NCBI GenBank assembly: GCA_964627625.1
Contig: CAZVJB010000012.1
Coordinates: 5,337 to 69,336, forward strand
Source: an uncultured Halobacteriales archaeon
GTDB taxonomy: Archaea; Thermoplasmatota; E2; JACPAO01; JAHFTW01
DNA: 64,000 nt
Direction of reading: 5' to 3'
Within the stretch, counting starts at the first letter, position 1; each line of letters opens with the position of its first letter. Positions 1-64,000 of the stretch are shown here, one piece after another. A program made the position numbers and the translations under genes. The notes beneath the pieces were generated by a model. The model was not told the origin of the DNA. It saw only the letters and a program-made list of their open reading frames with translations, and made no database searches.

Positions 1-495
1 TTCCACCCGCATGTAATCGGCAGAAAGGTCGACGTCGATGATGTGGAAGGCGTTCTGGATGCCTACGCACTTGTGCCCGCCCTCGAAGTGGAACTGCGCT
101 GGTCCGTGCGCACTTTCGCCCATCTCTGGCCCGTCCTGATGCAGGTGGACCGAGGTACTCATGGTGGGCGCCGTGCCGAAGTTGTAATACGGCTTGCCGT
201 TGGGTGCCGTCGGAGTCGCCCAGTCAATCCGCTGCCCCGTATCGTGGCCGTCGATTTGACCGCGCGTCGAAGGAACAAAGATGGCGAACGTTGCATGCCA
301 GTGATCGGGGCAATCCAGGTTGCCGGATGCCGCGCCTGACGTAGCCGTGGAACTCATGGTGGGAGCACCCGAACTTGCCGTCGTGTCGCAATCCCGCGGC
401 AAGAAGCCACCGCAGGAACCTTCAGCCGGCGTACCCGAGCAACCAGCAAGCAGGGCCGCAAAGAGCAGGCAAAAGCAAAACAGCGCGCGGCCCAC
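1..495 (-). CDS. Putative lipoprotein, truncated at the window edge (not in the ORF track)
   Basis: Manual translation from GTG at 495: VGRALFCFCLLFAALLAGC (lipobox), Ser/Thr linker, DHWHA..., open to base 1. Confidence 0.7.
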   Translation of the reverse strand, partial: MGRALFCFCLLFAALLAGCSGTPAEGSCGGFLPRDCDTTASSGAPTMSSTATSGAASGNLDCPDHWHATFAIFVPSTRGQIDGHDTGQRIDWATPTAPNGKPYYNFGTAPTMSTSVHLHQDGPEMGESAHGPAQFHFEGGHKCVGIQNAFHIIDVDLSADYMRVE

Positions 496-566
496 ACGCT
501 GGCGACTGCGCGTCGGCTCATGAAGCCGACCGTCTCCTTCAAGCGGGCCGGGGAGGTCGCGGCAGT

Positions 567-1787
567 GTGGGAGGCGACACGGACACGCACACGCCACTAG
601 CCGACGGGTCGCCGCTTGCCGAGGGCGCAGTGGAGGCGTTTCTTGCGGGCCTTGCTGCTGCGCAGCCGGACGTCCTTGTGAAACGCGCCGTACGCCAAGG
701 CCTCATTGACGACTGGCTCGTGTCCCGCGAACGGCCCAACATGATTCGTGTCCTTGCCCTCGGCAAGGCGGCCCCCCGAATGCTCTGGGGTCTCGTCGAG
801 GCAGGCGTCCCGTTTCGCGGCATCGGCGTCGCGCCGCGTGGTGTTGCGGCGCCAGGCGTAGACACGTTCCGCTGGCTGCCTGGCGACCACCCAATCCCTG
901 GCCCAGCGTCATTTGCTGCCGGGGCGCAGGTGCTGGAATGGTGCGACCAACTGGCCCCGGACGAACCCGTCCTTGTTCTCCTGTCGGGAGGGGCGTCTGC
1001 TTGTCTTGAAGTGCCGGCGCCGGGGTATTCGCAAGCCGACGTTGCGGCGGCGCACCGGGAACTCTTGCGCCGCGGCCTTCCGATCGAAGAACTCAACCGT
1101 GAGCGCGGCACGTTGTCAGCAGTCAAACTCGGCAAGTTGGGTGCATGCATGTTGCGGCGTACGAGTCGGGTCCGCGTCTGGCTGCTTGCGGACACGGACC
1201 CCGCCACGGCCGCGGCGACGGCTGGCGGGGCGCCATTCTGGCAGGCCGCGCAGCCAGACCTGATTCCCCACCGCGTCGTTGCCTCGGTCGACGAGCCGAT
1301 TGTCGCGGCCGGCATGAAATTGGGCGCACATGGTTGGACCGTTTATCGCCACGGTGGGCGCATCGCAGGGCCAATCGAAGATGCGGTGGCGGGCTTTGCC
1401 GGGGCCCTCGACGGGTTGCCTCGCGACCGCGACGTCGCGCTGGTGGGCGGTGGCGAAGCCGACCTTGCGGTTCCGGCGGGCGCGCCGGCGGGCGGGCGAG
1501 CGCAGCACGCGGCGCTGCTCTTTGCCCAGCGGCTGCAAGAAGTCGGCTCGGATGCGTTGGTCCTGTGCGCCGCGACGGACGGTGTCGACGGCGCAACCGA
1601 CGCGGCGGGAGCCTGGGTGACCCGGCACGATTGGTCAGCAACGAGCGGCCCCGGCGCCGTTGCGACGTTTGCTTCGCACGAATATCTCGCGGAGCGAGGC
1701 CGCGTCCTGCGAACGGGTCCGACTGGCACGAATCTCAACGACCTTTGGATTGCCCTGCGCCGGGCGGACCCTGTTGCCCCCGTCTAG
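567..1787 (+). CDS. Glycerate 2-kinase-like protein (DUF4147/MOFRL family)
   Basis: ALGKAA, GDHPIP, LLSGGASA, GGE..GGRAQH, ATDGVDG, TGPTGTNLND motifs; start placed at GTG 567 (ORF track 375). Confidence 0.85.
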   Translation: MGGDTDTHTPLADGSPLAEGAVEAFLAGLAAAQPDVLVKRAVRQGLIDDWLVSRERPNMIRVLALGKAAPRMLWGLVEAGVPFRGIGVAPRGVAAPGVDTFRWLPGDHPIPGPASFAAGAQVLEWCDQLAPDEPVLVLLSGGASACLEVPAPGYSQADVAAAHRELLRRGLPIEELNRERGTLSAVKLGKLGACMLRRTSRVRVWLLADTDPATAAATAGGAPFWQAAQPDLIPHRVVASVDEPIVAAGMKLGAHGWTVYRHGGRIAGPIEDAVAGFAGALDGLPRDRDVALVGGGEADLAVPAGAPAGGRAQHAALLFAQRLQEVGSDALVLCAATDGVDGATDAAGAWVTRHDWSATSGPGAVATFASHEYLAERGRVLRTGPTGTNLNDLWIALRRADPVAPV

Positions 1788-2971
1788 CCGGTTGCGGCTT
1801 CTCGGCACGACTTGACGTATGCCGGTTCTGCCTGCTCGCACAAGACCATCCTTTCCGCCTGTTGGGGCACGAGGGCCACTATCATGACGCCGACGGCCCG
1901 GTAGCACAGGTCCTTGGAGTTTTCCGGGATGATGGGGCAGAAGGCGAAGCCGGGCGCGGGCGATGCCTTGTTGTTGACCATTTCTTGGACGGCGCCGTAG
2001 AAGCAGTGACCGACTTTCGTCGCGTTGCCAAGCAGGCAATCGTCGATGACTTTGGCTGTCTCGCCGGGATGGCGTCCGGAAAGATCGCGGCCCATCGACT
2101 GATAGCAGGTAAGGTCGAATGTGTCCGGTGCAAGGTCGCAGCCGGCAAAGACCTCGGCAAACGTGTAGCCTTGCTGCAGCATGACGGACGACTGCATCCA
2201 ATAGCAGGGGTGCCACCACTTCGCGGCCACGACGTTGCAGGGGTAGAGCGGGTCATCCTTCTTCATGCGGACCCAATCCATCGCCATCGCATGTGGTACT
2301 ACTTCGCCATGCGCGGCGTGCCCGCCGGGCCCGGTCTCCGGTAGCTCGTGCTCCATGCTCGTATCGCCTTGGACGTTCTCCATGAAGACGCCGCCTGCGC
2401 ACGAGACCTGGTCCCAGTTCTCGGGGAAAAGTTCGCACCAAGCCAAGGCAGTGGGCAATTGGTGCATGGCAGCCATATCTAGGCCGTGGCCAAGGCCATG
2501 CAGGCACTGGAAGCCGCGGAACTTCCCTTCAGCCTGGGTGCACAATTGCGTCACGTCGGCAGGTCGTGTCGGCGGGCCAGCTTCGTTGAAATGACGTTCC
2601 AATACGCCGTGGAAACAACCCGATGCCATGGTGACGGGGCAGTGCGGCATTGCTGCTGCAACCGATGGGTAGTAGTCGAGCGCGACGCGGCCGAGGTGGT
2701 GGGCGATGGCGTGCTGCTGTTGCAGGACTTCCCGGTCGAGTACGCTCAGTTGGTCTAGCAGCGAAAACGTCGGCTCGGCGCCCGCGGCCAGCATGACCGT
2801 TTCGAGGCGCGCTTGCACGCAACTCGATACGGGTGCCGCATGCTCGCACGCTTGCAAAATCTCGCTTGCGTCCGGAGGCGCGTAGGCCTTGACCGAATCA
2901 CCCAGGAAGACGCCCGCGCCCAGCGCGGCGAGGGCCACCAATGTGACGGCGACCTGCACGGGGATGAGCAT
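1784..2971 (-). CDS. Membrane-anchored Cys/His-repeat hypothetical protein
   Basis: N-terminal hydrophobic segment; repeated HxxxHxLG / CxHGxxE / CxHGLGHG / CxxGVFMEN units. Confidence 0.7.
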   Translation of the reverse strand: MLIPVQVAVTLVALAALGAGVFLGDSVKAYAPPDASEILQACEHAAPVSSCVQARLETVMLAAGAEPTFSLLDQLSVLDREVLQQQHAIAHHLGRVALDYYPSVAAAMPHCPVTMASGCFHGVLERHFNEAGPPTRPADVTQLCTQAEGKFRGFQCLHGLGHGLDMAAMHQLPTALAWCELFPENWDQVSCAGGVFMENVQGDTSMEHELPETGPGGHAAHGEVVPHAMAMDWVRMKKDDPLYPCNVVAAKWWHPCYWMQSSVMLQQGYTFAEVFAGCDLAPDTFDLTCYQSMGRDLSGRHPGETAKVIDDCLLGNATKVGHCFYGAVQEMVNNKASPAPGFAFCPIIPENSKDLCYRAVGVMIVALVPQQAERMVLCEQAEPAYVKSCREAATG

Positions 2972-3125
2972 GCTGCCTGCCACGGTCAGTCGAGGAACCG
3001 GCCGGCATATCAAGCAAACGGCCGGGGGCGATGCTGGGCGGCGCGCCTAGCCCTGTCATGAGATGGACGAAGGCCTCGTTTGGAACGCCCCCAAGCCGCA
3101 CCTCGACATTAAATAGGACCTGTTC

Positions 3126-4172
3126 GTGGGAAAAATTGTGTTCGAGAACGTCCCCACCATCCTGTCGTCCAAGGAGATTTTGGACAAGGCGTTCCTGAAG
3201 GCGAACAAGCTTGAGGTTCCCGACCCCGATAAGTACCACCGCATCCGCAAGACGGAGGAGGTGCAGATGAAACACATCGCCGAGTCCTGCACCGACGCGC
3301 TTGAGCGATACGTCAAGGCCTTCCCCAACATGGACGCGATTCCGGGCTACGAACGCGAGGTCCTGGACATCCTGGTCGGCGTGGACGATTTGAAAAAGGC
3401 TCTCGGCCACATTGATTGGGCGCGCGACAAGATTCGCGAGGTTTACGGCGAGGTCGCGGGCGCGATGCGGCGTGAGCGCACGACCCTTGGCATCCAGGCG
3501 CAGAAACGACGCTTCTCCGGCCGGGCCGCGAGCCTCATGGGCAAAATCGAGAAGGACCTCAAGTTCCTCTCCAAGGCCCGCGACAAGGTGCGCTTGCTGC
3601 CGACCGTGCACCCGCAGTATCCGACCGTCGTGATTGCAGGCTTCCCCAACGTTGGCAAGTCCAGCCTGCTTGCCGCCTGGACGAAGGCCCACCCGGAAAT
3701 CGCCTCCTATGCCTTCACGACGAAGGCGGCCAACGTCGGTCACATCGAAGTCACAAGCCCCGAGGGCGACGTCACGTTCATCCAAGTTGTCGACACACCC
3801 GGCCTCCTCGACCGCCCTGATACGGAGCGCAACATCGTGGAGCGCCAAGCGGTGGCCGCCCTGCGCTACGCCGCCGACGCCTGCCTGTTCTTGATCGACA
3901 TGAGTGAGATGTCCGGCTACACCATTCCCGAGCAGGAGAAGTTGCTTGAACAGGTCCGCAAGGAAATGTCTGGCATTCCGATGCTGGTTGCGGAATCCAA
4001 GGTGGATCTCGGCCGCAGCACGACCGACCGGCTCAAGTTCAGCACGGGCACGAAGGAAGGCCTGGAAGAATTGAAGGCCGCCGTCATCCAGCTCATTACA
4101 CCCGAGGAACCGGAACTTGAGATGGATCCTCTTGATTTGTGGAAGTCAAAGCGCGACCCGATGTTCGGTTAG
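3126..4172 (+). CDS. NOG1-family (OBG-like) GTP-binding protein
   Basis: GFPNVGKSS (G1), YAFTT (G2), DTPG (G3), SKVD (G4); helical N-terminus ILDKAF typical of archaeal NOG1. Confidence 0.92.
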   Translation: MGKIVFENVPTILSSKEILDKAFLKANKLEVPDPDKYHRIRKTEEVQMKHIAESCTDALERYVKAFPNMDAIPGYEREVLDILVGVDDLKKALGHIDWARDKIREVYGEVAGAMRRERTTLGIQAQKRRFSGRAASLMGKIEKDLKFLSKARDKVRLLPTVHPQYPTVVIAGFPNVGKSSLLAAWTKAHPEIASYAFTTKAANVGHIEVTSPEGDVTFIQVVDTPGLLDRPDTERNIVERQAVAALRYAADACLFLIDMSEMSGYTIPEQEKLLEQVRKEMSGIPMLVAESKVDLGRSTTDRLKFSTGTKEGLEELKAAVIQLITPEEPELEMDPLDLWKSKRDPMFG

Positions 4173-4290
4173 AATATTCACCGGAGTCTGCCATGCGGCC
4201 CGTCGACCAATCCGCCGAGCGCGCCGTAAGAGGTTGGAGTACGAAGCCGCCGAACCCGACGACGTAACCGCGAATTACTTGAATTGCACG

Positions 4291-4640
4291 AAAACCTGCT
4301 TGATTCCGACCCTCGACCCATTCGGGCAGTCCTCCGACGGCGGCGCCTTCTTGAAGGAATGGAAGGATGAATCGCCCCCGGCCGGGGCGAGCGAATGCCA
4401 ATGCGCAGCGAGGCAGAGCGAGGGTTTGGCAAGCCCGACTGCGCAAGCGCTAGCGCGCGAAGGGCGCGGGCCGCCGGGGGCACGGCTTGGGTCGGCATTC
4501 GGAGGCCTGGGATGACGGGTTGCCGAAGATGCCAACACAATAGAATGCCAGCACGATGAACCCTATCCCTATGCATCCCGAAATCCCAGGCCGCCGGCTT
4601 GTCGGCCATGTCGGATTCGTCATGCAACAGGCCCCCGCCC
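4291..4640 (+). repeat. Dispersed repeat copy 1 (unoccupied; core CCGACGG at 4334-4340)
   Basis: AAAACCTGCTTGAT..GACCCATTC..GCAGTCCTCCGACGGCGGCGCCTT.TTGAAGGAATGGAAGGAT; later GAAATCCCAGGCCGCCGGC shared with copies 3 and 5; right end approximate. Confidence 0.85.
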
Positions 4641-4720
4641 GTGCCGTCGAGTTTGCTGGCCCTCGCGTGGCGCCGAACCTGGTGCCAAACCTCAAGTTGC
4701 GCCCAGCCGGTGTGGCGGCC

Positions 4721-5161
4721 ATGCGCGCCTTGCTGGCCCTGGTGCTCGTCGTGTTCGTCCTTCTGGCTGGTTGCGCAGCAAGCGGGCCTGCGCCTAAATT
4801 CACGATGACGGGACTGCCCAGTTACGAAGTCGATCTGGTCATCCGCGATGTCGCAATCGAGCCCGGCCGGTGTTTCGATGGCGCAACCGTGTTCGAGCAG
4901 GAGTGTCATGTCGTCCGCCTGCGCTTGGACAACTCCGCAAATGCCGTCACGGTCGAAACCCAATTGTCCTGGAGCGCTGCCGACGCAGCCGGCGGTGGCG
5001 TGCCGCACGGCGAAATGAAGGGGCCGTCGTCCGTTGCGCCGCACGGGTCGACAGACCTCACCATACGGTTCACCACCCCGCAGGACTCGCCACACTTGAT
5101 CCACATCGTCTTCCATGGTTACCCTGGCGCGCGCGGCGAAGCTGACCTTCCGGGCTACTGA
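4721..5161 (+). CDS. Lipoprotein, probably with an Ig-like/beta-sandwich domain
   Basis: MRALLALVLVVFVLLAGC lipobox; beta-rich mature part. Confidence 0.7.
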   Translation: MRALLALVLVVFVLLAGCAASGPAPKFTMTGLPSYEVDLVIRDVAIEPGRCFDGATVFEQECHVVRLRLDNSANAVTVETQLSWSAADAAGGGVPHGEMKGPSSVAPHGSTDLTIRFTTPQDSPHLIHIVFHGYPGARGEADLPGY

Positions 5162-5820
5162 CCAGCGTCGCCCAGGCACTGCTGCACATGCCGCAAACTG
5201 GCGGCAACGCTGCGGGCAGCCGGCTCGCCCTCCAGGCTCTCGCCGTGTCCGCAATGTAAAACGCGCACCGGCAGTCGTGATAGCCGTAGAATCGATTCGG
5301 CCTCCGTTGCAAGATGTCCATCCGGGAAATCGAAGCGCCCGATGCCACCATCGGCGAACAGCGTGTCCCCCGAGAACAAGGTCCCGGATGCTGCGTGCCA
5401 ATAGCAGGCGGAGCCGGGAGAGTGGCCGGGTGTTGCAAGGACTGAGAAATCATGCTCGCCCAATTGGATGTGTTCGCCATCGAGCAGTTCGTCGACGTCG
5501 AGTTGGGGAATGCGTGCACCGAAGCGCTCCGACGTCGGGTCGCGGCCGTCACGGAGTTTCAGGGCGGCGCCGCGTGACGCGTGCAGTTTTGCGCCGAGTG
5601 CCTTCCATTTGGGCAAGCCATTGACGTGGTCGAGGTGCTCATGCGTGACCACCACGTTGCGAATCCGCGCCGGCTCAATCACGCGGGCCACCTCGGCAAG
5701 CACGTTGTCGAAATCCAACCCGTGACCGGCGTCCACGAGGTCGAAACGATTCGCTTTGGCATCCTTGACGAGGAACTGATTACAGTCCCAGCCGCGGCCG
5801 CCGAGGCGTACAATGTTCAT
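5155..5820 (-). CDS. MBL-fold metallo-hydrolase (glyoxalase II-like)
   Basis: THEHLDH, TPGHSPGS, LFSGD, CGHG motifs; start MNIVRLGG at 5820 overlaps the upstream stop (ATGA). Confidence 0.9.
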   Translation of the reverse strand: MNIVRLGGRGWDCNQFLVKDAKANRFDLVDAGHGLDFDNVLAEVARVIEPARIRNVVVTHEHLDHVNGLPKWKALGAKLHASRGAALKLRDGRDPTSERFGARIPQLDVDELLDGEHIQLGEHDFSVLATPGHSPGSACYWHAASGTLFSGDTLFADGGIGRFDFPDGHLATEAESILRLSRLPVRVLHCGHGESLEGEPAARSVAASLRHVQQCLGDAGQ

Positions 5821-7058
5821 GGTGTGCCGGCCCCCGTTGCCGCGGGCTCGATGGCGCCGAAAAGTTCGCGCTCTGGGTCGGGGCCGGCCGGCCATTCGGG
5901 GCCAAGGCCTGCGATGTCGGGGCGTCGTCGGGCATCCTCGGCGATGCGGGCGAAGGCTTGTTGGCGCCGGGCCGCCGCAATCGGCCCAGGTTCGTAAAGG
6001 AGTCGCGTCATCATGTCGACCTGCAGGTGAAGCGAAGCCACGTAGCGGTCATGCTCGGCGGCGTACCGGGCGGCGGCTTCGTCGTAATCCGCCGTGGCGA
6101 CGAGGTGATCCCCGAGGACGCGGGCGTCCCTGAGGGCCAATGACAAGCCGCAGCCAAACGTGGGGTCGCTGGTGGCTGCCGCGTCGCCAATTAGCGCGAG
6201 GCCGGGTTGCGCCGGGTGGGGAACCCAGGACTCGGCGCATTCGAAGCTCGCCAGTGGCCCGATGGGTCGTGCGACCGCGAACCAGGATTCCGGCACCCCA
6301 CATGCCACGCTTTGCAGGATCATTTCCGCCACTCCGTTGGGCCCTCGCGGGGGGGCGCGAGTACCCTGCGCGTAAAACCCGAAGTAGCAGCGGAACCGTC
6401 CCCGCCCGAGCGGGAAGACGAAGGCGAACTGCCCCAGCGCCGGGTTCGAATACGAATGGACGGAATCCTCGGACGCGGTCAGTCCCGTGAACATCTGGGC
6501 GGCGATGACCATGCGATCTTGGTCGCGTTGGATGGGGAAACTGGCCCATTTCCGGCTCGGGGCATTTCGTCCATCGGCCCCTACGATTAGTCCTGCCGTG
6601 AAGCGGCGGTCGCCGTCAGGCAAATTTGCATTTACCGTGGGCGGAGGTCCCGGCAGGAAGCCACCTGCGACGACGCCGCGCCTGACGTCGGCCCCCGCCT
6701 TCTGCGCGGCCTGGAGCATCACTTCCTGCATCTCCGGATGGTAGAACTGCAAGGAGCCGACGGCGTGCGGCGTCGTGGCCGCCATGTCACGCGGCGCCGC
6801 CGGAAAGCCCGTGATGCGCGTCGTGCGGTAACGCGTCTCGTGGCCGCAGCTTTCCTTGAGAAGATAATAGACGCCAAGTTTTCTGGCCTCCGCAACGCCC
6901 CAAGGGTGCAACGTCTCACCACGCAGGCGTTCCCGAAAGGCCGTTTCGCGCTCCAGGATGAGGACGCGGATGCCCCCGTCAGCCAACCGCTTTCCAAGGG
7001 CGGCTCCCGCGATGCCCGCCCCGACGATTATCACGTCGTAGTCCGTTTGCGTCGTCAT
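5817..7058 (-). CDS. FAD-dependent oxidoreductase/monooxygenase
   Basis: DVIIVGAGIAG Rossmann motif, VGADG, LIGDAA..SDP..GCGL. Confidence 0.9.
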   Translation of the reverse strand: MTTQTDYDVIIVGAGIAGAALGKRLADGGIRVLILERETAFRERLRGETLHPWGVAEARKLGVYYLLKESCGHETRYRTTRITGFPAAPRDMAATTPHAVGSLQFYHPEMQEVMLQAAQKAGADVRRGVVAGGFLPGPPPTVNANLPDGDRRFTAGLIVGADGRNAPSRKWASFPIQRDQDRMVIAAQMFTGLTASEDSVHSYSNPALGQFAFVFPLGRGRFRCYFGFYAQGTRAPPRGPNGVAEMILQSVACGVPESWFAVARPIGPLASFECAESWVPHPAQPGLALIGDAAATSDPTFGCGLSLALRDARVLGDHLVATADYDEAAARYAAEHDRYVASLHLQVDMMTRLLYEPGPIAAARRQQAFARIAEDARRRPDIAGLGPEWPAGPDPERELFGAIEPAATGAGTP

Positions 7059-7190
7059 CCAGGGTGCACCAACGAAACCGAATATCTGGCTGCCGCCATC
7101 GTCGGCGCCCAAAGCCTGCGGCACGGCCCGCAGGTTCCTGCGTCATGTTGCACAGGTTCCGCCTCTGCAAATAGGCGCAAGTCTACCGTC

Positions 7191-7237
7191 GAACTGTTGC
7201 GCTCCCAGCCGCGGCCGCCGAAGCGAACAAATCGCAT
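7191..7237 (-). pseudogene. Degenerate duplicate of the 5' end of the MBL gene
   Basis: 19-bp identity TCCCAGCCGCGGCCGCCGA with 5786-5804; reads MRFVRFGGRGWERN vs MNIVRLGGRGWDCN. Confidence 0.65.
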
Positions 7238-7409
7238 GACATGACGGCAGGGCGGGTGCAAAATAGCCTTGCGCACGGCGCCGATTGCCGCGAACGACTC
7301 ACACGGAATCGATGTTGGCGCCGGTGGCGTGGGGTTTGGAGCGTTCGCGTTGGGGGGCCATGGCTGAACGCGTTGACGACGATGAACGCGATGGCGACGA
7401 TGCAACCCA

Positions 7410-7628
7410 TACGTCGGCCGGCTTCATCGGGTTCATGCGACGAAATTGGGTTCATGCGTGTTCCCCCAACGGCGGCCGGTGCCCCCGGCGGCCCTGCCTT
7501 CCACGCTCGCTTCGCATCGCGCGTAGGCCTGCCAAGCCCTCGCGTGACTCGCGGCACTCGTCTGCTCGCCCCGCACGGGGGCCAGTAATCCTTCCATTCC
7601 TTCAACAAGGCGACGACGCCGCCGTCGG
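7410..7628 (-). repeat. Dispersed repeat copy 2, left part (interrupted by the island)
   Basis: Closely matches the reverse complement of ~49977-50180 and stops exactly at CCGTCGG. Confidence 0.92.
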
Positions 7629-7644
7629 TAATCTCTCTCTGGTG
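7622..7644. other. attL: core CCGTCGG (7622-7628) plus arm CTCTCTCTGGTG (7633-7644)
   Basis: Core repeated at 43589-43595; arm is the exact reverse complement of 43570-43581. Confidence 0.85.
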
Positions 7645-7873
7645 TTATCAAATTTATTTTGGGTGGGGGAGGCGCGGAACTGGGCTTCGGGGGGTTCCGT
7701 CAACAGCCCTTTCCTAACTAAGGGCAGACTTTGGGGGGGCCCTAGCCCCCACGAAGGCGGACATGAGGATAAGGGTATGGGATAGGTGAATGGAGACACA
7801 CAGGTGCGCAAGTGCCGAGTGACTCCACAAAAACAAAAGGAAGGTTGGATGGCAATCCAGAGTCTACTGCGAC

Positions 7874-8185
7874 TCATAAATTCGCCTCGCGGGACCGTTT
7901 CGGCCTTGTTGGCTTGGCCACTGTTCGTGGCGTTCGGCCCTGCTTGGCGTTGTCGGCTTTGGGTGTTGGTGGTGAGAGGGTAACGACGGCGGCAATGGCG
8001 GCCAGCGCGTCGGCCTGGTCAGCTCCCTCGTATAGGGCGAACTCGTTGCAGGGGGAGCTTCGGTGGGCGCGCCGGGCGTGGAACTGGAGGCGTGCCGGTA
8101 CGGTATACCAGTGGGGCCCACACATCAGCCACCGGATGGGGCATGGGACGCCGCATCCAGGTACGTGGCACAAGTGCTCTGTCAA
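7874..8185 (-). CDS. Small virus-like Cys/His protein
   Basis: TTG start overlapping the upstream stop; HLCHVPGC..LMCGPHWYTVP putative Zn-binding pattern. Confidence 0.65.
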   Translation of the reverse strand: MTEHLCHVPGCGVPCPIRWLMCGPHWYTVPARLQFHARRAHRSSPCNEFALYEGADQADALAAIAAVVTLSPPTPKADNAKQGRTPRTVAKPTRPKRSREANL

Positions 8186-8556
8186 ACGAGCCTCCTCTGA
8201 ATCAGAAGTGGTTCGGGCATCATAGGTGTTGTGACGGCTTGCCTCGGGTCCGGGAATGCCGGGTCCAATCGGTCCGGTCGCCCGTCCCAGCGTACGGGGA
8301 CGAATCGATTGTCGATATGCCGCAACTGAGTCGGCCTGGACCACCCAGGCACCCAGCACGCCATCATGTACCCCGTGCCGTCGGTTTGCCCGTTCGCTGT
8401 GAAGCCCGGACGCGCAGGCAAGGGGTAGGCAGCCGCCGCAGGGAAGATTCGCCAGAATCGCTTGTAACGCGTCTGCACTTCAAGGAAACCAGCATCAAGC
8501 CGCCCCTCTTCGTCGATTTGCAAACTCCTCATGGCTTTCGGCATCAGGTGTGCCAT
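8182..8556 (-). CDS. Hypothetical protein
   Basis: MAHLMPKAM... start just downstream of the 14-bp repeat block; stop coupled to the next gene. Confidence 0.5.
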   Translation of the reverse strand: MAHLMPKAMRSLQIDEEGRLDAGFLEVQTRYKRFWRIFPAAAAYPLPARPGFTANGQTDGTGYMMACWVPGWSRPTQLRHIDNRFVPVRWDGRPDRLDPAFPDPRQAVTTPMMPEPLLIQRRLV

Positions 8557-8740
8557 AGGCCGTCCTACATACGCCGTCCTACATGCGCCGTCCTCCACAC
8601 CCCGTCCTTCTGTTGGGAGCCATCGGGCACGGCCACAAATCGCAGTCGGAATCGGGTCGTTAGAGGTCGTTTTCGTGCAATTCGTTCTCAGCGGAGTGTG
8701 CCATAGTCCGTCCCCCATGGCCCGTCCCCCATACGCCGCC
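8548..8740. repeat. Two blocks of 14-bp tandem repeats (iteron/operator-like)
   Basis: CCGTCC at 8560, 8574, 8588, 8602 and at 8708, 8722 (partial 8736); both blocks begin with GTGTGCCATAG (8548, 8696). Confidence 0.8.
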
Positions 8741-8781
8741 ATCAGGAGAAACCACTGTTGGGCGTGCATTGGTGTTTGCCA

Positions 8782-8988
8782 TCATTCCCACCATCGGGCC
8801 AGCGGAACCGTCAGCGTATTCAGAACTTCCTCGGCAAAGGCCCGCATGTAGGCGACGGGCATGTAGTGCGCATCATCATGGTCCAGCAAGAAGTCCGTCG
8901 CGTACATTCGCACGAGACCCGGCTCGTGCGGTCCTGGACCATGCTTGGCGGCAAACGCCTGAGCGACCACCTTGGGGTCCGGCTTCAC
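8782..8988 (-). CDS. Small hypothetical protein
   Basis: GTG start overlapping the upstream TGA, preceded by a GGAGGTG SD. Confidence 0.6.
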   Translation of the reverse strand: MKPDPKVVAQAFAAKHGPGPHEPGLVRMYATDFLLDHDDAHYMPVAYMRAFAEEVLNTLTVPLARWWE

Positions 8989-9503
8989 GCCGACACCTCC
9001 GCGGCCAAAACTGCCGCCATCGTGGGGGCGACTTCCCGGGTCGGCCAAGCCGGACGAGGCATCACGTGATAGACCACCCGGGGACCAAACGTGCGGCGGG
9101 TCACTAGGCCGACGGCCGCCAAACGGCCCAGCGCGTGCTGTGACGTCGACCGTGGCATAGCCAGCGCATCAAGCACGTCGCGCTGGAACACCGGCGCAAG
9201 GCGCTCCACCACGCGCAGCACGCCGTACTGTTTCGGCGTCAGGCTAGCCAATGCGGCCAACCGGCTGGCAATCTCAGGCGGCGGCCGAGAGCCCGCAAAG
9301 TGCAACAACCGCACGTCCTGGCGAACCAGCCAGACCAAGCCAAAGCGCGCAAGCAACCGGACGTGATGCGCCAAGCAACCAGCCGGAAGATTCGTGGCCG
9401 CCGCCAAGCGACGAAATCCCAAGCCAGGCTGGGCCGAGAGTGTGTCGAGAATCAATTGCCGCCGCGGATGGGCAGCCACGTTGCCGGCGCGGATGCGTTG
9501 CAT
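8985..9503 (-). CDS. Double winged-helix DNA-binding protein
   Basis: HPRRQLILDTL..PGLGFRRL..LAHHVRLL and a second wHTH QRDVLDALAMPRSTSQHALGRL. Confidence 0.8.
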   Translation of the reverse strand: MQRIRAGNVAAHPRRQLILDTLSAQPGLGFRRLAAATNLPAGCLAHHVRLLARFGLVWLVRQDVRLLHFAGSRPPPEIASRLAALASLTPKQYGVLRVVERLAPVFQRDVLDALAMPRSTSQHALGRLAAVGLVTRRTFGPRVVYHVMPRPAWPTREVAPTMAAVLAAEVSA

Positions 9504-9592
9504 CAGAACACCGCCTTCCCGGGGCACGCAGGGTAAGTGCATTCGGCGGTGCAGGCGCGCCCACAATACGGGCACACGGGCAGGGCGATCAT
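9503..9592 (-). CDS. 29-aa Cys-rich microprotein (CPxCG type)
   Basis: MIALPVCPYCGRACTAECTYPACPGKAVF; start and stop both overlap neighbours (ATGA, TGATG). Confidence 0.6.
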   Translation of the reverse strand: MIALPVCPYCGRACTAECTYPACPGKAVF

Positions 9593-10068
9593 TGCGTCGC
9601 CTCCGCACGCCAAACCGCCCGAGGCGCCGGTTCGGCGCCACGGTACGTCCGGCCAGCCGCCATGGCGCGCAGGCGCATCGTCGCCTCCGCACGCAGGAGT
9701 AGGCGTTCCGCGTACGATTGCGAAGCGTAGTGCGACGGCCAGAAATCGCCGGCAACCTCCGCGAGGTCATCGACGGGTGCGCCGTCCAATTCGTCGCGGC
9801 CGTAGCCGGCCAGTTCGGCGGCGCTTCGGCTAAGGCGTCGCGCCCAGGCCGGCGTCGGCTCGGGCAATTCGTGGAGGGCTCGCTCGGCGCATGGACCGCA
9901 CGTCGCGTGTCGTCCGGCGGGGTACTCCGCGGCCAGTAGTAGCGGCGTGGAGCACGCCGCGCACGAGGCGAGGCGGGCCGTCGGGATGCGCGGGCAGTGG
10001 GGGCCGTGCGGTTGCGGGTAGGGGCAGCTGGGGCGCATGCATTTCGGGTCGTTTTCAGTTCGGGCCAT
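9589..10068 (-). CDS. Zn-finger hypothetical protein
   Basis: CMRPSC..HGPHC, CAAC..CGPC; start MARTEND at 10068. Confidence 0.6.
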   Translation of the reverse strand: MARTENDPKCMRPSCPYPQPHGPHCPRIPTARLASCAACSTPLLLAAEYPAGRHATCGPCAERALHELPEPTPAWARRLSRSAAELAGYGRDELDGAPVDDLAEVAGDFWPSHYASQSYAERLLLRAEATMRLRAMAAGRTYRGAEPAPRAVWRAEATQ

Positions 10069-10617
10069 AGGGCACCGAGAAGGGGCTCTGCGAATCCCAT
10101 AATGGGCCAACGGGCGCAAGCGCCGTGGCCCATGTTGGGTGAGTGTTGCTCCTTTCGGCGCCTGGCCCGAACGGACTCGACCCGAAACCGCCCCCAGCAG
10201 CCCCACCCAACCGCACGGCCCCAATTCTTCAAGTCGTGCCGGCCGGGCAACGATGCGCGGCCCGCAGGCCGTGCATCGTTGGGACGCGCAGGAGAGCCGG
10301 CGCAGCCGGCCGACAAGCGGCCCTGCCCGGACGGAGGTAGTCTGGTCGGAGATATCATTCGTCCACGCTGCCGCGCGTCCGATTGCCACGCCGCGTCCTT
10401 TGGGGCGCCGTAATCCGCGTCTTGCCGAGCCGCGCGCCAGTGCGTTGCCGAACGCGACTCATGCCCGTATGGCTGGAATCGCCGGCATGCACGGCTCGGC
10501 ATCTCGTTTCGTGCGCTGTCGGCAAGCTCGAGGAGGAATAGCCGGCCTCTGCGGCATCACCGCATGCCCAAACCCCGGTTCGATGCACTATTCATCCACA
10601 CCGGGTTTGCTGGTTCC

Positions 10618-11094
10618 ATGGATTGGATCATCGATGTCGTGTTGCCCGCCGGAATTACTGTAGTGGGCATTTTCGCTGCCTTCCAACTTGACCACCTGAT
10701 CGAACGGAGGGGCCGCCGACGGCGATTCGAGGCTACCTTGAGTGACTTGTGGAAAAGCGTCCAGACGAACTTGGCGGTGCTGGGCAGAATCGAGGTGCAA
10801 CTTCGCGCAGGGAAGACCTCTACACAGGCCAACCTGGAATTCTTCATGTGGGACATGCATCGAGACAGCATGGCAGCCGCCGTGAATGACAATGGCCTGC
10901 GAACTGGGTTTGCACGAATGTTTGAAAACTTTCGCCGGATCGACGACGCGATAAGCCGCCTGCATGACGACCCACCAGAAGGTATGGCCGAGGCTCTGCG
11001 AATCACCGTACTAGAGCGGAGTGCCGCCGCAATCGAACACGCCCGCAAACTGGAAGACAGAATCAGGAACCAGTTGAACGTGACGCCCTCCTGA
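10618..11094 (+). CDS. Single-TM helical hypothetical protein
   Basis: N-terminal TM, then RRGRRRR and L..NL; same layout as 37317-38156. Confidence 0.7.
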   Translation: MDWIIDVVLPAGITVVGIFAAFQLDHLIERRGRRRRFEATLSDLWKSVQTNLAVLGRIEVQLRAGKTSTQANLEFFMWDMHRDSMAAAVNDNGLRTGFARMFENFRRIDDAISRLHDDPPEGMAEALRITVLERSAAAIEHARKLEDRIRNQLNVTPS

Positions 11095-11113
11095 TGCCAC
11101 AATCCGATGGAGG

Positions 11114-12601
11114 CTATCGTGGCGTTGCGGTGGGCGCACGCGCCGCGTCGACGATGGGCCTAGGAGGCTCTACGTTCCACAACGCTCCCATGACCCCCGG
11201 GCCCAGGAAAGCCGCGAGCTGGCCAGTCGGAGTGTTCTGACCCATGACCTTGCCAAGTCTGAAGGCCCAATTGAGGCCCTTGGAGTCTAGGATGGCCGAA
11301 ATTGGCTCGATGATACCTTTCAAGTCCGAGGTCATCCGGTCTCCATCGGCCACCGCAAGCAATGCGTCTCGCTTGTTTCCGTAGTTCGGGGCGGCACTTC
11401 GGATTTTTGATCGGGCGTCCTCCCATCCCTTGTGCCCAAGCGCGACGAGTACCTCGTCGGCCACGTAGAGATTTTCTGTTTCGTGACAGGCCAGCTGAAG
11501 AAATTTGATTCTCTTCTGCGGGTGTGTGTTCTCGGCAGGAAGTGCCTCATCCGCGTCTAGTAGGGCATAGCCCCGCAAGCCTTTCGCTTCATCGGACAGC
11601 GTCTCGAAGATTTCTTCCAGCTTCCGCTGGTACTGTTTCACTTCTGGGCCACCGTTGCACGGGACAACAGCTAACCGAGGGCCGTTCTGGCGAGGAACTT
11701 GGCTCCATGCCCGGTAATCGTCGTCCCCTTCAACGAGCACGATTGGCGCTCCGAACAGAGGCCCCATCAGGACGTGCCCGCCCAAGATTGCGGTTAGCTC
11801 TCTTTCGTGTCGTGAAACCGGCTCCGCCTTAAGATCCTGTTCCCGGCGATTCATGTGAATCAGGCTCGCACGTTCAGCTCCGTAATGCGCCAATCCTGCG
11901 ACAAGTGTAGTGCTGTGCGTGGCAACAATCATCTGAATTCCGAAGTGGCTAGAGACCGTGCATAGAAAGTCGGCTAGTCGTTCTTGCAGGTCGGGATGAA
12001 GATGAGTGTCGGGCTCATCCAACAGCAAGAGCGGGGCAGCCCTCTCCTCCAGCTTCCAGATGGCGCACATCGTCAAGACGTCGATACCTAGGGCGAAACT
12101 CTCCGCCTCACCTGAGCTCAGCTGGCCCACCTGTCCAACCACCTCTTGCGTGTCCTTCCGTTTGAGCTCGTACGGAGGATTGCGATTTCGAAAGATTAGC
12201 GCGAAGTCGGGTAGAAGGGGCGCCACGAGATTGGCCAACTCTTTCGGAGGTAGAGGAATATCGGGACGGTCGATACTGCCGCGTGCCGCCATGTAGGTTT
12301 GAATCCGAACCACCACGTGCTGTCGGTATTCCGCGTGCAGGTTTGCATTCGCCACATTTTGGCGCGTTGCGGGATCGGATTGCTGAACCAGGTAGCTACC
12401 TTCGTAGGTGATGTTGCCTGGCCGCTCGGGCACAATGTAGTGGCGCTGCGACGCGTCCTGGTTGCGGATTGCCCTAAGCAGCTGGCTCTTTCCGGATCCG
12501 TTCTTACCCATCACGATTGTCATGGGTGTGAGTCCTCTCAGTTTCCACTCGCCCCCGCCCTCCAAGAATGGGGGCTTGGGCACGTTCAATTCAGTTGTCA
12601 T
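11114..12601 (-). CDS. OLD-like ABC ATPase plus TOPRIM nuclease
   Basis: GKNGSGKS, LSSGE, LLLLDEPDTHLHP, ATHS; TOPRIM VLVEGDDD and LLDAD. Confidence 0.85.
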   Translation of the reverse strand: MTTELNVPKPPFLEGGGEWKLRGLTPMTIVMGKNGSGKSQLLRAIRNQDASQRHYIVPERPGNITYEGSYLVQQSDPATRQNVANANLHAEYRQHVVVRIQTYMAARGSIDRPDIPLPPKELANLVAPLLPDFALIFRNRNPPYELKRKDTQEVVGQVGQLSSGEAESFALGIDVLTMCAIWKLEERAAPLLLLDEPDTHLHPDLQERLADFLCTVSSHFGIQMIVATHSTTLVAGLAHYGAERASLIHMNRREQDLKAEPVSRHERELTAILGGHVLMGPLFGAPIVLVEGDDDYRAWSQVPRQNGPRLAVVPCNGGPEVKQYQRKLEEIFETLSDEAKGLRGYALLDADEALPAENTHPQKRIKFLQLACHETENLYVADEVLVALGHKGWEDARSKIRSAAPNYGNKRDALLAVADGDRMTSDLKGIIEPISAILDSKGLNWAFRLGKVMGQNTPTGQLAAFLGPGVMGALWNVEPPRPIVDAARAPTATPR

Positions 12602-12836
12602 GGCGCCTACGCTGCAACGGCGCGACCTCCGTGAATCATATTCAACCTTTCGCGCGGCGGCACGCTTGCCTGCGGGCGGCGCCGACCCGCACGAGGGAAC
12701 TCCCTGGCGGTGACTTCGCCGCCCTGGGCTGCGCTATCCCGACGAGAATATCGTCGTGGATCCCTGTTTCACTGTTGACTCGTGCCCAGCAAACGCGCGG
12801 GCCAAAAATGAAGAGCGGTTACCCCCTGGCCGCCTT

Positions 12837-13484
12837 ATGACGTGGGCTGAATCATTGTTCTCATGGAAGGAGATCATCCTTGCGGGGGCCGCCTTTCTAA
12901 ACCTTGCATGGCGCGTTTTCGCCGTACGTCACGAATCGTCCAAGTCATCGCGCGAACTTCTAGACATGGCGGAACGACTGGAGGCTCATGAGGGACCCGA
13001 GGCCGACTTGCTTCGGGCCCGGCACTACGAAGTCCTCCGGCGATGGTACTTCCGGAGCCGCTCGTGGAAATCACTTGGCGCGGTGTCTGTCTGGACCCTT
13101 GCGGGCCTGGCCATCATGCAAACCGGCTCTGAGAATGCCAGTGTTCGCCTGCCCTTTCTCGTTCTCGGTTTGGCATGTCTTGCTGCCGCCGGCGGATCAT
13201 ACCGGAAGTGGCAAGGATATGTGGAGACCGGGCAGTACCAAGTACACCAAATTCTTGAGCGAAAGACTTCGGACGCCTATGAACGATATGCCGCATCCAA
13301 TCCAATGGAGAATTTGACGCCCGAGGAGAATCGATTCGACGCCTGGTTTGACAGAGTGGGAACCCGCCTTGCCAAGGTAGGTTGGCTCCGCAAAGCCCGC
13401 ATGCCGACGTTAGTACTTCTTGGCGCTGCCGCCGCGATATTGTTTGTCGCGTCCTACTTCTACGGTTGGAATCTGCGCCTTTAG
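12837..13484 (+). CDS. Multi-pass membrane protein
   Basis: About 4 hydrophobic segments; resembles 38995-39612. Confidence 0.7.
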   Translation: MTWAESLFSWKEIILAGAAFLNLAWRVFAVRHESSKSSRELLDMAERLEAHEGPEADLLRARHYEVLRRWYFRSRSWKSLGAVSVWTLAGLAIMQTGSENASVRLPFLVLGLACLAAAGGSYRKWQGYVETGQYQVHQILERKTSDAYERYAASNPMENLTPEENRFDAWFDRVGTRLAKVGWLRKARMPTLVLLGAAAAILFVASYFYGWNLRL

Positions 13485-13677
13485 TTCCCCGTTCTGCCAA
13501 GGACACGCCCAACACTTTGCACAACCCTGGGTAGGATTGCGCCGCCGCTAGTTGGGTCGCCTGGCCGCGAATGCGCACTGCACAATCATTCGACCGATGC
13601 CGAAGTGCGCCGCGAACGCAGCAGCATGACTGGCAAAGCGTTGTCGTCGATGGGAGTTCCAGTACCGGCTCCGGCCG

Positions 13678-14511
13678 CTATCGCGCGTTGGCCGGGCTCT
13701 TCGGCTCACGGTATTCGGGCTTGGCGGTTTTGAGCAACAGGGTGGTGCTGTCACCGCCGAGGCCACATCGCTTGCAACCCCAAATCGTGCTTTCCTTGAA
13801 GCCTGGCGTGTTGTCCTTCTCGCGCTCAATCTTGCCTTCGATGCACAAGGGGCAGCGCAGCGTGTAATCGACGATGTAGCCGCGTTCCCGGGCGTCCAGG
13901 AGTTCGCATTGCTGCCAGTGGAGCTCGCCGTCCTCCAGGAGCTTCGCACGAACCTTTTCGTGGGGATACGGTTCAAGGCGGGGGGGTTTGCCGCCGCTGG
14001 AAAGCGTGGCATCCAAGGCGAACATGGTCTGGAAGCAGATAACGCGCAACGGATCGCGGTCGGTTGCCTCGAACGACGGGTCGCGTTTCAGTAGCGCGAG
14101 CATGGGGCCCACGGCCGCCGCGGCCTTCTTCAGATCCCGCGTATGCGCGTAGCAGTTCCGGATGTCGTTGAGGAGCACGATGTTGTGGTGAGTAACCGGG
14201 TCCAGCGCCCCTGCCTGGTCGAGTTGTTTCACCTTACGGGAGAACCGCCAATGCTTCTCCAATTGGAGGGCATTAAGGAGCTTGTCGAGCCAGTACTCGA
14301 CATACAAGTGCATGGTGATGACATGGCTTCGTACGAGATCGGGATTGAAGATTTCGTCGACAAGATCCCAGATGGCGTCCGGCGGACCAGTTGCAGCTTG
14401 TCCCCGAGCATCCGCGAGGGTCGCATACATCAAGGGCCGCGCATCCGCGTTCTCCAGTAGGCCCTCCGCGTCGTCCACGTCTTCGTCGTCGAACTCGGTG
14501 CCGTCACCCAT
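13678..14511 (-). CDS. HEPN/MtlR-like domain plus C-terminal Zn ribbon
   Basis: HLYVEYWLDKLL..FSRKV..LNDIRNCYAH; CPLC..CKRC. Confidence 0.7.
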   Translation of the reverse strand: MGDGTEFDDEDVDDAEGLLENADARPLMYATLADARGQAATGPPDAIWDLVDEIFNPDLVRSHVITMHLYVEYWLDKLLNALQLEKHWRFSRKVKQLDQAGALDPVTHHNIVLLNDIRNCYAHTRDLKKAAAAVGPMLALLKRDPSFEATDRDPLRVICFQTMFALDATLSSGGKPPRLEPYPHEKVRAKLLEDGELHWQQCELLDARERGYIVDYTLRCPLCIEGKIEREKDNTPGFKESTIWGCKRCGLGGDSTTLLLKTAKPEYREPKSPANAR

Positions 14512-14607
14512 GCCGAGGCCAACGTACGCTTGCAGTATAAGTTCGCACATCAATCAGGCAATCCGGCTAGCCGACGCCAATATCCGTCGGCTTTCGTTCC
14601 AAAGTCC

Positions 14608-15567
14608 GTGGAACAGGCTGAGGCCCCCCGGTCGGAGTGCGGACTATGCGCGCGACGCGGGGTGAAGTCAGTATTACGGCGCCCGCCCGGCCACGTCATC
14701 TGCGACAACTGCGGAACCGACTTCCGCATCGACCACCACGACCCGGTTGAGGCGTGGCTCTACGACTTCGAAAGCCTTCTTCGCGACCGGAATCCCTGCC
14801 TCTTCGCCGCCGGCATGGAGGGACTACAGGGGTCGAGATCCGCCGAACTGCTTAACGACGCCTGGTGGAACATCACCCTTCGACGCCATAACATCGGAAT
14901 CATGGTGCTCGGGACGCTGCTGGAGGCAACGCTCCAAGACGTGCTATACGTGCACCGCTACGAACGATTCCGCGGAGAACTCCGGTCTCTCTGCGATTAC
15001 CTCCGGGCGGTGCGCGTCGTGGACGCGCAGTTGCTCGACTTCGCGGACACCTTCCGCGAGAACGTCCGCAACCGATGGCAGCATCAGAAGGTACACGAGA
15101 TAACCGCCGGCGGGAGCGTGCACGGTGTCTCGATTACCTTCGAACCCGCCCAAGGTGTCACCGACATTCTCAACGCAGCCACCAAGATTCGCGATGGCGC
15201 GGTTCCCTTGAAGCGCTTGACCATCGAAACGAACCCTGCGATCGAAGTCATCCTGAAGCTGCGTGTCGATGAGGACTTGGCCGTCCCCTTGTACAACAAG
15301 GTCTGGATGTGGGTGAACTTGGTGTCCAGCCGCTACTTGGCCGACCGCCATTACCGGAAACTCCACGCGCGCTACGATGGACCGCCGCCCGAATGGGTTG
15401 AATTCAAGAACGGGAAGCGCCGCGTTGTCCAGCCCGAAGGCCACGTCGGAGACGCGTTCCAGGTCCTCGACGCCCCTGTTCGGGACGCCGTGGGCCGCTC
15501 GGGGAGGGCCGGCGGAGCGCTTCAACCTCGACGTCCAACCACGGCACTCGGCAAGGCCCTCACGTGA
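14608..15567 (+). CDS. Zn ribbon plus HEPN-like domain protein
   Basis: CGLC..CDNC; LGTLLEATL..VRNRWQH; start uncertain. Confidence 0.68.
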   Translation: MEQAEAPRSECGLCARRGVKSVLRRPPGHVICDNCGTDFRIDHHDPVEAWLYDFESLLRDRNPCLFAAGMEGLQGSRSAELLNDAWWNITLRRHNIGIMVLGTLLEATLQDVLYVHRYERFRGELRSLCDYLRAVRVVDAQLLDFADTFRENVRNRWQHQKVHEITAGGSVHGVSITFEPAQGVTDILNAATKIRDGAVPLKRLTIETNPAIEVILKLRVDEDLAVPLYNKVWMWVNLVSSRYLADRHYRKLHARYDGPPPEWVEFKNGKRRVVQPEGHVGDAFQVLDAPVRDAVGRSGRAGGALQPRRPTTALGKALT

Positions 15568-15748
15568 TGGCCGATTCGATGCGGCTCCAGGGTTGGGGAA
15601 ATCCCGCTCCATGCCGGGCCTGGCCCGTTCCCTTTGTTCCGACGGGGCATGGATAGCATCCAGCCGGAAACCCTGGCCCCGAAGCGGTGTCCAATGTCGG
15701 GGCGCAATCCCTTCGTGGTTTTCGCGAGGATTGCCACGGGGGCTTGGT

Positions 15749-17266
15749 TCAGGTGCTCGGCCGGTGAAGGGATTGTAGCTCCGTCTGAGCCCGGGGAAGC
15801 AACAGTTTTCGAAGAACGTCGCGGGCCGCTGCCGCCTCGGCGGCCGTCGCCTCGTGCCCGCGATGAGCCACGCTGTCGCGTACCTTCTTCGTTGTGTCGA
15901 TGTCCTTTGGGTCCGGCAAGTCGGCCGCCTTGAGGTCCCGAGCGAGCCGAAGTGCCTCGCCGAAGGACCTTTTGCTGCAGTAGTCCCGCACGGCCTGCGG
16001 TGTGCGTGCCTCACTGAGGCCGTCGTCGAGGGCGCTGTAGACCACGCGCTCAATGCCGGTCCACGCAGTTAGGAGGCTTGCTCCGTGGCGGCCTTGGTCG
16101 GCCAAGGCTGAGGCATCGACGAGGTACTCGATGACGTCGCCCCACTTGCTGTGGGCAAGATGCCATGCTTGGCGGCCGGCCCGGGACATCACGTCGTCAG
16201 CGACGTGTCGAAGGGAGCGTTCTTGGATCCACTGGAAGATTCCTGTTCCGTCTTGCGAGGGGCTTTGCCGGGTTGGGTCGGAGATCATGCCGATGGTGGA
16301 GAAGAGACTGGACGGACTGGGGCGGGGGTTGAGTTGGTATTGGGCACAATCGTTGGGCCCGATGGCTCGTACGACTAGGCCCTCTTGAGCCAGGGCGTAG
16401 ACGAGGTGGTTGAGGACCTTTCGGCCGAGGCGCAGCTCGGCGGTTTTGACGAAGATGAATCCCTCTGCCGTGTAGCTAATCGATGTGCCGTGGATTGGGC
16501 GCAGGTCTGCACGCTGCAGTCGCATCACGTCTGTGGGCTCACTGGATATCAAGCTCCAGAGAGTGGCGTCCGGCTGGTTGCCCAATGCCGCGCGCGGGTG
16601 CAGGCACGTCCAGGCGCCGTCCCATTTTGGCTCCTGTCTTTCCGGTGCCGGTGGGGGAGGGGTCGCCGTCGTCCTCGCCACGTATTCCTGGTGCGACGTG
16701 TAGTCGTAGACCGCCTGGGCAATCATGCGGGGAATCGCCTCTTGCGGGTTCACCTCCAAGGGGCCGTGCCACTCGATATGGGTTAGCTCCCGGATGAGCC
16801 GCGAGGAGCCCCCCTCTCCCAGCCGAGTGCTTGTGGTGTGGAAGAGCAACTCCTTCGCCTGGTGCACGAATGCCGCGTGGTAGTCCATTTCGATTCGCCG
16901 CAGCGTCAAGGGTTTCCCGGGTTCCGCGGGCATGGGAAGCATGGCGAAGCTTTCCTGCGTGGAGTCGACCGGTGGGTCCCAGGCCGGCAGCTTGAGACTC
17001 GTCTCGAAGTTCGCAAGCACCTCCTTGTAGGTTGGGGCTTGGTAGACGTCCACGCGGTGGTCCTCGACGCCCGGGTGGCGAATGATCGAAATGAGACTCG
17101 TGTCTTCGGGTTCGATGCGATGGACGACGACTTGACAAGGATTCGGCAACAGCCAAGGGTGACACTTCAGGATGACCTGGTTGTCGAGCGCCCTCGTTTG
17201 CACTCGGAATTCGTTCGCCAACTCCAGGATGACCTCTCGAATGCGCGCCATTGCCGATTCCGTCAT
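15749..17266 (-). CDS. Large protein with a C-terminal HEPN-like domain
   Basis: ASLLTAWTGIERVV..KVRDSVAHRG. Confidence 0.72.
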   Translation of the reverse strand: MTESAMARIREVILELANEFRVQTRALDNQVILKCHPWLLPNPCQVVVHRIEPEDTSLISIIRHPGVEDHRVDVYQAPTYKEVLANFETSLKLPAWDPPVDSTQESFAMLPMPAEPGKPLTLRRIEMDYHAAFVHQAKELLFHTTSTRLGEGGSSRLIRELTHIEWHGPLEVNPQEAIPRMIAQAVYDYTSHQEYVARTTATPPPPAPERQEPKWDGAWTCLHPRAALGNQPDATLWSLISSEPTDVMRLQRADLRPIHGTSISYTAEGFIFVKTAELRLGRKVLNHLVYALAQEGLVVRAIGPNDCAQYQLNPRPSPSSLFSTIGMISDPTRQSPSQDGTGIFQWIQERSLRHVADDVMSRAGRQAWHLAHSKWGDVIEYLVDASALADQGRHGASLLTAWTGIERVVYSALDDGLSEARTPQAVRDYCSKRSFGEALRLARDLKAADLPDPKDIDTTKKVRDSVAHRGHEATAAEAAAARDVLRKLLLPRAQTELQSLHRPST

Positions 17267-17769
17267 GGCGGCCTTCAACATATCCTTTCATGGCTTGTAC
17301 ACGCCTCGGCGGGTCACAAAGGAAGATCTGCCGGTCGTCGGGGTGGGTTTGCCCTGGGCCGGCGCCAGTACTGTTTCTGTACTGTCGGACACTCGTTGGT
17401 GTTGGCGATAGCCTGCGAGGGCTATCATCACGGGCATGAAACAAGTCGTCCCCGGTTATTTCCGCACGCGAGAATATCCTGAGTCGAAGAGTGCCACGTC
17501 CTGGCCCGCACGCTCTAGGCGTGGCAATCTCGGTCCCCGAATTGTGCCGTTCGACCTAGAGTTGTGACCGCATCCGGCCAATGACGCGGCCAGAAGGACC
17601 GCAATCAAACCCGTCACCATGACAACTTTGCCCATGAAGCGCGCGATGCCCAAACCAGCCAAAAGGATTCGCCGGCGAAAGCACGTCCGCAGCGGCCCCG
17701 AAGGCTCAGGCGCGAAAATGCAACGTCAATTTGCTGAAAAAATGAGCAAACTACCGGGCCGCATACCGC

Positions 17770-18033
17770 CTAGCGCTTGCGTTTCTGGGTAAAGTCCAAG
17801 ATGGGTTTGCTTGTTTTCCCGGTGTACAGTTCCCCCATGGCGGCGGCGCGCTCCTCCTCGCGTTCCAGCCAGCGACGCAAGCCCTCCTCCGTGAAACTGG
17901 ACTTGTTCGTGTAGCCCAGCTCGGGAAAATGTTCAACGAGTTTCTCCGCCCGGCCCAGCAAGGCCGATGGCAGGCTGATCGTACCGTACGACCTTCTAGC
18001 CGCGGCAGGCCCCGCTTGGGTGCGTACTTTCAT
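17770..18033 (-). CDS. Ribbon-helix-helix (CopG/Arc-like) regulator
   Basis: YGTISLPSALL..LGYTNKSSFTEEGLRRWLE; divergent from the Rhs gene. Confidence 0.78.
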   Translation of the reverse strand: MKVRTQAGPAAARRSYGTISLPSALLGRAEKLVEHFPELGYTNKSSFTEEGLRRWLEREEERAAAMGELYTGKTSKPILDFTQKRKR

Positions 18034-18131
18034 CGCAACTTGCAAGGGCGGGCACATAATAACCTGCACTCGGATTTCCACCGGAAGCCATCCGCCAAGA
18101 CCTATATGGCGCGCACTTATCAGTCAAAATC

Positions 18132-21100
18132 ATGATGGGGAAAACGGGCCAGGACAAGCAAATTCAACGCAAACCCCGTGGCCCGTCGTGGATTCAACTC
18201 GCCCAGGTCGCTTGCGCGCTCCTGTTTGTCAGTAGCCTACTCAGCCCCGTGGTCGATGCGGGCGTTCCCAAAACATCGCCAGCAGCCGCGAAGGGGGCGC
18301 AGGACCATGCCAAGAATGTCCAGGGAGGCACCAATTCGGCCTCCCAAGTGACGCAAGCATCGCAGGATATTGATTTGGCTGCCGCCGACAATGCGGCAAA
18401 TGCCATTGGCGGCCAAGTCACCACGGAAGTCCATGAAGTGCTGTGCATCGTCGCCAAAACCCAGACCGTTGTTGAGGTCGATCATAACCCCGTGACCCTC
18501 AAGGGTTGCACCGATGCGGGGTCACCCGGAAATCCCGTGGCGCGCCTAACGTACAATGTTCCCGCTTCCACGTTCCACAATGCCGCCCCCTCCGGCAAAC
18601 TGCCCGTATCCGTCAATGCAGGAACCGGCGTTGTAGGAAACGGTGGGGCGGGTCGAGCCGTGGCTGAAGTCGTTGTCAGAAGCCCCGCCGCCAGCGCCGG
18701 CCCTCCGCCCGTCATTTCCGCCGCGACGGGACCAGACGCCCGAGCCATCACCGTGACGTTATCCGCCCCGGCGGCCGCCGTCACGGAAATCCAGTTGAGA
18801 ACAGCCACCAGCAAGTCGGGCGTTGCCTCAACGGGCGCCATCGAAGCCATCTTCAAACCCTCCGACCCCGAGTGGTCCACTCTGCAATGGATTCACCGCG
18901 ATGTCACGATGGAACGCCACTACTACATGGCGTCCTACAAGATTGACGACAACCGACGCGTCGAAAGCAACATCGCAGACGCTATGCCGCTTCTCCAATT
19001 CAACGTGACCAGCACCCGTGGCCCCGATTGGATTGACGTATCCTGGACCCCTCTCCGGGATGCAACGCACTACTCGGTCCGTCGCAACGGCGAGGGCCTC
19101 GGCCGCGTCTTCGAGCAAGTCGAAGAAGTCACCAATTCGTGCCAAAGTCCCTGCACGACGCCTGTGACCTACCACGATGCGGGCCTGCTGGCGGGCGAGG
19201 AACACACGTACCAAATCGTTGCCTACGGATATGGGGGCGCGTGGGCGGAGGGATTCGCCACAAACCACACGTATGCCCGGCCCGACCCGCCAACCATTGC
19301 AGCCGAGTACCACTTCCACAACGACGCGGCGCCGACTACCCCGCCTGCCCCGCCCAACCCCCCGTTCGACGCTCAGCCGTTCCATGTCCACATCACAATC
19401 ACCGGCCCCGTGGAGACGGATGACCTGCCAATCACGGGATACACGGTTTACCAGAATGCGGGCGGCAGCGGAACATGGAGCAGCGCCTATTTCGGCACCT
19501 CCACCTCGCCGGGCCTGTCGGTCCCGGCGGAAAACGCCTACGGCTTCTACGCAGTGACCCACACAGCAGCTATCCCGGCAAGCGATGGCAGCAACGTTGC
19601 GACCGTCGATACCACTCAATCCCTCCTGGTATCAGATCCACCTCAAGTCAGCTACCACGTCGCCCAAACCTGCCTGGCTCGCACAGCAGGCAACGCCGTC
19701 GTTCACATCTCGCCGTCCTCGACCACGTACGTGAAGACGGCAACCGGCCAAGCAACCGTTTCGACTCCCTACGACGTCTTCGACGCGGAAACCTATAGGG
19801 GAACGACGCGCTACTACGCCTCCCATTCAGCCCTGTTCCAAAGCGCGTGGGCGCCGGCAAAGATTCCCGATATTTCCCCAATCACCAACCTGTTGGCGGC
19901 GGCCGAACCCGATGGGTCGGTTTCCTTGAATTGGACGGTGCCCAAGACTGCGGCCGCGACAGGCGTGGCGCAATACGTTGTATGGAAGCTGTCCAGTCAA
20001 CCCTCGCCTGGCACGGCATTTCCCGCAACACCCAACCCCACCGGCTCCCTTCTCCACGCGACCGCTGCCACCCCGAATACCTGGACCATCACGATTCCCG
20101 CAAGCGAGCTCTTGCCCGGAACGGACTACGACTTACTCGTCGCAGCAAGCACATGCCTCGACGAACCCGACGTGGCCCACTGGAACATGGGCCAATACGT
20201 CCACGTGCGGACGCGCGACGTGCCAGGCCAACCGGATGCCCCGACGGTGACATCGGGCAACAAGCCAAAGGACATCGTTGTGGACTGGGACACCCCAACG
20301 ACTGATGGCGGCTCGCAAATTATCAGGTACGAATTGTACCGGGCCCCGGATGGCAGTGACGCGTTCCAGCCGACCGCCATCACGGGTCCCGTCAGCCCGC
20401 ACACGGTAGTGCAAGAGCGCTTGGACCCCTACCAGACGTATTGCTACAAAGTGCGCGCCCGCAACGCAGTCGGCCCAGGCCTTTTCAGCAATGTCACATG
20501 CGGCAGGCCCGCGCCAGAATTGCCGGGCAAGCCGACCATTGAAGCCCACACTGCCCCTGCGCCAGAAGCCATCGATGCATCCTGGCAGCCCAGCACCACG
20601 GGAGGCAGCCAGTCGCTAAAGTATGACCTCTTTACCGCCAAGACTGCGGCGGGACCGTACATGAAGTTGCTCGACCATTCCAGCTTCGTCGAACTCCATG
20701 ATATTGGCCTGGGAAATGGCGTCACGCGATTCTATTATGTCGTGGCGTTCAACGAAATGGGCGAAAGTCCACCAAGCGACGTCGCCTACGCGACGACGAT
20801 CGACTATCCCGGGGCGCCGCTGAATCTACGGGCGGTCGGCGGGAACAAGAGCATCAACCTCTCATGGTCGGCGCCCAGTGATGGCGGAAGCCCCATCTTG
20901 TTTTACAACATTACTGGCACCCGGCTCGATGCCGTCGGAACATACGCGGCGAGCACGAACTTGACATCCAAGGCCTTGACGGGCCTTGGATACGACGAAT
21001 CGTGGGCGTTCAAGGTGAGTGCATCGAACCTCTTGGGGGCCGGCCCCAACGCGACGGAGAAGGCCGACACGTTCGGGGTTCCTGACCCTCCGGCGCCGGT

Positions 21101-24100
21101 GATTGGAGGCTTTAGCAAGATTCGCGGCCGCCTCGACGTAAAGTGGTTGCCGCCATTGGACGACGGCGGTTACGCTGTCTCGAAGTACTCCGTCTACGAC
21201 GTGACCACCACCTCCACCTTCGTAACAGACAAAACCTCGTTGTCGTACAACGAGACCGGCCTAGGCGACGGCATCACCAAGACCTTCCGCGTTACCGCCT
21301 GGAACGAGGCCGGCCAAAGCGACCGCTCCGAACCAGCTGACGCCACCACGCCAGATCGCCCCTCGCCGCCCCAACGGCCCGCAATCAAGTTCGCAACCAA
21401 TGCGACTCCGACTGGCGACGACCTGATCACGTTCTCATGGCTCGACCCGGCCAGTGACGGTGGGCTGCCGGTCTCGCAGTTCGACGTCTACGTCAGTGCC
21501 GACAATGTGACTTGGGTCCACGACCAGACAGTCGTAGCCGCTTGGCACGCCGCCTACTGGGCCGCGTGTGAAGATGTCATCTGCTACTACCGCGTCACGG
21601 CCACGAATGAAGTGGGAGAAAGCGATCCCAGCGCTGTTGTATCGTTGGAGTTGCCGCCGCCGTTCCCGCCAGAGAGTATCCGGGGAACGACGCCTGGATC
21701 TGGCGGAGAATTCCAGCAGACGTTTGATTGCGGCCAACCGAACCAAGGCAGCGTCAACTTGGTCAGTGGCCAATTCGTGCAGACCCTCTGCCTCGTGCCC
21801 GGTTCCGATGATTTCCCCGGCCTTGCGATGCCGGTCCAGGTCACGCATCGAGCCAATTCCCGTGAACAGGGGTCCGCGGGACGGAATTGGTTCCTGAGTG
21901 TTGATCGCCGCCTCCTCTTCGAGGATGGAGGCGACGCCGTGCTGACGGATGGCTCGGGCCGATTCGACGTCTTTGCAAACCTGACGGACGAGTACCAATC
22001 GCCGCCCGGATTCTACATGGAATTGGCCAAGAGTGGCGGCGGCTACACCTTGCGCCATGTCGGCGGAATCACGGAATCATTCGACGCCGACGGCCTGCGC
22101 ACTCGCATCGACGACTTGTACGACAACAACGTCGCCTTCACCTACTCCGGCGGGGACCACGTGGCGACCATGACGGACGCCCTGGGGCGCGTCACGACAT
22201 TCAATTACGAGGGTCACAACCTGACGCGAATCACCGACTGGAGCGGCCGCTCAGCGAATTTCACGTACGCGGGCAAGGACCTGTCACAGGTGTCGATTAA
22301 CGGTGCCCAGTACAACTTCACCTACAGGCAGCATAACTTGAACACGACGACGAATGCGCGCGGCGACATCTACATGCAGAACCACTACGACGAGCTTTGG
22401 CGCGTCGTCAACCAAACGTACGCTGAAGGATTCTACACTTTCGCCTACGACTACAGCCTGTCGACAACGAAGGCCGAAGACCCGGAGGGTAACCTCGCCA
22501 CGTGGACATACACGAGTCAGGAACACCCGACGCCGACCAGCAAGATCATCGAAGCAAACCGGCGCGTGCGGGATGGCGACCCCTTGACGATGGAGACCAA
22601 GTACCAATCGAATGCGGACCTTGAAATCACGTCTGTCCAGGACGCGGAAGGAATTAGGACGACGTACACCTACGACTCGCAGAAACCTGACGCCCTGGCG
22701 CACGGCAACTTGCTGAAGATGCAAATCAACCCAAATGTCGCGGGCTTTTACCCACTCACGTACACGTGGACTTACGAGCCGGAATATCAACAGGTGAAAA
22801 CGGAGACTCCGCCCGTCGGAAACGACCCGTCCTACCAGCCGAGCAATGGCGGTGCCGGCGGTGCCGCGCGCTACACGACGTGGCACTGCTATGGCCAAGA
22901 CGAGGTCTTGTACGGTGACCTGAATGGAAACGGGGCTGTTGCGGCCTTGGGCGAAGTTGGCCGACCCGTCAAGTTTGTCGAGCCGGCAATCAACGCTGGT
23001 GGCGCACCCTATGCGGGCCTGACTGCCGACCAGAAACGCATCACGTACGTCCAATACAACGTGCGGGGCCAACCAATCCAGACCACGAGTCCGGCTGGCG
23101 ATGTAACGCGCTACTCGTACTACGAGCCAGGACAGCAGGGGCCGAACGGCGAGAACCCGGCCGGCACGATGCAGGGCGAGACGACTTACTCCTCCAACAG
23201 CTTCGATCCAGTCGTTAGTGGTGGAGAAGAGTGCCTTGACCCGCCGTGGCCACAGCCCAGCGGCGCCGGCCTCAGCACGAATTACACGTACGATTCACGC
23301 GGCTACATGACGAGCCAAACCGAACCCAATGGAATGACGACGACGTGGGAGCACGACTGGGCCGGCCGCACCCTTAGTCAAACCGACGCATCCGGTTCCG
23401 CGAAGGAATACACGTACGACGCGGACGGCAACCTGCTCTCGGAGGCGCGAAGCAATGCCCGCTACGGCATCGACTTCTCGAACGTGACGGAACAGCCGTA
23501 CGTGAACCGCTACGCCTACGACGCCGTTGGGCGCATGACCGAGGAATGGCTTGCCAGCAATTCCTCTGTCGATGGATCGCTGCATCCCGAGACTGTCAAC
23601 AATCGCTTCATCTATGACGCCAATGGAAACATGGTCGCCAAGATTTGGCAGACGTACAACGCGGGCGGCCTCCATGAAGACGGCGTGGAGACGTACCTGT
23701 ACAATGAGCGCAACCAAGTCGTGGCGCGCACGGTTGGAGGTAAGACTCCTGTCTTTGATCTTCACAACCCGGGTATCGTGGTTCCGGAAAATGAGATTCT
23801 GTACTTGCGAACGCCCCCGCCCATCGTTGACCCCTCCGCACCACTACCTGAGAATTCGCCGCCGGGGGCGGTTGTGGTGGGAGCGGAAAGCGGTGGCGGC
23901 TCAGTCTCGGCCGGATGCACTGGCCCTGAAGCGGGCGGCGTCAATCCCTCCGAGACTTGCCAAACCTCCGTCCCAGTCGACGGGCCCGCTGGTGGCGCCG
24001 GCGCCGGCGTGGGTCCGGATGGCGGATCCGGCGGAGCTCCTCTGACGCCAGTGTGGGTTGATCCTGGCTCGACTGTCCCGTCGGGTGGCGTTCTTGGTGA

Positions 24101-27100
24101 TCCAGGCGATGGCGACGGCGCTGACGACGGCTCCGACGGCGGTCCTGGTGGTATTGGCGGTGTTCCCAACGTCGTTCCGGATGGACTCGTTGGAAACGAC
24201 ACTGAAGCACCCGAGATTCCTGAATCAGGGCCGGGCGAGCTTCTGGAGCCGGTTGGCAACGCGACGAAGGGTGGTGGCGGAGTTGGAACCTGCGTCGAAT
24301 TCGACACTATCGCGGTCACGACGACCGGCTTCTCGACCCCCCTCTCGGAGAGCCAACACATGTTCCTCTGCGCCGGAGTCCCATTCCTGCTGTTTCTCGT
24401 TGGGGCGGGAGCGGGTCCTGGCGGCGCGGCAGAAGAAGAGCAGGGCGTGGATTCCGCACCAGGCTACTCGGTGCGTCCCGAGACCCAGAACTACACGTTG
24501 CAGCAGAGCGTCAAGAAGCACTTGACGCACGACCAGCCGACGGGCAAGAACCCGCGGCTTGCATTGCCTGCCGAAAATGAGCCAGTCATGTACGTGGGAC
24601 CACCCGTCAATCGGACGCTTGGTGTTTTCCTGATGGATTGGGCCACGTACGAAGTGCCGCCCCTCACTGAGGACGTCGACGAACTTGACAAAGTTACGCT
24701 GCTTCAGCCCAGGCCCACAGAAAAGCTCAATTCCACCGATTCGGCGCGCGTGCAACTCGTGTTCTGGGTGCGCGGCACGACCGGCCAGACGATTATCAAC
24801 AACACGTGGCATGCAACACTTTGGGACGAGGTCAACAAGACGACTCCGAAGAAGGTCGCCGACTTCACAATCACGTTCCCGCCAATCGGCATGAACGAGG
24901 TCGTCGAGCAGCGCATCACGTTGGCCAACGACGTACGCTTGAAGGGACCAATTGCGGTCGGTTTGGGCGGCGTGAAGGCCGGCGATCGGCTGGTTCTCTA
25001 CGACTCCGTGCAGACGCCGACGCGCCTAGAAATTGGCCGCGCAACGACGCAGACGACGGACTACAACCTCAACGGTCAAGTCATTCGCAGCCAGGACGGC
25101 GACGGCCGCGTGACGACGTATGAATACGATCCGTATGGACGGCAGTCCACGCAAAGAGACATGGATGGAAACCTCCACGTCACGACGTACGATTCTGCCG
25201 GCAGCCGTTGGCAAGAAATGTACGGCAGTCCTGACGGAACAAATAATCGGTTGCTCTTGTCCAAGAGCATCGAGCACTTGGACGAGGGCGGCCGCGTCTT
25301 CCGCACCGACGTCGCCCGTTTTGATCCCAGAACTGGCTTACCCCTTCCAGACGCCGGCATCACGCCCAACGACGGCTACGCAACGACGTTCTACGGGTAC
25401 GATGCAGATGGTCGTCCGACCAAGCGCATCGGCGACGACGGAACCGTCCAGACCCGGTCGTACGACCACACGGGCCGTGTCGTGGAGGAGCGTGACGGCA
25501 GCGAAGCCGGCATCAAGTACACGTGGGGCGAGAACGGCACGTTGGACGCCGTCACGGCGACCAGCATCGCAGCAAACGGAGTTGCGACGCCAACCAATCG
25601 GACCTACTTGTTCTCCTACGACGAGCTGAGCCGTTTGATTCGCAGCGTTGACCCGCTGGGGCACGCGCGGTACATGGGATACGATTCTGGCGGTCGCTTG
25701 GCCTGGAGCACGGATAGTCGCGGCGGGCCGATGCCCGACATGGAAGGCCGCTACAACGGCAAGATTACGAGCGCCGGCAATTTAGTGGAGTATTCCTACG
25801 ATGGTCAAGGCCACCTTGAATCCACCAAGCGCGACCTTACGGACACGGGCCGTGGCGACGGCCTTTTGGCGGGCAACGTCACGACGCGGCAAGTGTGGGA
25901 CAGTGAAGGCCGGCTCATCCAGCAAATAAGCGATGGCGGCCAAGTGACAACATACGAATACGACGTGCAAGGCAACTTGGTGAAGGAGACGTCGCCGACG
26001 GGCATCGAGCGTCGCGCCTTCCATGATGCAGCCGGCCATGTCGTGCGGGTCGAATTGCCGGGTGCCACCATCACTCAGACCTTCGATAATCGCGGGCTGT
26101 TGGTGCACCGGGACAGCTCTGGATCGTTCTCGACGCGGCAATCCTTCGTCTACGACGGCCTGGGGCGCCTTGTCAAGGCAACGGACAACAACTACGTGGG
26201 CACGAATCAGGATGGCAGTGTCGTGCAATTCGAGTACGACTCGACGGGTCAAATCCTACGCGAAATCCAGAACGGCGTCGTCGTCGCCGCACAGCATGAT
26301 GGTGTCGGTCGCCCAACAGAGTTGATTTACCCGAGTGGGTTAAGCATTCAACGCACCTACGACGCGGCCGGTAGGCCCGCGACGGTGAAGGCTGGAGCCA
26401 TGACGCTGGCAACCTATGGGTACGCCGAGGGCCGCCTGGACACGCGCACACTTGGAAACGGCGTCGTGATGGATGCCTCATACGATGCCGCGGACCACCT
26501 GACTGGATTGGACGTAGATTCCGCTGAGTTCCATATGGGGTACCAGTACGCGTATGATGAGGATGGTCGCGTTACGAAGAGTGCCGTCGACCACGCGCCA
26601 AACACTGGGCACCACGCCAGCTACGACTCACTCGGTCGCCTGACGCAGTACTATGCTGGAAACGTGGATGAGCGCATCGCGGCTGCCACGAGGAACGTCA
26701 AATCGGCTGGGGCGGATTCGTGGGATTGGACGCTTGATGGCCAGAATAATTGGCTCAATGTCGAGCAGGGTGTGGGCATCAATTCCACGACGACGGCGAC
26801 GGCTTACAATGGGGAGAACCAAGGCGTAACGTATGGCATCGACGGAAACGGTACGGCCTTCGAAAGTAATCCCTACGATGCCCGGGGAAACCTACTCGGC
26901 TCGTCCAGCGGCAATGGCACGCAGGCAAACAGTTACGCGTACGACGCCTTCAATCGCCTGCGCTTTGTCGTTGGGCAGAAGATCGTGGCGCGCGACGTTC
27001 CGGAGGACTGCCAATTGGATCCGGTTCCGGAGGACTTGAATTGCAGTCCGACCGAGGCGAAGCCGGCGTTCAAGGTGACGTACAAGTATGACGCATTGAA

Positions 27101-28388
27101 CCGCCGCACGTCGATGAACACGACGCTGGAAGATGGGAATACGACGACACCAGACCCGTGGCAGCATACGAGCTTCGTGTATGATGGCATGAACCTAATC
27201 GAATCCCAAACGACTGGAAACATTTCCGCGACCGCCACGCGGCGCTTCGTGCACGGGCTGGGAATCGATGACCACATCGCCATGAATAACGGGACGGCTT
27301 GGCATTACTACGTCCAAGACCGACTTGGGAATGTCATGGCCCTCACCGACGCCACCGGCGCCTTGAGTGAAGCGTACCTGTACCAAGCCTACGGTGGCCT
27401 CACCGTCGTCCACCCCGGCGCAAACGGCGTCATTGACTGGGGCCAAGACGACACCACCAACTCGACGTGGACCGGCTTCGAGACCGCAAGCGCGATTGGG
27501 AACCCGTTCTATTACACCGGGCAGCAATTCGACGCCAACACAGGATTGTACTACTACCGCGCTCGGTATTACGACCCGGCAGACGGCCGGTTCTTGTCGG
27601 CTGACCCCATCGGCGTGTGGGGCGACGGGCAAAACCTTGGAAATGGCTATGCGTACGTTGGCAACGGTCCGCTTTACCGTACGGACCCGTGGGGTCTGTT
27701 CAACTGCACGGACGGGGCCGTCAATCAGTTCTTCGCCGGGCTCACACTTGGAGCAAGTTGTCTTTGGAATGACGGCGGCGTAATCGACAGCGCTTCGGCG
27801 TGGGTCGAAGAGCACAGTGAGACGATTCTGAAGGTCGCCATGGTGGCAGGTGCCATTGCGATTATGCTTACCCCTGCCGGCCCCATCATTATGGCCCTTG
27901 GCCCCGTCGGGGCGGCCATGCTGTCGGGCGCGGCGGCCGGGGTTCTTATTCAAGCCGGAATCGATTGCCTAACCGCAGCCTGCGGCGGCAGCTGGCAATC
28001 CTACGCTGGCGCGGCCGTGTCGGGTGCGGTGTTTGCGGGCGGCGACAAGGTGTTCAAGCTTGGAAGAATAGGGCGAACTTTCTGGGGAAGTCTGGCAGGC
28101 GGATCCGGTGAGCTCACGGCGCAGGCCCTTGGCGAATGTGCTATTGAATGGGATCGAGTTGGAATTGCATCTGGTTTAGGGGCGGCGGGCGGATACGCAT
28201 CAAAGCTCAAGCACCTGAACCAAGGAAAGTACAACCTTCTCGGCCGATGGAATGGCGTCGTCAGCCGTGGCGACACACCTGGTGCGGTAAGCTATTCCAA
28301 CCTTTTTGTAGGTGGAGGGATTCCGCATTTCCTGCAAAATGGTGCGCCTGACGTGACAATGAAGTTGGCTTTCGGGGTGGCTTGTTGA
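18132..28388 (+). CDS. Giant secreted FN3-repeat / Rhs (YD-repeat) protein, polymorphic-toxin-like
   Basis: Signal peptide; about 9-10 FN3-like units; SVNLVSGQF pre-Rhs motif; many YD repeats; core NPFYYTGQQFD..GLYYYRARYYDP..GRFLSADP..PLYRTDPWGL; ~229-aa hydrophobic C-terminus. Confidence 0.93.
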   Translation: MMGKTGQDKQIQRKPRGPSWIQLAQVACALLFVSSLLSPVVDAGVPKTSPAAAKGAQDHAKNVQGGTNSASQVTQASQDIDLAAADNAANAIGGQVTTEVHEVLCIVAKTQTVVEVDHNPVTLKGCTDAGSPGNPVARLTYNVPASTFHNAAPSGKLPVSVNAGTGVVGNGGAGRAVAEVVVRSPAASAGPPPVISAATGPDARAITVTLSAPAAAVTEIQLRTATSKSGVASTGAIEAIFKPSDPEWSTLQWIHRDVTMERHYYMASYKIDDNRRVESNIADAMPLLQFNVTSTRGPDWIDVSWTPLRDATHYSVRRNGEGLGRVFEQVEEVTNSCQSPCTTPVTYHDAGLLAGEEHTYQIVAYGYGGAWAEGFATNHTYARPDPPTIAAEYHFHNDAAPTTPPAPPNPPFDAQPFHVHITITGPVETDDLPITGYTVYQNAGGSGTWSSAYFGTSTSPGLSVPAENAYGFYAVTHTAAIPASDGSNVATVDTTQSLLVSDPPQVSYHVAQTCLARTAGNAVVHISPSSTTYVKTATGQATVSTPYDVFDAETYRGTTRYYASHSALFQSAWAPAKIPDISPITNLLAAAEPDGSVSLNWTVPKTAAATGVAQYVVWKLSSQPSPGTAFPATPNPTGSLLHATAATPNTWTITIPASELLPGTDYDLLVAASTCLDEPDVAHWNMGQYVHVRTRDVPGQPDAPTVTSGNKPKDIVVDWDTPTTDGGSQIIRYELYRAPDGSDAFQPTAITGPVSPHTVVQERLDPYQTYCYKVRARNAVGPGLFSNVTCGRPAPELPGKPTIEAHTAPAPEAIDASWQPSTTGGSQSLKYDLFTAKTAAGPYMKLLDHSSFVELHDIGLGNGVTRFYYVVAFNEMGESPPSDVAYATTIDYPGAPLNLRAVGGNKSINLSWSAPSDGGSPILFYNITGTRLDAVGTYAASTNLTSKALTGLGYDESWAFKVSASNLLGAGPNATEKADTFGVPDPPAPVIGGFSKIRGRLDVKWLPPLDDGGYAVSKYSVYDVTTTSTFVTDKTSLSYNETGLGDGITKTFRVTAWNEAGQSDRSEPADATTPDRPSPPQRPAIKFATNATPTGDDLITFSWLDPASDGGLPVSQFDVYVSADNVTWVHDQTVVAAWHAAYWAACEDVICYYRVTATNEVGESDPSAVVSLELPPPFPPESIRGTTPGSGGEFQQTFDCGQPNQGSVNLVSGQFVQTLCLVPGSDDFPGLAMPVQVTHRANSREQGSAGRNWFLSVDRRLLFEDGGDAVLTDGSGRFDVFANLTDEYQSPPGFYMELAKSGGGYTLRHVGGITESFDADGLRTRIDDLYDNNVAFTYSGGDHVATMTDALGRVTTFNYEGHNLTRITDWSGRSANFTYAGKDLSQVSINGAQYNFTYRQHNLNTTTNARGDIYMQNHYDELWRVVNQTYAEGFYTFAYDYSLSTTKAEDPEGNLATWTYTSQEHPTPTSKIIEANRRVRDGDPLTMETKYQSNADLEITSVQDAEGIRTTYTYDSQKPDALAHGNLLKMQINPNVAGFYPLTYTWTYEPEYQQVKTETPPVGNDPSYQPSNGGAGGAARYTTWHCYGQDEVLYGDLNGNGAVAALGEVGRPVKFVEPAINAGGAPYAGLTADQKRITYVQYNVRGQPIQTTSPAGDVTRYSYYEPGQQGPNGENPAGTMQGETTYSSNSFDPVVSGGEECLDPPWPQPSGAGLSTNYTYDSRGYMTSQTEPNGMTTTWEHDWAGRTLSQTDASGSAKEYTYDADGNLLSEARSNARYGIDFSNVTEQPYVNRYAYDAVGRMTEEWLASNSSVDGSLHPETVNNRFIYDANGNMVAKIWQTYNAGGLHEDGVETYLYNERNQVVARTVGGKTPVFDLHNPGIVVPENEILYLRTPPPIVDPSAPLPENSPPGAVVVGAESGGGSVSAGCTGPEAGGVNPSETCQTSVPVDGPAGGAGAGVGPDGGSGGAPLTPVWVDPGSTVPSGGVLGDPGDGDGADDGSDGGPGGIGGVPNVVPDGLVGNDTEAPEIPESGPGELLEPVGNATKGGGGVGTCVEFDTIAVTTTGFSTPLSESQHMFLCAGVPFLLFLVGAGAGPGGAAEEEQGVDSAPGYSVRPETQNYTLQQSVKKHLTHDQPTGKNPRLALPAENEPVMYVGPPVNRTLGVFLMDWATYEVPPLTEDVDELDKVTLLQPRPTEKLNSTDSARVQLVFWVRGTTGQTIINNTWHATLWDEVNKTTPKKVADFTITFPPIGMNEVVEQRITLANDVRLKGPIAVGLGGVKAGDRLVLYDSVQTPTRLEIGRATTQTTDYNLNGQVIRSQDGDGRVTTYEYDPYGRQSTQRDMDGNLHVTTYDSAGSRWQEMYGSPDGTNNRLLLSKSIEHLDEGGRVFRTDVARFDPRTGLPLPDAGITPNDGYATTFYGYDADGRPTKRIGDDGTVQTRSYDHTGRVVEERDGSEAGIKYTWGENGTLDAVTATSIAANGVATPTNRTYLFSYDELSRLIRSVDPLGHARYMGYDSGGRLAWSTDSRGGPMPDMEGRYNGKITSAGNLVEYSYDGQGHLESTKRDLTDTGRGDGLLAGNVTTRQVWDSEGRLIQQISDGGQVTTYEYDVQGNLVKETSPTGIERRAFHDAAGHVVRVELPGATITQTFDNRGLLVHRDSSGSFSTRQSFVYDGLGRLVKATDNNYVGTNQDGSVVQFEYDSTGQILREIQNGVVVAAQHDGVGRPTELIYPSGLSIQRTYDAAGRPATVKAGAMTLATYGYAEGRLDTRTLGNGVVMDASYDAADHLTGLDVDSAEFHMGYQYAYDEDGRVTKSAVDHAPNTGHHASYDSLGRLTQYYAGNVDERIAAATRNVKSAGADSWDWTLDGQNNWLNVEQGVGINSTTTATAYNGENQGVTYGIDGNGTAFESNPYDARGNLLGSSSGNGTQANSYAYDAFNRLRFVVGQKIVARDVPEDCQLDPVPEDLNCSPTEAKPAFKVTYKYDALNRRTSMNTTLEDGNTTTPDPWQHTSFVYDGMNLIESQTTGNISATATRRFVHGLGIDDHIAMNNGTAWHYYVQDRLGNVMALTDATGALSEAYLYQAYGGLTVVHPGANGVIDWGQDDTTNSTWTGFETASAIGNPFYYTGQQFDANTGLYYYRARYYDPADGRFLSADPIGVWGDGQNLGNGYAYVGNGPLYRTDPWGLFNCTDGAVNQFFAGLTLGASCLWNDGGVIDSASAWVEEHSETILKVAMVAGAIAIMLTPAGPIIMALGPVGAAMLSGAAAGVLIQAGIDCLTAACGGSWQSYAGAAVSGAVFAGGDKVFKLGRIGRTFWGSLAGGSGELTAQALGECAIEWDRVGIASGLGAAGGYASKLKHLNQGKYNLLGRWNGVVSRGDTPGAVSYSNLFVGGGIPHFLQNGAPDVTMKLAFGVAC

Positions 28389-28864
28389 CCCGCCGCCGTC
28401 CGACAGAACCCGCGGCGGCAAATAAGGCGAGGCAATTTCGGCCGGACAAGAGAGGATTGGTGGCTTGGACGATTTTGCTCCTCGCCGTGACGACAGTTCT
28501 TGTTGTAGGAAGCGTTAGGAGAGGCCTCGACCTTGCCTTGCTTTTGGCCGCGGGCGCCGTGCTCGTACTCTATTCTGTTGGTGCCTGGCAATTCCTGATG
28601 TTTCGGGTGGAGATTGATGCAACCCAGATATCCGCGGGGCGCGTGCGACGGCGAACCATGGCGTGGTCAGACGTTACAGAAGTCGAACGGACGGGGACAG
28701 GTTTTGGGCCAATCGTGCTGTGGATGACGGGGATAGACCTCACGGGCAAGGATGCTGCCGGAAAGCGATGTCGTATCGGCGTTCCCGGTTCCTTCCATCC
28801 AAACGATCAAGACCTCCTTGAAGCCATCATCATTGAACGCACGCCGTGGGCGCGGCACAAATGA
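28382..28864 (+). CDS. 2-TM plus PH-like protein; candidate immunity protein
   Basis: Overlaps the Rhs stop; two TM segments, then RRTMAWSDVTEV (bacterial PH-like). Confidence 0.65.
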   Translation: MLTRRRPTEPAAANKARQFRPDKRGLVAWTILLLAVTTVLVVGSVRRGLDLALLLAAGAVLVLYSVGAWQFLMFRVEIDATQISAGRVRRRTMAWSDVTEVERTGTGFGPIVLWMTGIDLTGKDAAGKRCRIGVPGSFHPNDQDLLEAIIIERTPWARHK

Positions 28865-28984
28865 GTTGTGGCCATCCCGACTTGAGAATCATTCGGACGG
28901 AGCGCCCGCCCCAAGGTCCGTCCCATATGGTACGCGCCCTTCAAGTTGGACGCTTTTCGGCGCGGTTCGTTGATACGTTTTTGG

Positions 28985-29443
28985 TCATTTCCACGGGGCC
29001 CGGAGGCAGAGGAAGACCGTACTGAGACGCGTGGCCGCTGGCACAACAAACCAAAAACCAAGCCGCACGAGTCGTGTGAGGCGGTTTTGCGTGGTTAATC
29101 GTGGCCATCCCCAATGGACTTGCGCGTGTTCGATGATGGATGCCTGGCTGCGCGTCAAGTCATGGCCGAACAAGGCCACGGGCCTCACCATGGGTTCATT
29201 CAAGGGGCGCTCACCCGGTCGCTCCGGTGGACCAGGGCGAAGGAAGACTTGCCAGCCTTCGGCACGTCGAACGACCGCCAGAATTTCGTGACGGGCTAGC
29301 GCCATCACGTAGTACCTGGCTACTGACACGCATAGGCCCGTCCCTCTTGCGACGGCCCGTAATGAGCTGCCCCGTCGCTTCGACGCAAATACTCGAACGC
29401 GTTCTCGCCGCGCCTTGCCCTCGTTGGCTCCTGGCGCACCCAC
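28985..29443 (-). CDS. Winged-helix protein, possibly degenerate; similar to 8985-9503
   Basis: RRERV..SLRAVARGTGL..; SQASII..WGWPRLTTQNRLTRLVRLG. Confidence 0.5.
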   Translation of the reverse strand: MGAPGANEGKARRERVRVFASKRRGSSLRAVARGTGLCVSVARYYVMALARHEILAVVRRAEGWQVFLRPGPPERPGERPLNEPMVRPVALFGHDLTRSQASIIEHAQVHWGWPRLTTQNRLTRLVRLGFWFVVPAATRLSTVFLCLRAPWK

Positions 29444-29656
29444 GCCCAGTCTCCGGGAAGAATGGTTCGCCGCTCCTGTATGCGGGTGTTGGGAAGAGTT
29501 GAAGCCCCAAACGAATGGTCAAGACACTCGGCGTTGCCGTTACGGGCCATGGAAACGCCACCTGTCAACTCCCCTGTGCTCGGGCTATGAAAATAGCCGG
29601 GGACGGTTACTTCAGCGCTCGCAAGCACGTAACCGAGCGCCTTCGGGCACAACTCT

Positions 29657-30133
29657 ATGCGAGTGCGCATCCTTGGCAATGCCGTGGACAAAGATGTCTT
29701 TTTTGAGGACAAGCTCGACATGTACGGGGCCGTGGCCATCAATTCCGCGAACCTTGAACATGCACTTGAGCGCGCCGTTGTCCGTTTCTTCGGAACACAG
29801 GATGCCGCTGCGCGCGTGATTCTGCGCGACGTTCCGGCATCAAAGTTGGCTGCCTACCTTCAGCAACTATATTCCCCGACACACCCTGAAGCGGAAGCCG
29901 TCGCCAGCGAAGTGAAAAACCTCCTGGAGAAGCGCAATACCTATTTCCACAACCCTGCGGTGATGTTCAGCCGCGATGGTCGCATCCAGTCCGCTGTAAG
30001 GACTAGGCGGGGCAAGGAGGTGCCTGTTCCTTCCCGGCACGATCTCGGTCAGCTTGCCGGCGAAATTGGCCTCGCCTCGGAAAAGGTTGACAGGATTCGC
30101 CCCATTACTAGTGAGGGCGCAGGAAATACCTAA
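29657..30133 (+). CDS. Stand-alone HEPN-like protein
   Basis: YGAVAINSANLEHAL..LLEKRNTYFHN. Confidence 0.7.
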   Translation: MRVRILGNAVDKDVFFEDKLDMYGAVAINSANLEHALERAVVRFFGTQDAAARVILRDVPASKLAAYLQQLYSPTHPEAEAVASEVKNLLEKRNTYFHNPAVMFSRDGRIQSAVRTRRGKEVPVPSRHDLGQLAGEIGLASEKVDRIRPITSEGAGNT

Positions 30134-30356
30134 CGAGTAGCCCGGGGCGGAGATTGCCCTTGGCCGGCCGAGTTGTCGGTCACCGTGGCGCAAGCCATGA
30201 AAGGATTGCGCCAATATCCAGGCGGGACTCCGGCCTGACGATCGCCCTCGGAGGAGAATTCCACCGTTCACGCACCCTCCCTCCACTCGGAATGGTGGGC
30301 CGAGAGCCGGTGCAGGTTTCTGCACCGCGTGGTTAAAGCCACCCCGACCTTAGGCT

Positions 30357-30824
30357 GTGACCATGACGACGAGGTTCGCACATGTCCTGGTGATAGGTGG
30401 CATTGTATCCCGGTCGGCGAAACCGGGCTCCGCTTTCGCCCGCGCCGAGAATACCATGATGACTAGTATCGCAAGGGCCCTTCCACAACTATGGGGTGCT
30501 GGAGTGACGGCAGCACCGCCGGGCGCCCAGACACTGTTCTTCACCGTGCCGCATCGCAGCCGGAAGCAGTTTGCCAAGGTTCTGGCGGACTTCTTGGCAG
30601 AGATGGATCGGCAAATCGAGGGCTTCATGGCCAACCGGTTCATCGTAACGGACCTCGGCAAGGAAAGAAACGCCAAGGGCTACCTCATTTACGACGGCGG
30701 CGGGCTTGGCTTAGGCCAGCAAATCCTCTTCTGGACCGGTGTCGACTGGATGATCGCCAAGCCGAGCCGCTTGGATTTTGATGATCAATTCCACCAAACG
30801 TACCTCGAAGCCCTGCTGGATTAG
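30357..30824 (+). CDS. Hypothetical protein
   Basis: Protein-like composition, no recognised motif; true start probably ~30457. Confidence 0.55.
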   Translation: MTMTTRFAHVLVIGGIVSRSAKPGSAFARAENTMMTSIARALPQLWGAGVTAAPPGAQTLFFTVPHRSRKQFAKVLADFLAEMDRQIEGFMANRFIVTDLGKERNAKGYLIYDGGGLGLGQQILFWTGVDWMIAKPSRLDFDDQFHQTYLEALLD

Positions 30825-31018
30825 GTTGCGCCAGGCACCTGGTGCCATTCCCTTGTAGCGAAATTGGAAGGCGCAGGCATCGCCTGCACGCGGTTGACCG
30901 CTTCGCCAATCGAAGCCGGGACAGACTTCAGCGTTGTATCCCCGCGGCGGGTTGTGTCCTCTGCGGTCCGCTCGCGCCTGATGATGAGCCGCGATCTAAC
31001 TAAAATACCAAAATACGA

Positions 31019-31792
31019 TTGCGTTGTCTGAATGTCCGCTGCCGGGGCACGGGCGCCGATTATTGGCGCCGTGATCCGACCCACCCCGCCCCGGCAGCTC
31101 TTTGGGGCGGCGACTTCGCGCGACCCGCGTCGCGCGATAACGACGACCGGTCGCCACTGGCATCAAGAAGGCCACTAGCTAGGAATCGTGGAATGGGAAT
31201 AGCTAAGGGCCCGTTCCTGGTCCCAGCGGTCGTGCGTCAGAAGGTTGGTCGTCGCGCCAAGGCAAAGCGCGCAACTAATCCGCCCGCCCACAAGCGTCGA
31301 AAGAAGTGGCCCCTGATTAAGGAAGGCGCCAAGGCACTCGGTGGCACGGTCGGATTCATTTCGGCGGTAATTCTTTTGGTAGGTCAGGTTCAGGCTCTAC
31401 TCAACCCGCCTGAAACTCCTGTCCCCACCCTGTTGGAGCGCTTGGACATGCGCATCGCCGATGTCCAAGGTGGTCTGGACGACGGGCGCTATGGCAATGA
31501 CACACGCGCATCTGTCCAACAGAACCTAACGAAGGCAACGGAAGCGCGGAACGAAGCCGATTCGGCCTGGGCTGCCGGAAACGAAGGTGAGGCCAGGGGG
31601 AAAATCAATCTGGCTTACGACCACCTTGCAAACATCCCCGCCGGTCACTACGGAGACGCCTCGTCGACACCATTCTTCGCAATTGTGCTCCTCGTGACGC
31701 TTGCAGCAGGTGGACTGGGCCTGGCCATTTGGGGCCTACTCGGCTTCCGACGGGCGTGGTCCGCCCCGCCGCAGAGTAATCCCCCGGGCTAG
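31019..31792 (+). CDS. Membrane protein (2 TM flanking a helical bundle)
   Basis: Basic N-terminus, TM, helical region, C-terminal TM followed by RR; start uncertain. Confidence 0.6.
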   Translation: MRCLNVRCRGTGADYWRRDPTHPAPAALWGGDFARPASRDNDDRSPLASRRPLARNRGMGIAKGPFLVPAVVRQKVGRRAKAKRATNPPAHKRRKKWPLIKEGAKALGGTVGFISAVILLVGQVQALLNPPETPVPTLLERLDMRIADVQGGLDDGRYGNDTRASVQQNLTKATEARNEADSAWAAGNEGEARGKINLAYDHLANIPAGHYGDASSTPFFAIVLLVTLAAGGLGLAIWGLLGFRRAWSAPPQSNPPG

Positions 31793-32099
31793 CCAATCGA
31801 CCACGTGGGAACCCACAGAGCGATATCCCGCAATCCACGAAGGGATATCGCGGCCGGCACGCCGAAGGGTGCGTCACCCGGCCGCCATTGGCACTCAATG
31901 ACAGCTAGCTCTGGGAACCAAGCAGCCCGGAAACTGTTCGAACTCAGCCCCGGGGGGCCTCCTTCGCACAGCCTCGGCCGGGCCACAACTCAGGTCAAGG
32001 GACGGCCCTCGGTCCACTGGCCGTCTGAGCCGGCCCAGGCCCCTATTTATCACTCCGTAGGCTGCCGAGCCTGCCCGCTGAGCAGGCGGACAGGCTTGC

Positions 32100-33944
32100 A
32101 TGCGGCTGAGACTGGTCGGCATCAGAGGATTTCGGTGCTTCCGCACCCTGGAAGGCGTCCCGGTGGAGAACTTGGCCGTCTTGATTGGCGCCAACGACGC
32201 CGGCAAGACCGCCTTTGCTGACGCAATCGAGATTCTCCTCACCCCCAAGCTGCCACTGGAATCTGACTATTGGGAGAAACAAGGCGAGGCATCGGTGCCT
32301 GAAATTACCATTGAGGGGACCTTCGATCTTGAAGCGGGCGATTCCGTTCCAGCCGAATTCCAGGGCAGGACTGGCCAGTTCCGTTTGTCCAAGTCATTCA
32401 CGCCGGGCGCTTCCGCCTGTCGCATCCAGGGGCTGCGTTTGCCGGACGACCGGATGAGTACGTTCGACAAGCTCAAGCTAGGTGAAATGCAGGAGGTCAT
32501 GGCGGGCCAAGGCCTTTCGATTGAGGGAACCCGGGCCGATTTGTCCAAGTGCTTTCAGGAGGCACTCGCGGGCGGCGTCATCGCGAGGACGCCCGATTGG
32601 GTGAATGTGAAGTTCCAGGAAATCAAGGACCACCTTCCCCTGTTCCAAAAGATATGCTCAACGGACTACAACCATCCGGATGCCATTATTCGAGTTACCC
32701 TGGAAGCCGTGGCACACTCGGCGCTAAATCCGCTAGACCCTACCACCGGCCAGCCGAGTCCGCTGCCACAACTTCTTCAAGTGAAAGAGACGGTGAGCGC
32801 AGCGGTTCAGGCCAAGATTGCCGAAATGGAGACCACCCTCCGTTCCCACCACCCACGCATTGCGGCGATTTCGGCCTCGCCGACCTTGAATTTTGCCCGT
32901 AGCGTTACGAGCGTGCCACTTCTTGTCGATATGGGGGACGGTCTGAAGCAGGTCGACGCGCACGGCGAGGGGACCAAGAAGAAGCTCTGGATGGGGCTGC
33001 TTGCGTGGCAGCGTGCCGTCGAGAAGGCGGTCCCGCGAGCCTCAGTCTTCCGCATCTACGATGAACCGGACGTGAATCTCGACTACGAGGCGGAACGCTT
33101 GCTCTTCTCAACAATCTTGGAGGCCGCAACCAAAGATAACTCCGGCATCCAGACGCTCGTTTGTACACATGCCGTTTCCATGGTTGACCGTGCTCCCGCT
33201 GGCGCCATCAACCTGCTTCACGTGGCAGCCGATGGCGCCCGCTCCGTCGTGAACCTGAAGGCTGGTGCCACCGACGCGGACCTGCGTGAATTTCTCGAGG
33301 AAATCGGTCGGGCTTCCGGCATCAGCAACTCCGCACTGTTCTACGAGAAGGCATTCTTGGTCGTAGAGGGCGAGTCCGAGGAAAACGCTCTCCCCATCCT
33401 CTACCGCAAGGTGTTCGGGCGATCCATGATTGAAGATGGGATAGTGCTCGTGCCTTTGCAGGGCTCGGGCGCATGGAAGGCAATGCTCAAGCTTCTGCGT
33501 CGCAACAAGGAGAACATCACTATCATGTTGCTCGATTCCGATTGCCAGAGCCCTGGTGCGAGCGGCCACATCACTCCGGATTCGCTGGCCCAAATCGGAT
33601 TTGGCCCGGCATTCCTCCAGGCCAACGTGTTCCACACGGGCGCCGAAGAGTTCGAGGATTCCTTCTCCTCGGCAATCATCGCTGCAACGCTCAATCGGCA
33701 TTTCCCGAAGCCTGGTGGTGCGTGGGCTGCCGCCGAAATAGACGTCCTGCGCCCGCCCCGACCGGCCGGCGCGGACAAATTCGCGAAGGCTCTACGAATC
33801 CTGGTTCAGCAGGGACACCAGCACCATATAGGAAAACCAGTAATCGCTCGTCGCATCGCCGAGTGCTGTGCAGCGCCCGATGTCCCGCCCACGGTTCGTG
33901 CCGCGTTGGAGCGCGTACGCCAAGCGGCCGGTCACACTGCCTAG
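32100..33944 (+). CDS. OLD-family ATP-dependent endonuclease (ATPase plus TOPRIM)
   Basis: MRLRLVGIRGFRCF, LIGANDAGKT, IYDEPDVNLD, CTHA, FLVVEGESE, LLDSD. Confidence 0.9.
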   Translation: MRLRLVGIRGFRCFRTLEGVPVENLAVLIGANDAGKTAFADAIEILLTPKLPLESDYWEKQGEASVPEITIEGTFDLEAGDSVPAEFQGRTGQFRLSKSFTPGASACRIQGLRLPDDRMSTFDKLKLGEMQEVMAGQGLSIEGTRADLSKCFQEALAGGVIARTPDWVNVKFQEIKDHLPLFQKICSTDYNHPDAIIRVTLEAVAHSALNPLDPTTGQPSPLPQLLQVKETVSAAVQAKIAEMETTLRSHHPRIAAISASPTLNFARSVTSVPLLVDMGDGLKQVDAHGEGTKKKLWMGLLAWQRAVEKAVPRASVFRIYDEPDVNLDYEAERLLFSTILEAATKDNSGIQTLVCTHAVSMVDRAPAGAINLLHVAADGARSVVNLKAGATDADLREFLEEIGRASGISNSALFYEKAFLVVEGESEENALPILYRKVFGRSMIEDGIVLVPLQGSGAWKAMLKLLRRNKENITIMLLDSDCQSPGASGHITPDSLAQIGFGPAFLQANVFHTGAEEFEDSFSSAIIAATLNRHFPKPGGAWAAAEIDVLRPPRPAGADKFAKALRILVQQGHQHHIGKPVIARRIAECCAAPDVPPTVRAALERVRQAAGHTA

Positions 33945-34148
33945 GTGGGGAAGGTCGCCAATCGCGAACCACCTAAGTGGTCAACGAGAGGTATGCAGCG
34001 GCGAAGCGCGACAGCAGCATCGGCGGAGCAGCGGCGTCGACGCAAACCCTCCGAGGAGAGTTTCACTACCGCCCTCCCATGACGAACGCCCCGGAGCCTT
34101 GGGCTGCTCCACGCGACATCGCAAACTTGCAAGGGCAGCTTTCACTCC

Positions 34149-34958
34149 TTAGGTAGACCGGGCCGCCAGCAATGCTTCCATCCAATCCACAACCGCCTTA
34201 GCCGTGCTCACGGCTAGTACCGCATCCGGACGCCCCGGTTCCCACTCGGTAGGCAGTTCCTCCACGTGCAGGGCCTGAGACAGGAATCCGGCAAGCTTCT
34301 CGGCGACCTTGGCGTCAGTGAGGTCGGAAAGCTCCTTCCGATTCTTGATGCTGCGAATCGCTTCTCGGCTTTCCGCGAAGGCCGTCTTCCATTCGCTGTG
34401 ATTCAACGCTTGAATTGCCCGTCGGATTCGTACTCTTTCCGATTCAAGTTCTCCTGAGGCTGGTTGAACAAGCCGTCGGGTTTCCCACACTTCGAACTGA
34501 TCGAATCCAGCAGCGGGCAGGATGCGGTCGGCCCAATCCGACCGGGGGACCTCAACGCGCGCTTCGGCATAGACCTCCTGCCGAGAGTCCGCGCGAAGAG
34601 GTGCCGATGCTACCAGCCCGACGCGGATGGCCAGCCGCAATCGAAGGTTGCCGCCCGCCCGAATCTCATCAAGCCGTTCGAAGGCAGCCGGGTCTAGCGG
34701 AAAGACAACCTCGCCAGGTGTGGCAAGGCGTCCGCCGGCCGGTGCGGATTGGCCAAATATCCCCCAAAGGGGCTTCATTCCAAGAACCCGTTCGCGTGAT
34801 CCGTCCTGGACGTAGAGCGTCGCAAATGCATGGACCGGCCAGAACGACGCGTTCGGCACTTGGGAAACCATGTTAATCTCGAACGATGCACTCAATCCGC
34901 CCCATAGGGACGCGTCCGATCCGTTGACACGAAATTCCTTAATCTCTAGCGACGCCAT
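34149..34958 (-). CDS. Hypothetical protein with a C-terminal helical domain
   Basis: Beta-rich N-terminus; AIQAL..AFAESREAI..SQALH..DAVLAV; no RxxxxH. Confidence 0.65.
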   Translation of the reverse strand: MASLEIKEFRVNGSDASLWGGLSASFEINMVSQVPNASFWPVHAFATLYVQDGSRERVLGMKPLWGIFGQSAPAGGRLATPGEVVFPLDPAAFERLDEIRAGGNLRLRLAIRVGLVASAPLRADSRQEVYAEARVEVPRSDWADRILPAAGFDQFEVWETRRLVQPASGELESERVRIRRAIQALNHSEWKTAFAESREAIRSIKNRKELSDLTDAKVAEKLAGFLSQALHVEELPTEWEPGRPDAVLAVSTAKAVVDWMEALLAARST

Positions 34959-35406
34959 TCAGTCCCCCTGGGCCTTTGCCATGCCCACGTTGCTTGGACA
35001 CGAACCGCCGACTTAAGGGATTGTAGGCGCGATTAGCGCCAGAAGCTCCATCTTCGAGGCGGCACCCGTTCACAGCCCGCCGGAACCCCCCGGCCTGGAC
35101 TGCAGCAGCCGGTTGAAGGTGAACGGCCCGACCGGTATATCCCGCGGCGGAAAGCGTGACACCGCGGGACCCTCACGTGCCGAGCCTCACGGTAAATCCA
35201 CCCTGAAGTGAGTGCCGTAGCCTGGGCGGACAAGGAGCGGACAAACGGTCCTGGCGAGAGGGGCACGGTCGGGCATCGTCCCCGCAGGCACTGGACGAGA
35301 TACCAAAGGTGCCGGGCGAGCGCGGTGCGGGCGGCATCCTGGGTGGCCTCGCTGGCCCCGTCACGAGCTGCGGGGGGGGGGTGTTCCGCTTTGCTCCTCG
35401 GACTCG

Positions 35407-37059
35407 TCAACAAGGGATACGGAACGCGAAAGAGGACCCTTTGCCGAGTCCATCGCTGTGTGACCAAACTTGGCCCCCATGCCCCTCGATGATGCCCTTG
35501 CTGATCCACAGCCCCAACCCAGTGCCTCGATCCTTGACTTCCTTCGGGTCGTGGGCTTGGCTGAATGGCTTGAACAGCTTGGCCGCCTCCTCGGGAGAGT
35601 AGCCGCGGCCGTTATCCTGCACGATGACCTCGACGTGGCCGTCGCGCGGCGCCGCCCGAACTTGGATGGTTCCGCCTTTGGGCGTGAACTTGAGCGCATT
35701 GCTAAGGAAGTTGGCCAGAACCTGCTCCAAGCGTTGCGAATCTGCTTCGCACTCGAGGCCCGGCCTTGCTTCCACGATGAGCTCCACGCCCGCCGCCTCC
35801 GCTAGGGGCTTGATGGCGTTCCCCGCCTCGTTCACGAGTTCGGTGAAGTCGATGGGCGCCTTCACGATCTTGAGTTCGCCGGCTTCGAGGCGGGCGAGGT
35901 CCTTGAGGTCCTGCACGAATCGCTCCACGCGGCGCGCATTGTTGAGGAGGATGTCGAGGGATCGCTGCTGCTTGGCAGGCTCCTGTACAATCTCCGACAG
36001 GATGGTGGCTTGGAGACGGAGGACACTCACGGGGTTGGCCAAGTCATGCGCGATGGTGTTGAGAAGTTGGGTGCGCGCTGCCTCCGCGACCTGCACTTTC
36101 GCCAAGGCTGCACTGATGCGATTAGCGGCCAGCTTGGACTCCGTCACGTCCTGGGCCAAGCCGACGAGGCGAGTCACAGTGCCGGCCGAGTCTAACACGG
36201 GGAAGGTCCGGGAATGCATGTGCCGAACGACTCCGCTTGGATGGACGACGCGGAACTCCAGCATGCCCCCGGGGTTGGTTTGGAGACTTTGCTGGACTCG
36301 CGGCAAATCCTCGGGATGGATGCCCTTGAGCCAGTCCAATGGGTCTGCCATGTAGCCCGAAACGGGGCGACCCCAGAGTTTCTCGTATGCGGGACTCGAG
36401 TAGTATGCCTTCTTGACGTCTGGGGAGACGATGAAGAAAACCTCGGGGATGTTCTCAGCCAATTGCCGCAGCAACTGGGCGCTCTCATCAAGGGTCTTGG
36501 CCTGTTTCTCCACAATGTAGGAGGCCACGACGGCGATGGCTCCGACGGCCACGAGCAGCAGGCCGAGAGCCAAGTCCTCGCTGTCCAACGAAGCTGCAAA
36601 GCGGTTGTCGATGGCGCTCTCCACAAGCCACGACAACACGACTGTGGAGCCGGCCACCAAGGCAGCGGGGCGCTGCCGCAGTAGCACACCGCCCAGGAGG
36701 ACGGGGATGACGAGGTACGCCATCGATTGCTGGCCTTCGCCATGGGTCGCGGCCTGCCAGCGGCTGGCCCATACCGTGGCCTCGATGGCGAAAATGGCCA
36801 CCATGATTCCCGCCGTCAGACGTCCCGAGCGCACTAGGCCATAGGCTGCCAGCAGGATGACGAAGAGGATGACGACGAGCCAGCGCCCCGAAGGGGGCCA
36901 CAGCCGGCCCTGCTCGTACGGAAGGAAGAAGACGACCACCGCCAAGACAAGAAGCGCCAGAAGGAGTCCCGAAGCCAATCGAGCCCGTTGCTTGCGCGCC
37001 TCCCCACGGAGGGACTTGTGCGGCTGCCACAGCACCTCCAAGCGCTGCCTGGCGGACAT
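35407..37059 (-). CDS. Membrane PAS-domain sensor histidine kinase
   Basis: About 6 TM; PAS (ENIPEVFF..IHPED); H-box AHDLANP; N-box NFLSNALKFT; DNGRG; GTGLGL. Confidence 0.93.
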   Translation of the reverse strand: MSARQRLEVLWQPHKSLRGEARKQRARLASGLLLALLVLAVVVFFLPYEQGRLWPPSGRWLVVILFVILLAAYGLVRSGRLTAGIMVAIFAIEATVWASRWQAATHGEGQQSMAYLVIPVLLGGVLLRQRPAALVAGSTVVLSWLVESAIDNRFAASLDSEDLALGLLLVAVGAIAVVASYIVEKQAKTLDESAQLLRQLAENIPEVFFIVSPDVKKAYYSSPAYEKLWGRPVSGYMADPLDWLKGIHPEDLPRVQQSLQTNPGGMLEFRVVHPSGVVRHMHSRTFPVLDSAGTVTRLVGLAQDVTESKLAANRISAALAKVQVAEAARTQLLNTIAHDLANPVSVLRLQATILSEIVQEPAKQQRSLDILLNNARRVERFVQDLKDLARLEAGELKIVKAPIDFTELVNEAGNAIKPLAEAAGVELIVEARPGLECEADSQRLEQVLANFLSNALKFTPKGGTIQVRAAPRDGHVEVIVQDNGRGYSPEEAAKLFKPFSQAHDPKEVKDRGTGLGLWISKGIIEGHGGQVWSHSDGLGKGSSFAFRIPC

Positions 37060-37316
37060 AAGGCGCCATGGCTCTCTCCTCTCTAAACATCCTCGGTTGG
37101 TCTCGCCATGACGTTCGCCCCGCTATCCCGGCACGCAAGCCGAGCAGCGGCCGCGATATCCCTCGTCGGAGATTGCCAGCCACGGCTTGCCATCACGCAG
37201 GGCCGGCACAAGCCACTTCGGGATTACATCACCATGCCAGGCACAATTAACGGACCAGAAGACAAGAGGGCGGCCGTAGCCGGCAAGCCTTTGGGCGGCC
37301 CGTACTTGGAACGCGT

Positions 37317-38156
37317 GTGCAGTGGTTCCCGGGGCTCCTGCAGGCCGGAGCGCCTCCGTCCTCCCAACCGCAAAGCGGCTGGGACGTGGCGGCTTTTGGG
37401 GCGGTTCTTGGAGCGTTTCTGGCAATCGTACTTTCGGAACTGGTTCGCTCTTGGAAGCGTAGGAAAACGTACCGCCAGCTGAGGGCGGCGCTGCTTCTCG
37501 ACTTGTGCCACAACCTCCGAGTTATCGATTACATATGGAGGGCTGCCGGGGAGCCATACAATCACGTCGATGGCCCTCAAACCGACGCGTTCATGACGGG
37601 AACGGGCAAGGTCAGTGCTAATGGAGGCCGCTTTCTCCCGGTCTACCTGGACACATGGGAGGTGTCGCGGCCACTTCTTGTGGGATTGGCGTCCCGGCCT
37701 CTCGAAGTTGTGAGGTTCGCCCATGCGTTCGAAGCGATGAAACGCTGCACGACATGCACTGAAGAGGCCTGGCCAGGACGGGCCCACTTGCTTCTCTTAG
37801 CGGAGAAAAGCCCCGCCGTCTTTCAGCCATCTGGACTGGCGGAGAACGGACTCCAAATCCATGGATTATCAAGGTCGATGATTGCTGCGACGTGGGCGGG
37901 TCACGCAAAGGAGCAGTTGGTTGACCTCATTCGCGACACTGGTAACGCAAAAGAGCGCAAGTTTGCCGATGATGTGGCCAAGAACCCATGGTCAATCGGG
38001 GCCATGACTGGGTCGGTTGACAATCGAAGCGGCGCAATGTTCAGGCGAGAACTGGTTGAACTGAACCGCGACGATGCAGCCAAGCGCTGCCAGGGCAAAA
38101 TGAGCCCCGGGCAGGACGAAGCAGTCAGTCTCAAGCTAATGGGACGTCGCCGATAG
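37317..38156 (+). CDS. Single-TM hypothetical protein
   Basis: AFGAVLGAFLAIVL then KRRK..LLLDLCHNL. Confidence 0.65.
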   Translation: MQWFPGLLQAGAPPSSQPQSGWDVAAFGAVLGAFLAIVLSELVRSWKRRKTYRQLRAALLLDLCHNLRVIDYIWRAAGEPYNHVDGPQTDAFMTGTGKVSANGGRFLPVYLDTWEVSRPLLVGLASRPLEVVRFAHAFEAMKRCTTCTEEAWPGRAHLLLLAEKSPAVFQPSGLAENGLQIHGLSRSMIAATWAGHAKEQLVDLIRDTGNAKERKFADDVAKNPWSIGAMTGSVDNRSGAMFRRELVELNRDDAAKRCQGKMSPGQDEAVSLKLMGRRR

Positions 38157-38421
38157 GTCCGGACGTTCGGGCCACACAACATCGCTCACGACTTGCGGAC
38201 AAACAATCGCGCCGGCCTGGGAACGCCGGGGAGCTCGTACCATGGGACGCCATCGCTTGTCGTCCGGGGCGTGCGAACTGTTCGGACGCATGCTCAGCCG
38301 AGTCATGCAATCCAATACGGCCTGGCACCGCCCAAACGCGGAGGGGCGGGCTCAACAGTACCTTCTCCTACCTCCTCAAAACCCTCATGGGCTGACCGGC
38401 CGTGCCGGCTACGCGTTGTCC

Positions 38422-38910
38422 ATGCAGCCCCCAGATCAGCCCCCCAACTCAAGAGACGACTACGTCGATAATGCCATTCGCTGGCGAGACCGCTTCCTAA
38501 GTGAAACCGCCCTGAGCTCAGGTGCAGTCCTCCTGTATGCAGGGACCGCATTCGGATTCCTGCTTCAAGCACTTCCCGACTTCGCCCTACAGCCGGACAA
38601 CTTCGCGTTCTACGCGCTTATGGGATTTGGCGCATCGTGCCTTTGCGGCCTGCTTGCCCTAGTAAGCCGAGCCAACTTCTCAGCAAGCATGGCTACCAAA
38701 GCCGCCCATGAGCTTCTGACACGTGCCAAGGCTATTGAACTGGGTCGAGGGCACCAGGATGTGGCCTTCGGCGACGAACGTGTTCTTGCGGCCGCGGGCC
38801 AAGCCAACATGGCCCTCCGCAACCTTCATCTCTTGTTCCAGGCCCAGGCAACTTTGGCCGCATTCTCGACCACCACCCTGTTCTTCTCCCTCCTCTTCCG
38901 CCCGCATTGA
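38422..38910 (+). CDS. 3-TM membrane protein
   Basis: Three hydrophobic segments; start MQPPDQ. Confidence 0.6.
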   Translation: MQPPDQPPNSRDDYVDNAIRWRDRFLSETALSSGAVLLYAGTAFGFLLQALPDFALQPDNFAFYALMGFGASCLCGLLALVSRANFSASMATKAAHELLTRAKAIELGRGHQDVAFGDERVLAAAGQANMALRNLHLLFQAQATLAAFSTTTLFFSLLFRPH

Positions 38911-38994
38911 AGTCGCGCCAGGGAGTCATGGAAAGCGCGGTCAGCCGATACCAAATGCCCCGTTCCAACTGGCCGTCCGACCGGTGCTGCAAGC

Positions 38995-39612
38995 CTACCC
39001 AGGATTTGTCGGCGGTTGCCTTCCTTTTCGCGGCCGGTTCTTTTCTTCCAGCGGGGCGATGCCATTCAACCAGCCCTTTACCCCAAGACGATTGTTGGGT
39101 GGCGGGATGTCCCTTGTATCCTCAAGAAATTTGGCCCGCGCTTGAAAGCACATTGCGCGATACCTCGCCGTCGCGTCGTCAGCTCTTCCTACAATCCGTT
39201 CCTTAAGCCTGAACGTGACGGAGTTCGTGAACCAAACGACCCCGCCCACCACAATCATAGTGCCAAGAAGTGGCATCCAAACATCCTTGGGGGCGAACGT
39301 CGCCCCTACGTAATTGCGTAAATCTGGTGCGGCAAAGGGAAGCGATACAAGTAACGATAAACTCCAAAGGAGAAGAAGCGTGAGACCTTCCCGTCGAGCT
39401 GGAAAGTGAAATCGGTAAAGCCGTTCCAGTAGTGCCGCTCGGTAGGCATGGCGAAGCGGATCATCGGCCGCAGTTTTCTCAATGCACTCCTGGAGGGCGA
39501 GTACATCGGAGAAATCTCTTCGTAAGAAGAAGGAAACGATTGTCCAGGCTAACGAGAGCAAACCCGTCGCCGCGATGGCCGCCGCAACTACAGTCGTGGG
39601 CTCCCAAGTCAT
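38995..39612 (-). CDS. Membrane protein, similar to 12837-13484
   Basis: MTW..LSLAW..RAALLERLYRFHF; 3 TM. Confidence 0.65.
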   Translation of the reverse strand: MTWEPTTVVAAAIAATGLLSLAWTIVSFFLRRDFSDVLALQECIEKTAADDPLRHAYRAALLERLYRFHFPARREGLTLLLLWSLSLLVSLPFAAPDLRNYVGATFAPKDVWMPLLGTMIVVGGVVWFTNSVTFRLKERIVGRADDATARYRAMCFQARAKFLEDTRDIPPPNNRLGVKGWLNGIAPLEEKNRPRKGRQPPTNPG

Positions 39613-39741
39613 GGCATGGCATTTGCGCGTCGAGCCTTGAGGCTTGCTGGCAGCCGATTGGACCAAACCCAGAACGGAGATTGTCACAGCGACGCGCCCC
39701 GCGCGCCAACCTCCATTAGGGCGTCCGGACGTGTCGGGGCC

Positions 39742-40098
39742 ATGGAGTGGTTGTGGGGAGGCCTGCTTGGATGGGGTCTGAGCGTTGCGACGGCCAGCGC
39801 CGTGTGGCTAGTTCGCAGTTCACGGGACAGAACCGCCATGGATTCCATTGTCGCGTTTCTCGAACATGAATATACGGGGGACAACGACCAGTTTTCCTGG
39901 GCTTCAACGCAGACGATTGGCTCCGCTTGCCGCTTCTCGGACGACAAGGTACGGGAGCTTTGCGTGCGCGATTCGCGCGTTCGGCGATCGACCGGAGCTG
40001 ATCCGGACAAATGGGGGTTAAGCGCAGTGGTTGGAGAAGTGCAGGTTCCGCGGCGGACATCGCCGCGTGGCGTCCGCGGACCGAAGACACTCCTTTAA
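39742..40098 (+). CDS. TM plus small wHTH-like protein
   Basis: N-terminal TM; WASTQTIGSAC..VRELC..RVRRST..KWGL. Confidence 0.6.
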   Translation: MEWLWGGLLGWGLSVATASAVWLVRSSRDRTAMDSIVAFLEHEYTGDNDQFSWASTQTIGSACRFSDDKVRELCVRDSRVRRSTGADPDKWGLSAVVGEVQVPRRTSPRGVRGPKTLL

Positions 40099-40208
40099 CG
40101 AAGAGAGACCGGGCGGGATTCTCGGTGCCGTGCGCCTCCACGAACGCACGCCGGGGCATGTGCCCCACCTTGGAACTCTCCTCGTCGGGATTGCCGTCAT
40201 GTCAGGTT

Positions 40209-40739
40209 TCAGGCGGCCGTCCTTCTCGCCCACGATGAAAAAGCTCCGGCGGCCTTGAGGAAGTGTTTTCGTGCTTCGTCAATGTCATCTGCAATCTGAT
40301 GAACCTCCTCAGCTTCTTTTTGGCCCGATTCGTTTGTCAATCCTTTGGCCCGATGCGCCCGTGGCTTCCAGTGAACCGGTATCATGCGGCGCCCCTGCCG
40401 AACGTACATCCACGTCGAATGCACGACCATGTTCCGTTGTTGTTGGACCCTGTCAACTTCACGAATTGCGTCGTGCAGTGCGGCGCGTGACTCTGCGTTC
40501 TGGGGGCCGGCAAGCCGATGTTCGACCAGGGCTCCAAAGGTGTTTAGCAATTCGGTGGTGGATCGATTGGCGAGCAATAGGCGACCCACTTCATGGTCAG
40601 GGCCCACCAGCTCGACGGCCGTTTCCCGGATGTTAAATTCAAGGAATGAAAAACCCGACACAACGCGCCCGATGGCCATCTCGAGAGACCTTCGTGGCCT
40701 GACTGCGACCTTCTCGGGACTTTCCGGCTTGGGGCACAC
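40209..40739 (-). CDS. Stand-alone HEPN-like protein
   Basis: AIGRVVSGFSFLEFNI..QQQRNMVVHSTW. Confidence 0.75.
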   Translation of the reverse strand: MCPKPESPEKVAVRPRRSLEMAIGRVVSGFSFLEFNIRETAVELVGPDHEVGRLLLANRSTTELLNTFGALVEHRLAGPQNAESRAALHDAIREVDRVQQQRNMVVHSTWMYVRQGRRMIPVHWKPRAHRAKGLTNESGQKEAEEVHQIADDIDEARKHFLKAAGAFSSWARRTAA

Positions 40740-40815
40740 AGGTACGAGATTCCAAAGCGACGGATAATCCTTCCATGGGGAGACGAGAGTTTAGGTGGGT
40801 GGAATCCTCTGCGGC

Positions 40816-41052
40816 CTAGCGCCTGAACCTCGCCCATAAAACGCCGAGCCCAAGCACGGCAAGGATTGTGGCGGGTGGGCCGGGGCCTGGTGTTGCAATC
40901 TCGGGTAGCTTCGGCGGTGCGGTAGCTGCGCGGCGGAAATCGTCAACGGTGGCCAGTTCGACAACACCGAGCAGAACAACAATCCCGATGGAAAACATTA
41001 CGAGTACTCGGAGCCGCCAATGTTGCGGCATTTGCGCGAGGAAGGGGCACAT
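40816..41052 (-). CDS. Small membrane protein with a sorting-signal-like C-terminus
   Basis: N-terminal TM; ends TPGPGPPATILAVLGLGVLWARFRR. Confidence 0.5.
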   Translation of the reverse strand: MCPFLAQMPQHWRLRVLVMFSIGIVVLLGVVELATVDDFRRAATAPPKLPEIATPGPGPPATILAVLGLGVLWARFRR

Positions 41053-41054
41053 GT

Positions 41055-42338
41055 TCAAAGGCTGGTCTCCGGTGCTAGAGTTTCGCGGTTCATGATTTCG
41101 GCCAACAGAGCGCATTGTCCAGCCCGTATGGCCGCCAATGCACTATCGACCTCGAATCGATCCAAGACGTCGGAGGTTCCTGGATGAATCTCGGCATGCC
41201 GTTGGTCCTGGACGCGCAACAGCTTACGCCAGGCGTCCTTTTCGGCTCGTTCCAAGATTTGGGGGAGGTGGATTCCGAAGAAGTGCCGGTAGGCCCATTT
41301 GGCGCCCCGGCGTTTGCTGTGAAGATCTTGAAACGAAATGCGGCTTCGTCCGCTGGGACGGAGAAACTCGATGAAAGCCAGCTCAACGCTTCCTGCTTTC
41401 TCCACCAATGCCCATGATTTGGTGCCATTTTTCCGGTCCAGCGTAAGCACGGAGGTTTGCATGGCTGCCTTGCGATGCTGGGCCCCCAGGTGTGAAAACC
41501 ACTGTGGTTGGTAGGCGAAGAAGAGGTCATGGAGGAGCGTTTCGACGGCTGAAAGGGCAACCACGATGCAAAGCCGATAGTACGTTTGTGCATCGACGTT
41601 GCGCCCACCGAAAACGGGTTGGTCGTTTCGGATGTGTCGTGTGACGGCCGCGAGATCCTCAATGGATGCGAGGCGGCGGAAGAAGTTCCGCACCGCCACA
41701 TGCTGTCGAACTGCTTCCTGAGCCTTGACATCTAGGATATCTTGTGGTTGCATCGTCGACCTTGCTGCGTCGAAGACAAAGACCAGTTGTTGGGACCACG
41801 CGTTCGGTGGCCCCTCTTGGGGTCGTTGATGATCAGAGTAGGTGTACCGTTGCCCCGTGTAGGGCGCAAAGGTGTATTTTACGCGTGAACCGCCCGCGGC
41901 GCCTGCGTGCTCAAAGAATTGCACCATGCCGCGCGAAACGCCTGCCCAACGGACGGCCAGCGGAACCGGGTTCCAGGGCGCTTCATTCTCGGCAATCTGC
42001 ACACCCATTCGGTCCATGACGGCGATGCAGGCTCTTTCCTGGGCCAGTAGGTGCTCGTAGGCGCGGCGGATGGTCACGTCGAGGTCCAAGTCGTCGCGCG
42101 CATGGAGCTGGTGTACTATGAGCCTAGCTGGCGCACAACGATGGCCTCGGATTCGCTTTCCGCTCTGCAGTTCCAGGACCGCGCTCCCAGCTGGGCGCCG
42201 CGGTTCAGGCGCTCCGCGTTGGGGCCGGGGAAACCAGCCGCTACCGGCCATTTCTCCGCGAAGGCGCCGGGGCGGCATTGACGAAATACTCCATCGAATT
42301 CTTCCGTGCAGCGTGAGGCGAGGAAATTGTTTCCACAA
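41055..42338 (-). CDS. Protein with a C-terminal HEPN-like domain
   Basis: LCIVVALSAVETLLHDLF..SFQDL..QDQRHAEIH; true start probably downstream of 42338. Confidence 0.72.
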   Translation of the reverse strand: MWKQFPRLTLHGRIRWSISSMPPRRLRGEMAGSGWFPRPQRGAPEPRRPAGSAVLELQSGKRIRGHRCAPARLIVHQLHARDDLDLDVTIRRAYEHLLAQERACIAVMDRMGVQIAENEAPWNPVPLAVRWAGVSRGMVQFFEHAGAAGGSRVKYTFAPYTGQRYTYSDHQRPQEGPPNAWSQQLVFVFDAARSTMQPQDILDVKAQEAVRQHVAVRNFFRRLASIEDLAAVTRHIRNDQPVFGGRNVDAQTYYRLCIVVALSAVETLLHDLFFAYQPQWFSHLGAQHRKAAMQTSVLTLDRKNGTKSWALVEKAGSVELAFIEFLRPSGRSRISFQDLHSKRRGAKWAYRHFFGIHLPQILERAEKDAWRKLLRVQDQRHAEIHPGTSDVLDRFEVDSALAAIRAGQCALLAEIMNRETLAPETSL

Positions 42339-42376
42339 TAACCGCGCTAGACGGGAATTAGAATTTGTATCGGCTG

Positions 42377-43561
42377 CTAAGTAGTTCCGGCTGCTGGCGC
42401 CTGGGCTTGGCGGCGCAGAATTTCTTCCAGCAAAGCCGACATGCGCGAGACACTTGATTCAGGCGCAATCGTTCCTGCAAGTGTCTTTGCATCATTCATG
42501 ATGCGTCGCTGCATGTCGTCCAGGTTTAGGTGGATGTACGTACTGGGCGTTTTGCTTCCAGGCGACCAGCCGAAGAACTGCCGCATCTGCGGCTCGTTCC
42601 AGCCAAGCCGGGCTTTCTCGGTTGCACACGTGTGGCGGAAGTCGTGTGGTGTCAGTTTCTGCGTTTTATGCGACGCCAGGCCGGCTTGCGAGCACGCGTC
42701 TTGCATGGCCATACGTGCGGCCGTGGTAGGAAGGCGTTTGATTCCTCGACGGTGCGCCGTAACGAATAGCGGAGCATTCGGCTCACTGGCGGCAGGATGC
42801 ATCTTCATCCATGCAAGCATCTGTGTTCGGCCGCCAGCCATATGAATGGTTCTCGGTCCACTTTTCAAGTCCGGCTTGTAAATGGTGCTTGTCTTCATGG
42901 GCGGCCACATCGGCCTTTCGCCACGCAGACGTAGGACGAAGGTGTCTCCATTATCGGTCACGTCGCCCACATCCAGGCTAACAAGCTCTCCGATGCGGAA
43001 GCCGGAGTGACGAAGGGTCGCCCACAGGGCGGCGTTGCGTACATGCACCGGGAAGGCCGGGTCGAGGTTGTAGCGCGGCCGACCACCCACAAGCAGGGCA
43101 GCGCAATCCGATTCACTGATAATCTGTCCAACGACTGTTTCGCGCTCCCGGCGAACCTTCAGCGCCCTCTCGATTATCTCGTGGTCCTTCCTGCGACGAA
43201 GCTCCTCCTTGAGACTACTAGCAAGAGGTTGCCGCGTCCACAGCCAACGCACGTACTGCCGCACGAGTACCAACTGCGTGCGCAGCCCCCGCAATGCGTA
43301 GTGCCCGCGAAACGCTGAAACCATTGCCGTGTATTCAGCCACGGAGGCCTCCGTGTAGGGCTTATTCAACGCGTGATCGCCAAAGCGAATCGCCAACAGG
43401 CGATGACGAACGCTGTTGCGCTTCAGGCAAGCGTTGTTGGATTCCACTGCGTACAAGGCCATGTCAGCCTGGTTGTGCCGAGTGGCCTTCATCAGTATAC
43501 GATTCAATTCAGGGTCATCGTTCAGGGTCATGCTTTCAGGTTCTCCATTGTGGATTTCCAT
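42377..43561 (-). CDS. Tyrosine recombinase/integrase
   Basis: SGFRIGEL (R), LKSGPR (K), PHDFRH (HxxR), FFGWSPGS..STYIH (W, Y); full-length. Confidence 0.95.
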   Translation of the reverse strand: MEIHNGEPESMTLNDDPELNRILMKATRHNQADMALYAVESNNACLKRNSVRHRLLAIRFGDHALNKPYTEASVAEYTAMVSAFRGHYALRGLRTQLVLVRQYVRWLWTRQPLASSLKEELRRRKDHEIIERALKVRRERETVVGQIISESDCAALLVGGRPRYNLDPAFPVHVRNAALWATLRHSGFRIGELVSLDVGDVTDNGDTFVLRLRGERPMWPPMKTSTIYKPDLKSGPRTIHMAGGRTQMLAWMKMHPAASEPNAPLFVTAHRRGIKRLPTTAARMAMQDACSQAGLASHKTQKLTPHDFRHTCATEKARLGWNEPQMRQFFGWSPGSKTPSTYIHLNLDDMQRRIMNDAKTLAGTIAPESSVSRMSALLEEILRRQAQAPAAGTT

Positions 43562-43569
43562 TGGATTAC

Positions 43570-43595
43570 CACCAGAGAGAGCCCACTACCGTCGG
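43570..43595. other. attR: arm CACCAGAGAGAG (43570-43581) plus core CCGTCGG (43589-43595)
   Basis: Mirrors attL; the core begins 27 bp beyond the integrase ATG. Confidence 0.85.
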
Positions 43596-43646
43596 AGGAC
43601 TGCAGGAATGGGTTGATGGTCTTCATCAAGCAGGTTTTCGGTTCCG
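43589..43646 (-). repeat. Dispersed repeat copy 2, right part
   Basis: CCGTCGGAGGACTGCAGGAATGGG..GGTCTTCATCAAGCAGGTTTTCGGTTCCG matches the reverse complement of ~49926-49983. Confidence 0.92.
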
Positions 43647-43728
43647 CGGCTTCCGTGTAATGGGCGGTTCGGTCGTCGTCGCGTTGCGTGCATGCGATGA
43701 GGCAAGAAAACGCGCGAGCGAAACCCAG

Positions 43729-43992
43729 CTACGTCCTCTCGATGCCGAAGGCCACGTTCAGGTTGACCTTGTATTCCGTGATCTTGCCGCTGTTGACCTT
43801 GACGCTCATGTTTAGAACGTGCGCCCCCGTGATGCCCCGCGTGGTCGCACTTGCGTCCTTGACGCCGTTGCGGATGGCATCCTCGAAACTCTTGGAGGAT
43901 GTCGAGACGAGTTCGACGACCTTCGCCGTGCGGTGCTCGCGCTTGGCGTTGCCGTTTTGCGAGCCGTTGGTCTTGATTTGTGTCTTGGGCAT
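43729..43992 (-). CDS. Dodecin-family flavin-binding protein
   Basis: KVVELVSTSSKSFEDAIRNGV..ITEYKVNLNVAF. Confidence 0.9.
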   Translation of the reverse strand: MPKTQIKTNGSQNGNAKREHRTAKVVELVSTSSKSFEDAIRNGVKDASATTRGITGAHVLNMSVKVNSGKITEYKVNLNVAFGIERT

Positions 43993-44121
43993 TGCGGTTC
44001 CCCAGTCAGGCATGCAGCGCCTACGTCATAGGGCTTGCCCGCCGCGGCAATGGTGCAGGCCAGGGGGTGTTCAAACGGGGGGAAAAAGGAGAAAGAAGCG
44101 ACGAAAGGGCGCCCGGTGGGG

Positions 44122-45102
44122 CTAAGCCGTGGTGATGACGAGCTTGTACGGAACCGGGCCCGCGTTGGTGTAGGTCCAAGCCGACTGGCCGCTGCAACCC
44201 GTTGCCATCGTGCCGACTTCGACGCTCCACTGGCCTGCGGTGTCCGTGTCGAACGTTACGGTCTCACTGGATTGGGCCGGGTCGGGCACGAAGGGACCAA
44301 CGACGGGGGCGGCCCCGCCGCCGGAGCCGACGCACGCAAGCCCCGTGCCGTCCGTGCCGTAGATGCCGAGGTCGACATCGGTGCCATCGCCCGGCGCGAA
44401 GCTGCCCTCGAATGAACTGACGGCCGTGAGCGTGATGCCCTCAGGAAGGTCCACCGTGTACTTGTCCACCATGCTGTTGCGGTCGCTGGGCATGTTGGGC
44501 GCATGCACCGGTTGCACTTCGCCGGTCACGGTCCACTGCACCGACACGGAGCCGGCGATGGTCTGGTTGTAAACGGCGACCGGCGTCATGTCGTCGGGTC
44601 CGTTCGTCAGAAGGACATTGACCGTGTAGGGGCCAAGAGTCGCAAGCCGGAACTCGAAAATGGCGTCAGCCGGGCGGGCAACCGTCGTCACGTTTCCGCT
44701 TCCGGTCATGAAGACCCACCAGGCGGTGTAATCGCCTAGCTCGGCGTACTCCTTGATGCGCACTTCAAGCGTCAGGTTCGATGGCACGGGCAGGGGCGTG
44801 CTTTCGCCGCCACCGCCGCTGGGCTCGGGGCCAGTCATGGCGGGGCTTTGGATTTCCGGCATGATGACTGCGGCGGTCAGGTTTGCGTCCCAGGCGCCGT
44901 CGTTGAGGCGGGCCTCCAAGTGGCTGCCGTGGATGACGGAGATGGTCGTGCCGTTGGCCACGCCTGGCAGGCCGGGCGGCAGCAGTTGCTTATCGACTTC
45001 ACCAGCGTAGATGGTGTCGAAGGTGGGCGGTTGGCTGGTTGCGCAGCCGGCTAGGAGGGCGACCAAGAGGACGCTTACCATCATGAGGCGAATGGGGGCC
45101 AT
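44122..45102 (-). CDS. Lipoprotein with a C-terminal PPC-like beta domain
   Basis: LLAGC lipobox; DVDLGIY..GQWSVEV..YKLVI. Confidence 0.75.
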   Translation of the reverse strand: MAPIRLMMVSVLLVALLAGCATSQPPTFDTIYAGEVDKQLLPPGLPGVANGTTISVIHGSHLEARLNDGAWDANLTAAVIMPEIQSPAMTGPEPSGGGGESTPLPVPSNLTLEVRIKEYAELGDYTAWWVFMTGSGNVTTVARPADAIFEFRLATLGPYTVNVLLTNGPDDMTPVAVYNQTIAGSVSVQWTVTGEVQPVHAPNMPSDRNSMVDKYTVDLPEGITLTAVSSFEGSFAPGDGTDVDLGIYGTDGTGLACVGSGGGAAPVVGPFVPDPAQSSETVTFDTDTAGQWSVEVGTMATGCSGQSAWTYTNAGPVPYKLVITTA

Positions 45103-45276
45103 GCACGGTCGAGACAGGGGTTAGGCAAAAACCTTGGCGTGCGTTGCCTCCCGAAAACCCAGCCATGCTAGGGGCAAACACCGAGGAGCGGGCCGGCGTC
45201 TAGGCGGCGGCGCAGCGCGGCGGGGTGGGGTGGGGTGGGGTGGGTGTCAATCGCGGCGGGCCGGCGATGAAAGGGG

Positions 45277-46941
45277 CTATAGGGGCGGTGCGAGCGCCGG
45301 CGGCGGCACCGGGACGGCGAACTGTTGCACCTCGAGCAGATAGCCGCGCCACTCGGCATCGCTCCGGGCTTTATCCCAGCCGCACTGCTCGCTCATCCAG
45401 TCGAGTGCGCGCAGCGCCGCGTCGGGCTCGCCTTCGGCGCCCATGCCGAGGTCGGTGCGGCGCAGGATTGCGTCGCCGAGATGGATGGCCTGTTCGTGGC
45501 GGACGGCGAACGTCAACTCGCAGCCAAGGTGCGGATGGTCGGGATGGACGGGCCGGCGGCTTGCCGGGCGCGGATCCGACTCGACCACGGCCTGCCACTT
45601 GGCGCCGTACGTGTCGACCAGATGTTGCGCGCTCCGGCCATCGATGCCCAAGGCGACAGCGTCTGCAATGGCGCTGACCCGGAACTCGTCCCACGCGTTT
45701 TCCGTGCCCCCCGGATATCTGGCCGTGCGCGTCGGATGCATCCGGCCAAGATCGCGTCTGCCAAGGGAGTGCGCGATGCGGTTCACCGTCTCCTCGGCAA
45801 GCCGTCGTGCCGTCGTAATCTTGCCACCTTGCAGGGTCCACAACCCGTCGATTGCGTCGCGCGCAGCGTGGTCGTAGATGACGTGTCGGCGCGTCACGTT
45901 CGATTCCGTTACGCCTGGTTCGTTGACAAGGGCCCGAACGCCGGCGTAGGTGAACTGGATGTCTTCAAGCGGAGCATGCGGGAAGTACTGTCGCGCCGCG
46001 TCGACCAGGTAGCGCACCTCGTCGGGCTCGGCCACGGCGTCGTAGGGGTCGCCTTCGTAGTTCGTGTCCGTCGTGCCGAGAACGGAATGATTTTGCCAGG
46101 GCAGGATGAAGAAATTGCGGCCATCTTTTGCGCGCACCATCACGGCGACATCGAGAAACCGCGGCACGACGACGTGAATTCCCTTGTTCTTGCGAATCTT
46201 GGGCGCCTGGTCTTGACCGAGTGGCCCTAGCACCTCGTCGACCCAGCAGCCGCTCGCGTTCACCACGGCCCGGGCCAAAATCAGGCGATGGCCTCCCGCT
46301 TCATCCTCGACGTGCGCCCCGGTCACTCGGCGTCGGCCCGCGTCGCGCTCGAATTGCAGATACTCGACGCGCGTGTGGTTGTATGCCTCGGCGCCGTGTG
46401 CCCTTGCGTCGGTAATCATCTCGGCAACCAAGCGTTCGACGTGGTGAATCTGGGCGTCGAAGAAGGTGGCACCGCCCGCCAGGCCCACCTCGGACAGTCC
46501 GGGAGCCAACTCGAGGACGCGGCGCGCGGAAAGGTAACGGCGGCGGGGCAGCGATTTGCCGCGGCTCAATTGGTCGTATAGCCAGAGGCCCATGCGGACC
46601 GTGCGCCTTGCGGCGGTGTGCGGATAGAGCGGATACAGGAAGCGTAGCGGGCGGACGAGGTGGGGCGCGTATCGCAGCAAGGATTCGCGCTCGTGCAGCG
46701 CTTCGTGGACAAGCGCAAACTCGAACTGTTCAAGGTAGCGCAAGCCGCCGTGCGCCAGTTTGGAGGATTTGGCGGATGTACCCGCGCCCCAGTCGCGCAT
46801 CTCGACGATGCAGACGGAAAGGCCGCGTAGGGCGGCGTCGCGGGCGATTGCGGCGCCGTTGATGCCACCCCCGATGACGAGGACGTCGAAGATGCGTTGC
46901 TCTGGATTTCCGGCGGGGGTCGCGTCGCCGGGTTGAGGCAC
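45277..46941 (-). CDS. glpD: FAD-dependent glycerol-3-phosphate dehydrogenase
   Basis: DVLVIGGGING, GTSAKSSKLAHGGLRYLE, GTTD, YAGVRAL, GGKITT, RRTDLG. Confidence 0.93.
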   Translation of the reverse strand: MPQPGDATPAGNPEQRIFDVLVIGGGINGAAIARDAALRGLSVCIVEMRDWGAGTSAKSSKLAHGGLRYLEQFEFALVHEALHERESLLRYAPHLVRPLRFLYPLYPHTAARRTVRMGLWLYDQLSRGKSLPRRRYLSARRVLELAPGLSEVGLAGGATFFDAQIHHVERLVAEMITDARAHGAEAYNHTRVEYLQFERDAGRRRVTGAHVEDEAGGHRLILARAVVNASGCWVDEVLGPLGQDQAPKIRKNKGIHVVVPRFLDVAVMVRAKDGRNFFILPWQNHSVLGTTDTNYEGDPYDAVAEPDEVRYLVDAARQYFPHAPLEDIQFTYAGVRALVNEPGVTESNVTRRHVIYDHAARDAIDGLWTLQGGKITTARRLAEETVNRIAHSLGRRDLGRMHPTRTARYPGGTENAWDEFRVSAIADAVALGIDGRSAQHLVDTYGAKWQAVVESDPRPASRRPVHPDHPHLGCELTFAVRHEQAIHLGDAILRRTDLGMGAEGEPDAALRALDWMSEQCGWDKARSDAEWRGYLLEVQQFAVPVPPPALAPPL

Positions 46942-46997
46942 ACATCGGGCAGGCGGGTGGGTGGCTTAGCCGTAGCGAATGGACGGAGCGAGCCCCT

Positions 46998-47459
46998 TCA
47001 CTCAGGAAGAGTCACGGACCTTGCCAAGTCGCGAGCGCCAAGCGCCAGCCGCACCAAGGCGGCTTCCGGCAGTGCGTCGAGCTGGACGCGGGGGAACTTT
47101 GCGTTCTGGTCGAAGCCGGCCATCGGGAGTTCCGGGCGTTCGTCGCACCAGGCGGTCCATGAAGCGGGCGTGATGCCGTGCGCCTCCAGAAGGACGCGGG
47201 CAAGCTCCAGGCGTGGCGTCGTTCCCGCGTGCAATGTGCCGGCCGTGAAGGGCCGCCCTTTGGCGTCGACCGCGACCAGCCGAATTGCCAGTCGGCCGAC
47301 GGCGAGGTTGCCGCCGCCGCCCTGCCAGCCGTGCGCGATTGTGCGGACGGGGAGTGCAACCGGAGGTTCGAGTCCTTGCAGGAAGCCGCGCAGCGCCGTT
47401 TCGGCGGGCACTTCGGGCGGCGGTGCGTCTCCCAAGCAACGCTTCCATGACGGTGCCAC
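46998..47459 (-). CDS. Hypothetical protein
   Basis: Fills the gap upstream of glpD; no motif; start uncertain. Confidence 0.45.
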   Translation of the reverse strand: MAPSWKRCLGDAPPPEVPAETALRGFLQGLEPPVALPVRTIAHGWQGGGGNLAVGRLAIRLVAVDAKGRPFTAGTLHAGTTPRLELARVLLEAHGITPASWTAWCDERPELPMAGFDQNAKFPRVQLDALPEAALVRLALGARDLARSVTLPE

Positions 47460-47616
47460 TTATGAGGCTATTCGGGTGGGCCATGAAGACGGCGGACTTG
47501 TTTGCGGGCCGTAGTTTTCGGCGCTCGTGCGGATATCGGGGACAACGCTTTCCGCCGACAACCCTATTGGAGATTGCCGAAAGCCTGATGACGAGGGGGT
47601 CGCCTGCTTGAGGTGC

Positions 47617-48306
47617 TTGAGGGAAGCTCTCCTGGAGAAGATGGCGGGCGAGATTACCCTCTCGGAAGCGCCCGGCCCGACGATTCGCAAGTGGCGCGAA
47701 TCATTCGAGTTGTCGCAATCCGAGCTGGCGGCGCGTCTCAACGTCAACCCCAGCGTCGTCTCCGACTATGAATCGGGCCGCCGCAAATCTCCAGGCATCG
47801 GCACGGTGCGCCGCATCGTCGAAGCCTTGGTCGCCCTGGACGCGGCCCGCGGCGGTCACGTTCTGGCCCGCTACCATAGCCTTCTCAACCCGACCGAAGG
47901 CATCCTGGCCATCGGCGAATACCGCCGCAGCGTGCCGGGCCCGGAATTCCTGGAACGCATCGAAGGCCGGGCACTTGTCACCGCAAACCTTGCCCAGAAA
48001 TCGGTCCAAGGCTACACGCTAATTGATTCGCTCAAGGCCATCGCCAGCCTGAACGCCACCGACTACGTCCGCGTCTACGGCTGGAACACCCAACGCGCCC
48101 TCTGCTTCACTGGCATAAAGTACGGCCGATCGCCCATGATTGCCATACGCGTCCACCCGATGAAACCCAGCCTAGTTGTCTACCACCGACCCGAGGACGT
48201 CGACAAATTGGCCTACCGGCTGGCCGAAGCCGAACAGATTCCCCTCATCACAACAGACCTGGAAGTTGCCGAACTCGAAGCGCGGCTGGCAAGCCTTGTC
48301 GGCTGA
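47617..48306 (+). CDS. Archaeal XRE-HTH transcriptional regulator (COG1709-like)
   Basis: EKMAGEITLS..PGPTIRKWRE..SDYESGRRKSPG..GRSPMIAIRV. Confidence 0.88.
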   Translation: MREALLEKMAGEITLSEAPGPTIRKWRESFELSQSELAARLNVNPSVVSDYESGRRKSPGIGTVRRIVEALVALDAARGGHVLARYHSLLNPTEGILAIGEYRRSVPGPEFLERIEGRALVTANLAQKSVQGYTLIDSLKAIASLNATDYVRVYGWNTQRALCFTGIKYGRSPMIAIRVHPMKPSLVVYHRPEDVDKLAYRLAEAEQIPLITTDLEVAELEARLASLVG

Positions 48307-48318
48307 CGCCTGCCCGCA

Positions 48319-48828
48319 TCACTTTGCCGGCAGTACGGTGATGCCCATGCTAACCAGGACCGCGATGAGTCCGAACAGCAGCCAGAACACGGCACCTGCC
48401 CCGGCGACCACGATGGCAGCGTTGTCCCAGCGTTTGGCCCACGGAAAATCGAGCCGTTTGTAATACGTGTGATTGGACCAGAAGACCCACGTGCCCACCG
48501 CAAACATGCCAAGCGAGACTCCGACTGAAAGCATGCTGTTACCAGCAGAACCCGGCTGACATGCGCTCACATCGTTTCTCGGGCAAGCCGTAAACAAGTA
48601 CACGAGCGCCATGCTGGCAACCATAAGGCACGCGCCCAACCATTCGCCATACAGAAAGCCGCGTGCCGCCGTATAATTCACGACGGTCTCCTCAGGAACC
48701 GCCATGCCGGCGCGAGCCTTCTGGACCCGGGCCTTGCGGGCGGGGGCATCGGGGTGGTTGCGCGAGCCAAAGCGTTGCAGGAGACTCTGCGGCTTGGCAG
48801 GACGGTCAGGCACCGCGGCGTCGGACAC
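48319..48828 (-). CDS. 3-TM membrane protein
   Basis: Three hydrophobic segments. Confidence 0.65.
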   Translation of the reverse strand: MSDAAVPDRPAKPQSLLQRFGSRNHPDAPARKARVQKARAGMAVPEETVVNYTAARGFLYGEWLGACLMVASMALVYLFTACPRNDVSACQPGSAGNSMLSVGVSLGMFAVGTWVFWSNHTYYKRLDFPWAKRWDNAAIVVAGAGAVFWLLFGLIAVLVSMGITVLPAK

Positions 48829-48943
48829 GCAGGCGACGACGGGGGCGAACTAGATGAAAGGTTCAGGCGCAGCGCATCATCCGCCAAACGCGTCACAACC
48901 TCCGAACACGACGACGGAACAGGGATTGCGGGGAACTCGGGGA

Positions 48944-49264
48944 AACCTGCTTGATGAAGACCTTGGCCCCATTCCCGCAGCCCTCCGACGGCGGCGCCTT
49001 GTTGAAGGAATGGGACGAAGCAACCGGCCGCGCGTCAGCGCGCCAGCGAGCGCAGCGAGCGACCCGTACTCGCATCGGCCCACCATGGGAATCCTGGGAT
49101 TGCAGGGATTGGACAGCGATGATGGGGACTTTCGAAATTCCCAAGAATCGCCGCAAACTCCCTGAAATCCCAGGCCGCCGGCGTGTCCGCGCCGACCGTT
49201 CATCGTGCATGGCGACGGCGTCGTCGCGACAGCAGAATCGATTGAGGACGTGGCCAAGCAGGTT
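48944..49264 (+). repeat. Dispersed repeat copy 3 with 10-bp terminal inverted repeats (core at 48985-48991)
   Basis: AACCTGCTTG (48944) and CAAGCAGGTT (49255); colinear with copy 5 in reverse. Confidence 0.88.
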
Positions 49265-49270
49265 GTCCAT

Positions 49271-49834
49271 CTACCCCGAGTAAGGAGCAATGCGTGCGAA
49301 ACTCCCTACCGTGACGATGCAGGGCGTTCCGCGCAGCACGACCTTTTTGCCGTCGGCGCGCACAATTTGGCCATCGCACGAGCCGGCCAGATTCAAGTCG
49401 ACGCCCCAGCATGTCCAGCGCGATCCCCAGATGGGTTTGCCGTCGCCGCCGTAGGGCGCGGCTTGCGGAATTGCGGCGGGCGGAGCACGTAGGCTCATGA
49501 TGGCGGAAGTGATTGGCCCTTCGGTCGCAGTCACGGTGGCGGCGATGGTCCGGCCGTCGGCAGATTCATCGATTTTCAGGTTGCCCGGGTTCACGCGGTA
49601 GGTCGTGCATTCGGGATAACGGTCGCGCATGAAGGCCTGGCCGAGAACGGAGTTCACATACACCGTCGCGGGAACTGCCGTGCTTGCGCCAAGGAGGATG
49701 AATGTGTCGAAGACGCCGTGCGTCGGGCTGCGGATGCGGCACCACTCGTACTTGCCCTCGACGTGGGCGAATGGGGCGAAGAATTCGTACACGACGGCGG
49801 GGCCGTCGGATGGACGAAGGAAGGGCTCGGGCAC
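49271..49834 (-). CDS. Hypothetical protein between two repeat copies
   Basis: Protein-like from VPEPFLRPSDG; the upstream part of the listed ORF is translated repeat. Confidence 0.7.
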   Translation of the reverse strand: MPEPFLRPSDGPAVVYEFFAPFAHVEGKYEWCRIRSPTHGVFDTFILLGASTAVPATVYVNSVLGQAFMRDRYPECTTYRVNPGNLKIDESADGRTIAATVTATEGPITSAIMSLRAPPAAIPQAAPYGGDGKPIWGSRWTCWGVDLNLAGSCDGQIVRADGKKVVLRGTPCIVTVGSFARIAPYSG

Positions 49835-49925
49835 AAGGTGCGCGACACGGGCTGGAGGCTTAATGACGACGAAACTGCGAATTACGCAAACATTTCCCTT
49901 GCCGCCGACCGAACCATGGAAATCA

Positions 49926-50280
49926 CGGAACCGAAAACCTGCTTGATGAAGACCCCCGACCCATTCCCGCAGTCCTCCGACGGCGTCGTCGCCTTGTTGA
50001 AGGGATGGAAGGATTACTGGCCCCCGTGCGGGGCGAGCAGACGAGTGCCGCGAGTCACGCGAGGGCTTGGCAAGCCGGTTGGCGTGCCGAAGGCGAGCGG
50101 GGGGCAAGGGCCGCCGGGGGCGCGCGCCGCCGTTGGGGGAACACGCATGAACCCAATTCGTCCTATGAACCCGATGAGGCCTGGCGAGGCATGCGATGTA
50201 TGGGCGTCGAGCGATTGGTCGTGGACCTGCACGCCGCCGGCGGGGCAACGCAGGAATCGCTAGCGGACTTGAGCAAGTGG
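49926..50280 (+). repeat. Dispersed repeat copy 4 (unoccupied; core at 49977-49983)
   Basis: Best match to the split copy 2; tail GAGCGATTGGTCGTG..GGGGCAACG..GGAATCG..GGACTTG shared with copy 5. Confidence 0.9.
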
Positions 50281-50610
50281 GAAAAACAGTGCCCATTTGG
50301 TGGTCCATCGGACGGTTGTCGGCGGCCTTTCTCATGCCTGTTCAAGCGCAGGCCGGTTTCGCTTGCAGCTCTGGCCCGGGTTGCTGGCGAATGTTGGGCG
50401 GCGATTAACGAGGGAGGCTCCACCTGCAATCCGACCTGATAACTATCCTCCTGTAAAGCGTCACAGGTCCTCCACCGGAAACGAAGGGGTTCTCGACATG
50501 TTTATACACGCCGCCAAAGGTCGGTGAAACGGGATACGGGATGCACGCCAAGCCATGGCTCCAGCGCGGGCCACAGGCGCGGTAGTCGCCCGGCCCTTTG
50601 GTGGCCTCAA

Positions 50611-53600
50611 ATGCACCTGCGCGAAGTGCACATGGAGAATTTCAAGACGTTCAAGGGCAAATTTACTGTGCCCTTCGAGCCTGGCTTCACCGCCATCACG
50701 GGCCCGAACGGTTCTGGAAAATCGAACATCGGCGACGCCATCATGTTCGTCCTTGGCCCCAACTCGCCCCGAGCAATGCGAGCCAAAAACCTCTCCGACC
50801 TCATCTTTAACGGTGGCAAGAACGGCAAACCTGCCGAAGCCGCCTCTGTCGCCCTCGTCTTCGATAATGCGGATCGCATCATGCCCGTCGAGGCCGACAC
50901 GGTTGTCCTTACCCGCCGAATCAAGCGCGCGCCAACTGACGAGGCCCCGGAGGGATGTCATTCCTACTTCTACGTCAACGGCCGTGGCTCGGCAAAGCGC
51001 GAATTCGTCGACCTCCTGGACCACGCCCGCATCAGCGCGGACGGCTACAACATCACCTTGCAAGGTGATGTCCAATCGATTTGCAACATGACCCCCGTCG
51101 ACCGCCGCCGCATCCTCGACGATATCGCCGGCGTCACAACGTTCGACCGCGACCTCGCCTCTGCCGACCAGCGCAAGGCCGACGTTGCCGGCAACCTGGA
51201 GCGCATTGCAATCGTTCTGGATGAGCTGAAGCGCAGCCTCGACCAACTCGACAAAGAGAAGGAGTCCGCCCAGAAATATCGCGACCTCCAGGACGGCATC
51301 AAGCGCTGCAAGGGCCTCATGGCGGTGCGGCGCCGCGACGATGTCTCCTCCCAGATTGCGCAAGTCCAGTCGCAAATTGCACAATTTAGCAAGGAACGCG
51401 AGAAGCACGCCACGGAACTTGCCGGCCTCAAAGCCAAACACAAGGAGACCGAGGTCCTTTTCGCAGAACTCGAAGCCAAGATTCGTGCCGAGGGCGGCGA
51501 GGAAGTCCGTGGCCTGCAGGACCGCATGAAGGCGGCGCGCGACGATATGGTCCGCCTTGAGGAGCGCATCAATTTCGCCAAAGGCGAACTTGCGACCGGG
51601 AAGGAATCAAGCGGCCCCATGATGGAGGAACTGCGCCGCATCGAGCGCGACCTTGCCAAAACCCACGCACTCGAAGCCGCGTGCGGAAAAGAACACGAGG
51701 CCACAACGGCTGCCCTCGAATTGCGCAAGAAGGAACTGGACGGCGCCCGCGAACTCATTTCGAAAGGCGACACCAACGCGATGCAGATCAATCGCGACCT
51801 TGTCGGCCTCAAGCAGGAGCACGAAGCCAAGCAACTCGAACTGCACGAGGCGAAACTCGAAGGCGACCGATTGGCCGAGCGCCAGAAGGCCGCTGCCAAA
51901 GGCCTCGCCGAAGCAACCCAGCAGAGCGATGCGGTCGAGACAGACCTCAAGGAATCCTCCTGGCAACTCAAGGAACTACGCGGGGCCCAAGGCGGCGCCG
52001 GCAAGAAACGCAAGGACGCCGAAAAACGTCTCTTTGAATTACGCAAAGCACAAGGCGAACTCGGCAAACAGGCCGAAGAATTGGAGATGCGCATCCGCCG
52101 TCTCCAGCGCGACCTTGCAGACCTGCGCGCCAACGAAGAAGCTGCGGCCCGCGCCCAAGGCGGCTACGGCCAGGCCGTCCAGGATGTCCTATCGGCTCGT
52201 GACAAGCGCGAAATCAAGGGGATTATCGGCACCGTGGCCGAACTTGCCAAGGTCGACAAGAAGCACACCGACGCCATGCAAATCGCCGCCGCAGGGCGCC
52301 TCCAGGCCATCGTGGTGGAAGACGATTCTGTCGCGGCACAATGCATTGACCTTGTGAAGCGCCGCCAATCCGGCCGCGTGACGCTTCTGCCACTCAACAA
52401 GATGGTGCCCGGGCGGCCGTCTGGTCAAGCCCTGATGAAGGTCAAGGAGCCCGGCTGCCTCGGCTTCGCCCTGGACCTCATCGAGTTCAATCCGCGCTAT
52501 CAAAACGCCTTCTGGCACGTCTTCCAAGATACGCTTGTTGCCGACTCCATGGCGTCGGGCCGCCGCATGATGGGCGGTGTCCGCATCGTCTCACTCGACG
52601 GCGAACTCTTCGAGAAATCCGGCGCCATGACGGGCGGCAAACACTCCAAAGGCAAGGCCGACGACGTCGCTTTCACGAACGCCGACCGCGGCCGCGTCGA
52701 CGAACTCCTTGGCGAGATTGCCAAGGCCGAACAGGCGCAGCAGGATGTCGTGGCCCGTGCCACCGCAGCGCGCGCCGAACTTGAGGAACTCCAGAGCGCG
52801 CTTGCCGCCGAGGGAGCGGCCGGGGCGAGCCAGGACGACCGCATGCGCGATTTCGAGCGCAAGGTCACGGCCCTTCAAGAACGTCAAGATCTGGTCGCCA
52901 AGGAAACGGCCGCACTCACGAAGGAAGGCCGCGACATCGAAACGGCTGCCAGCAAAGTTTCCAAATCCATCGCAACGCTAGATGAGCGGCTGGCCCAACT
53001 GGACAAGTTGCGTGTGGAGAAAGGCCAATTGTTGCTGAAAGGCACGCGCAAGGACCTGCGCGAACGCGTCGAGAAACTCGAAGCCGAAGTGCGCGAACTC
53101 ACGGAAGCTGGCCTCAAGGCTGAGAACCGCCGCCAAGTGGCCGCAACACAACTCAAACTGGTCACCGATCGCCGCAACGAATTGTCCGCGCAACTGGACG
53201 GCGGCTCCGGTTCGGCAACGAAGCTTGCCGAAGATGTCAAGAAATTCAGTGCGGCCTACGCGAAGGCCAAGGCCGAAGTCGAAGCCATCATGAAGATGGA
53301 GAAGAAGGCCACGGGTGCCCTGAAAGGTCTGAACGAGCAGCGCGATCGCACTTACAAGGATTTGACTGACCTCAAAGCGCGCACCGACAAAGTCGCCGAC
53401 CGCATGGAGACGCACTTCGGCCTGGTCACGAACGCCAAGGCAAAGCTGCCAATGCTTGAGGAGGCCCTCGGCGACGCCAAGTTGGAGCTCGTCGAGAACC
53501 CCGTCGAGGTCAAGCCCAACGAGGACATTGCGCCCATCGAGGACTTGAAGCGCGAATTGCGCAACCAGGAATCCGCCCTCGACCGGCTCGGCCCCGTAAA

Positions 53601-54387
53601 CCAGACGGCCCTCGAGCAATATGACGCCCAGTCGGCGCGTGCCAAGGAACTCAAGGATGAAGTGGCCCGCCTCGACGCCCAGAAGGCCGAACTTCTGAAA
53701 CTCGTCGAGGAGATTGCCACGAACAAGAAGGCGGCCCTGATGACCGTCTTTACCGCCGTCAATGAACAGTTTGCCGCGGTCTATGGCACGCTAACCAAGG
53801 GCGGCAAGGCGTACCTCGAATTGGAGAGCGAAAAGGATCCGTTCTCCGGTGGCCTCATCCTGAAGGCGCAGCCGCCGGAGAAGAAAGTCACCCGCATCGA
53901 TTCCCTGTCTGGAGGCGAGAAATCCTTGACGTCGATGGCATTCATCTTCGCCATTCAGCGCTACGACCCGTCGCCGTTCTACTACTTTGATGAGGTCGAC
54001 CAGAACCTCGATGCCGTGAACTCTGAGTTCTTGGCCCGCATGATCAAGGACAATGCACGATTTGCGCAATTCATCGTCGTGTCCTTGAGGAAAATCACGT
54101 TGAAGGAAGCCTCGCACATCTACGGGGTCACGCAGGTTCAGCCTGGCATGTCGGAGATTATCGCGCGCTTCGACATCGACACGCTGCCCAGCGAAGAGCC
54201 TCCCAAGGACGCGGACGGCGGCGATGGCGACGGCTCCGGCGGCGTCGACCACGATGTGACGCAAGGCTTTGATGGCGAGGGTGGGCAAGCGACAAAAAAG
54301 AAAACCAAGGCCAAGCCCAAAGCGGCCAAGGAGACAACCATTACGCAACTCATGGAGCGCGCCGTGTCCGTGGAGGTCAAGCCATGA
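50611..54387 (+). CDS. smc: Chromosome segregation protein SMC
   Basis: ENFKTF, GPNGSGKSN, coiled coils, hinge GIIGTVAEL..GRVTLLPLN..VSLDGE, LSGGEKS, FDEVDQNLD. Confidence 0.97.
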   Translation: MHLREVHMENFKTFKGKFTVPFEPGFTAITGPNGSGKSNIGDAIMFVLGPNSPRAMRAKNLSDLIFNGGKNGKPAEAASVALVFDNADRIMPVEADTVVLTRRIKRAPTDEAPEGCHSYFYVNGRGSAKREFVDLLDHARISADGYNITLQGDVQSICNMTPVDRRRILDDIAGVTTFDRDLASADQRKADVAGNLERIAIVLDELKRSLDQLDKEKESAQKYRDLQDGIKRCKGLMAVRRRDDVSSQIAQVQSQIAQFSKEREKHATELAGLKAKHKETEVLFAELEAKIRAEGGEEVRGLQDRMKAARDDMVRLEERINFAKGELATGKESSGPMMEELRRIERDLAKTHALEAACGKEHEATTAALELRKKELDGARELISKGDTNAMQINRDLVGLKQEHEAKQLELHEAKLEGDRLAERQKAAAKGLAEATQQSDAVETDLKESSWQLKELRGAQGGAGKKRKDAEKRLFELRKAQGELGKQAEELEMRIRRLQRDLADLRANEEAAARAQGGYGQAVQDVLSARDKREIKGIIGTVAELAKVDKKHTDAMQIAAAGRLQAIVVEDDSVAAQCIDLVKRRQSGRVTLLPLNKMVPGRPSGQALMKVKEPGCLGFALDLIEFNPRYQNAFWHVFQDTLVADSMASGRRMMGGVRIVSLDGELFEKSGAMTGGKHSKGKADDVAFTNADRGRVDELLGEIAKAEQAQQDVVARATAARAELEELQSALAAEGAAGASQDDRMRDFERKVTALQERQDLVAKETAALTKEGRDIETAASKVSKSIATLDERLAQLDKLRVEKGQLLLKGTRKDLRERVEKLEAEVRELTEAGLKAENRRQVAATQLKLVTDRRNELSAQLDGGSGSATKLAEDVKKFSAAYAKAKAEVEAIMKMEKKATGALKGLNEQRDRTYKDLTDLKARTDKVADRMETHFGLVTNAKAKLPMLEEALGDAKLELVENPVEVKPNEDIAPIEDLKRELRNQESALDRLGPVNQTALEQYDAQSARAKELKDEVARLDAQKAELLKLVEEIATNKKAALMTVFTAVNEQFAAVYGTLTKGGKAYLELESEKDPFSGGLILKAQPPEKKVTRIDSLSGGEKSLTSMAFIFAIQRYDPSPFYYFDEVDQNLDAVNSEFLARMIKDNARFAQFIVVSLRKITLKEASHIYGVTQVQPGMSEIIARFDIDTLPSEEPPKDADGGDGDGSGGVDHDVTQGFDGEGGQATKKKTKAKPKAAKETTITQLMERAVSVEVKP

Positions 54388-55334
54388 CCCCGCCAGCGCA
54401 GATGCAGTTCAAGGACGCAGTTTCGCCCAAGCCATCGACGCAGGCGCAATTGCACACGAGCCAAGTCGTGCGCCACCTGTTGTGGCACAAAGCCATGGTG
54501 GGCGACGAGGATGATGGCGCCAAAATCAACGCCTACATCCAGATTGTGCAGGAGTCGCGCGACGGCGAACACGTGGCGCTGAAGGAGGGCTTCAACCGCG
54601 ACCTCGCAATCGCTTTCGAACTCGTGATCCAGAATCACCTCGACCCTTGGGACTTGGACTTGTCCAAATTCGCCGAACTCTACCTCAAGGAGGCCAAGGA
54701 GCATGGCGTTGACCTCGTCACGGCCGGCCGGATTATCCTCATGGCATGGACTGTCCTCAAGGCCCAAAGCCAGCAGGTCGCCGACCGCGCCGTCATTCGA
54801 GCACAGGAAACCGACGAGGTCGGCTGGGAAGACATCCCCGACTACGGCTGGAGTGACGACCAAGTGGACTACAACTCACGCATCCTGGCCTTGCCGAAGG
54901 CGCCAATTGACGAGAAGATTCGCCACAAGGGTGACCGACGCGTCACGCTCATGGAACTCTTGTCGGCCTTCGAGGAAGTCCACGCTGAAGCGCAGCAGCG
55001 CCTCATCCTGAGCGAAACCAAACTCGCGGCCCGCTTGTCTCTCCGGCGCCGCATGCGCGGCCGCGTCGGCGGCATGATGCACAAAGACGACCTCGAATCC
55101 GAGATTAACGAGACCTGGACGCGCATCCTCGAAGTTCCGACCATGCCCGTCCCGCTGTCGGCGATTGTTGAGCAAAACTCTGCTGACGTGGTGCAGACCT
55201 TCAACGCCCTTCTGTTCTTGGCGAAATCCCAACGCATACTCGTCACGCAAGAAAACTTCCCGAAGGGGGAGATTTGGATTACGCCGCGCCTTCCCGAAGC
55301 CGCCGCAGTTGTCGAACAGGAGGTCAAGGCATGA
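54384..55334 (+). CDS. scpA: Segregation and condensation protein A (kleisin)
   Basis: LDPWDLDL, AGRIILMAW, RRVTLMELL, FNALLFLA; overlaps the smc stop. Confidence 0.92.
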   Translation: MTPPAQMQFKDAVSPKPSTQAQLHTSQVVRHLLWHKAMVGDEDDGAKINAYIQIVQESRDGEHVALKEGFNRDLAIAFELVIQNHLDPWDLDLSKFAELYLKEAKEHGVDLVTAGRIILMAWTVLKAQSQQVADRAVIRAQETDEVGWEDIPDYGWSDDQVDYNSRILALPKAPIDEKIRHKGDRRVTLMELLSAFEEVHAEAQQRLILSETKLAARLSLRRRMRGRVGGMMHKDDLESEINETWTRILEVPTMPVPLSAIVEQNSADVVQTFNALLFLAKSQRILVTQENFPKGEIWITPRLPEAAAVVEQEVKA

Positions 55335-56404
55335 GCGAAGCACCCGACGGGACCCCGCTGGAGGTGCGCCGCAATTTCGGCAAACCAAACACGGCCAGCC
55401 AGATTCTGGAGAAGCTGCGCTCGGACAAGAAGCAGGCCAAGCGCGCCGCCACCGGGCCGAGGCAGGCCGCCGAGCCGGAGGTCGTCGTGAAGCCCGCCCC
55501 CGCAGCGCACGCCGACGATCTGCACGCCCTGGCCGCGACAATCCGTAAGGAGAACGAGTCGAAGGTTCCCGCCGCCGCGCCGCCGGCCGGCCTGACCACC
55601 AGTTCCACCGATGGCACCGAATCCAAGCGCGCTCGCGCCAGGAGCTCGGTGAAATCGGTGCAATCGGTGGTTGCGCAGGCGAAGCCCGCGGCCGCCCCCG
55701 CCGCGTCGGAGGTTTCCCCTACCGTGGCTTCCGCCGCAACACTCGAAACGCCGAAGCAGGCCGCCAAGCAGACGCCGCCCCGCCCCCCCTTGAACACGAA
55801 GGGAATGCAGCCCAAGCACGTCGTCGAAGCCGCCCTCTTTTCTGCGGGAAAGCCGATTTCCGTCGAGGAGATTGCCCAGGAGACGAAGCTCAGCCCGGAG
55901 ACCATCAAGAAGGCCATCAAGGAACTCGCCGCCGAGTACGATGCCCGCGATACGGTGCTCGAAGTCGGAAAGGCCGGCACAAAGTGGGCCATGCAAGTCC
56001 GCAGCCGCGCCGCCGAACCCGCCGCGCGCTTTGCGCCCATGGAAATTGCGCCAAAACTGCTGAAGACGCTTGCACTCATCGCGTACCATCAGCCGATGAA
56101 GCAGTCGGAACTCGTCAACATGATCGGCAGCAAGGTATACGAGCACATCCCTGAGCTCATCGAACGCGGCCTCGTTCGCGCCCGTGAAGAGGGCGCTACG
56201 AAGATCCTCGCAACGACCCCCGCGTTCCCGGAGTACTTCGGCCTCGACGCCGAGGACCCCGATCAGGTGCGCGCCGTGATGGGCAAACTGGTGGGAATCG
56301 AGGCGCCAGCGAGGCCCAAGCAAGAAACCGTGACGTACGAAGAGGAGCAGGCGCCGGCGACTGCGGACGTGCCGGCAGAACCGGGCGTGGACGCCAGCCA
56401 ATAG
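55331..56404 (+). CDS. scpB: SMC-Scp complex subunit ScpB with a long N-terminal extension
   Basis: VEAALFSAGKP, LKTLALIAYHQP, TTPAFPEYFG. Confidence 0.93.
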   Translation: MSEAPDGTPLEVRRNFGKPNTASQILEKLRSDKKQAKRAATGPRQAAEPEVVVKPAPAAHADDLHALAATIRKENESKVPAAAPPAGLTTSSTDGTESKRARARSSVKSVQSVVAQAKPAAAPAASEVSPTVASAATLETPKQAAKQTPPRPPLNTKGMQPKHVVEAALFSAGKPISVEEIAQETKLSPETIKKAIKELAAEYDARDTVLEVGKAGTKWAMQVRSRAAEPAARFAPMEIAPKLLKTLALIAYHQPMKQSELVNMIGSKVYEHIPELIERGLVRAREEGATKILATTPAFPEYFGLDAEDPDQVRAVMGKLVGIEAPARPKQETVTYEEEQAPATADVPAEPGVDASQ

Positions 56405-56407
56405 GTT

Positions 56408-56748
56408 CGACCTGCTTGGCCAAGTCCCCCCACGATTCCGTCGTTGCCCCCGTCGGCCTGATGCACGACCAATCGCTCCAGAGTGAGCGCCGGCGGCCTG
56501 GGATTTCAGGGAGTTCGTGGCGATTTTTGGGATTTGGCGGTCGGCCGCCAAGTTCCCCACAATCGCAATGCGTTCCCCGCAATCCCAGGCCTTCCATGGT
56601 GGCCAACGCGCGAACGGAGGCTCGCGGCACTCGCGGGCGCGCTCACGCGCGGCCCGTTGCTTCATGCCATTCCTTCAACAAGGCGACGCCGCCGGGGGAG
56701 TGCGGGAATGGGTCGTCAGATAATATCAAGAACGTTTTTGTTTCCGTG
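56408..56748 (-). repeat. Dispersed repeat copy 5 (core altered to CCGGGGG at 56692-56698)
   Basis: ACCTGCTTGGCCA..GCCGGCGGCCTGGGATTTCAGGGAGTT..CCATTCCTTCAACAAGGCG..TGCGGGAATGGG. Confidence 0.85.
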
Positions 56749-56829
56749 ACGTCCGTGGTTCGGTCGGCGTCGAAGCGCATGCACGCTGCCGGGTCGCGCC
56801 CCATTCTCTAAGCCTCCAACCGCGCAGGC

Positions 56830-58437
56830 TCAGCAGTTGTCGTTCGGTTTTTGCTCGTAGTTGGGCTCGTCTAGGGCGATGACGTCAAGCGTGTAATCAA
56901 CGGTCTCGCCCGTGGAAATCGTCGGGAACCACCGCAACTCCAGGTCAAGAATGGAGGAATCCCAGATTTCCAGTTCAACTGCGACGTCGCCTGCCGGCCA
57001 CGCGTACACGATCTGCTGCGGACTCCCATTTTTTAGGATTGCGAGGTAAGGGCAGGGTGCTTGCGAACTCGCAAACAGCGAGGTTCCGCGAATCTCGTAC
57101 GCCCCGGGCAGTAATCGGAATGGCAGTCCGTCACAGACGTCGGCTGCCCCAAAAGGGTTCGGTGAAGCGGCGGGCCCGCACGAGGCGGTGCTGGCCAAGC
57201 GCAAGTCGACGAAGTAGCGCGTCGAAGCCGTCTTGTATGAGCGTGACCCGTCAGGCTTCAGGATCTCGGCAACCAACTCGTAGACGCCCGCCTCCGAAAA
57301 TGGGACTTTCGTTTGGGGCCCTGCGTCCTGTGCGAGGTTCTCGAACGTGGGGGCAATCATTCCGCTCGCTCGCCGCAGGCTCCATGCCACGCTCGCCTCG
57401 TCGGACCGCGGGCCCGAAAGATGCGCTGCAAAAGTCCATTCCTCGCTGACGTTCAAGCGCTCCGGGTGCGAGGCAATCGCGATTTCCACGAGAGAGACGT
57501 CAAAAGGATCATAGTCAGGCGGCAGGTCGCGCGGTTCGATGCCAAGTTCGGCGGCAAGGTCGCCCATGTTTCGTGGCCCGGCGGCCCCATACGATGTCAA
57601 CTCGCGAAACGATGTCGAATTCCAGGACACGCGGTAGTCCTGGCCTCCAGGCCACCAAATGTGCAACGTGATGTTGGTTCGTGATTCAACACGGACGTAG
57701 TTTCCGACCTCCGGCGAGTACCACGCCTTCATTTGGCTGACGAAGTCGGCGTCCCATTGTGCGCCCGGACTGGCCTCGCGCTTCATGTTTTGCGCGAAAA
57801 CGGCTTCGTCCATGCGCAAATCGAAGATGACGAGTGCCGTGTCAAAGGAGCGGCCGGCAACCGAAATCATTTCGGGGCCTTCCACGTGGCCGGCAAAGCT
57901 CGCCCCGGCCAACCAGTCAATCGGTCGCACCGGGTCCAACCACGCGTTGCCAGTCACCATTGGGAATCGGGCCCGCAACGGCCATTGGTTGTCGCGGACC
58001 GAGGCGCGCACTGGTGCAGCGCAGATGATGCCCGGCTCCGGTTCGCAATTCTCCTCAATCCGAGCGACCACATCCTCCGGTTCAACATCGCCAGCGGACA
58101 TTGCTGCCAGGCGGCGGTCGTTGTTTCCAGTGGAATTTCGTTCGACCAGGACGAGCCCCCAATCGTCGGCCGTTGCACCCGGAACCAAAATTTCGATACG
58201 AACGGTCTCGTTGGCAAGCTTCGAAGTCGTCTCCAGCCCGTCCGGCCCGCTCTCGCTGGAGGTGCTTTCGCCAACCTCGTGCCATTCCCACCATTGCGCA
58301 GCCAGGGTTGTTGGGGCAGCAACGTTGAGGATGACGGGCTCGGGAGGCGCCGTGCTTGCGGCCGGATCGGTTGTCGAACCCGCGCAGCCAGCAAGCGCCA
58401 AAGTCAGGATAATCACGCCTGCCTTCCAGTTCGCCAC
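56830..58437 (-). CDS. Lipoprotein with a PKD-like domain
   Basis: LALAGC; AWYSPEVGNYVR; FSEAGVYEL; APCPYLA. Confidence 0.8.
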   Translation of the reverse strand: MANWKAGVIILTLALAGCAGSTTDPAASTAPPEPVILNVAAPTTLAAQWWEWHEVGESTSSESGPDGLETTSKLANETVRIEILVPGATADDWGLVLVERNSTGNNDRRLAAMSAGDVEPEDVVARIEENCEPEPGIICAAPVRASVRDNQWPLRARFPMVTGNAWLDPVRPIDWLAGASFAGHVEGPEMISVAGRSFDTALVIFDLRMDEAVFAQNMKREASPGAQWDADFVSQMKAWYSPEVGNYVRVESRTNITLHIWWPGGQDYRVSWNSTSFRELTSYGAAGPRNMGDLAAELGIEPRDLPPDYDPFDVSLVEIAIASHPERLNVSEEWTFAAHLSGPRSDEASVAWSLRRASGMIAPTFENLAQDAGPQTKVPFSEAGVYELVAEILKPDGSRSYKTASTRYFVDLRLASTASCGPAASPNPFGAADVCDGLPFRLLPGAYEIRGTSLFASSQAPCPYLAILKNGSPQQIVYAWPAGDVAVELEIWDSSILDLELRWFPTISTGETVDYTLDVIALDEPNYEQKPNDNC

Positions 58438-58519
58438 GATGCATGAGCCGGCACGGGCAGTATCAGCGTTGCGGTAGGCGGACGTCCCGGGAAATCACGA
58501 AACCGGCGTCTGCGCCGGC

Positions 58520-62357
<3,838 letters not shown>

Positions 62358-62460
62358 CGGCGCGATGGCACTCGCTTCGCTCGGCCATCGCGCCGAGGGC
62401 CCGGCGCCGGCAACAATTGGGGGGCCTTCGGCCCCCCGCGCTCGGCTCGCTGCGCTCGCC
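62358..62460. other. Intergenic hairpins between gyrB and gyrA
   Basis: CGGCGCGATGGC..GCCATCGCGCCG 12-bp stem; GGGGGCC-TTCG-GCCCCC. Confidence 0.6.
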
Positions 62461-62491
62461 TCGCAGTCCGCCCTGACCGAGGAGGTTTCCC

Positions 62492-64000
62492 ATGGCTGAT
62501 GAAAACGGCAACGGCAGCTCCCCGCCTGCGGCCGCGCCCGCCGGAAAGCCAGGCAAGCCCCCGGTCGAGGTCAAGATTCCCCCCAATTACAATGCACCTG
62601 GAGGCCCCGTCACGCTGAACGTCAACGCGCGCCCGGTTGAGCAGGAGATGCGCAAGTCGTTTCTGGACTACGCCATGTCCGTCATCGTCTCGCGCGCCCT
62701 GCCTGACGCCCGCGACGGCCTCAAGCCGGTCCATCGCCGCATCCTGTACGGCATGAGCGAGTTGGGCATGGGCCCGACGTCAGCGCACAAGAAATCGGCC
62801 CGCGTCGTCGGTGAAGTCCTCGGCAAATACCACCCGCATGGCGACTCATCCGTGTACGAGGCCATGGTCCGCATGGCCCAGAGTTGGAGTTTGCGCTATC
62901 TTCTGGTCGACGGCCAGGGCAACTTCGGCAGCGTGGACGGCGACTCCGCCGCGGCCATGAGGTACACCGAATCGCGTCTTGCCAAATTCTCGCTGCAAAT
63001 ACTCAACGACCTCGACAAGGAGACGGTCGATTTCGTTCCTAATTTCGACGGCACGCTGCAGGAACCATCAGTCATGCCGGCCGCAGTCCCGAATCTGCTA
63101 GTAAACGGTTCGGCGGGAATCGCAGTCGGCATGGCAACCAACGTTCCGCCGCATAACCTCACGGAAGTCGTCGACGCGGCCATCCGCCTCATCGACGAAC
63201 CCGGTGCCACGAGTGTCGATTTGATGCAGCACGTTCAGGGCCCTGACTTCCCAACCGGCGGCATCATCCACGGTAAGGGCGGCATCCTGTCGTATCTCTC
63301 GACAGGCCGTGGGCGGGTCGTCGTGCGCGGTGCTTGCGAGATTGAACAGATGGAGAAGGACCGAGAACGAATCGTGTTCCACGAAATCCCGTACCAGGTC
63401 AACAAATCCGACCTCCTCATCCACATGGCCGAACTCGTCAAGGACAAGGTCCTCGAGGGCATTTCCGATTTGCGCGACGAGTCCGACCGGCGCGGCATGC
63501 GCCTAGTGATTGAACTCAAACGCGACGCCATCCCGGATGTCGTTCTAAACCAGTTGTGGAAACACACCGCGCTGCAATCCAGTTTCGCGGTCAACAACCT
63601 CGCCCTCGTGGACGGCCGGCCTCGCACCATGGGCCTGCGCGAATTGATCCTGGTTTTCCTCAAACACAGATTCGAGGTCGTGACCCGCCGGACGCAATTC
63701 GAACTCAAAAAAGCCGAGGCCCGCGCCCACGTCCTCGAGGGCTTGCTGATTGCGCTTGCCAACATCGATGCCGTTGTTGCACTCATCCGTGCGAGCAAGG
63801 ACCCCGAGACAGCGCTTGCCGGCCTCATGCAAACCTTCGGGCTAAGCGAGATCCAAGGCAAGGCCATCCTCGACATGCGCCTGCAGCGCCTCACGGGCCT
63901 CGAAACGGACGCCGTCAAATCCGAACATGCACAGTTGCAGATTCAGATTGCTTACTACAAGGGCGTGCTTGCGGACCCCGCGCAGGTCTACGGCATAATC
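62492..64000 (+). CDS. gyrA: DNA gyrase subunit A, truncated at the window edge (not in the ORF track)
   Basis: GGAGG SD; [44 protein letters not shown]. Confidence 0.97.

What the first reader, a model, noticed from the sequence alone, without database searches (positions are those of the whole stretch)
7622..43595. 36-kb tyrosine-integrase element that uses a multicopy dispersed repeat as its attachment site
Seen: the repeat at 7410-7628 stops at CCGTCGG and resumes at 43589 with CCGTCGGAGGACTGC. Joining the flanks rebuilds a copy nearly colinear with the intact copy at 49926-50180. Inside the ends is a perfect 12-bp inverted repeat, and the predicted excised junction CACCAGAGAGAG-cccac-TA-CCGTCGG-TA-at-CTCTCTCTGGTG is nearly palindromic. 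An intact integrase sits at the right end. Known: archaeal SSV1/pNOB8-type integrases mostly target tRNA genes via longer att identities, and repeat targeting is known for bacterial REP-targeting IS (IS1397, IS621). Inference: this is a repeat-targeting island needing only a 7-bp core, with many potential landing sites (intact cores at 4334, 48985, 49977). Best candidate for an undescribed system here.
Basis: partly seen in the sequence, partly recalled or inferred. Interest (0 to 1): 0.9.

Follow-up and report, generated by a model that had tools for sequence, protein, structure and literature searches.

The report
Archaeal integrase island splitting a dispersed repeat
A 36-kb mobile island with its own tyrosine integrase sits exactly inside one copy of a roughly 145-copy repeat in an uncultured permafrost archaeon, and related islands in sister species also land in their hosts' repeats rather than in the usual tRNA genes.

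Summary
A 35,960-bp insert (7629-43588) splits one copy of a non-coding dispersed repeat (171 nhmmer hits, 145 merged loci in the 2.4-Mb genome). It is flanked by a 7-bp direct repeat, CCGTCGG, and has a perfect 12-bp inverted repeat just inside each end. An intact tyrosine integrase lies 28 bp from the right junction. Joining the flanks in silico gives one full-length repeat copy with no indel at the join.

The host is a Thermoplasmatota MAG from permafrost. The island belongs to a genus-wide family of integrative elements with conserved end motifs. Of 10 distinct integrase loci carrying the right-end motif, 5 abut tRNA 5' ends. Four abut dispersed repeats, in four species and from two well-separated integrase clades. 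One abuts another kind of site.

"Only a 7-bp core" is not supported: the heptamer occurs 1464 times in the genome and only 71 of those lie in repeats. I could not obtain an empty site, a circular junction, or the genomic context of the closest integrase homologs.

Verdict: a real integrase-driven island. Repeat targeting is well supported but rests on sequence alone. It is a new variant of a known kind. The cargo is defence-like (OLD-family nuclease, PARIS-like ATPase) plus a 3418-aa Rhs protein.

The parts
7390..7628 (.). Left half of the interrupted host repeat (profile positions about 97-345, read on the minus strand), ending in the core
7622..7628 (.). Left copy of the 7-bp direct repeat CCGTCGG (attL overlap)
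   Evidence: pattern match
7629..43588 (.). Island E1, 35,960 bp. GC about 58-62% in most 1-kb windows, against 62-68% in the flanks
7633..7644 (+). Left inverted-repeat arm CTCTCTCTGGTG, 4 nt from the core. Family motif TANNCNCTCTYTGGTK
7661..7699 (+). Conserved left-arm box: GGGTGGGGGAGG, then hairpin CGGAAC(7675-7680)/GTTCCG(7694-7699), preceded by an AT-rich stretch. Found at 15 places in 8 of 38 genomes of the order
8985..9530 (-). About 180-aa double winged-helix (ArsR/MarR-like) regulator. It is the conserved C-terminal part of the listed ORF 8985-10502 and is 79% identical (tblastx) to its counterpart in element E2
11114..12601 (-). ABC-type ATPase with DUF4435; best PADLOC match is fused AriAB (PARIS-like), E 1.5e-21
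18132..28388 (+). 3418-aa Rhs-repeat protein with fn3 domains and DUF6531
32100..33944 (+). OLD-family ATPase-TOPRIM nuclease (GajA/Old-like). No GajB-like partner was seen among the ORFs scanned
35407..37059 (-). PAS/HisKA/HATPase histidine kinase
41055..42338 (-). 427-aa protein next to the integrase; no hit in Pfam, PADLOC, NCBIfam or PHROGs
42377..43561 (-). Tyrosine integrase, 394 aa, intact. R189, K233, H306-x-x-R309, W332 and Y342 are invariant in the alignment of 16 homologs
43570..43581 (+). Right inverted-repeat arm CACCAGAGAGAG, 7 nt from the core and 8 nt upstream of the integrase start. Family motif CACCARAGAG
43589..43595 (.). Right copy of the 7-bp direct repeat CCGTCGG (attR overlap)
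43589..43680 (.). Right half of the interrupted host repeat (profile positions about 19-103)
49880..50230 (+). Intact copy of the same repeat, used as comparison; core CCGACGG near 49977. An orthologous copy is present at the same locus in G004

Best explanation
E1 (7629-43588) is an integrative genomic island of an uncultured Thermoplasmatota archaeon. It entered the chromosome by conservative site-specific recombination catalysed by its own tyrosine integrase.

Inferred mechanism: in the excised circle the attachment site lies just upstream of the integrase gene. It has two inverted arms (family motif CACCARAGAG) on either side of a TA-flanked 7-bp overlap, CCGTCGG. The integrase pairs this site with the same heptamer in the best-conserved stretch of a non-coding host repeat of about 350 nt, and exchanges strands across the overlap. 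This leaves the two complementary repeat halves and the 7-bp duplication that we see.

Shown: the split repeat, the duplication, the arms, the intact integrase, and the family-wide conservation of this end architecture.

Inferred: that the integrase did it, that the target is chosen because it is the repeat (sequence or shape around the core, not the heptamer alone), and that other copies can serve as landing sites.

The island is one member of a genus-wide element family whose integrases mostly use the 5' ends of tRNA genes. Two integrase clades have moved to dispersed repeats. One uses the first of three tandem 9-10-mers at the 5' edge of the repeat (G001, G004, G010). The other, E1's clade, uses the central core. 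The cargo looks like defence and conflict genes.
For: **Anatomy.** See the observation check.

**Integrase.** PF00589, intact, catalytic residues invariant. None of the 20 island ORFs scanned against Pfam hit a transposase family.

**Family architecture.**
- The right-arm motif (at most 1 mismatch) lies just upstream of the integrase in 10 distinct loci.
- Downstream of the motif, 5 of the 10 continue into the first bases of a tRNA (His, His, Arg, Arg, Arg).
- Four continue into repeat sequence: L017 (this island), L020 (G010), L023 (G004) and L026 (G001).
- One, L033, continues into another site (CCTCCGG).
- The host-side flanks of L020, L026 and L023 have 14, 46 and 37 further matches in their own genomes.

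**Left ends.**
- The left-end motif occurs at 15 places in 8 of 38 genomes of the order, all in this genus.
The 8 fetched copies run on past the cut point.
- The same element end (127 of 127 nt identical) adjoins two different host flanks in G001.
- The short sequence shared by left and right junctions follows each species' own repeat variant: CCACCGA in G010 and ACCGCGGA in G001 (read by eye). For G004 only the right junction, with CCACTGA, was seen.

**Within this genome.**
- A second left end (C2:47068, 91% identical over 88 nt) abuts another repeat copy at CCGGCGG.
- Element E2 shares the left module with E1 (79-85% at protein level). It sits at the 5' end of tRNA-Gln with a 12-bp duplication.

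**Tree.** The three edge-site repeat integrases form a 100/100 clade. E1's integrase lies in a separate 100/100 clade of 14 rows that holds no known tRNA user.

**Reads.** A 142-nt contig bridges attL. Island and flank have the same k-mer depth in X1 (about 73-75 against 70-72).
Against: - Only E1 has both junctions on one contig. In G001 and G010 the left and right junctions are on different contigs and their pairing is inferred. For G004 only the right junction was seen.
- No empty site, circular junction or excision product was seen. The repeat half has depth about 1232 in X1, so contigs cannot link the unique flanks across it.
- The nearest species (G004) is rearranged here and has no repeat next to the dodecin gene. 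No orthologous empty site exists in the genomes held.
- The contexts of E1's closest integrase relatives (P0002, P0004-P0012, P0014) could not be fetched. The one available (L033) is a non-tRNA site of unknown copy number.
- Two family left ends with core CCTCCGG lie in single-copy flanks, so the family also uses unique sites.
- Junctions of the E1 type were found only in this genome among the 38 of the order.
- The second left end (E3) has no right end in the assembly, and it shares only about 100 nt with E1.
- The sequences flanking the core in the repeat do not resemble the island's arms (read by eye). How the target is recognised is therefore unexplained.
- This is a short-read MAG (91% complete, 39 contigs), and several contigs end in this repeat.
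Confidence: 0.78

Rival explanations
1. The integrase recognises only a short GC-rich core (CCGNCGG plus flanking TA). It can land anywhere the core occurs, and hitting a repeat copy is coincidence because the repeat happens to be rich in this heptamer.
For: Identity between island and target is only 7 bp. The heptamer occurs 1464 times and 71 of these are in repeats, so about 5% of random core hits would fall in a repeat. The second left end uses a different position in the repeat and a core that differs at the central base. Family members with core CCTCCGG sit in single-copy DNA.
Against: Two independent E1-type left ends both abut repeat copies (about 0.05 squared if independent). A separate integrase clade does the same in three other species, with cores that follow each species' repeat variant. 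The core lies in the best-conserved, highest-occupancy columns of the repeat, between dyad arms.
Confidence: 0.12
2. The arrangement is an assembly or rearrangement artefact. The island is real, but the two repeat halves come from different loci or from homologous recombination between repeat copies, so the locus never was a single intact copy.
For: Short-read MAG; the repeat is about 145-fold and several contigs end in it. Logan contigs break inside 7408-7641. Block 43.7-48.9 kb is inverted relative to its neighbour when compared with G004, and it is bounded by inverted repeat copies.
Against: The halves meet at exactly the same 7 bases and rebuild a copy with no indel. The attL junction itself is bridged by an independent contig with 0 differences. 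Even if the flanks were shuffled, each junction is still repeat-half against island end.
Confidence: 0.06
3. E1 is a DDE-type or other transposon with terminal inverted repeats, and the 7-bp repeat is a target-site duplication.
For: Inverted repeats near both ends and a short direct repeat. Twelve of the 20 island ORFs scanned have no Pfam hit at all and could hide an unknown transposase.
Against: The arms start 4 and 7 nt inside the ends, not at them. No transposase family was hit. In relatives with the same arms and an adjacent integrase, the 'duplication' is always a fixed sequence: the first bases of a given tRNA, or the repeat motif. That marks site-specific recombination, not duplication of an arbitrary target.
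Confidence: 0.03

Closest known systems
Non-suicidal ('classical', pNOB8-type) archaeal tyrosine integrases and their integrated elements (review PMC8371274; I read sections 18-19 and search passages)
   Same: The integrase gene stays intact on integration. attP lies outside the ORF. There is a short direct repeat at both ends, and the relatives in this genus target tRNA genes.
   Different: The target here is a dispersed non-coding repeat of about 145 loci. Sections 18-19 of the review list tRNA genes, a few unique intergenic sites and protein-coding genes, but no repeat family. Identity is 7 bp, against 12 bp for two tRNA-targeting family members where both ends were read. Sequence relationship to pNOB8 itself was not tested.
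pTN3-like integrases of Thermococcales (PMC5495485, passages; PMC8371274)
   Same: The attB is at the 5' part of a tRNA gene, so the tRNA is left downstream of the integrase side, as in the tRNA-using members of this family. pTN3 integrase also recombines dispersed identical segments and inverts chromosome blocks, which is a lead for the rearrangements seen at repeat copies here.
   Different: pTN3 integrase is of the suicidal SSV type: attP is 41 bp and lies inside the gene, which is disrupted on integration. Here the gene is intact and attP is upstream. No sequence comparison with Int-pTN3 was possible.
phiRv1 prophage-like element of Mycobacterium tuberculosis in the REP13E12 repeat
   Same: An integrase-driven element whose chromosomal site lies in a multicopy repeat family, so that it can occupy different copies.
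   Different: From recall, phiRv1 uses a large serine recombinase and the repeat has only a handful of copies. From papers I saw only that REP13E12 flanks phiRv1 and that Rv1586c is annotated as its integrase (PMC1931498, two passages). Bacterial, not archaeal.
   Same: Mobile DNA that uses a dispersed host repeat as its preferred target.
   Different: Those are small IS elements with DDE or DEDD transposases, some guided by RNA (recalled, not checked here). This is a 36-kb island with a tyrosine recombinase and a conventional att architecture.
XerA/dif chromosome dimer resolution
   Same: An archaeal tyrosine recombinase acting on a site with inverted arms around a short spacer.
   Different: The NCBIfam XerA model scores 51.3 bits against a cut-off of 220. 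The gene is inside a mobile island next to its own att site.

Membership tests
Tyrosine recombinase / phage integrase (PF00589) | Catalytic domain matching PF00589 above the gathering score | tested here: met
   58 bits against a cut-off of 27.1, E 1.3e-15, residues 171-346
Tyrosine recombinase / phage integrase (PF00589) | Catalytic R-K-H-x-x-R-H/W-Y residues present | tested here: met
   R189, K233, H306, R309, W332 and Y342 are invariant in 16 aligned homologs. Assigning them to catalytic roles rests on general knowledge of the family.
Site-specific integrative element (attL/attR from attP x attB) | Identical short core at both junctions, inverted binding arms around the core in the reconstructed attP, integrase beside att | tested here: met
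Site-specific integrative element (attL/attR from attP x attB) | Empty site and/or excised circle observed | tested here: inconclusive
   Contigs of X1 and X2 cannot cross the repeat. No syntenic empty site in relatives.
SSV-type 'suicidal' archaeal integrase | attP inside the integrase ORF, so that the gene is split on integration | tested here: not met
   The ORF 42377-43561 is whole and the core lies 28 bp upstream of its start
XerA (archaeal dif recombinase) | NCBIfam NF040815 at or above its cut-off | tested here: not met
   51.3 bits against 220
DDE/IS-type transposon | A transposase gene, inverted repeats at the very termini, target duplication of arbitrary sequence | tested here: not met
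   No transposase hit. Arms are inset by 4 and 7 nt. Relatives have fixed cores.
Provirus | Virus hallmark genes (capsid, terminase, portal) | tested here: not met
   0 of 10 unassigned island proteins hit any PHROG. No viral Pfam among the 20 ORFs. About 10 smaller ORFs were not scanned.
Repeat-targeting element (as a class) | Independent insertions of related elements in different copies of a repeat family | tested here: met
   E1 and the E3 left end in G000. L070 and L065 in G001. Right junctions of L020, L023 and L026. Counter-cases: L069 and L062 in single-copy flanks.
Gabija (cargo gene 32100-33944) | GajA-like OLD nuclease together with an adjacent GajB helicase | tested here: inconclusive
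   GajA/Old models hit (E 2.3e-22). The neighbour 34149-34958 has no PADLOC hit. Other neighbours were not scanned with PADLOC.

The most novel reading that the evidence does not exclude
The repeat and the integrases form a co-evolving pair. The repeat family is found in at least four species of the genus (G000, G004, G012 and, weakly, G006). Three sister species (G001, G004, G010) each carry a different variant of a tandem 9-10-mer motif at the repeat's 5' edge. On this reading the family serves as a multicopy landing pad, and resident integrases retune their att core to the host's variant. Integrase action on these roughly 100 dispersed att-like sites would then cause multi-site insertion of defence islands. 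It would also cause the repeat-bounded chromosomal rearrangements seen between species, as pTN3 integrase does in Thermococcus. At the extreme, the repeat itself is spread or homogenised by these recombinases.
Probability: 0.2. Interest if true: 0.8.

Novelty: new variant of a known kind. Interest (0 to 1): 0.62.

Why it matters
Archaeal integrases are thought to use tRNA genes almost exclusively, with a few unique sites. Here two clades in one uncultured genus appear to use a high-copy host repeat instead.

That gives an island dozens of possible homes in one genome: 61 copies carry the exact core. It can explain the same element end at several flanks in one MAG, and it places active recombination sites all over the chromosome.

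It offers a testable system for how tyrosine recombinases switch targets (tRNA 5' end to repeat), with natural att-core variants that follow host repeat variants.

It also flags an abundant, undescribed repeat family (1.4% of the genome) whose most conserved 27 nt contain the attachment core.

Practically, such integrases could be multi-site landing tools. Repeat-embedded islands are also a source of MAG fragmentation.

Tried and rejected
**Empty site in relatives.** The right flank and left flank were searched in relatives. Only single conserved genes match: the dodecin and an MBL-fold hydrolase. In G004 the two lie 28 kb apart in a rearranged order. A 784-aa ORF and no repeat lie beside the dodecin. 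This is not usable as an empty site, and not a refutation either, because G004 is a different species with about 70-80% DNA identity.

**Reads.** Only two runs of one sample hold the stretch, and one of them may be the source of the MAG. Both are kept as contigs. Loose ends at 7621 that continue as intact repeat sequence come from the many other copies (depth about 1232) and say nothing about an empty site. X3 laid nothing, and X2 has one uncovered bin; neither carries any meaning.

**Contexts of the closest integrase homologs.** Genome contigs gave 5 loci, none close. Metagenome contigs gave 27 loci, of which only the 1.5-kb L033 is close. Viral contigs gave 6 distant loci. In the phylum sample, 2 of 401 genomes matched at E 1e-35, namely this genome and G008. 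Phage and plasmid collections gave at most 32% identity over the catalytic half. The look-up of encoding contigs is marked closed and I did not call it.

**Is the repeat coding?** Rejected. There is no codon-phase signal, and the indels are mostly 1-2 nt. The ATG in its 3' part opens no consistent ORF in 22 full-length copies.

**Is the repeat a known RNA?** No Rfam hit at gathering threshold for the window, or at E 1 for one copy. There are no tRNAs in the window.

**Repeat as a promoter or leader upstream of genes.** Not supported by crude GC3-based gene calls. The gene beyond the 3' end of the profile is convergent in 56 cases and co-oriented in 17, among 79 copies examined. The gene calls are rough, so I draw no conclusion.

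**Right end of E3.** The repeat piece at C2:81634-81906 looked like the missing half, but the sequence shows no island end there.

**G044 pattern hit.** It lies in a coding region with no integrase nearby, so it is chance.

**Literature.** Searches gave no paper describing a tyrosine-integrase element targeting a dispersed repeat in archaea. I saw listings only, apart from the passages and sections named above. Supplements were not opened. S2 Fig of PMC5495485 was seen only as its legend.

Full report
**1. The observation.**
- The window reads CCGTCGG at 7622-7628 and at 43589-43595. Each copy has TA on its island side.
- A perfect 12-bp inverted repeat lies just inside: CTCTCTCTGGTG at 7633-7644 and CACCAGAGAGAG at 43570-43581.
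- The repeat finder pairs the sequence left of 7624 with 49978-50076 (99 nt, 97%). It pairs the sequence right of 43589 with 49915-49983 (69 nt, 88%).
- The flanks, joined by slicing in a script, match the intact copy at 86.3% over 293 nt.
- Against a profile built from the genome's copies they give one hit, positions 19-345, 291.5 bits, with no indel at the join. The separate halves score 214.2 and 70.0 bits.
- A 12-bp inverted repeat so placed arose in 13 of 200,000 random segments of equal length.
The insert is 35,960 bp.

**2. The host and the repeat.**
- The genome held for the window is 2.42 Mb in 39 contigs and 91% complete.
- Two relatives carry the record title 'Thermoplasmatota archaeon': a same-genus genome and a same-family genome whose loci are identical to L012 and L013.
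- The only runs holding the stretch are from one permafrost metagenome sample.
- Iterated nhmmer finds 171 hits of the repeat. They merge to 145 loci and cover 1.36% of the genome.
- The repeat is modular. Many copies hold only some modules.
- It is not coding. Column entropy shows no codon phase, and indels are mostly 1 or 2 nt.
- No Rfam family matches.
- The core heptamer (CCGACGG in profile orientation, position 97) lies in the best-conserved, most-occupied columns. Of 125 copies covering it, 61 carry it exactly and 14 carry CCGGCGG.
- It lies between dyad arms CCATTCC and GGAATGG. These are 66-99% pairable across copies, and one position shows CG, GC and AT pairs.
- Within the genus the repeat is detectable by DNA search in 4 of 13 genomes: this one, G004, G012 and, weakly, G006. 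In G012 mainly the 27 nt around the core are conserved, at 90-93%.

**3. The island.**
- The integrase (42377-43561, minus strand) is an intact PF00589 protein with the catalytic residues conserved. Its start lies 28 bp from the core.
- Cargo:
  - an OLD-family nuclease;
  - an ATPase-DUF4435 protein that best matches fused AriAB of PARIS;
  - a 3418-aa Rhs-repeat protein;
  - a PAS histidine kinase;
  - a small double winged-helix regulator.
- Ten unassigned proteins hit no PHROG, and no transposase family was hit. I read it as a cryptic integrative island with defence-type cargo, not a recognisable provirus.
- Flanking host genes are a geranylgeranyl-reductase-family oxidoreductase (5817-7124, minus strand) and a dodecin (43729-44013, minus strand).

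**4. Other elements in the same genome.**
- tblastn finds two more integrases, 29-31% identical. Both are next to tRNA genes, Gln and Lys.
- The one on C2 belongs to an element (E2, about C2:152,950-180,760) whose left module is 79-85% identical in protein to E1's. E2 is bounded by a 12-bp duplication of the first bases of tRNA-Gln (read by eye).
- A third left end (E3, C2:47068) is 91% identical to E1's over 88 nt, with the same arm. It abuts another repeat copy at CCGGCGG, at a different position of the repeat.
- E3 then diverges from E1, and no matching right end is in the assembly. The X1 and X2 contigs with 6 differences at 7618-7694 are this C2 copy.

**5. The family.**
- The left-end architecture has four parts: TA, an arm of the type CTCTYTGGTG, an AT-rich stretch, and a GGGTGGGGGAGG box with a hairpin. 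It recurs at 15 places in 8 of 38 genomes of the order, all in this genus.
- Hairpin covariation is modest: 3 of 6 pairs show double changes, and 1 of 500 shuffles reaches the score.
- The right arm CACCARAGAG sits just upstream of the integrase in 10 distinct loci.
  - Five run on into the 5' end of tRNA-His or tRNA-Arg.
  - Four run on into repeat sequence.
  - One (L033, the only close relative of E1's integrase with any context) runs on into CCTCCGG followed by a GC-rich palindrome.
- The host-side flanks of the three other repeat cases are multicopy in their own genomes: 14, 46 and 37 further matches.
- In G001 a left end cuts a repeat that has at least 39 other copies. The 8 fetched copies run on past the cut.
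- The same element end (127 of 127 nt) adjoins a second, different flank in G001 that shares only about 13 nt.
- These three species each have their own variant of three tandem 9-10-mers at the repeat's 5' edge. In each, the junction core matches that species' variant.
- As counter-cases, two left ends with core CCTCCGG lie in single-copy DNA.

**6. Phylogeny.**
- I built a maximum-likelihood tree of 36 integrases. Dropped rows: two duplicate loci, one pseudogene fragment, and the weakest hit, P0022.
- The three edge-site repeat integrases form a 100/100 clade. E1's integrase lies in a different 100/100 clade of 14 rows. tRNA users lie elsewhere.
- Deep branches are unresolved and the root is arbitrary, so I cannot say how often the target changed.

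**7. What could not be shown.**
- No empty site, no circle and no excision were seen (section 1 of the next steps).
- Island and flank have equal depth in X1, so nearly all cells of that population carry the island.
- The heptamer is common outside repeats: 1393 of 1464 occurrences. A 7-bp core alone therefore cannot explain a preference for repeats. What else is recognised is unknown, since the target's flanks do not resemble the island's arms.

**8. Comparison with what is known.**
- The 2021 review of archaeal tyrosine recombinases (PMC8371274, sections 18-19) lists tRNA genes as the main targets. It adds a few unique intergenic or coding sites, and no repeat family.
- It singles out pTN3-like integrases for using the 5' half of a tRNA. 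These are suicidal and have a 41-bp attP inside the gene (PMC5495485), which this family does not.
- The nearest conceptual precedents are bacterial: phiRv1 in REP13E12 (serine recombinase, recalled; passages in PMC1931498) and REP-targeting IS elements (recalled).
- Six literature searches found no description of this case.

**9. Verdict.** This is a real integrase-driven island in a split repeat copy. Repeat targeting recurs in the family and is the best reading, at about 0.78. It is a new variant of a known kind, of moderate to high interest. The co-variation of att cores with species-specific repeat variants is the most intriguing lead.

Noticed in passing
whole genome; window copies at about 4290-4640, 7390-7628 + 43589-43680, 48943-49190, 49880-50230, 56410-56770: An abundant modular non-coding repeat: 171 hits, 145 loci, 1.36% of a 2.4-Mb archaeal genome. 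Several contigs end in it. The most conserved 27 nt around the core are also multicopy in G012. Its function is unknown, and it has no Rfam match.
   Followed up: partly
L020 (G010), L023 (G004), L026 (G001); window 49913-49945 for the G000 version: The 5' edge of the repeat carries three tandem 9-10-mers whose sequence differs by species (CACGGA, CACCGA, CACTGA, CGCGGA types). They are near-uniform among the matched copies within G001, G004 and G010 (92-100% identity), which suggests concerted evolution or ongoing spread.
   Followed up: partly
G000:C2:152,950-180,760: Second integrative element (E2, about 28 kb) at the 5' end of tRNA-Gln, with a 12-bp duplication. Just outside its left end lies a right-arm-like motif of another family member, which suggests an older tandem element. 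A duplicate tRNA 3' fragment lies about 100 nt past the tRNA.
   Followed up: partly
G000:C2:47068-about 63,000: Left end 91% identical to E1's, abutting a repeat copy at CCGGCGG. It is followed by about 15 kb of lower-GC3 genes with no integrase and no right end: a decayed or rearranged element.
   Followed up: partly
G008:C14:70185-73950 (L063, L018): A mini-element of about 3.7 kb: a family left end, one integrase and tRNA-His, with a 12-bp duplication. This may be the minimal form of the family.
   Followed up: no
window 43.7-48.9 kb against G004:C9:230-247 kb (L011): Compared with G004, the block between the right repeat half and the inverted copy at 48943-49190 is inverted relative to 49.3-64 kb. 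The left flank's homolog lies 28 kb away in G004. Rearrangement breakpoints coincide with repeat copies.
   Followed up: partly
window 18132-28388: A single 3418-aa ORF with three fn3 domains, DUF6531 and at least seven Rhs repeats, inside an archaeal island. Its C-terminal tip and any immunity gene were not examined.
   Followed up: no
window 7661-7699 and 14 homologous left ends (alignment A2): A near-invariant G-rich box plus a 6-bp hairpin, 30-70 nt inside the left end and preceded by an AT-rich stretch. It could be an arm-type binding site, a promoter-proximal leader or a small RNA.
   Followed up: partly
G001:C212, C126, C224; G004:C48: Contigs break 126-580 nt inside the element's left end. 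In G001 the same end (127/127 nt) has two different host flanks. This means either multiple copies or insertion-site polymorphism in the population.
   Followed up: partly
window 8697-8985: tblastx similarity between E1 and E2 continues for about 96 codons past the stop of the regulator gene, in the same frame. This is either a conserved non-coding stretch or another overlapping gene.
   Followed up: no
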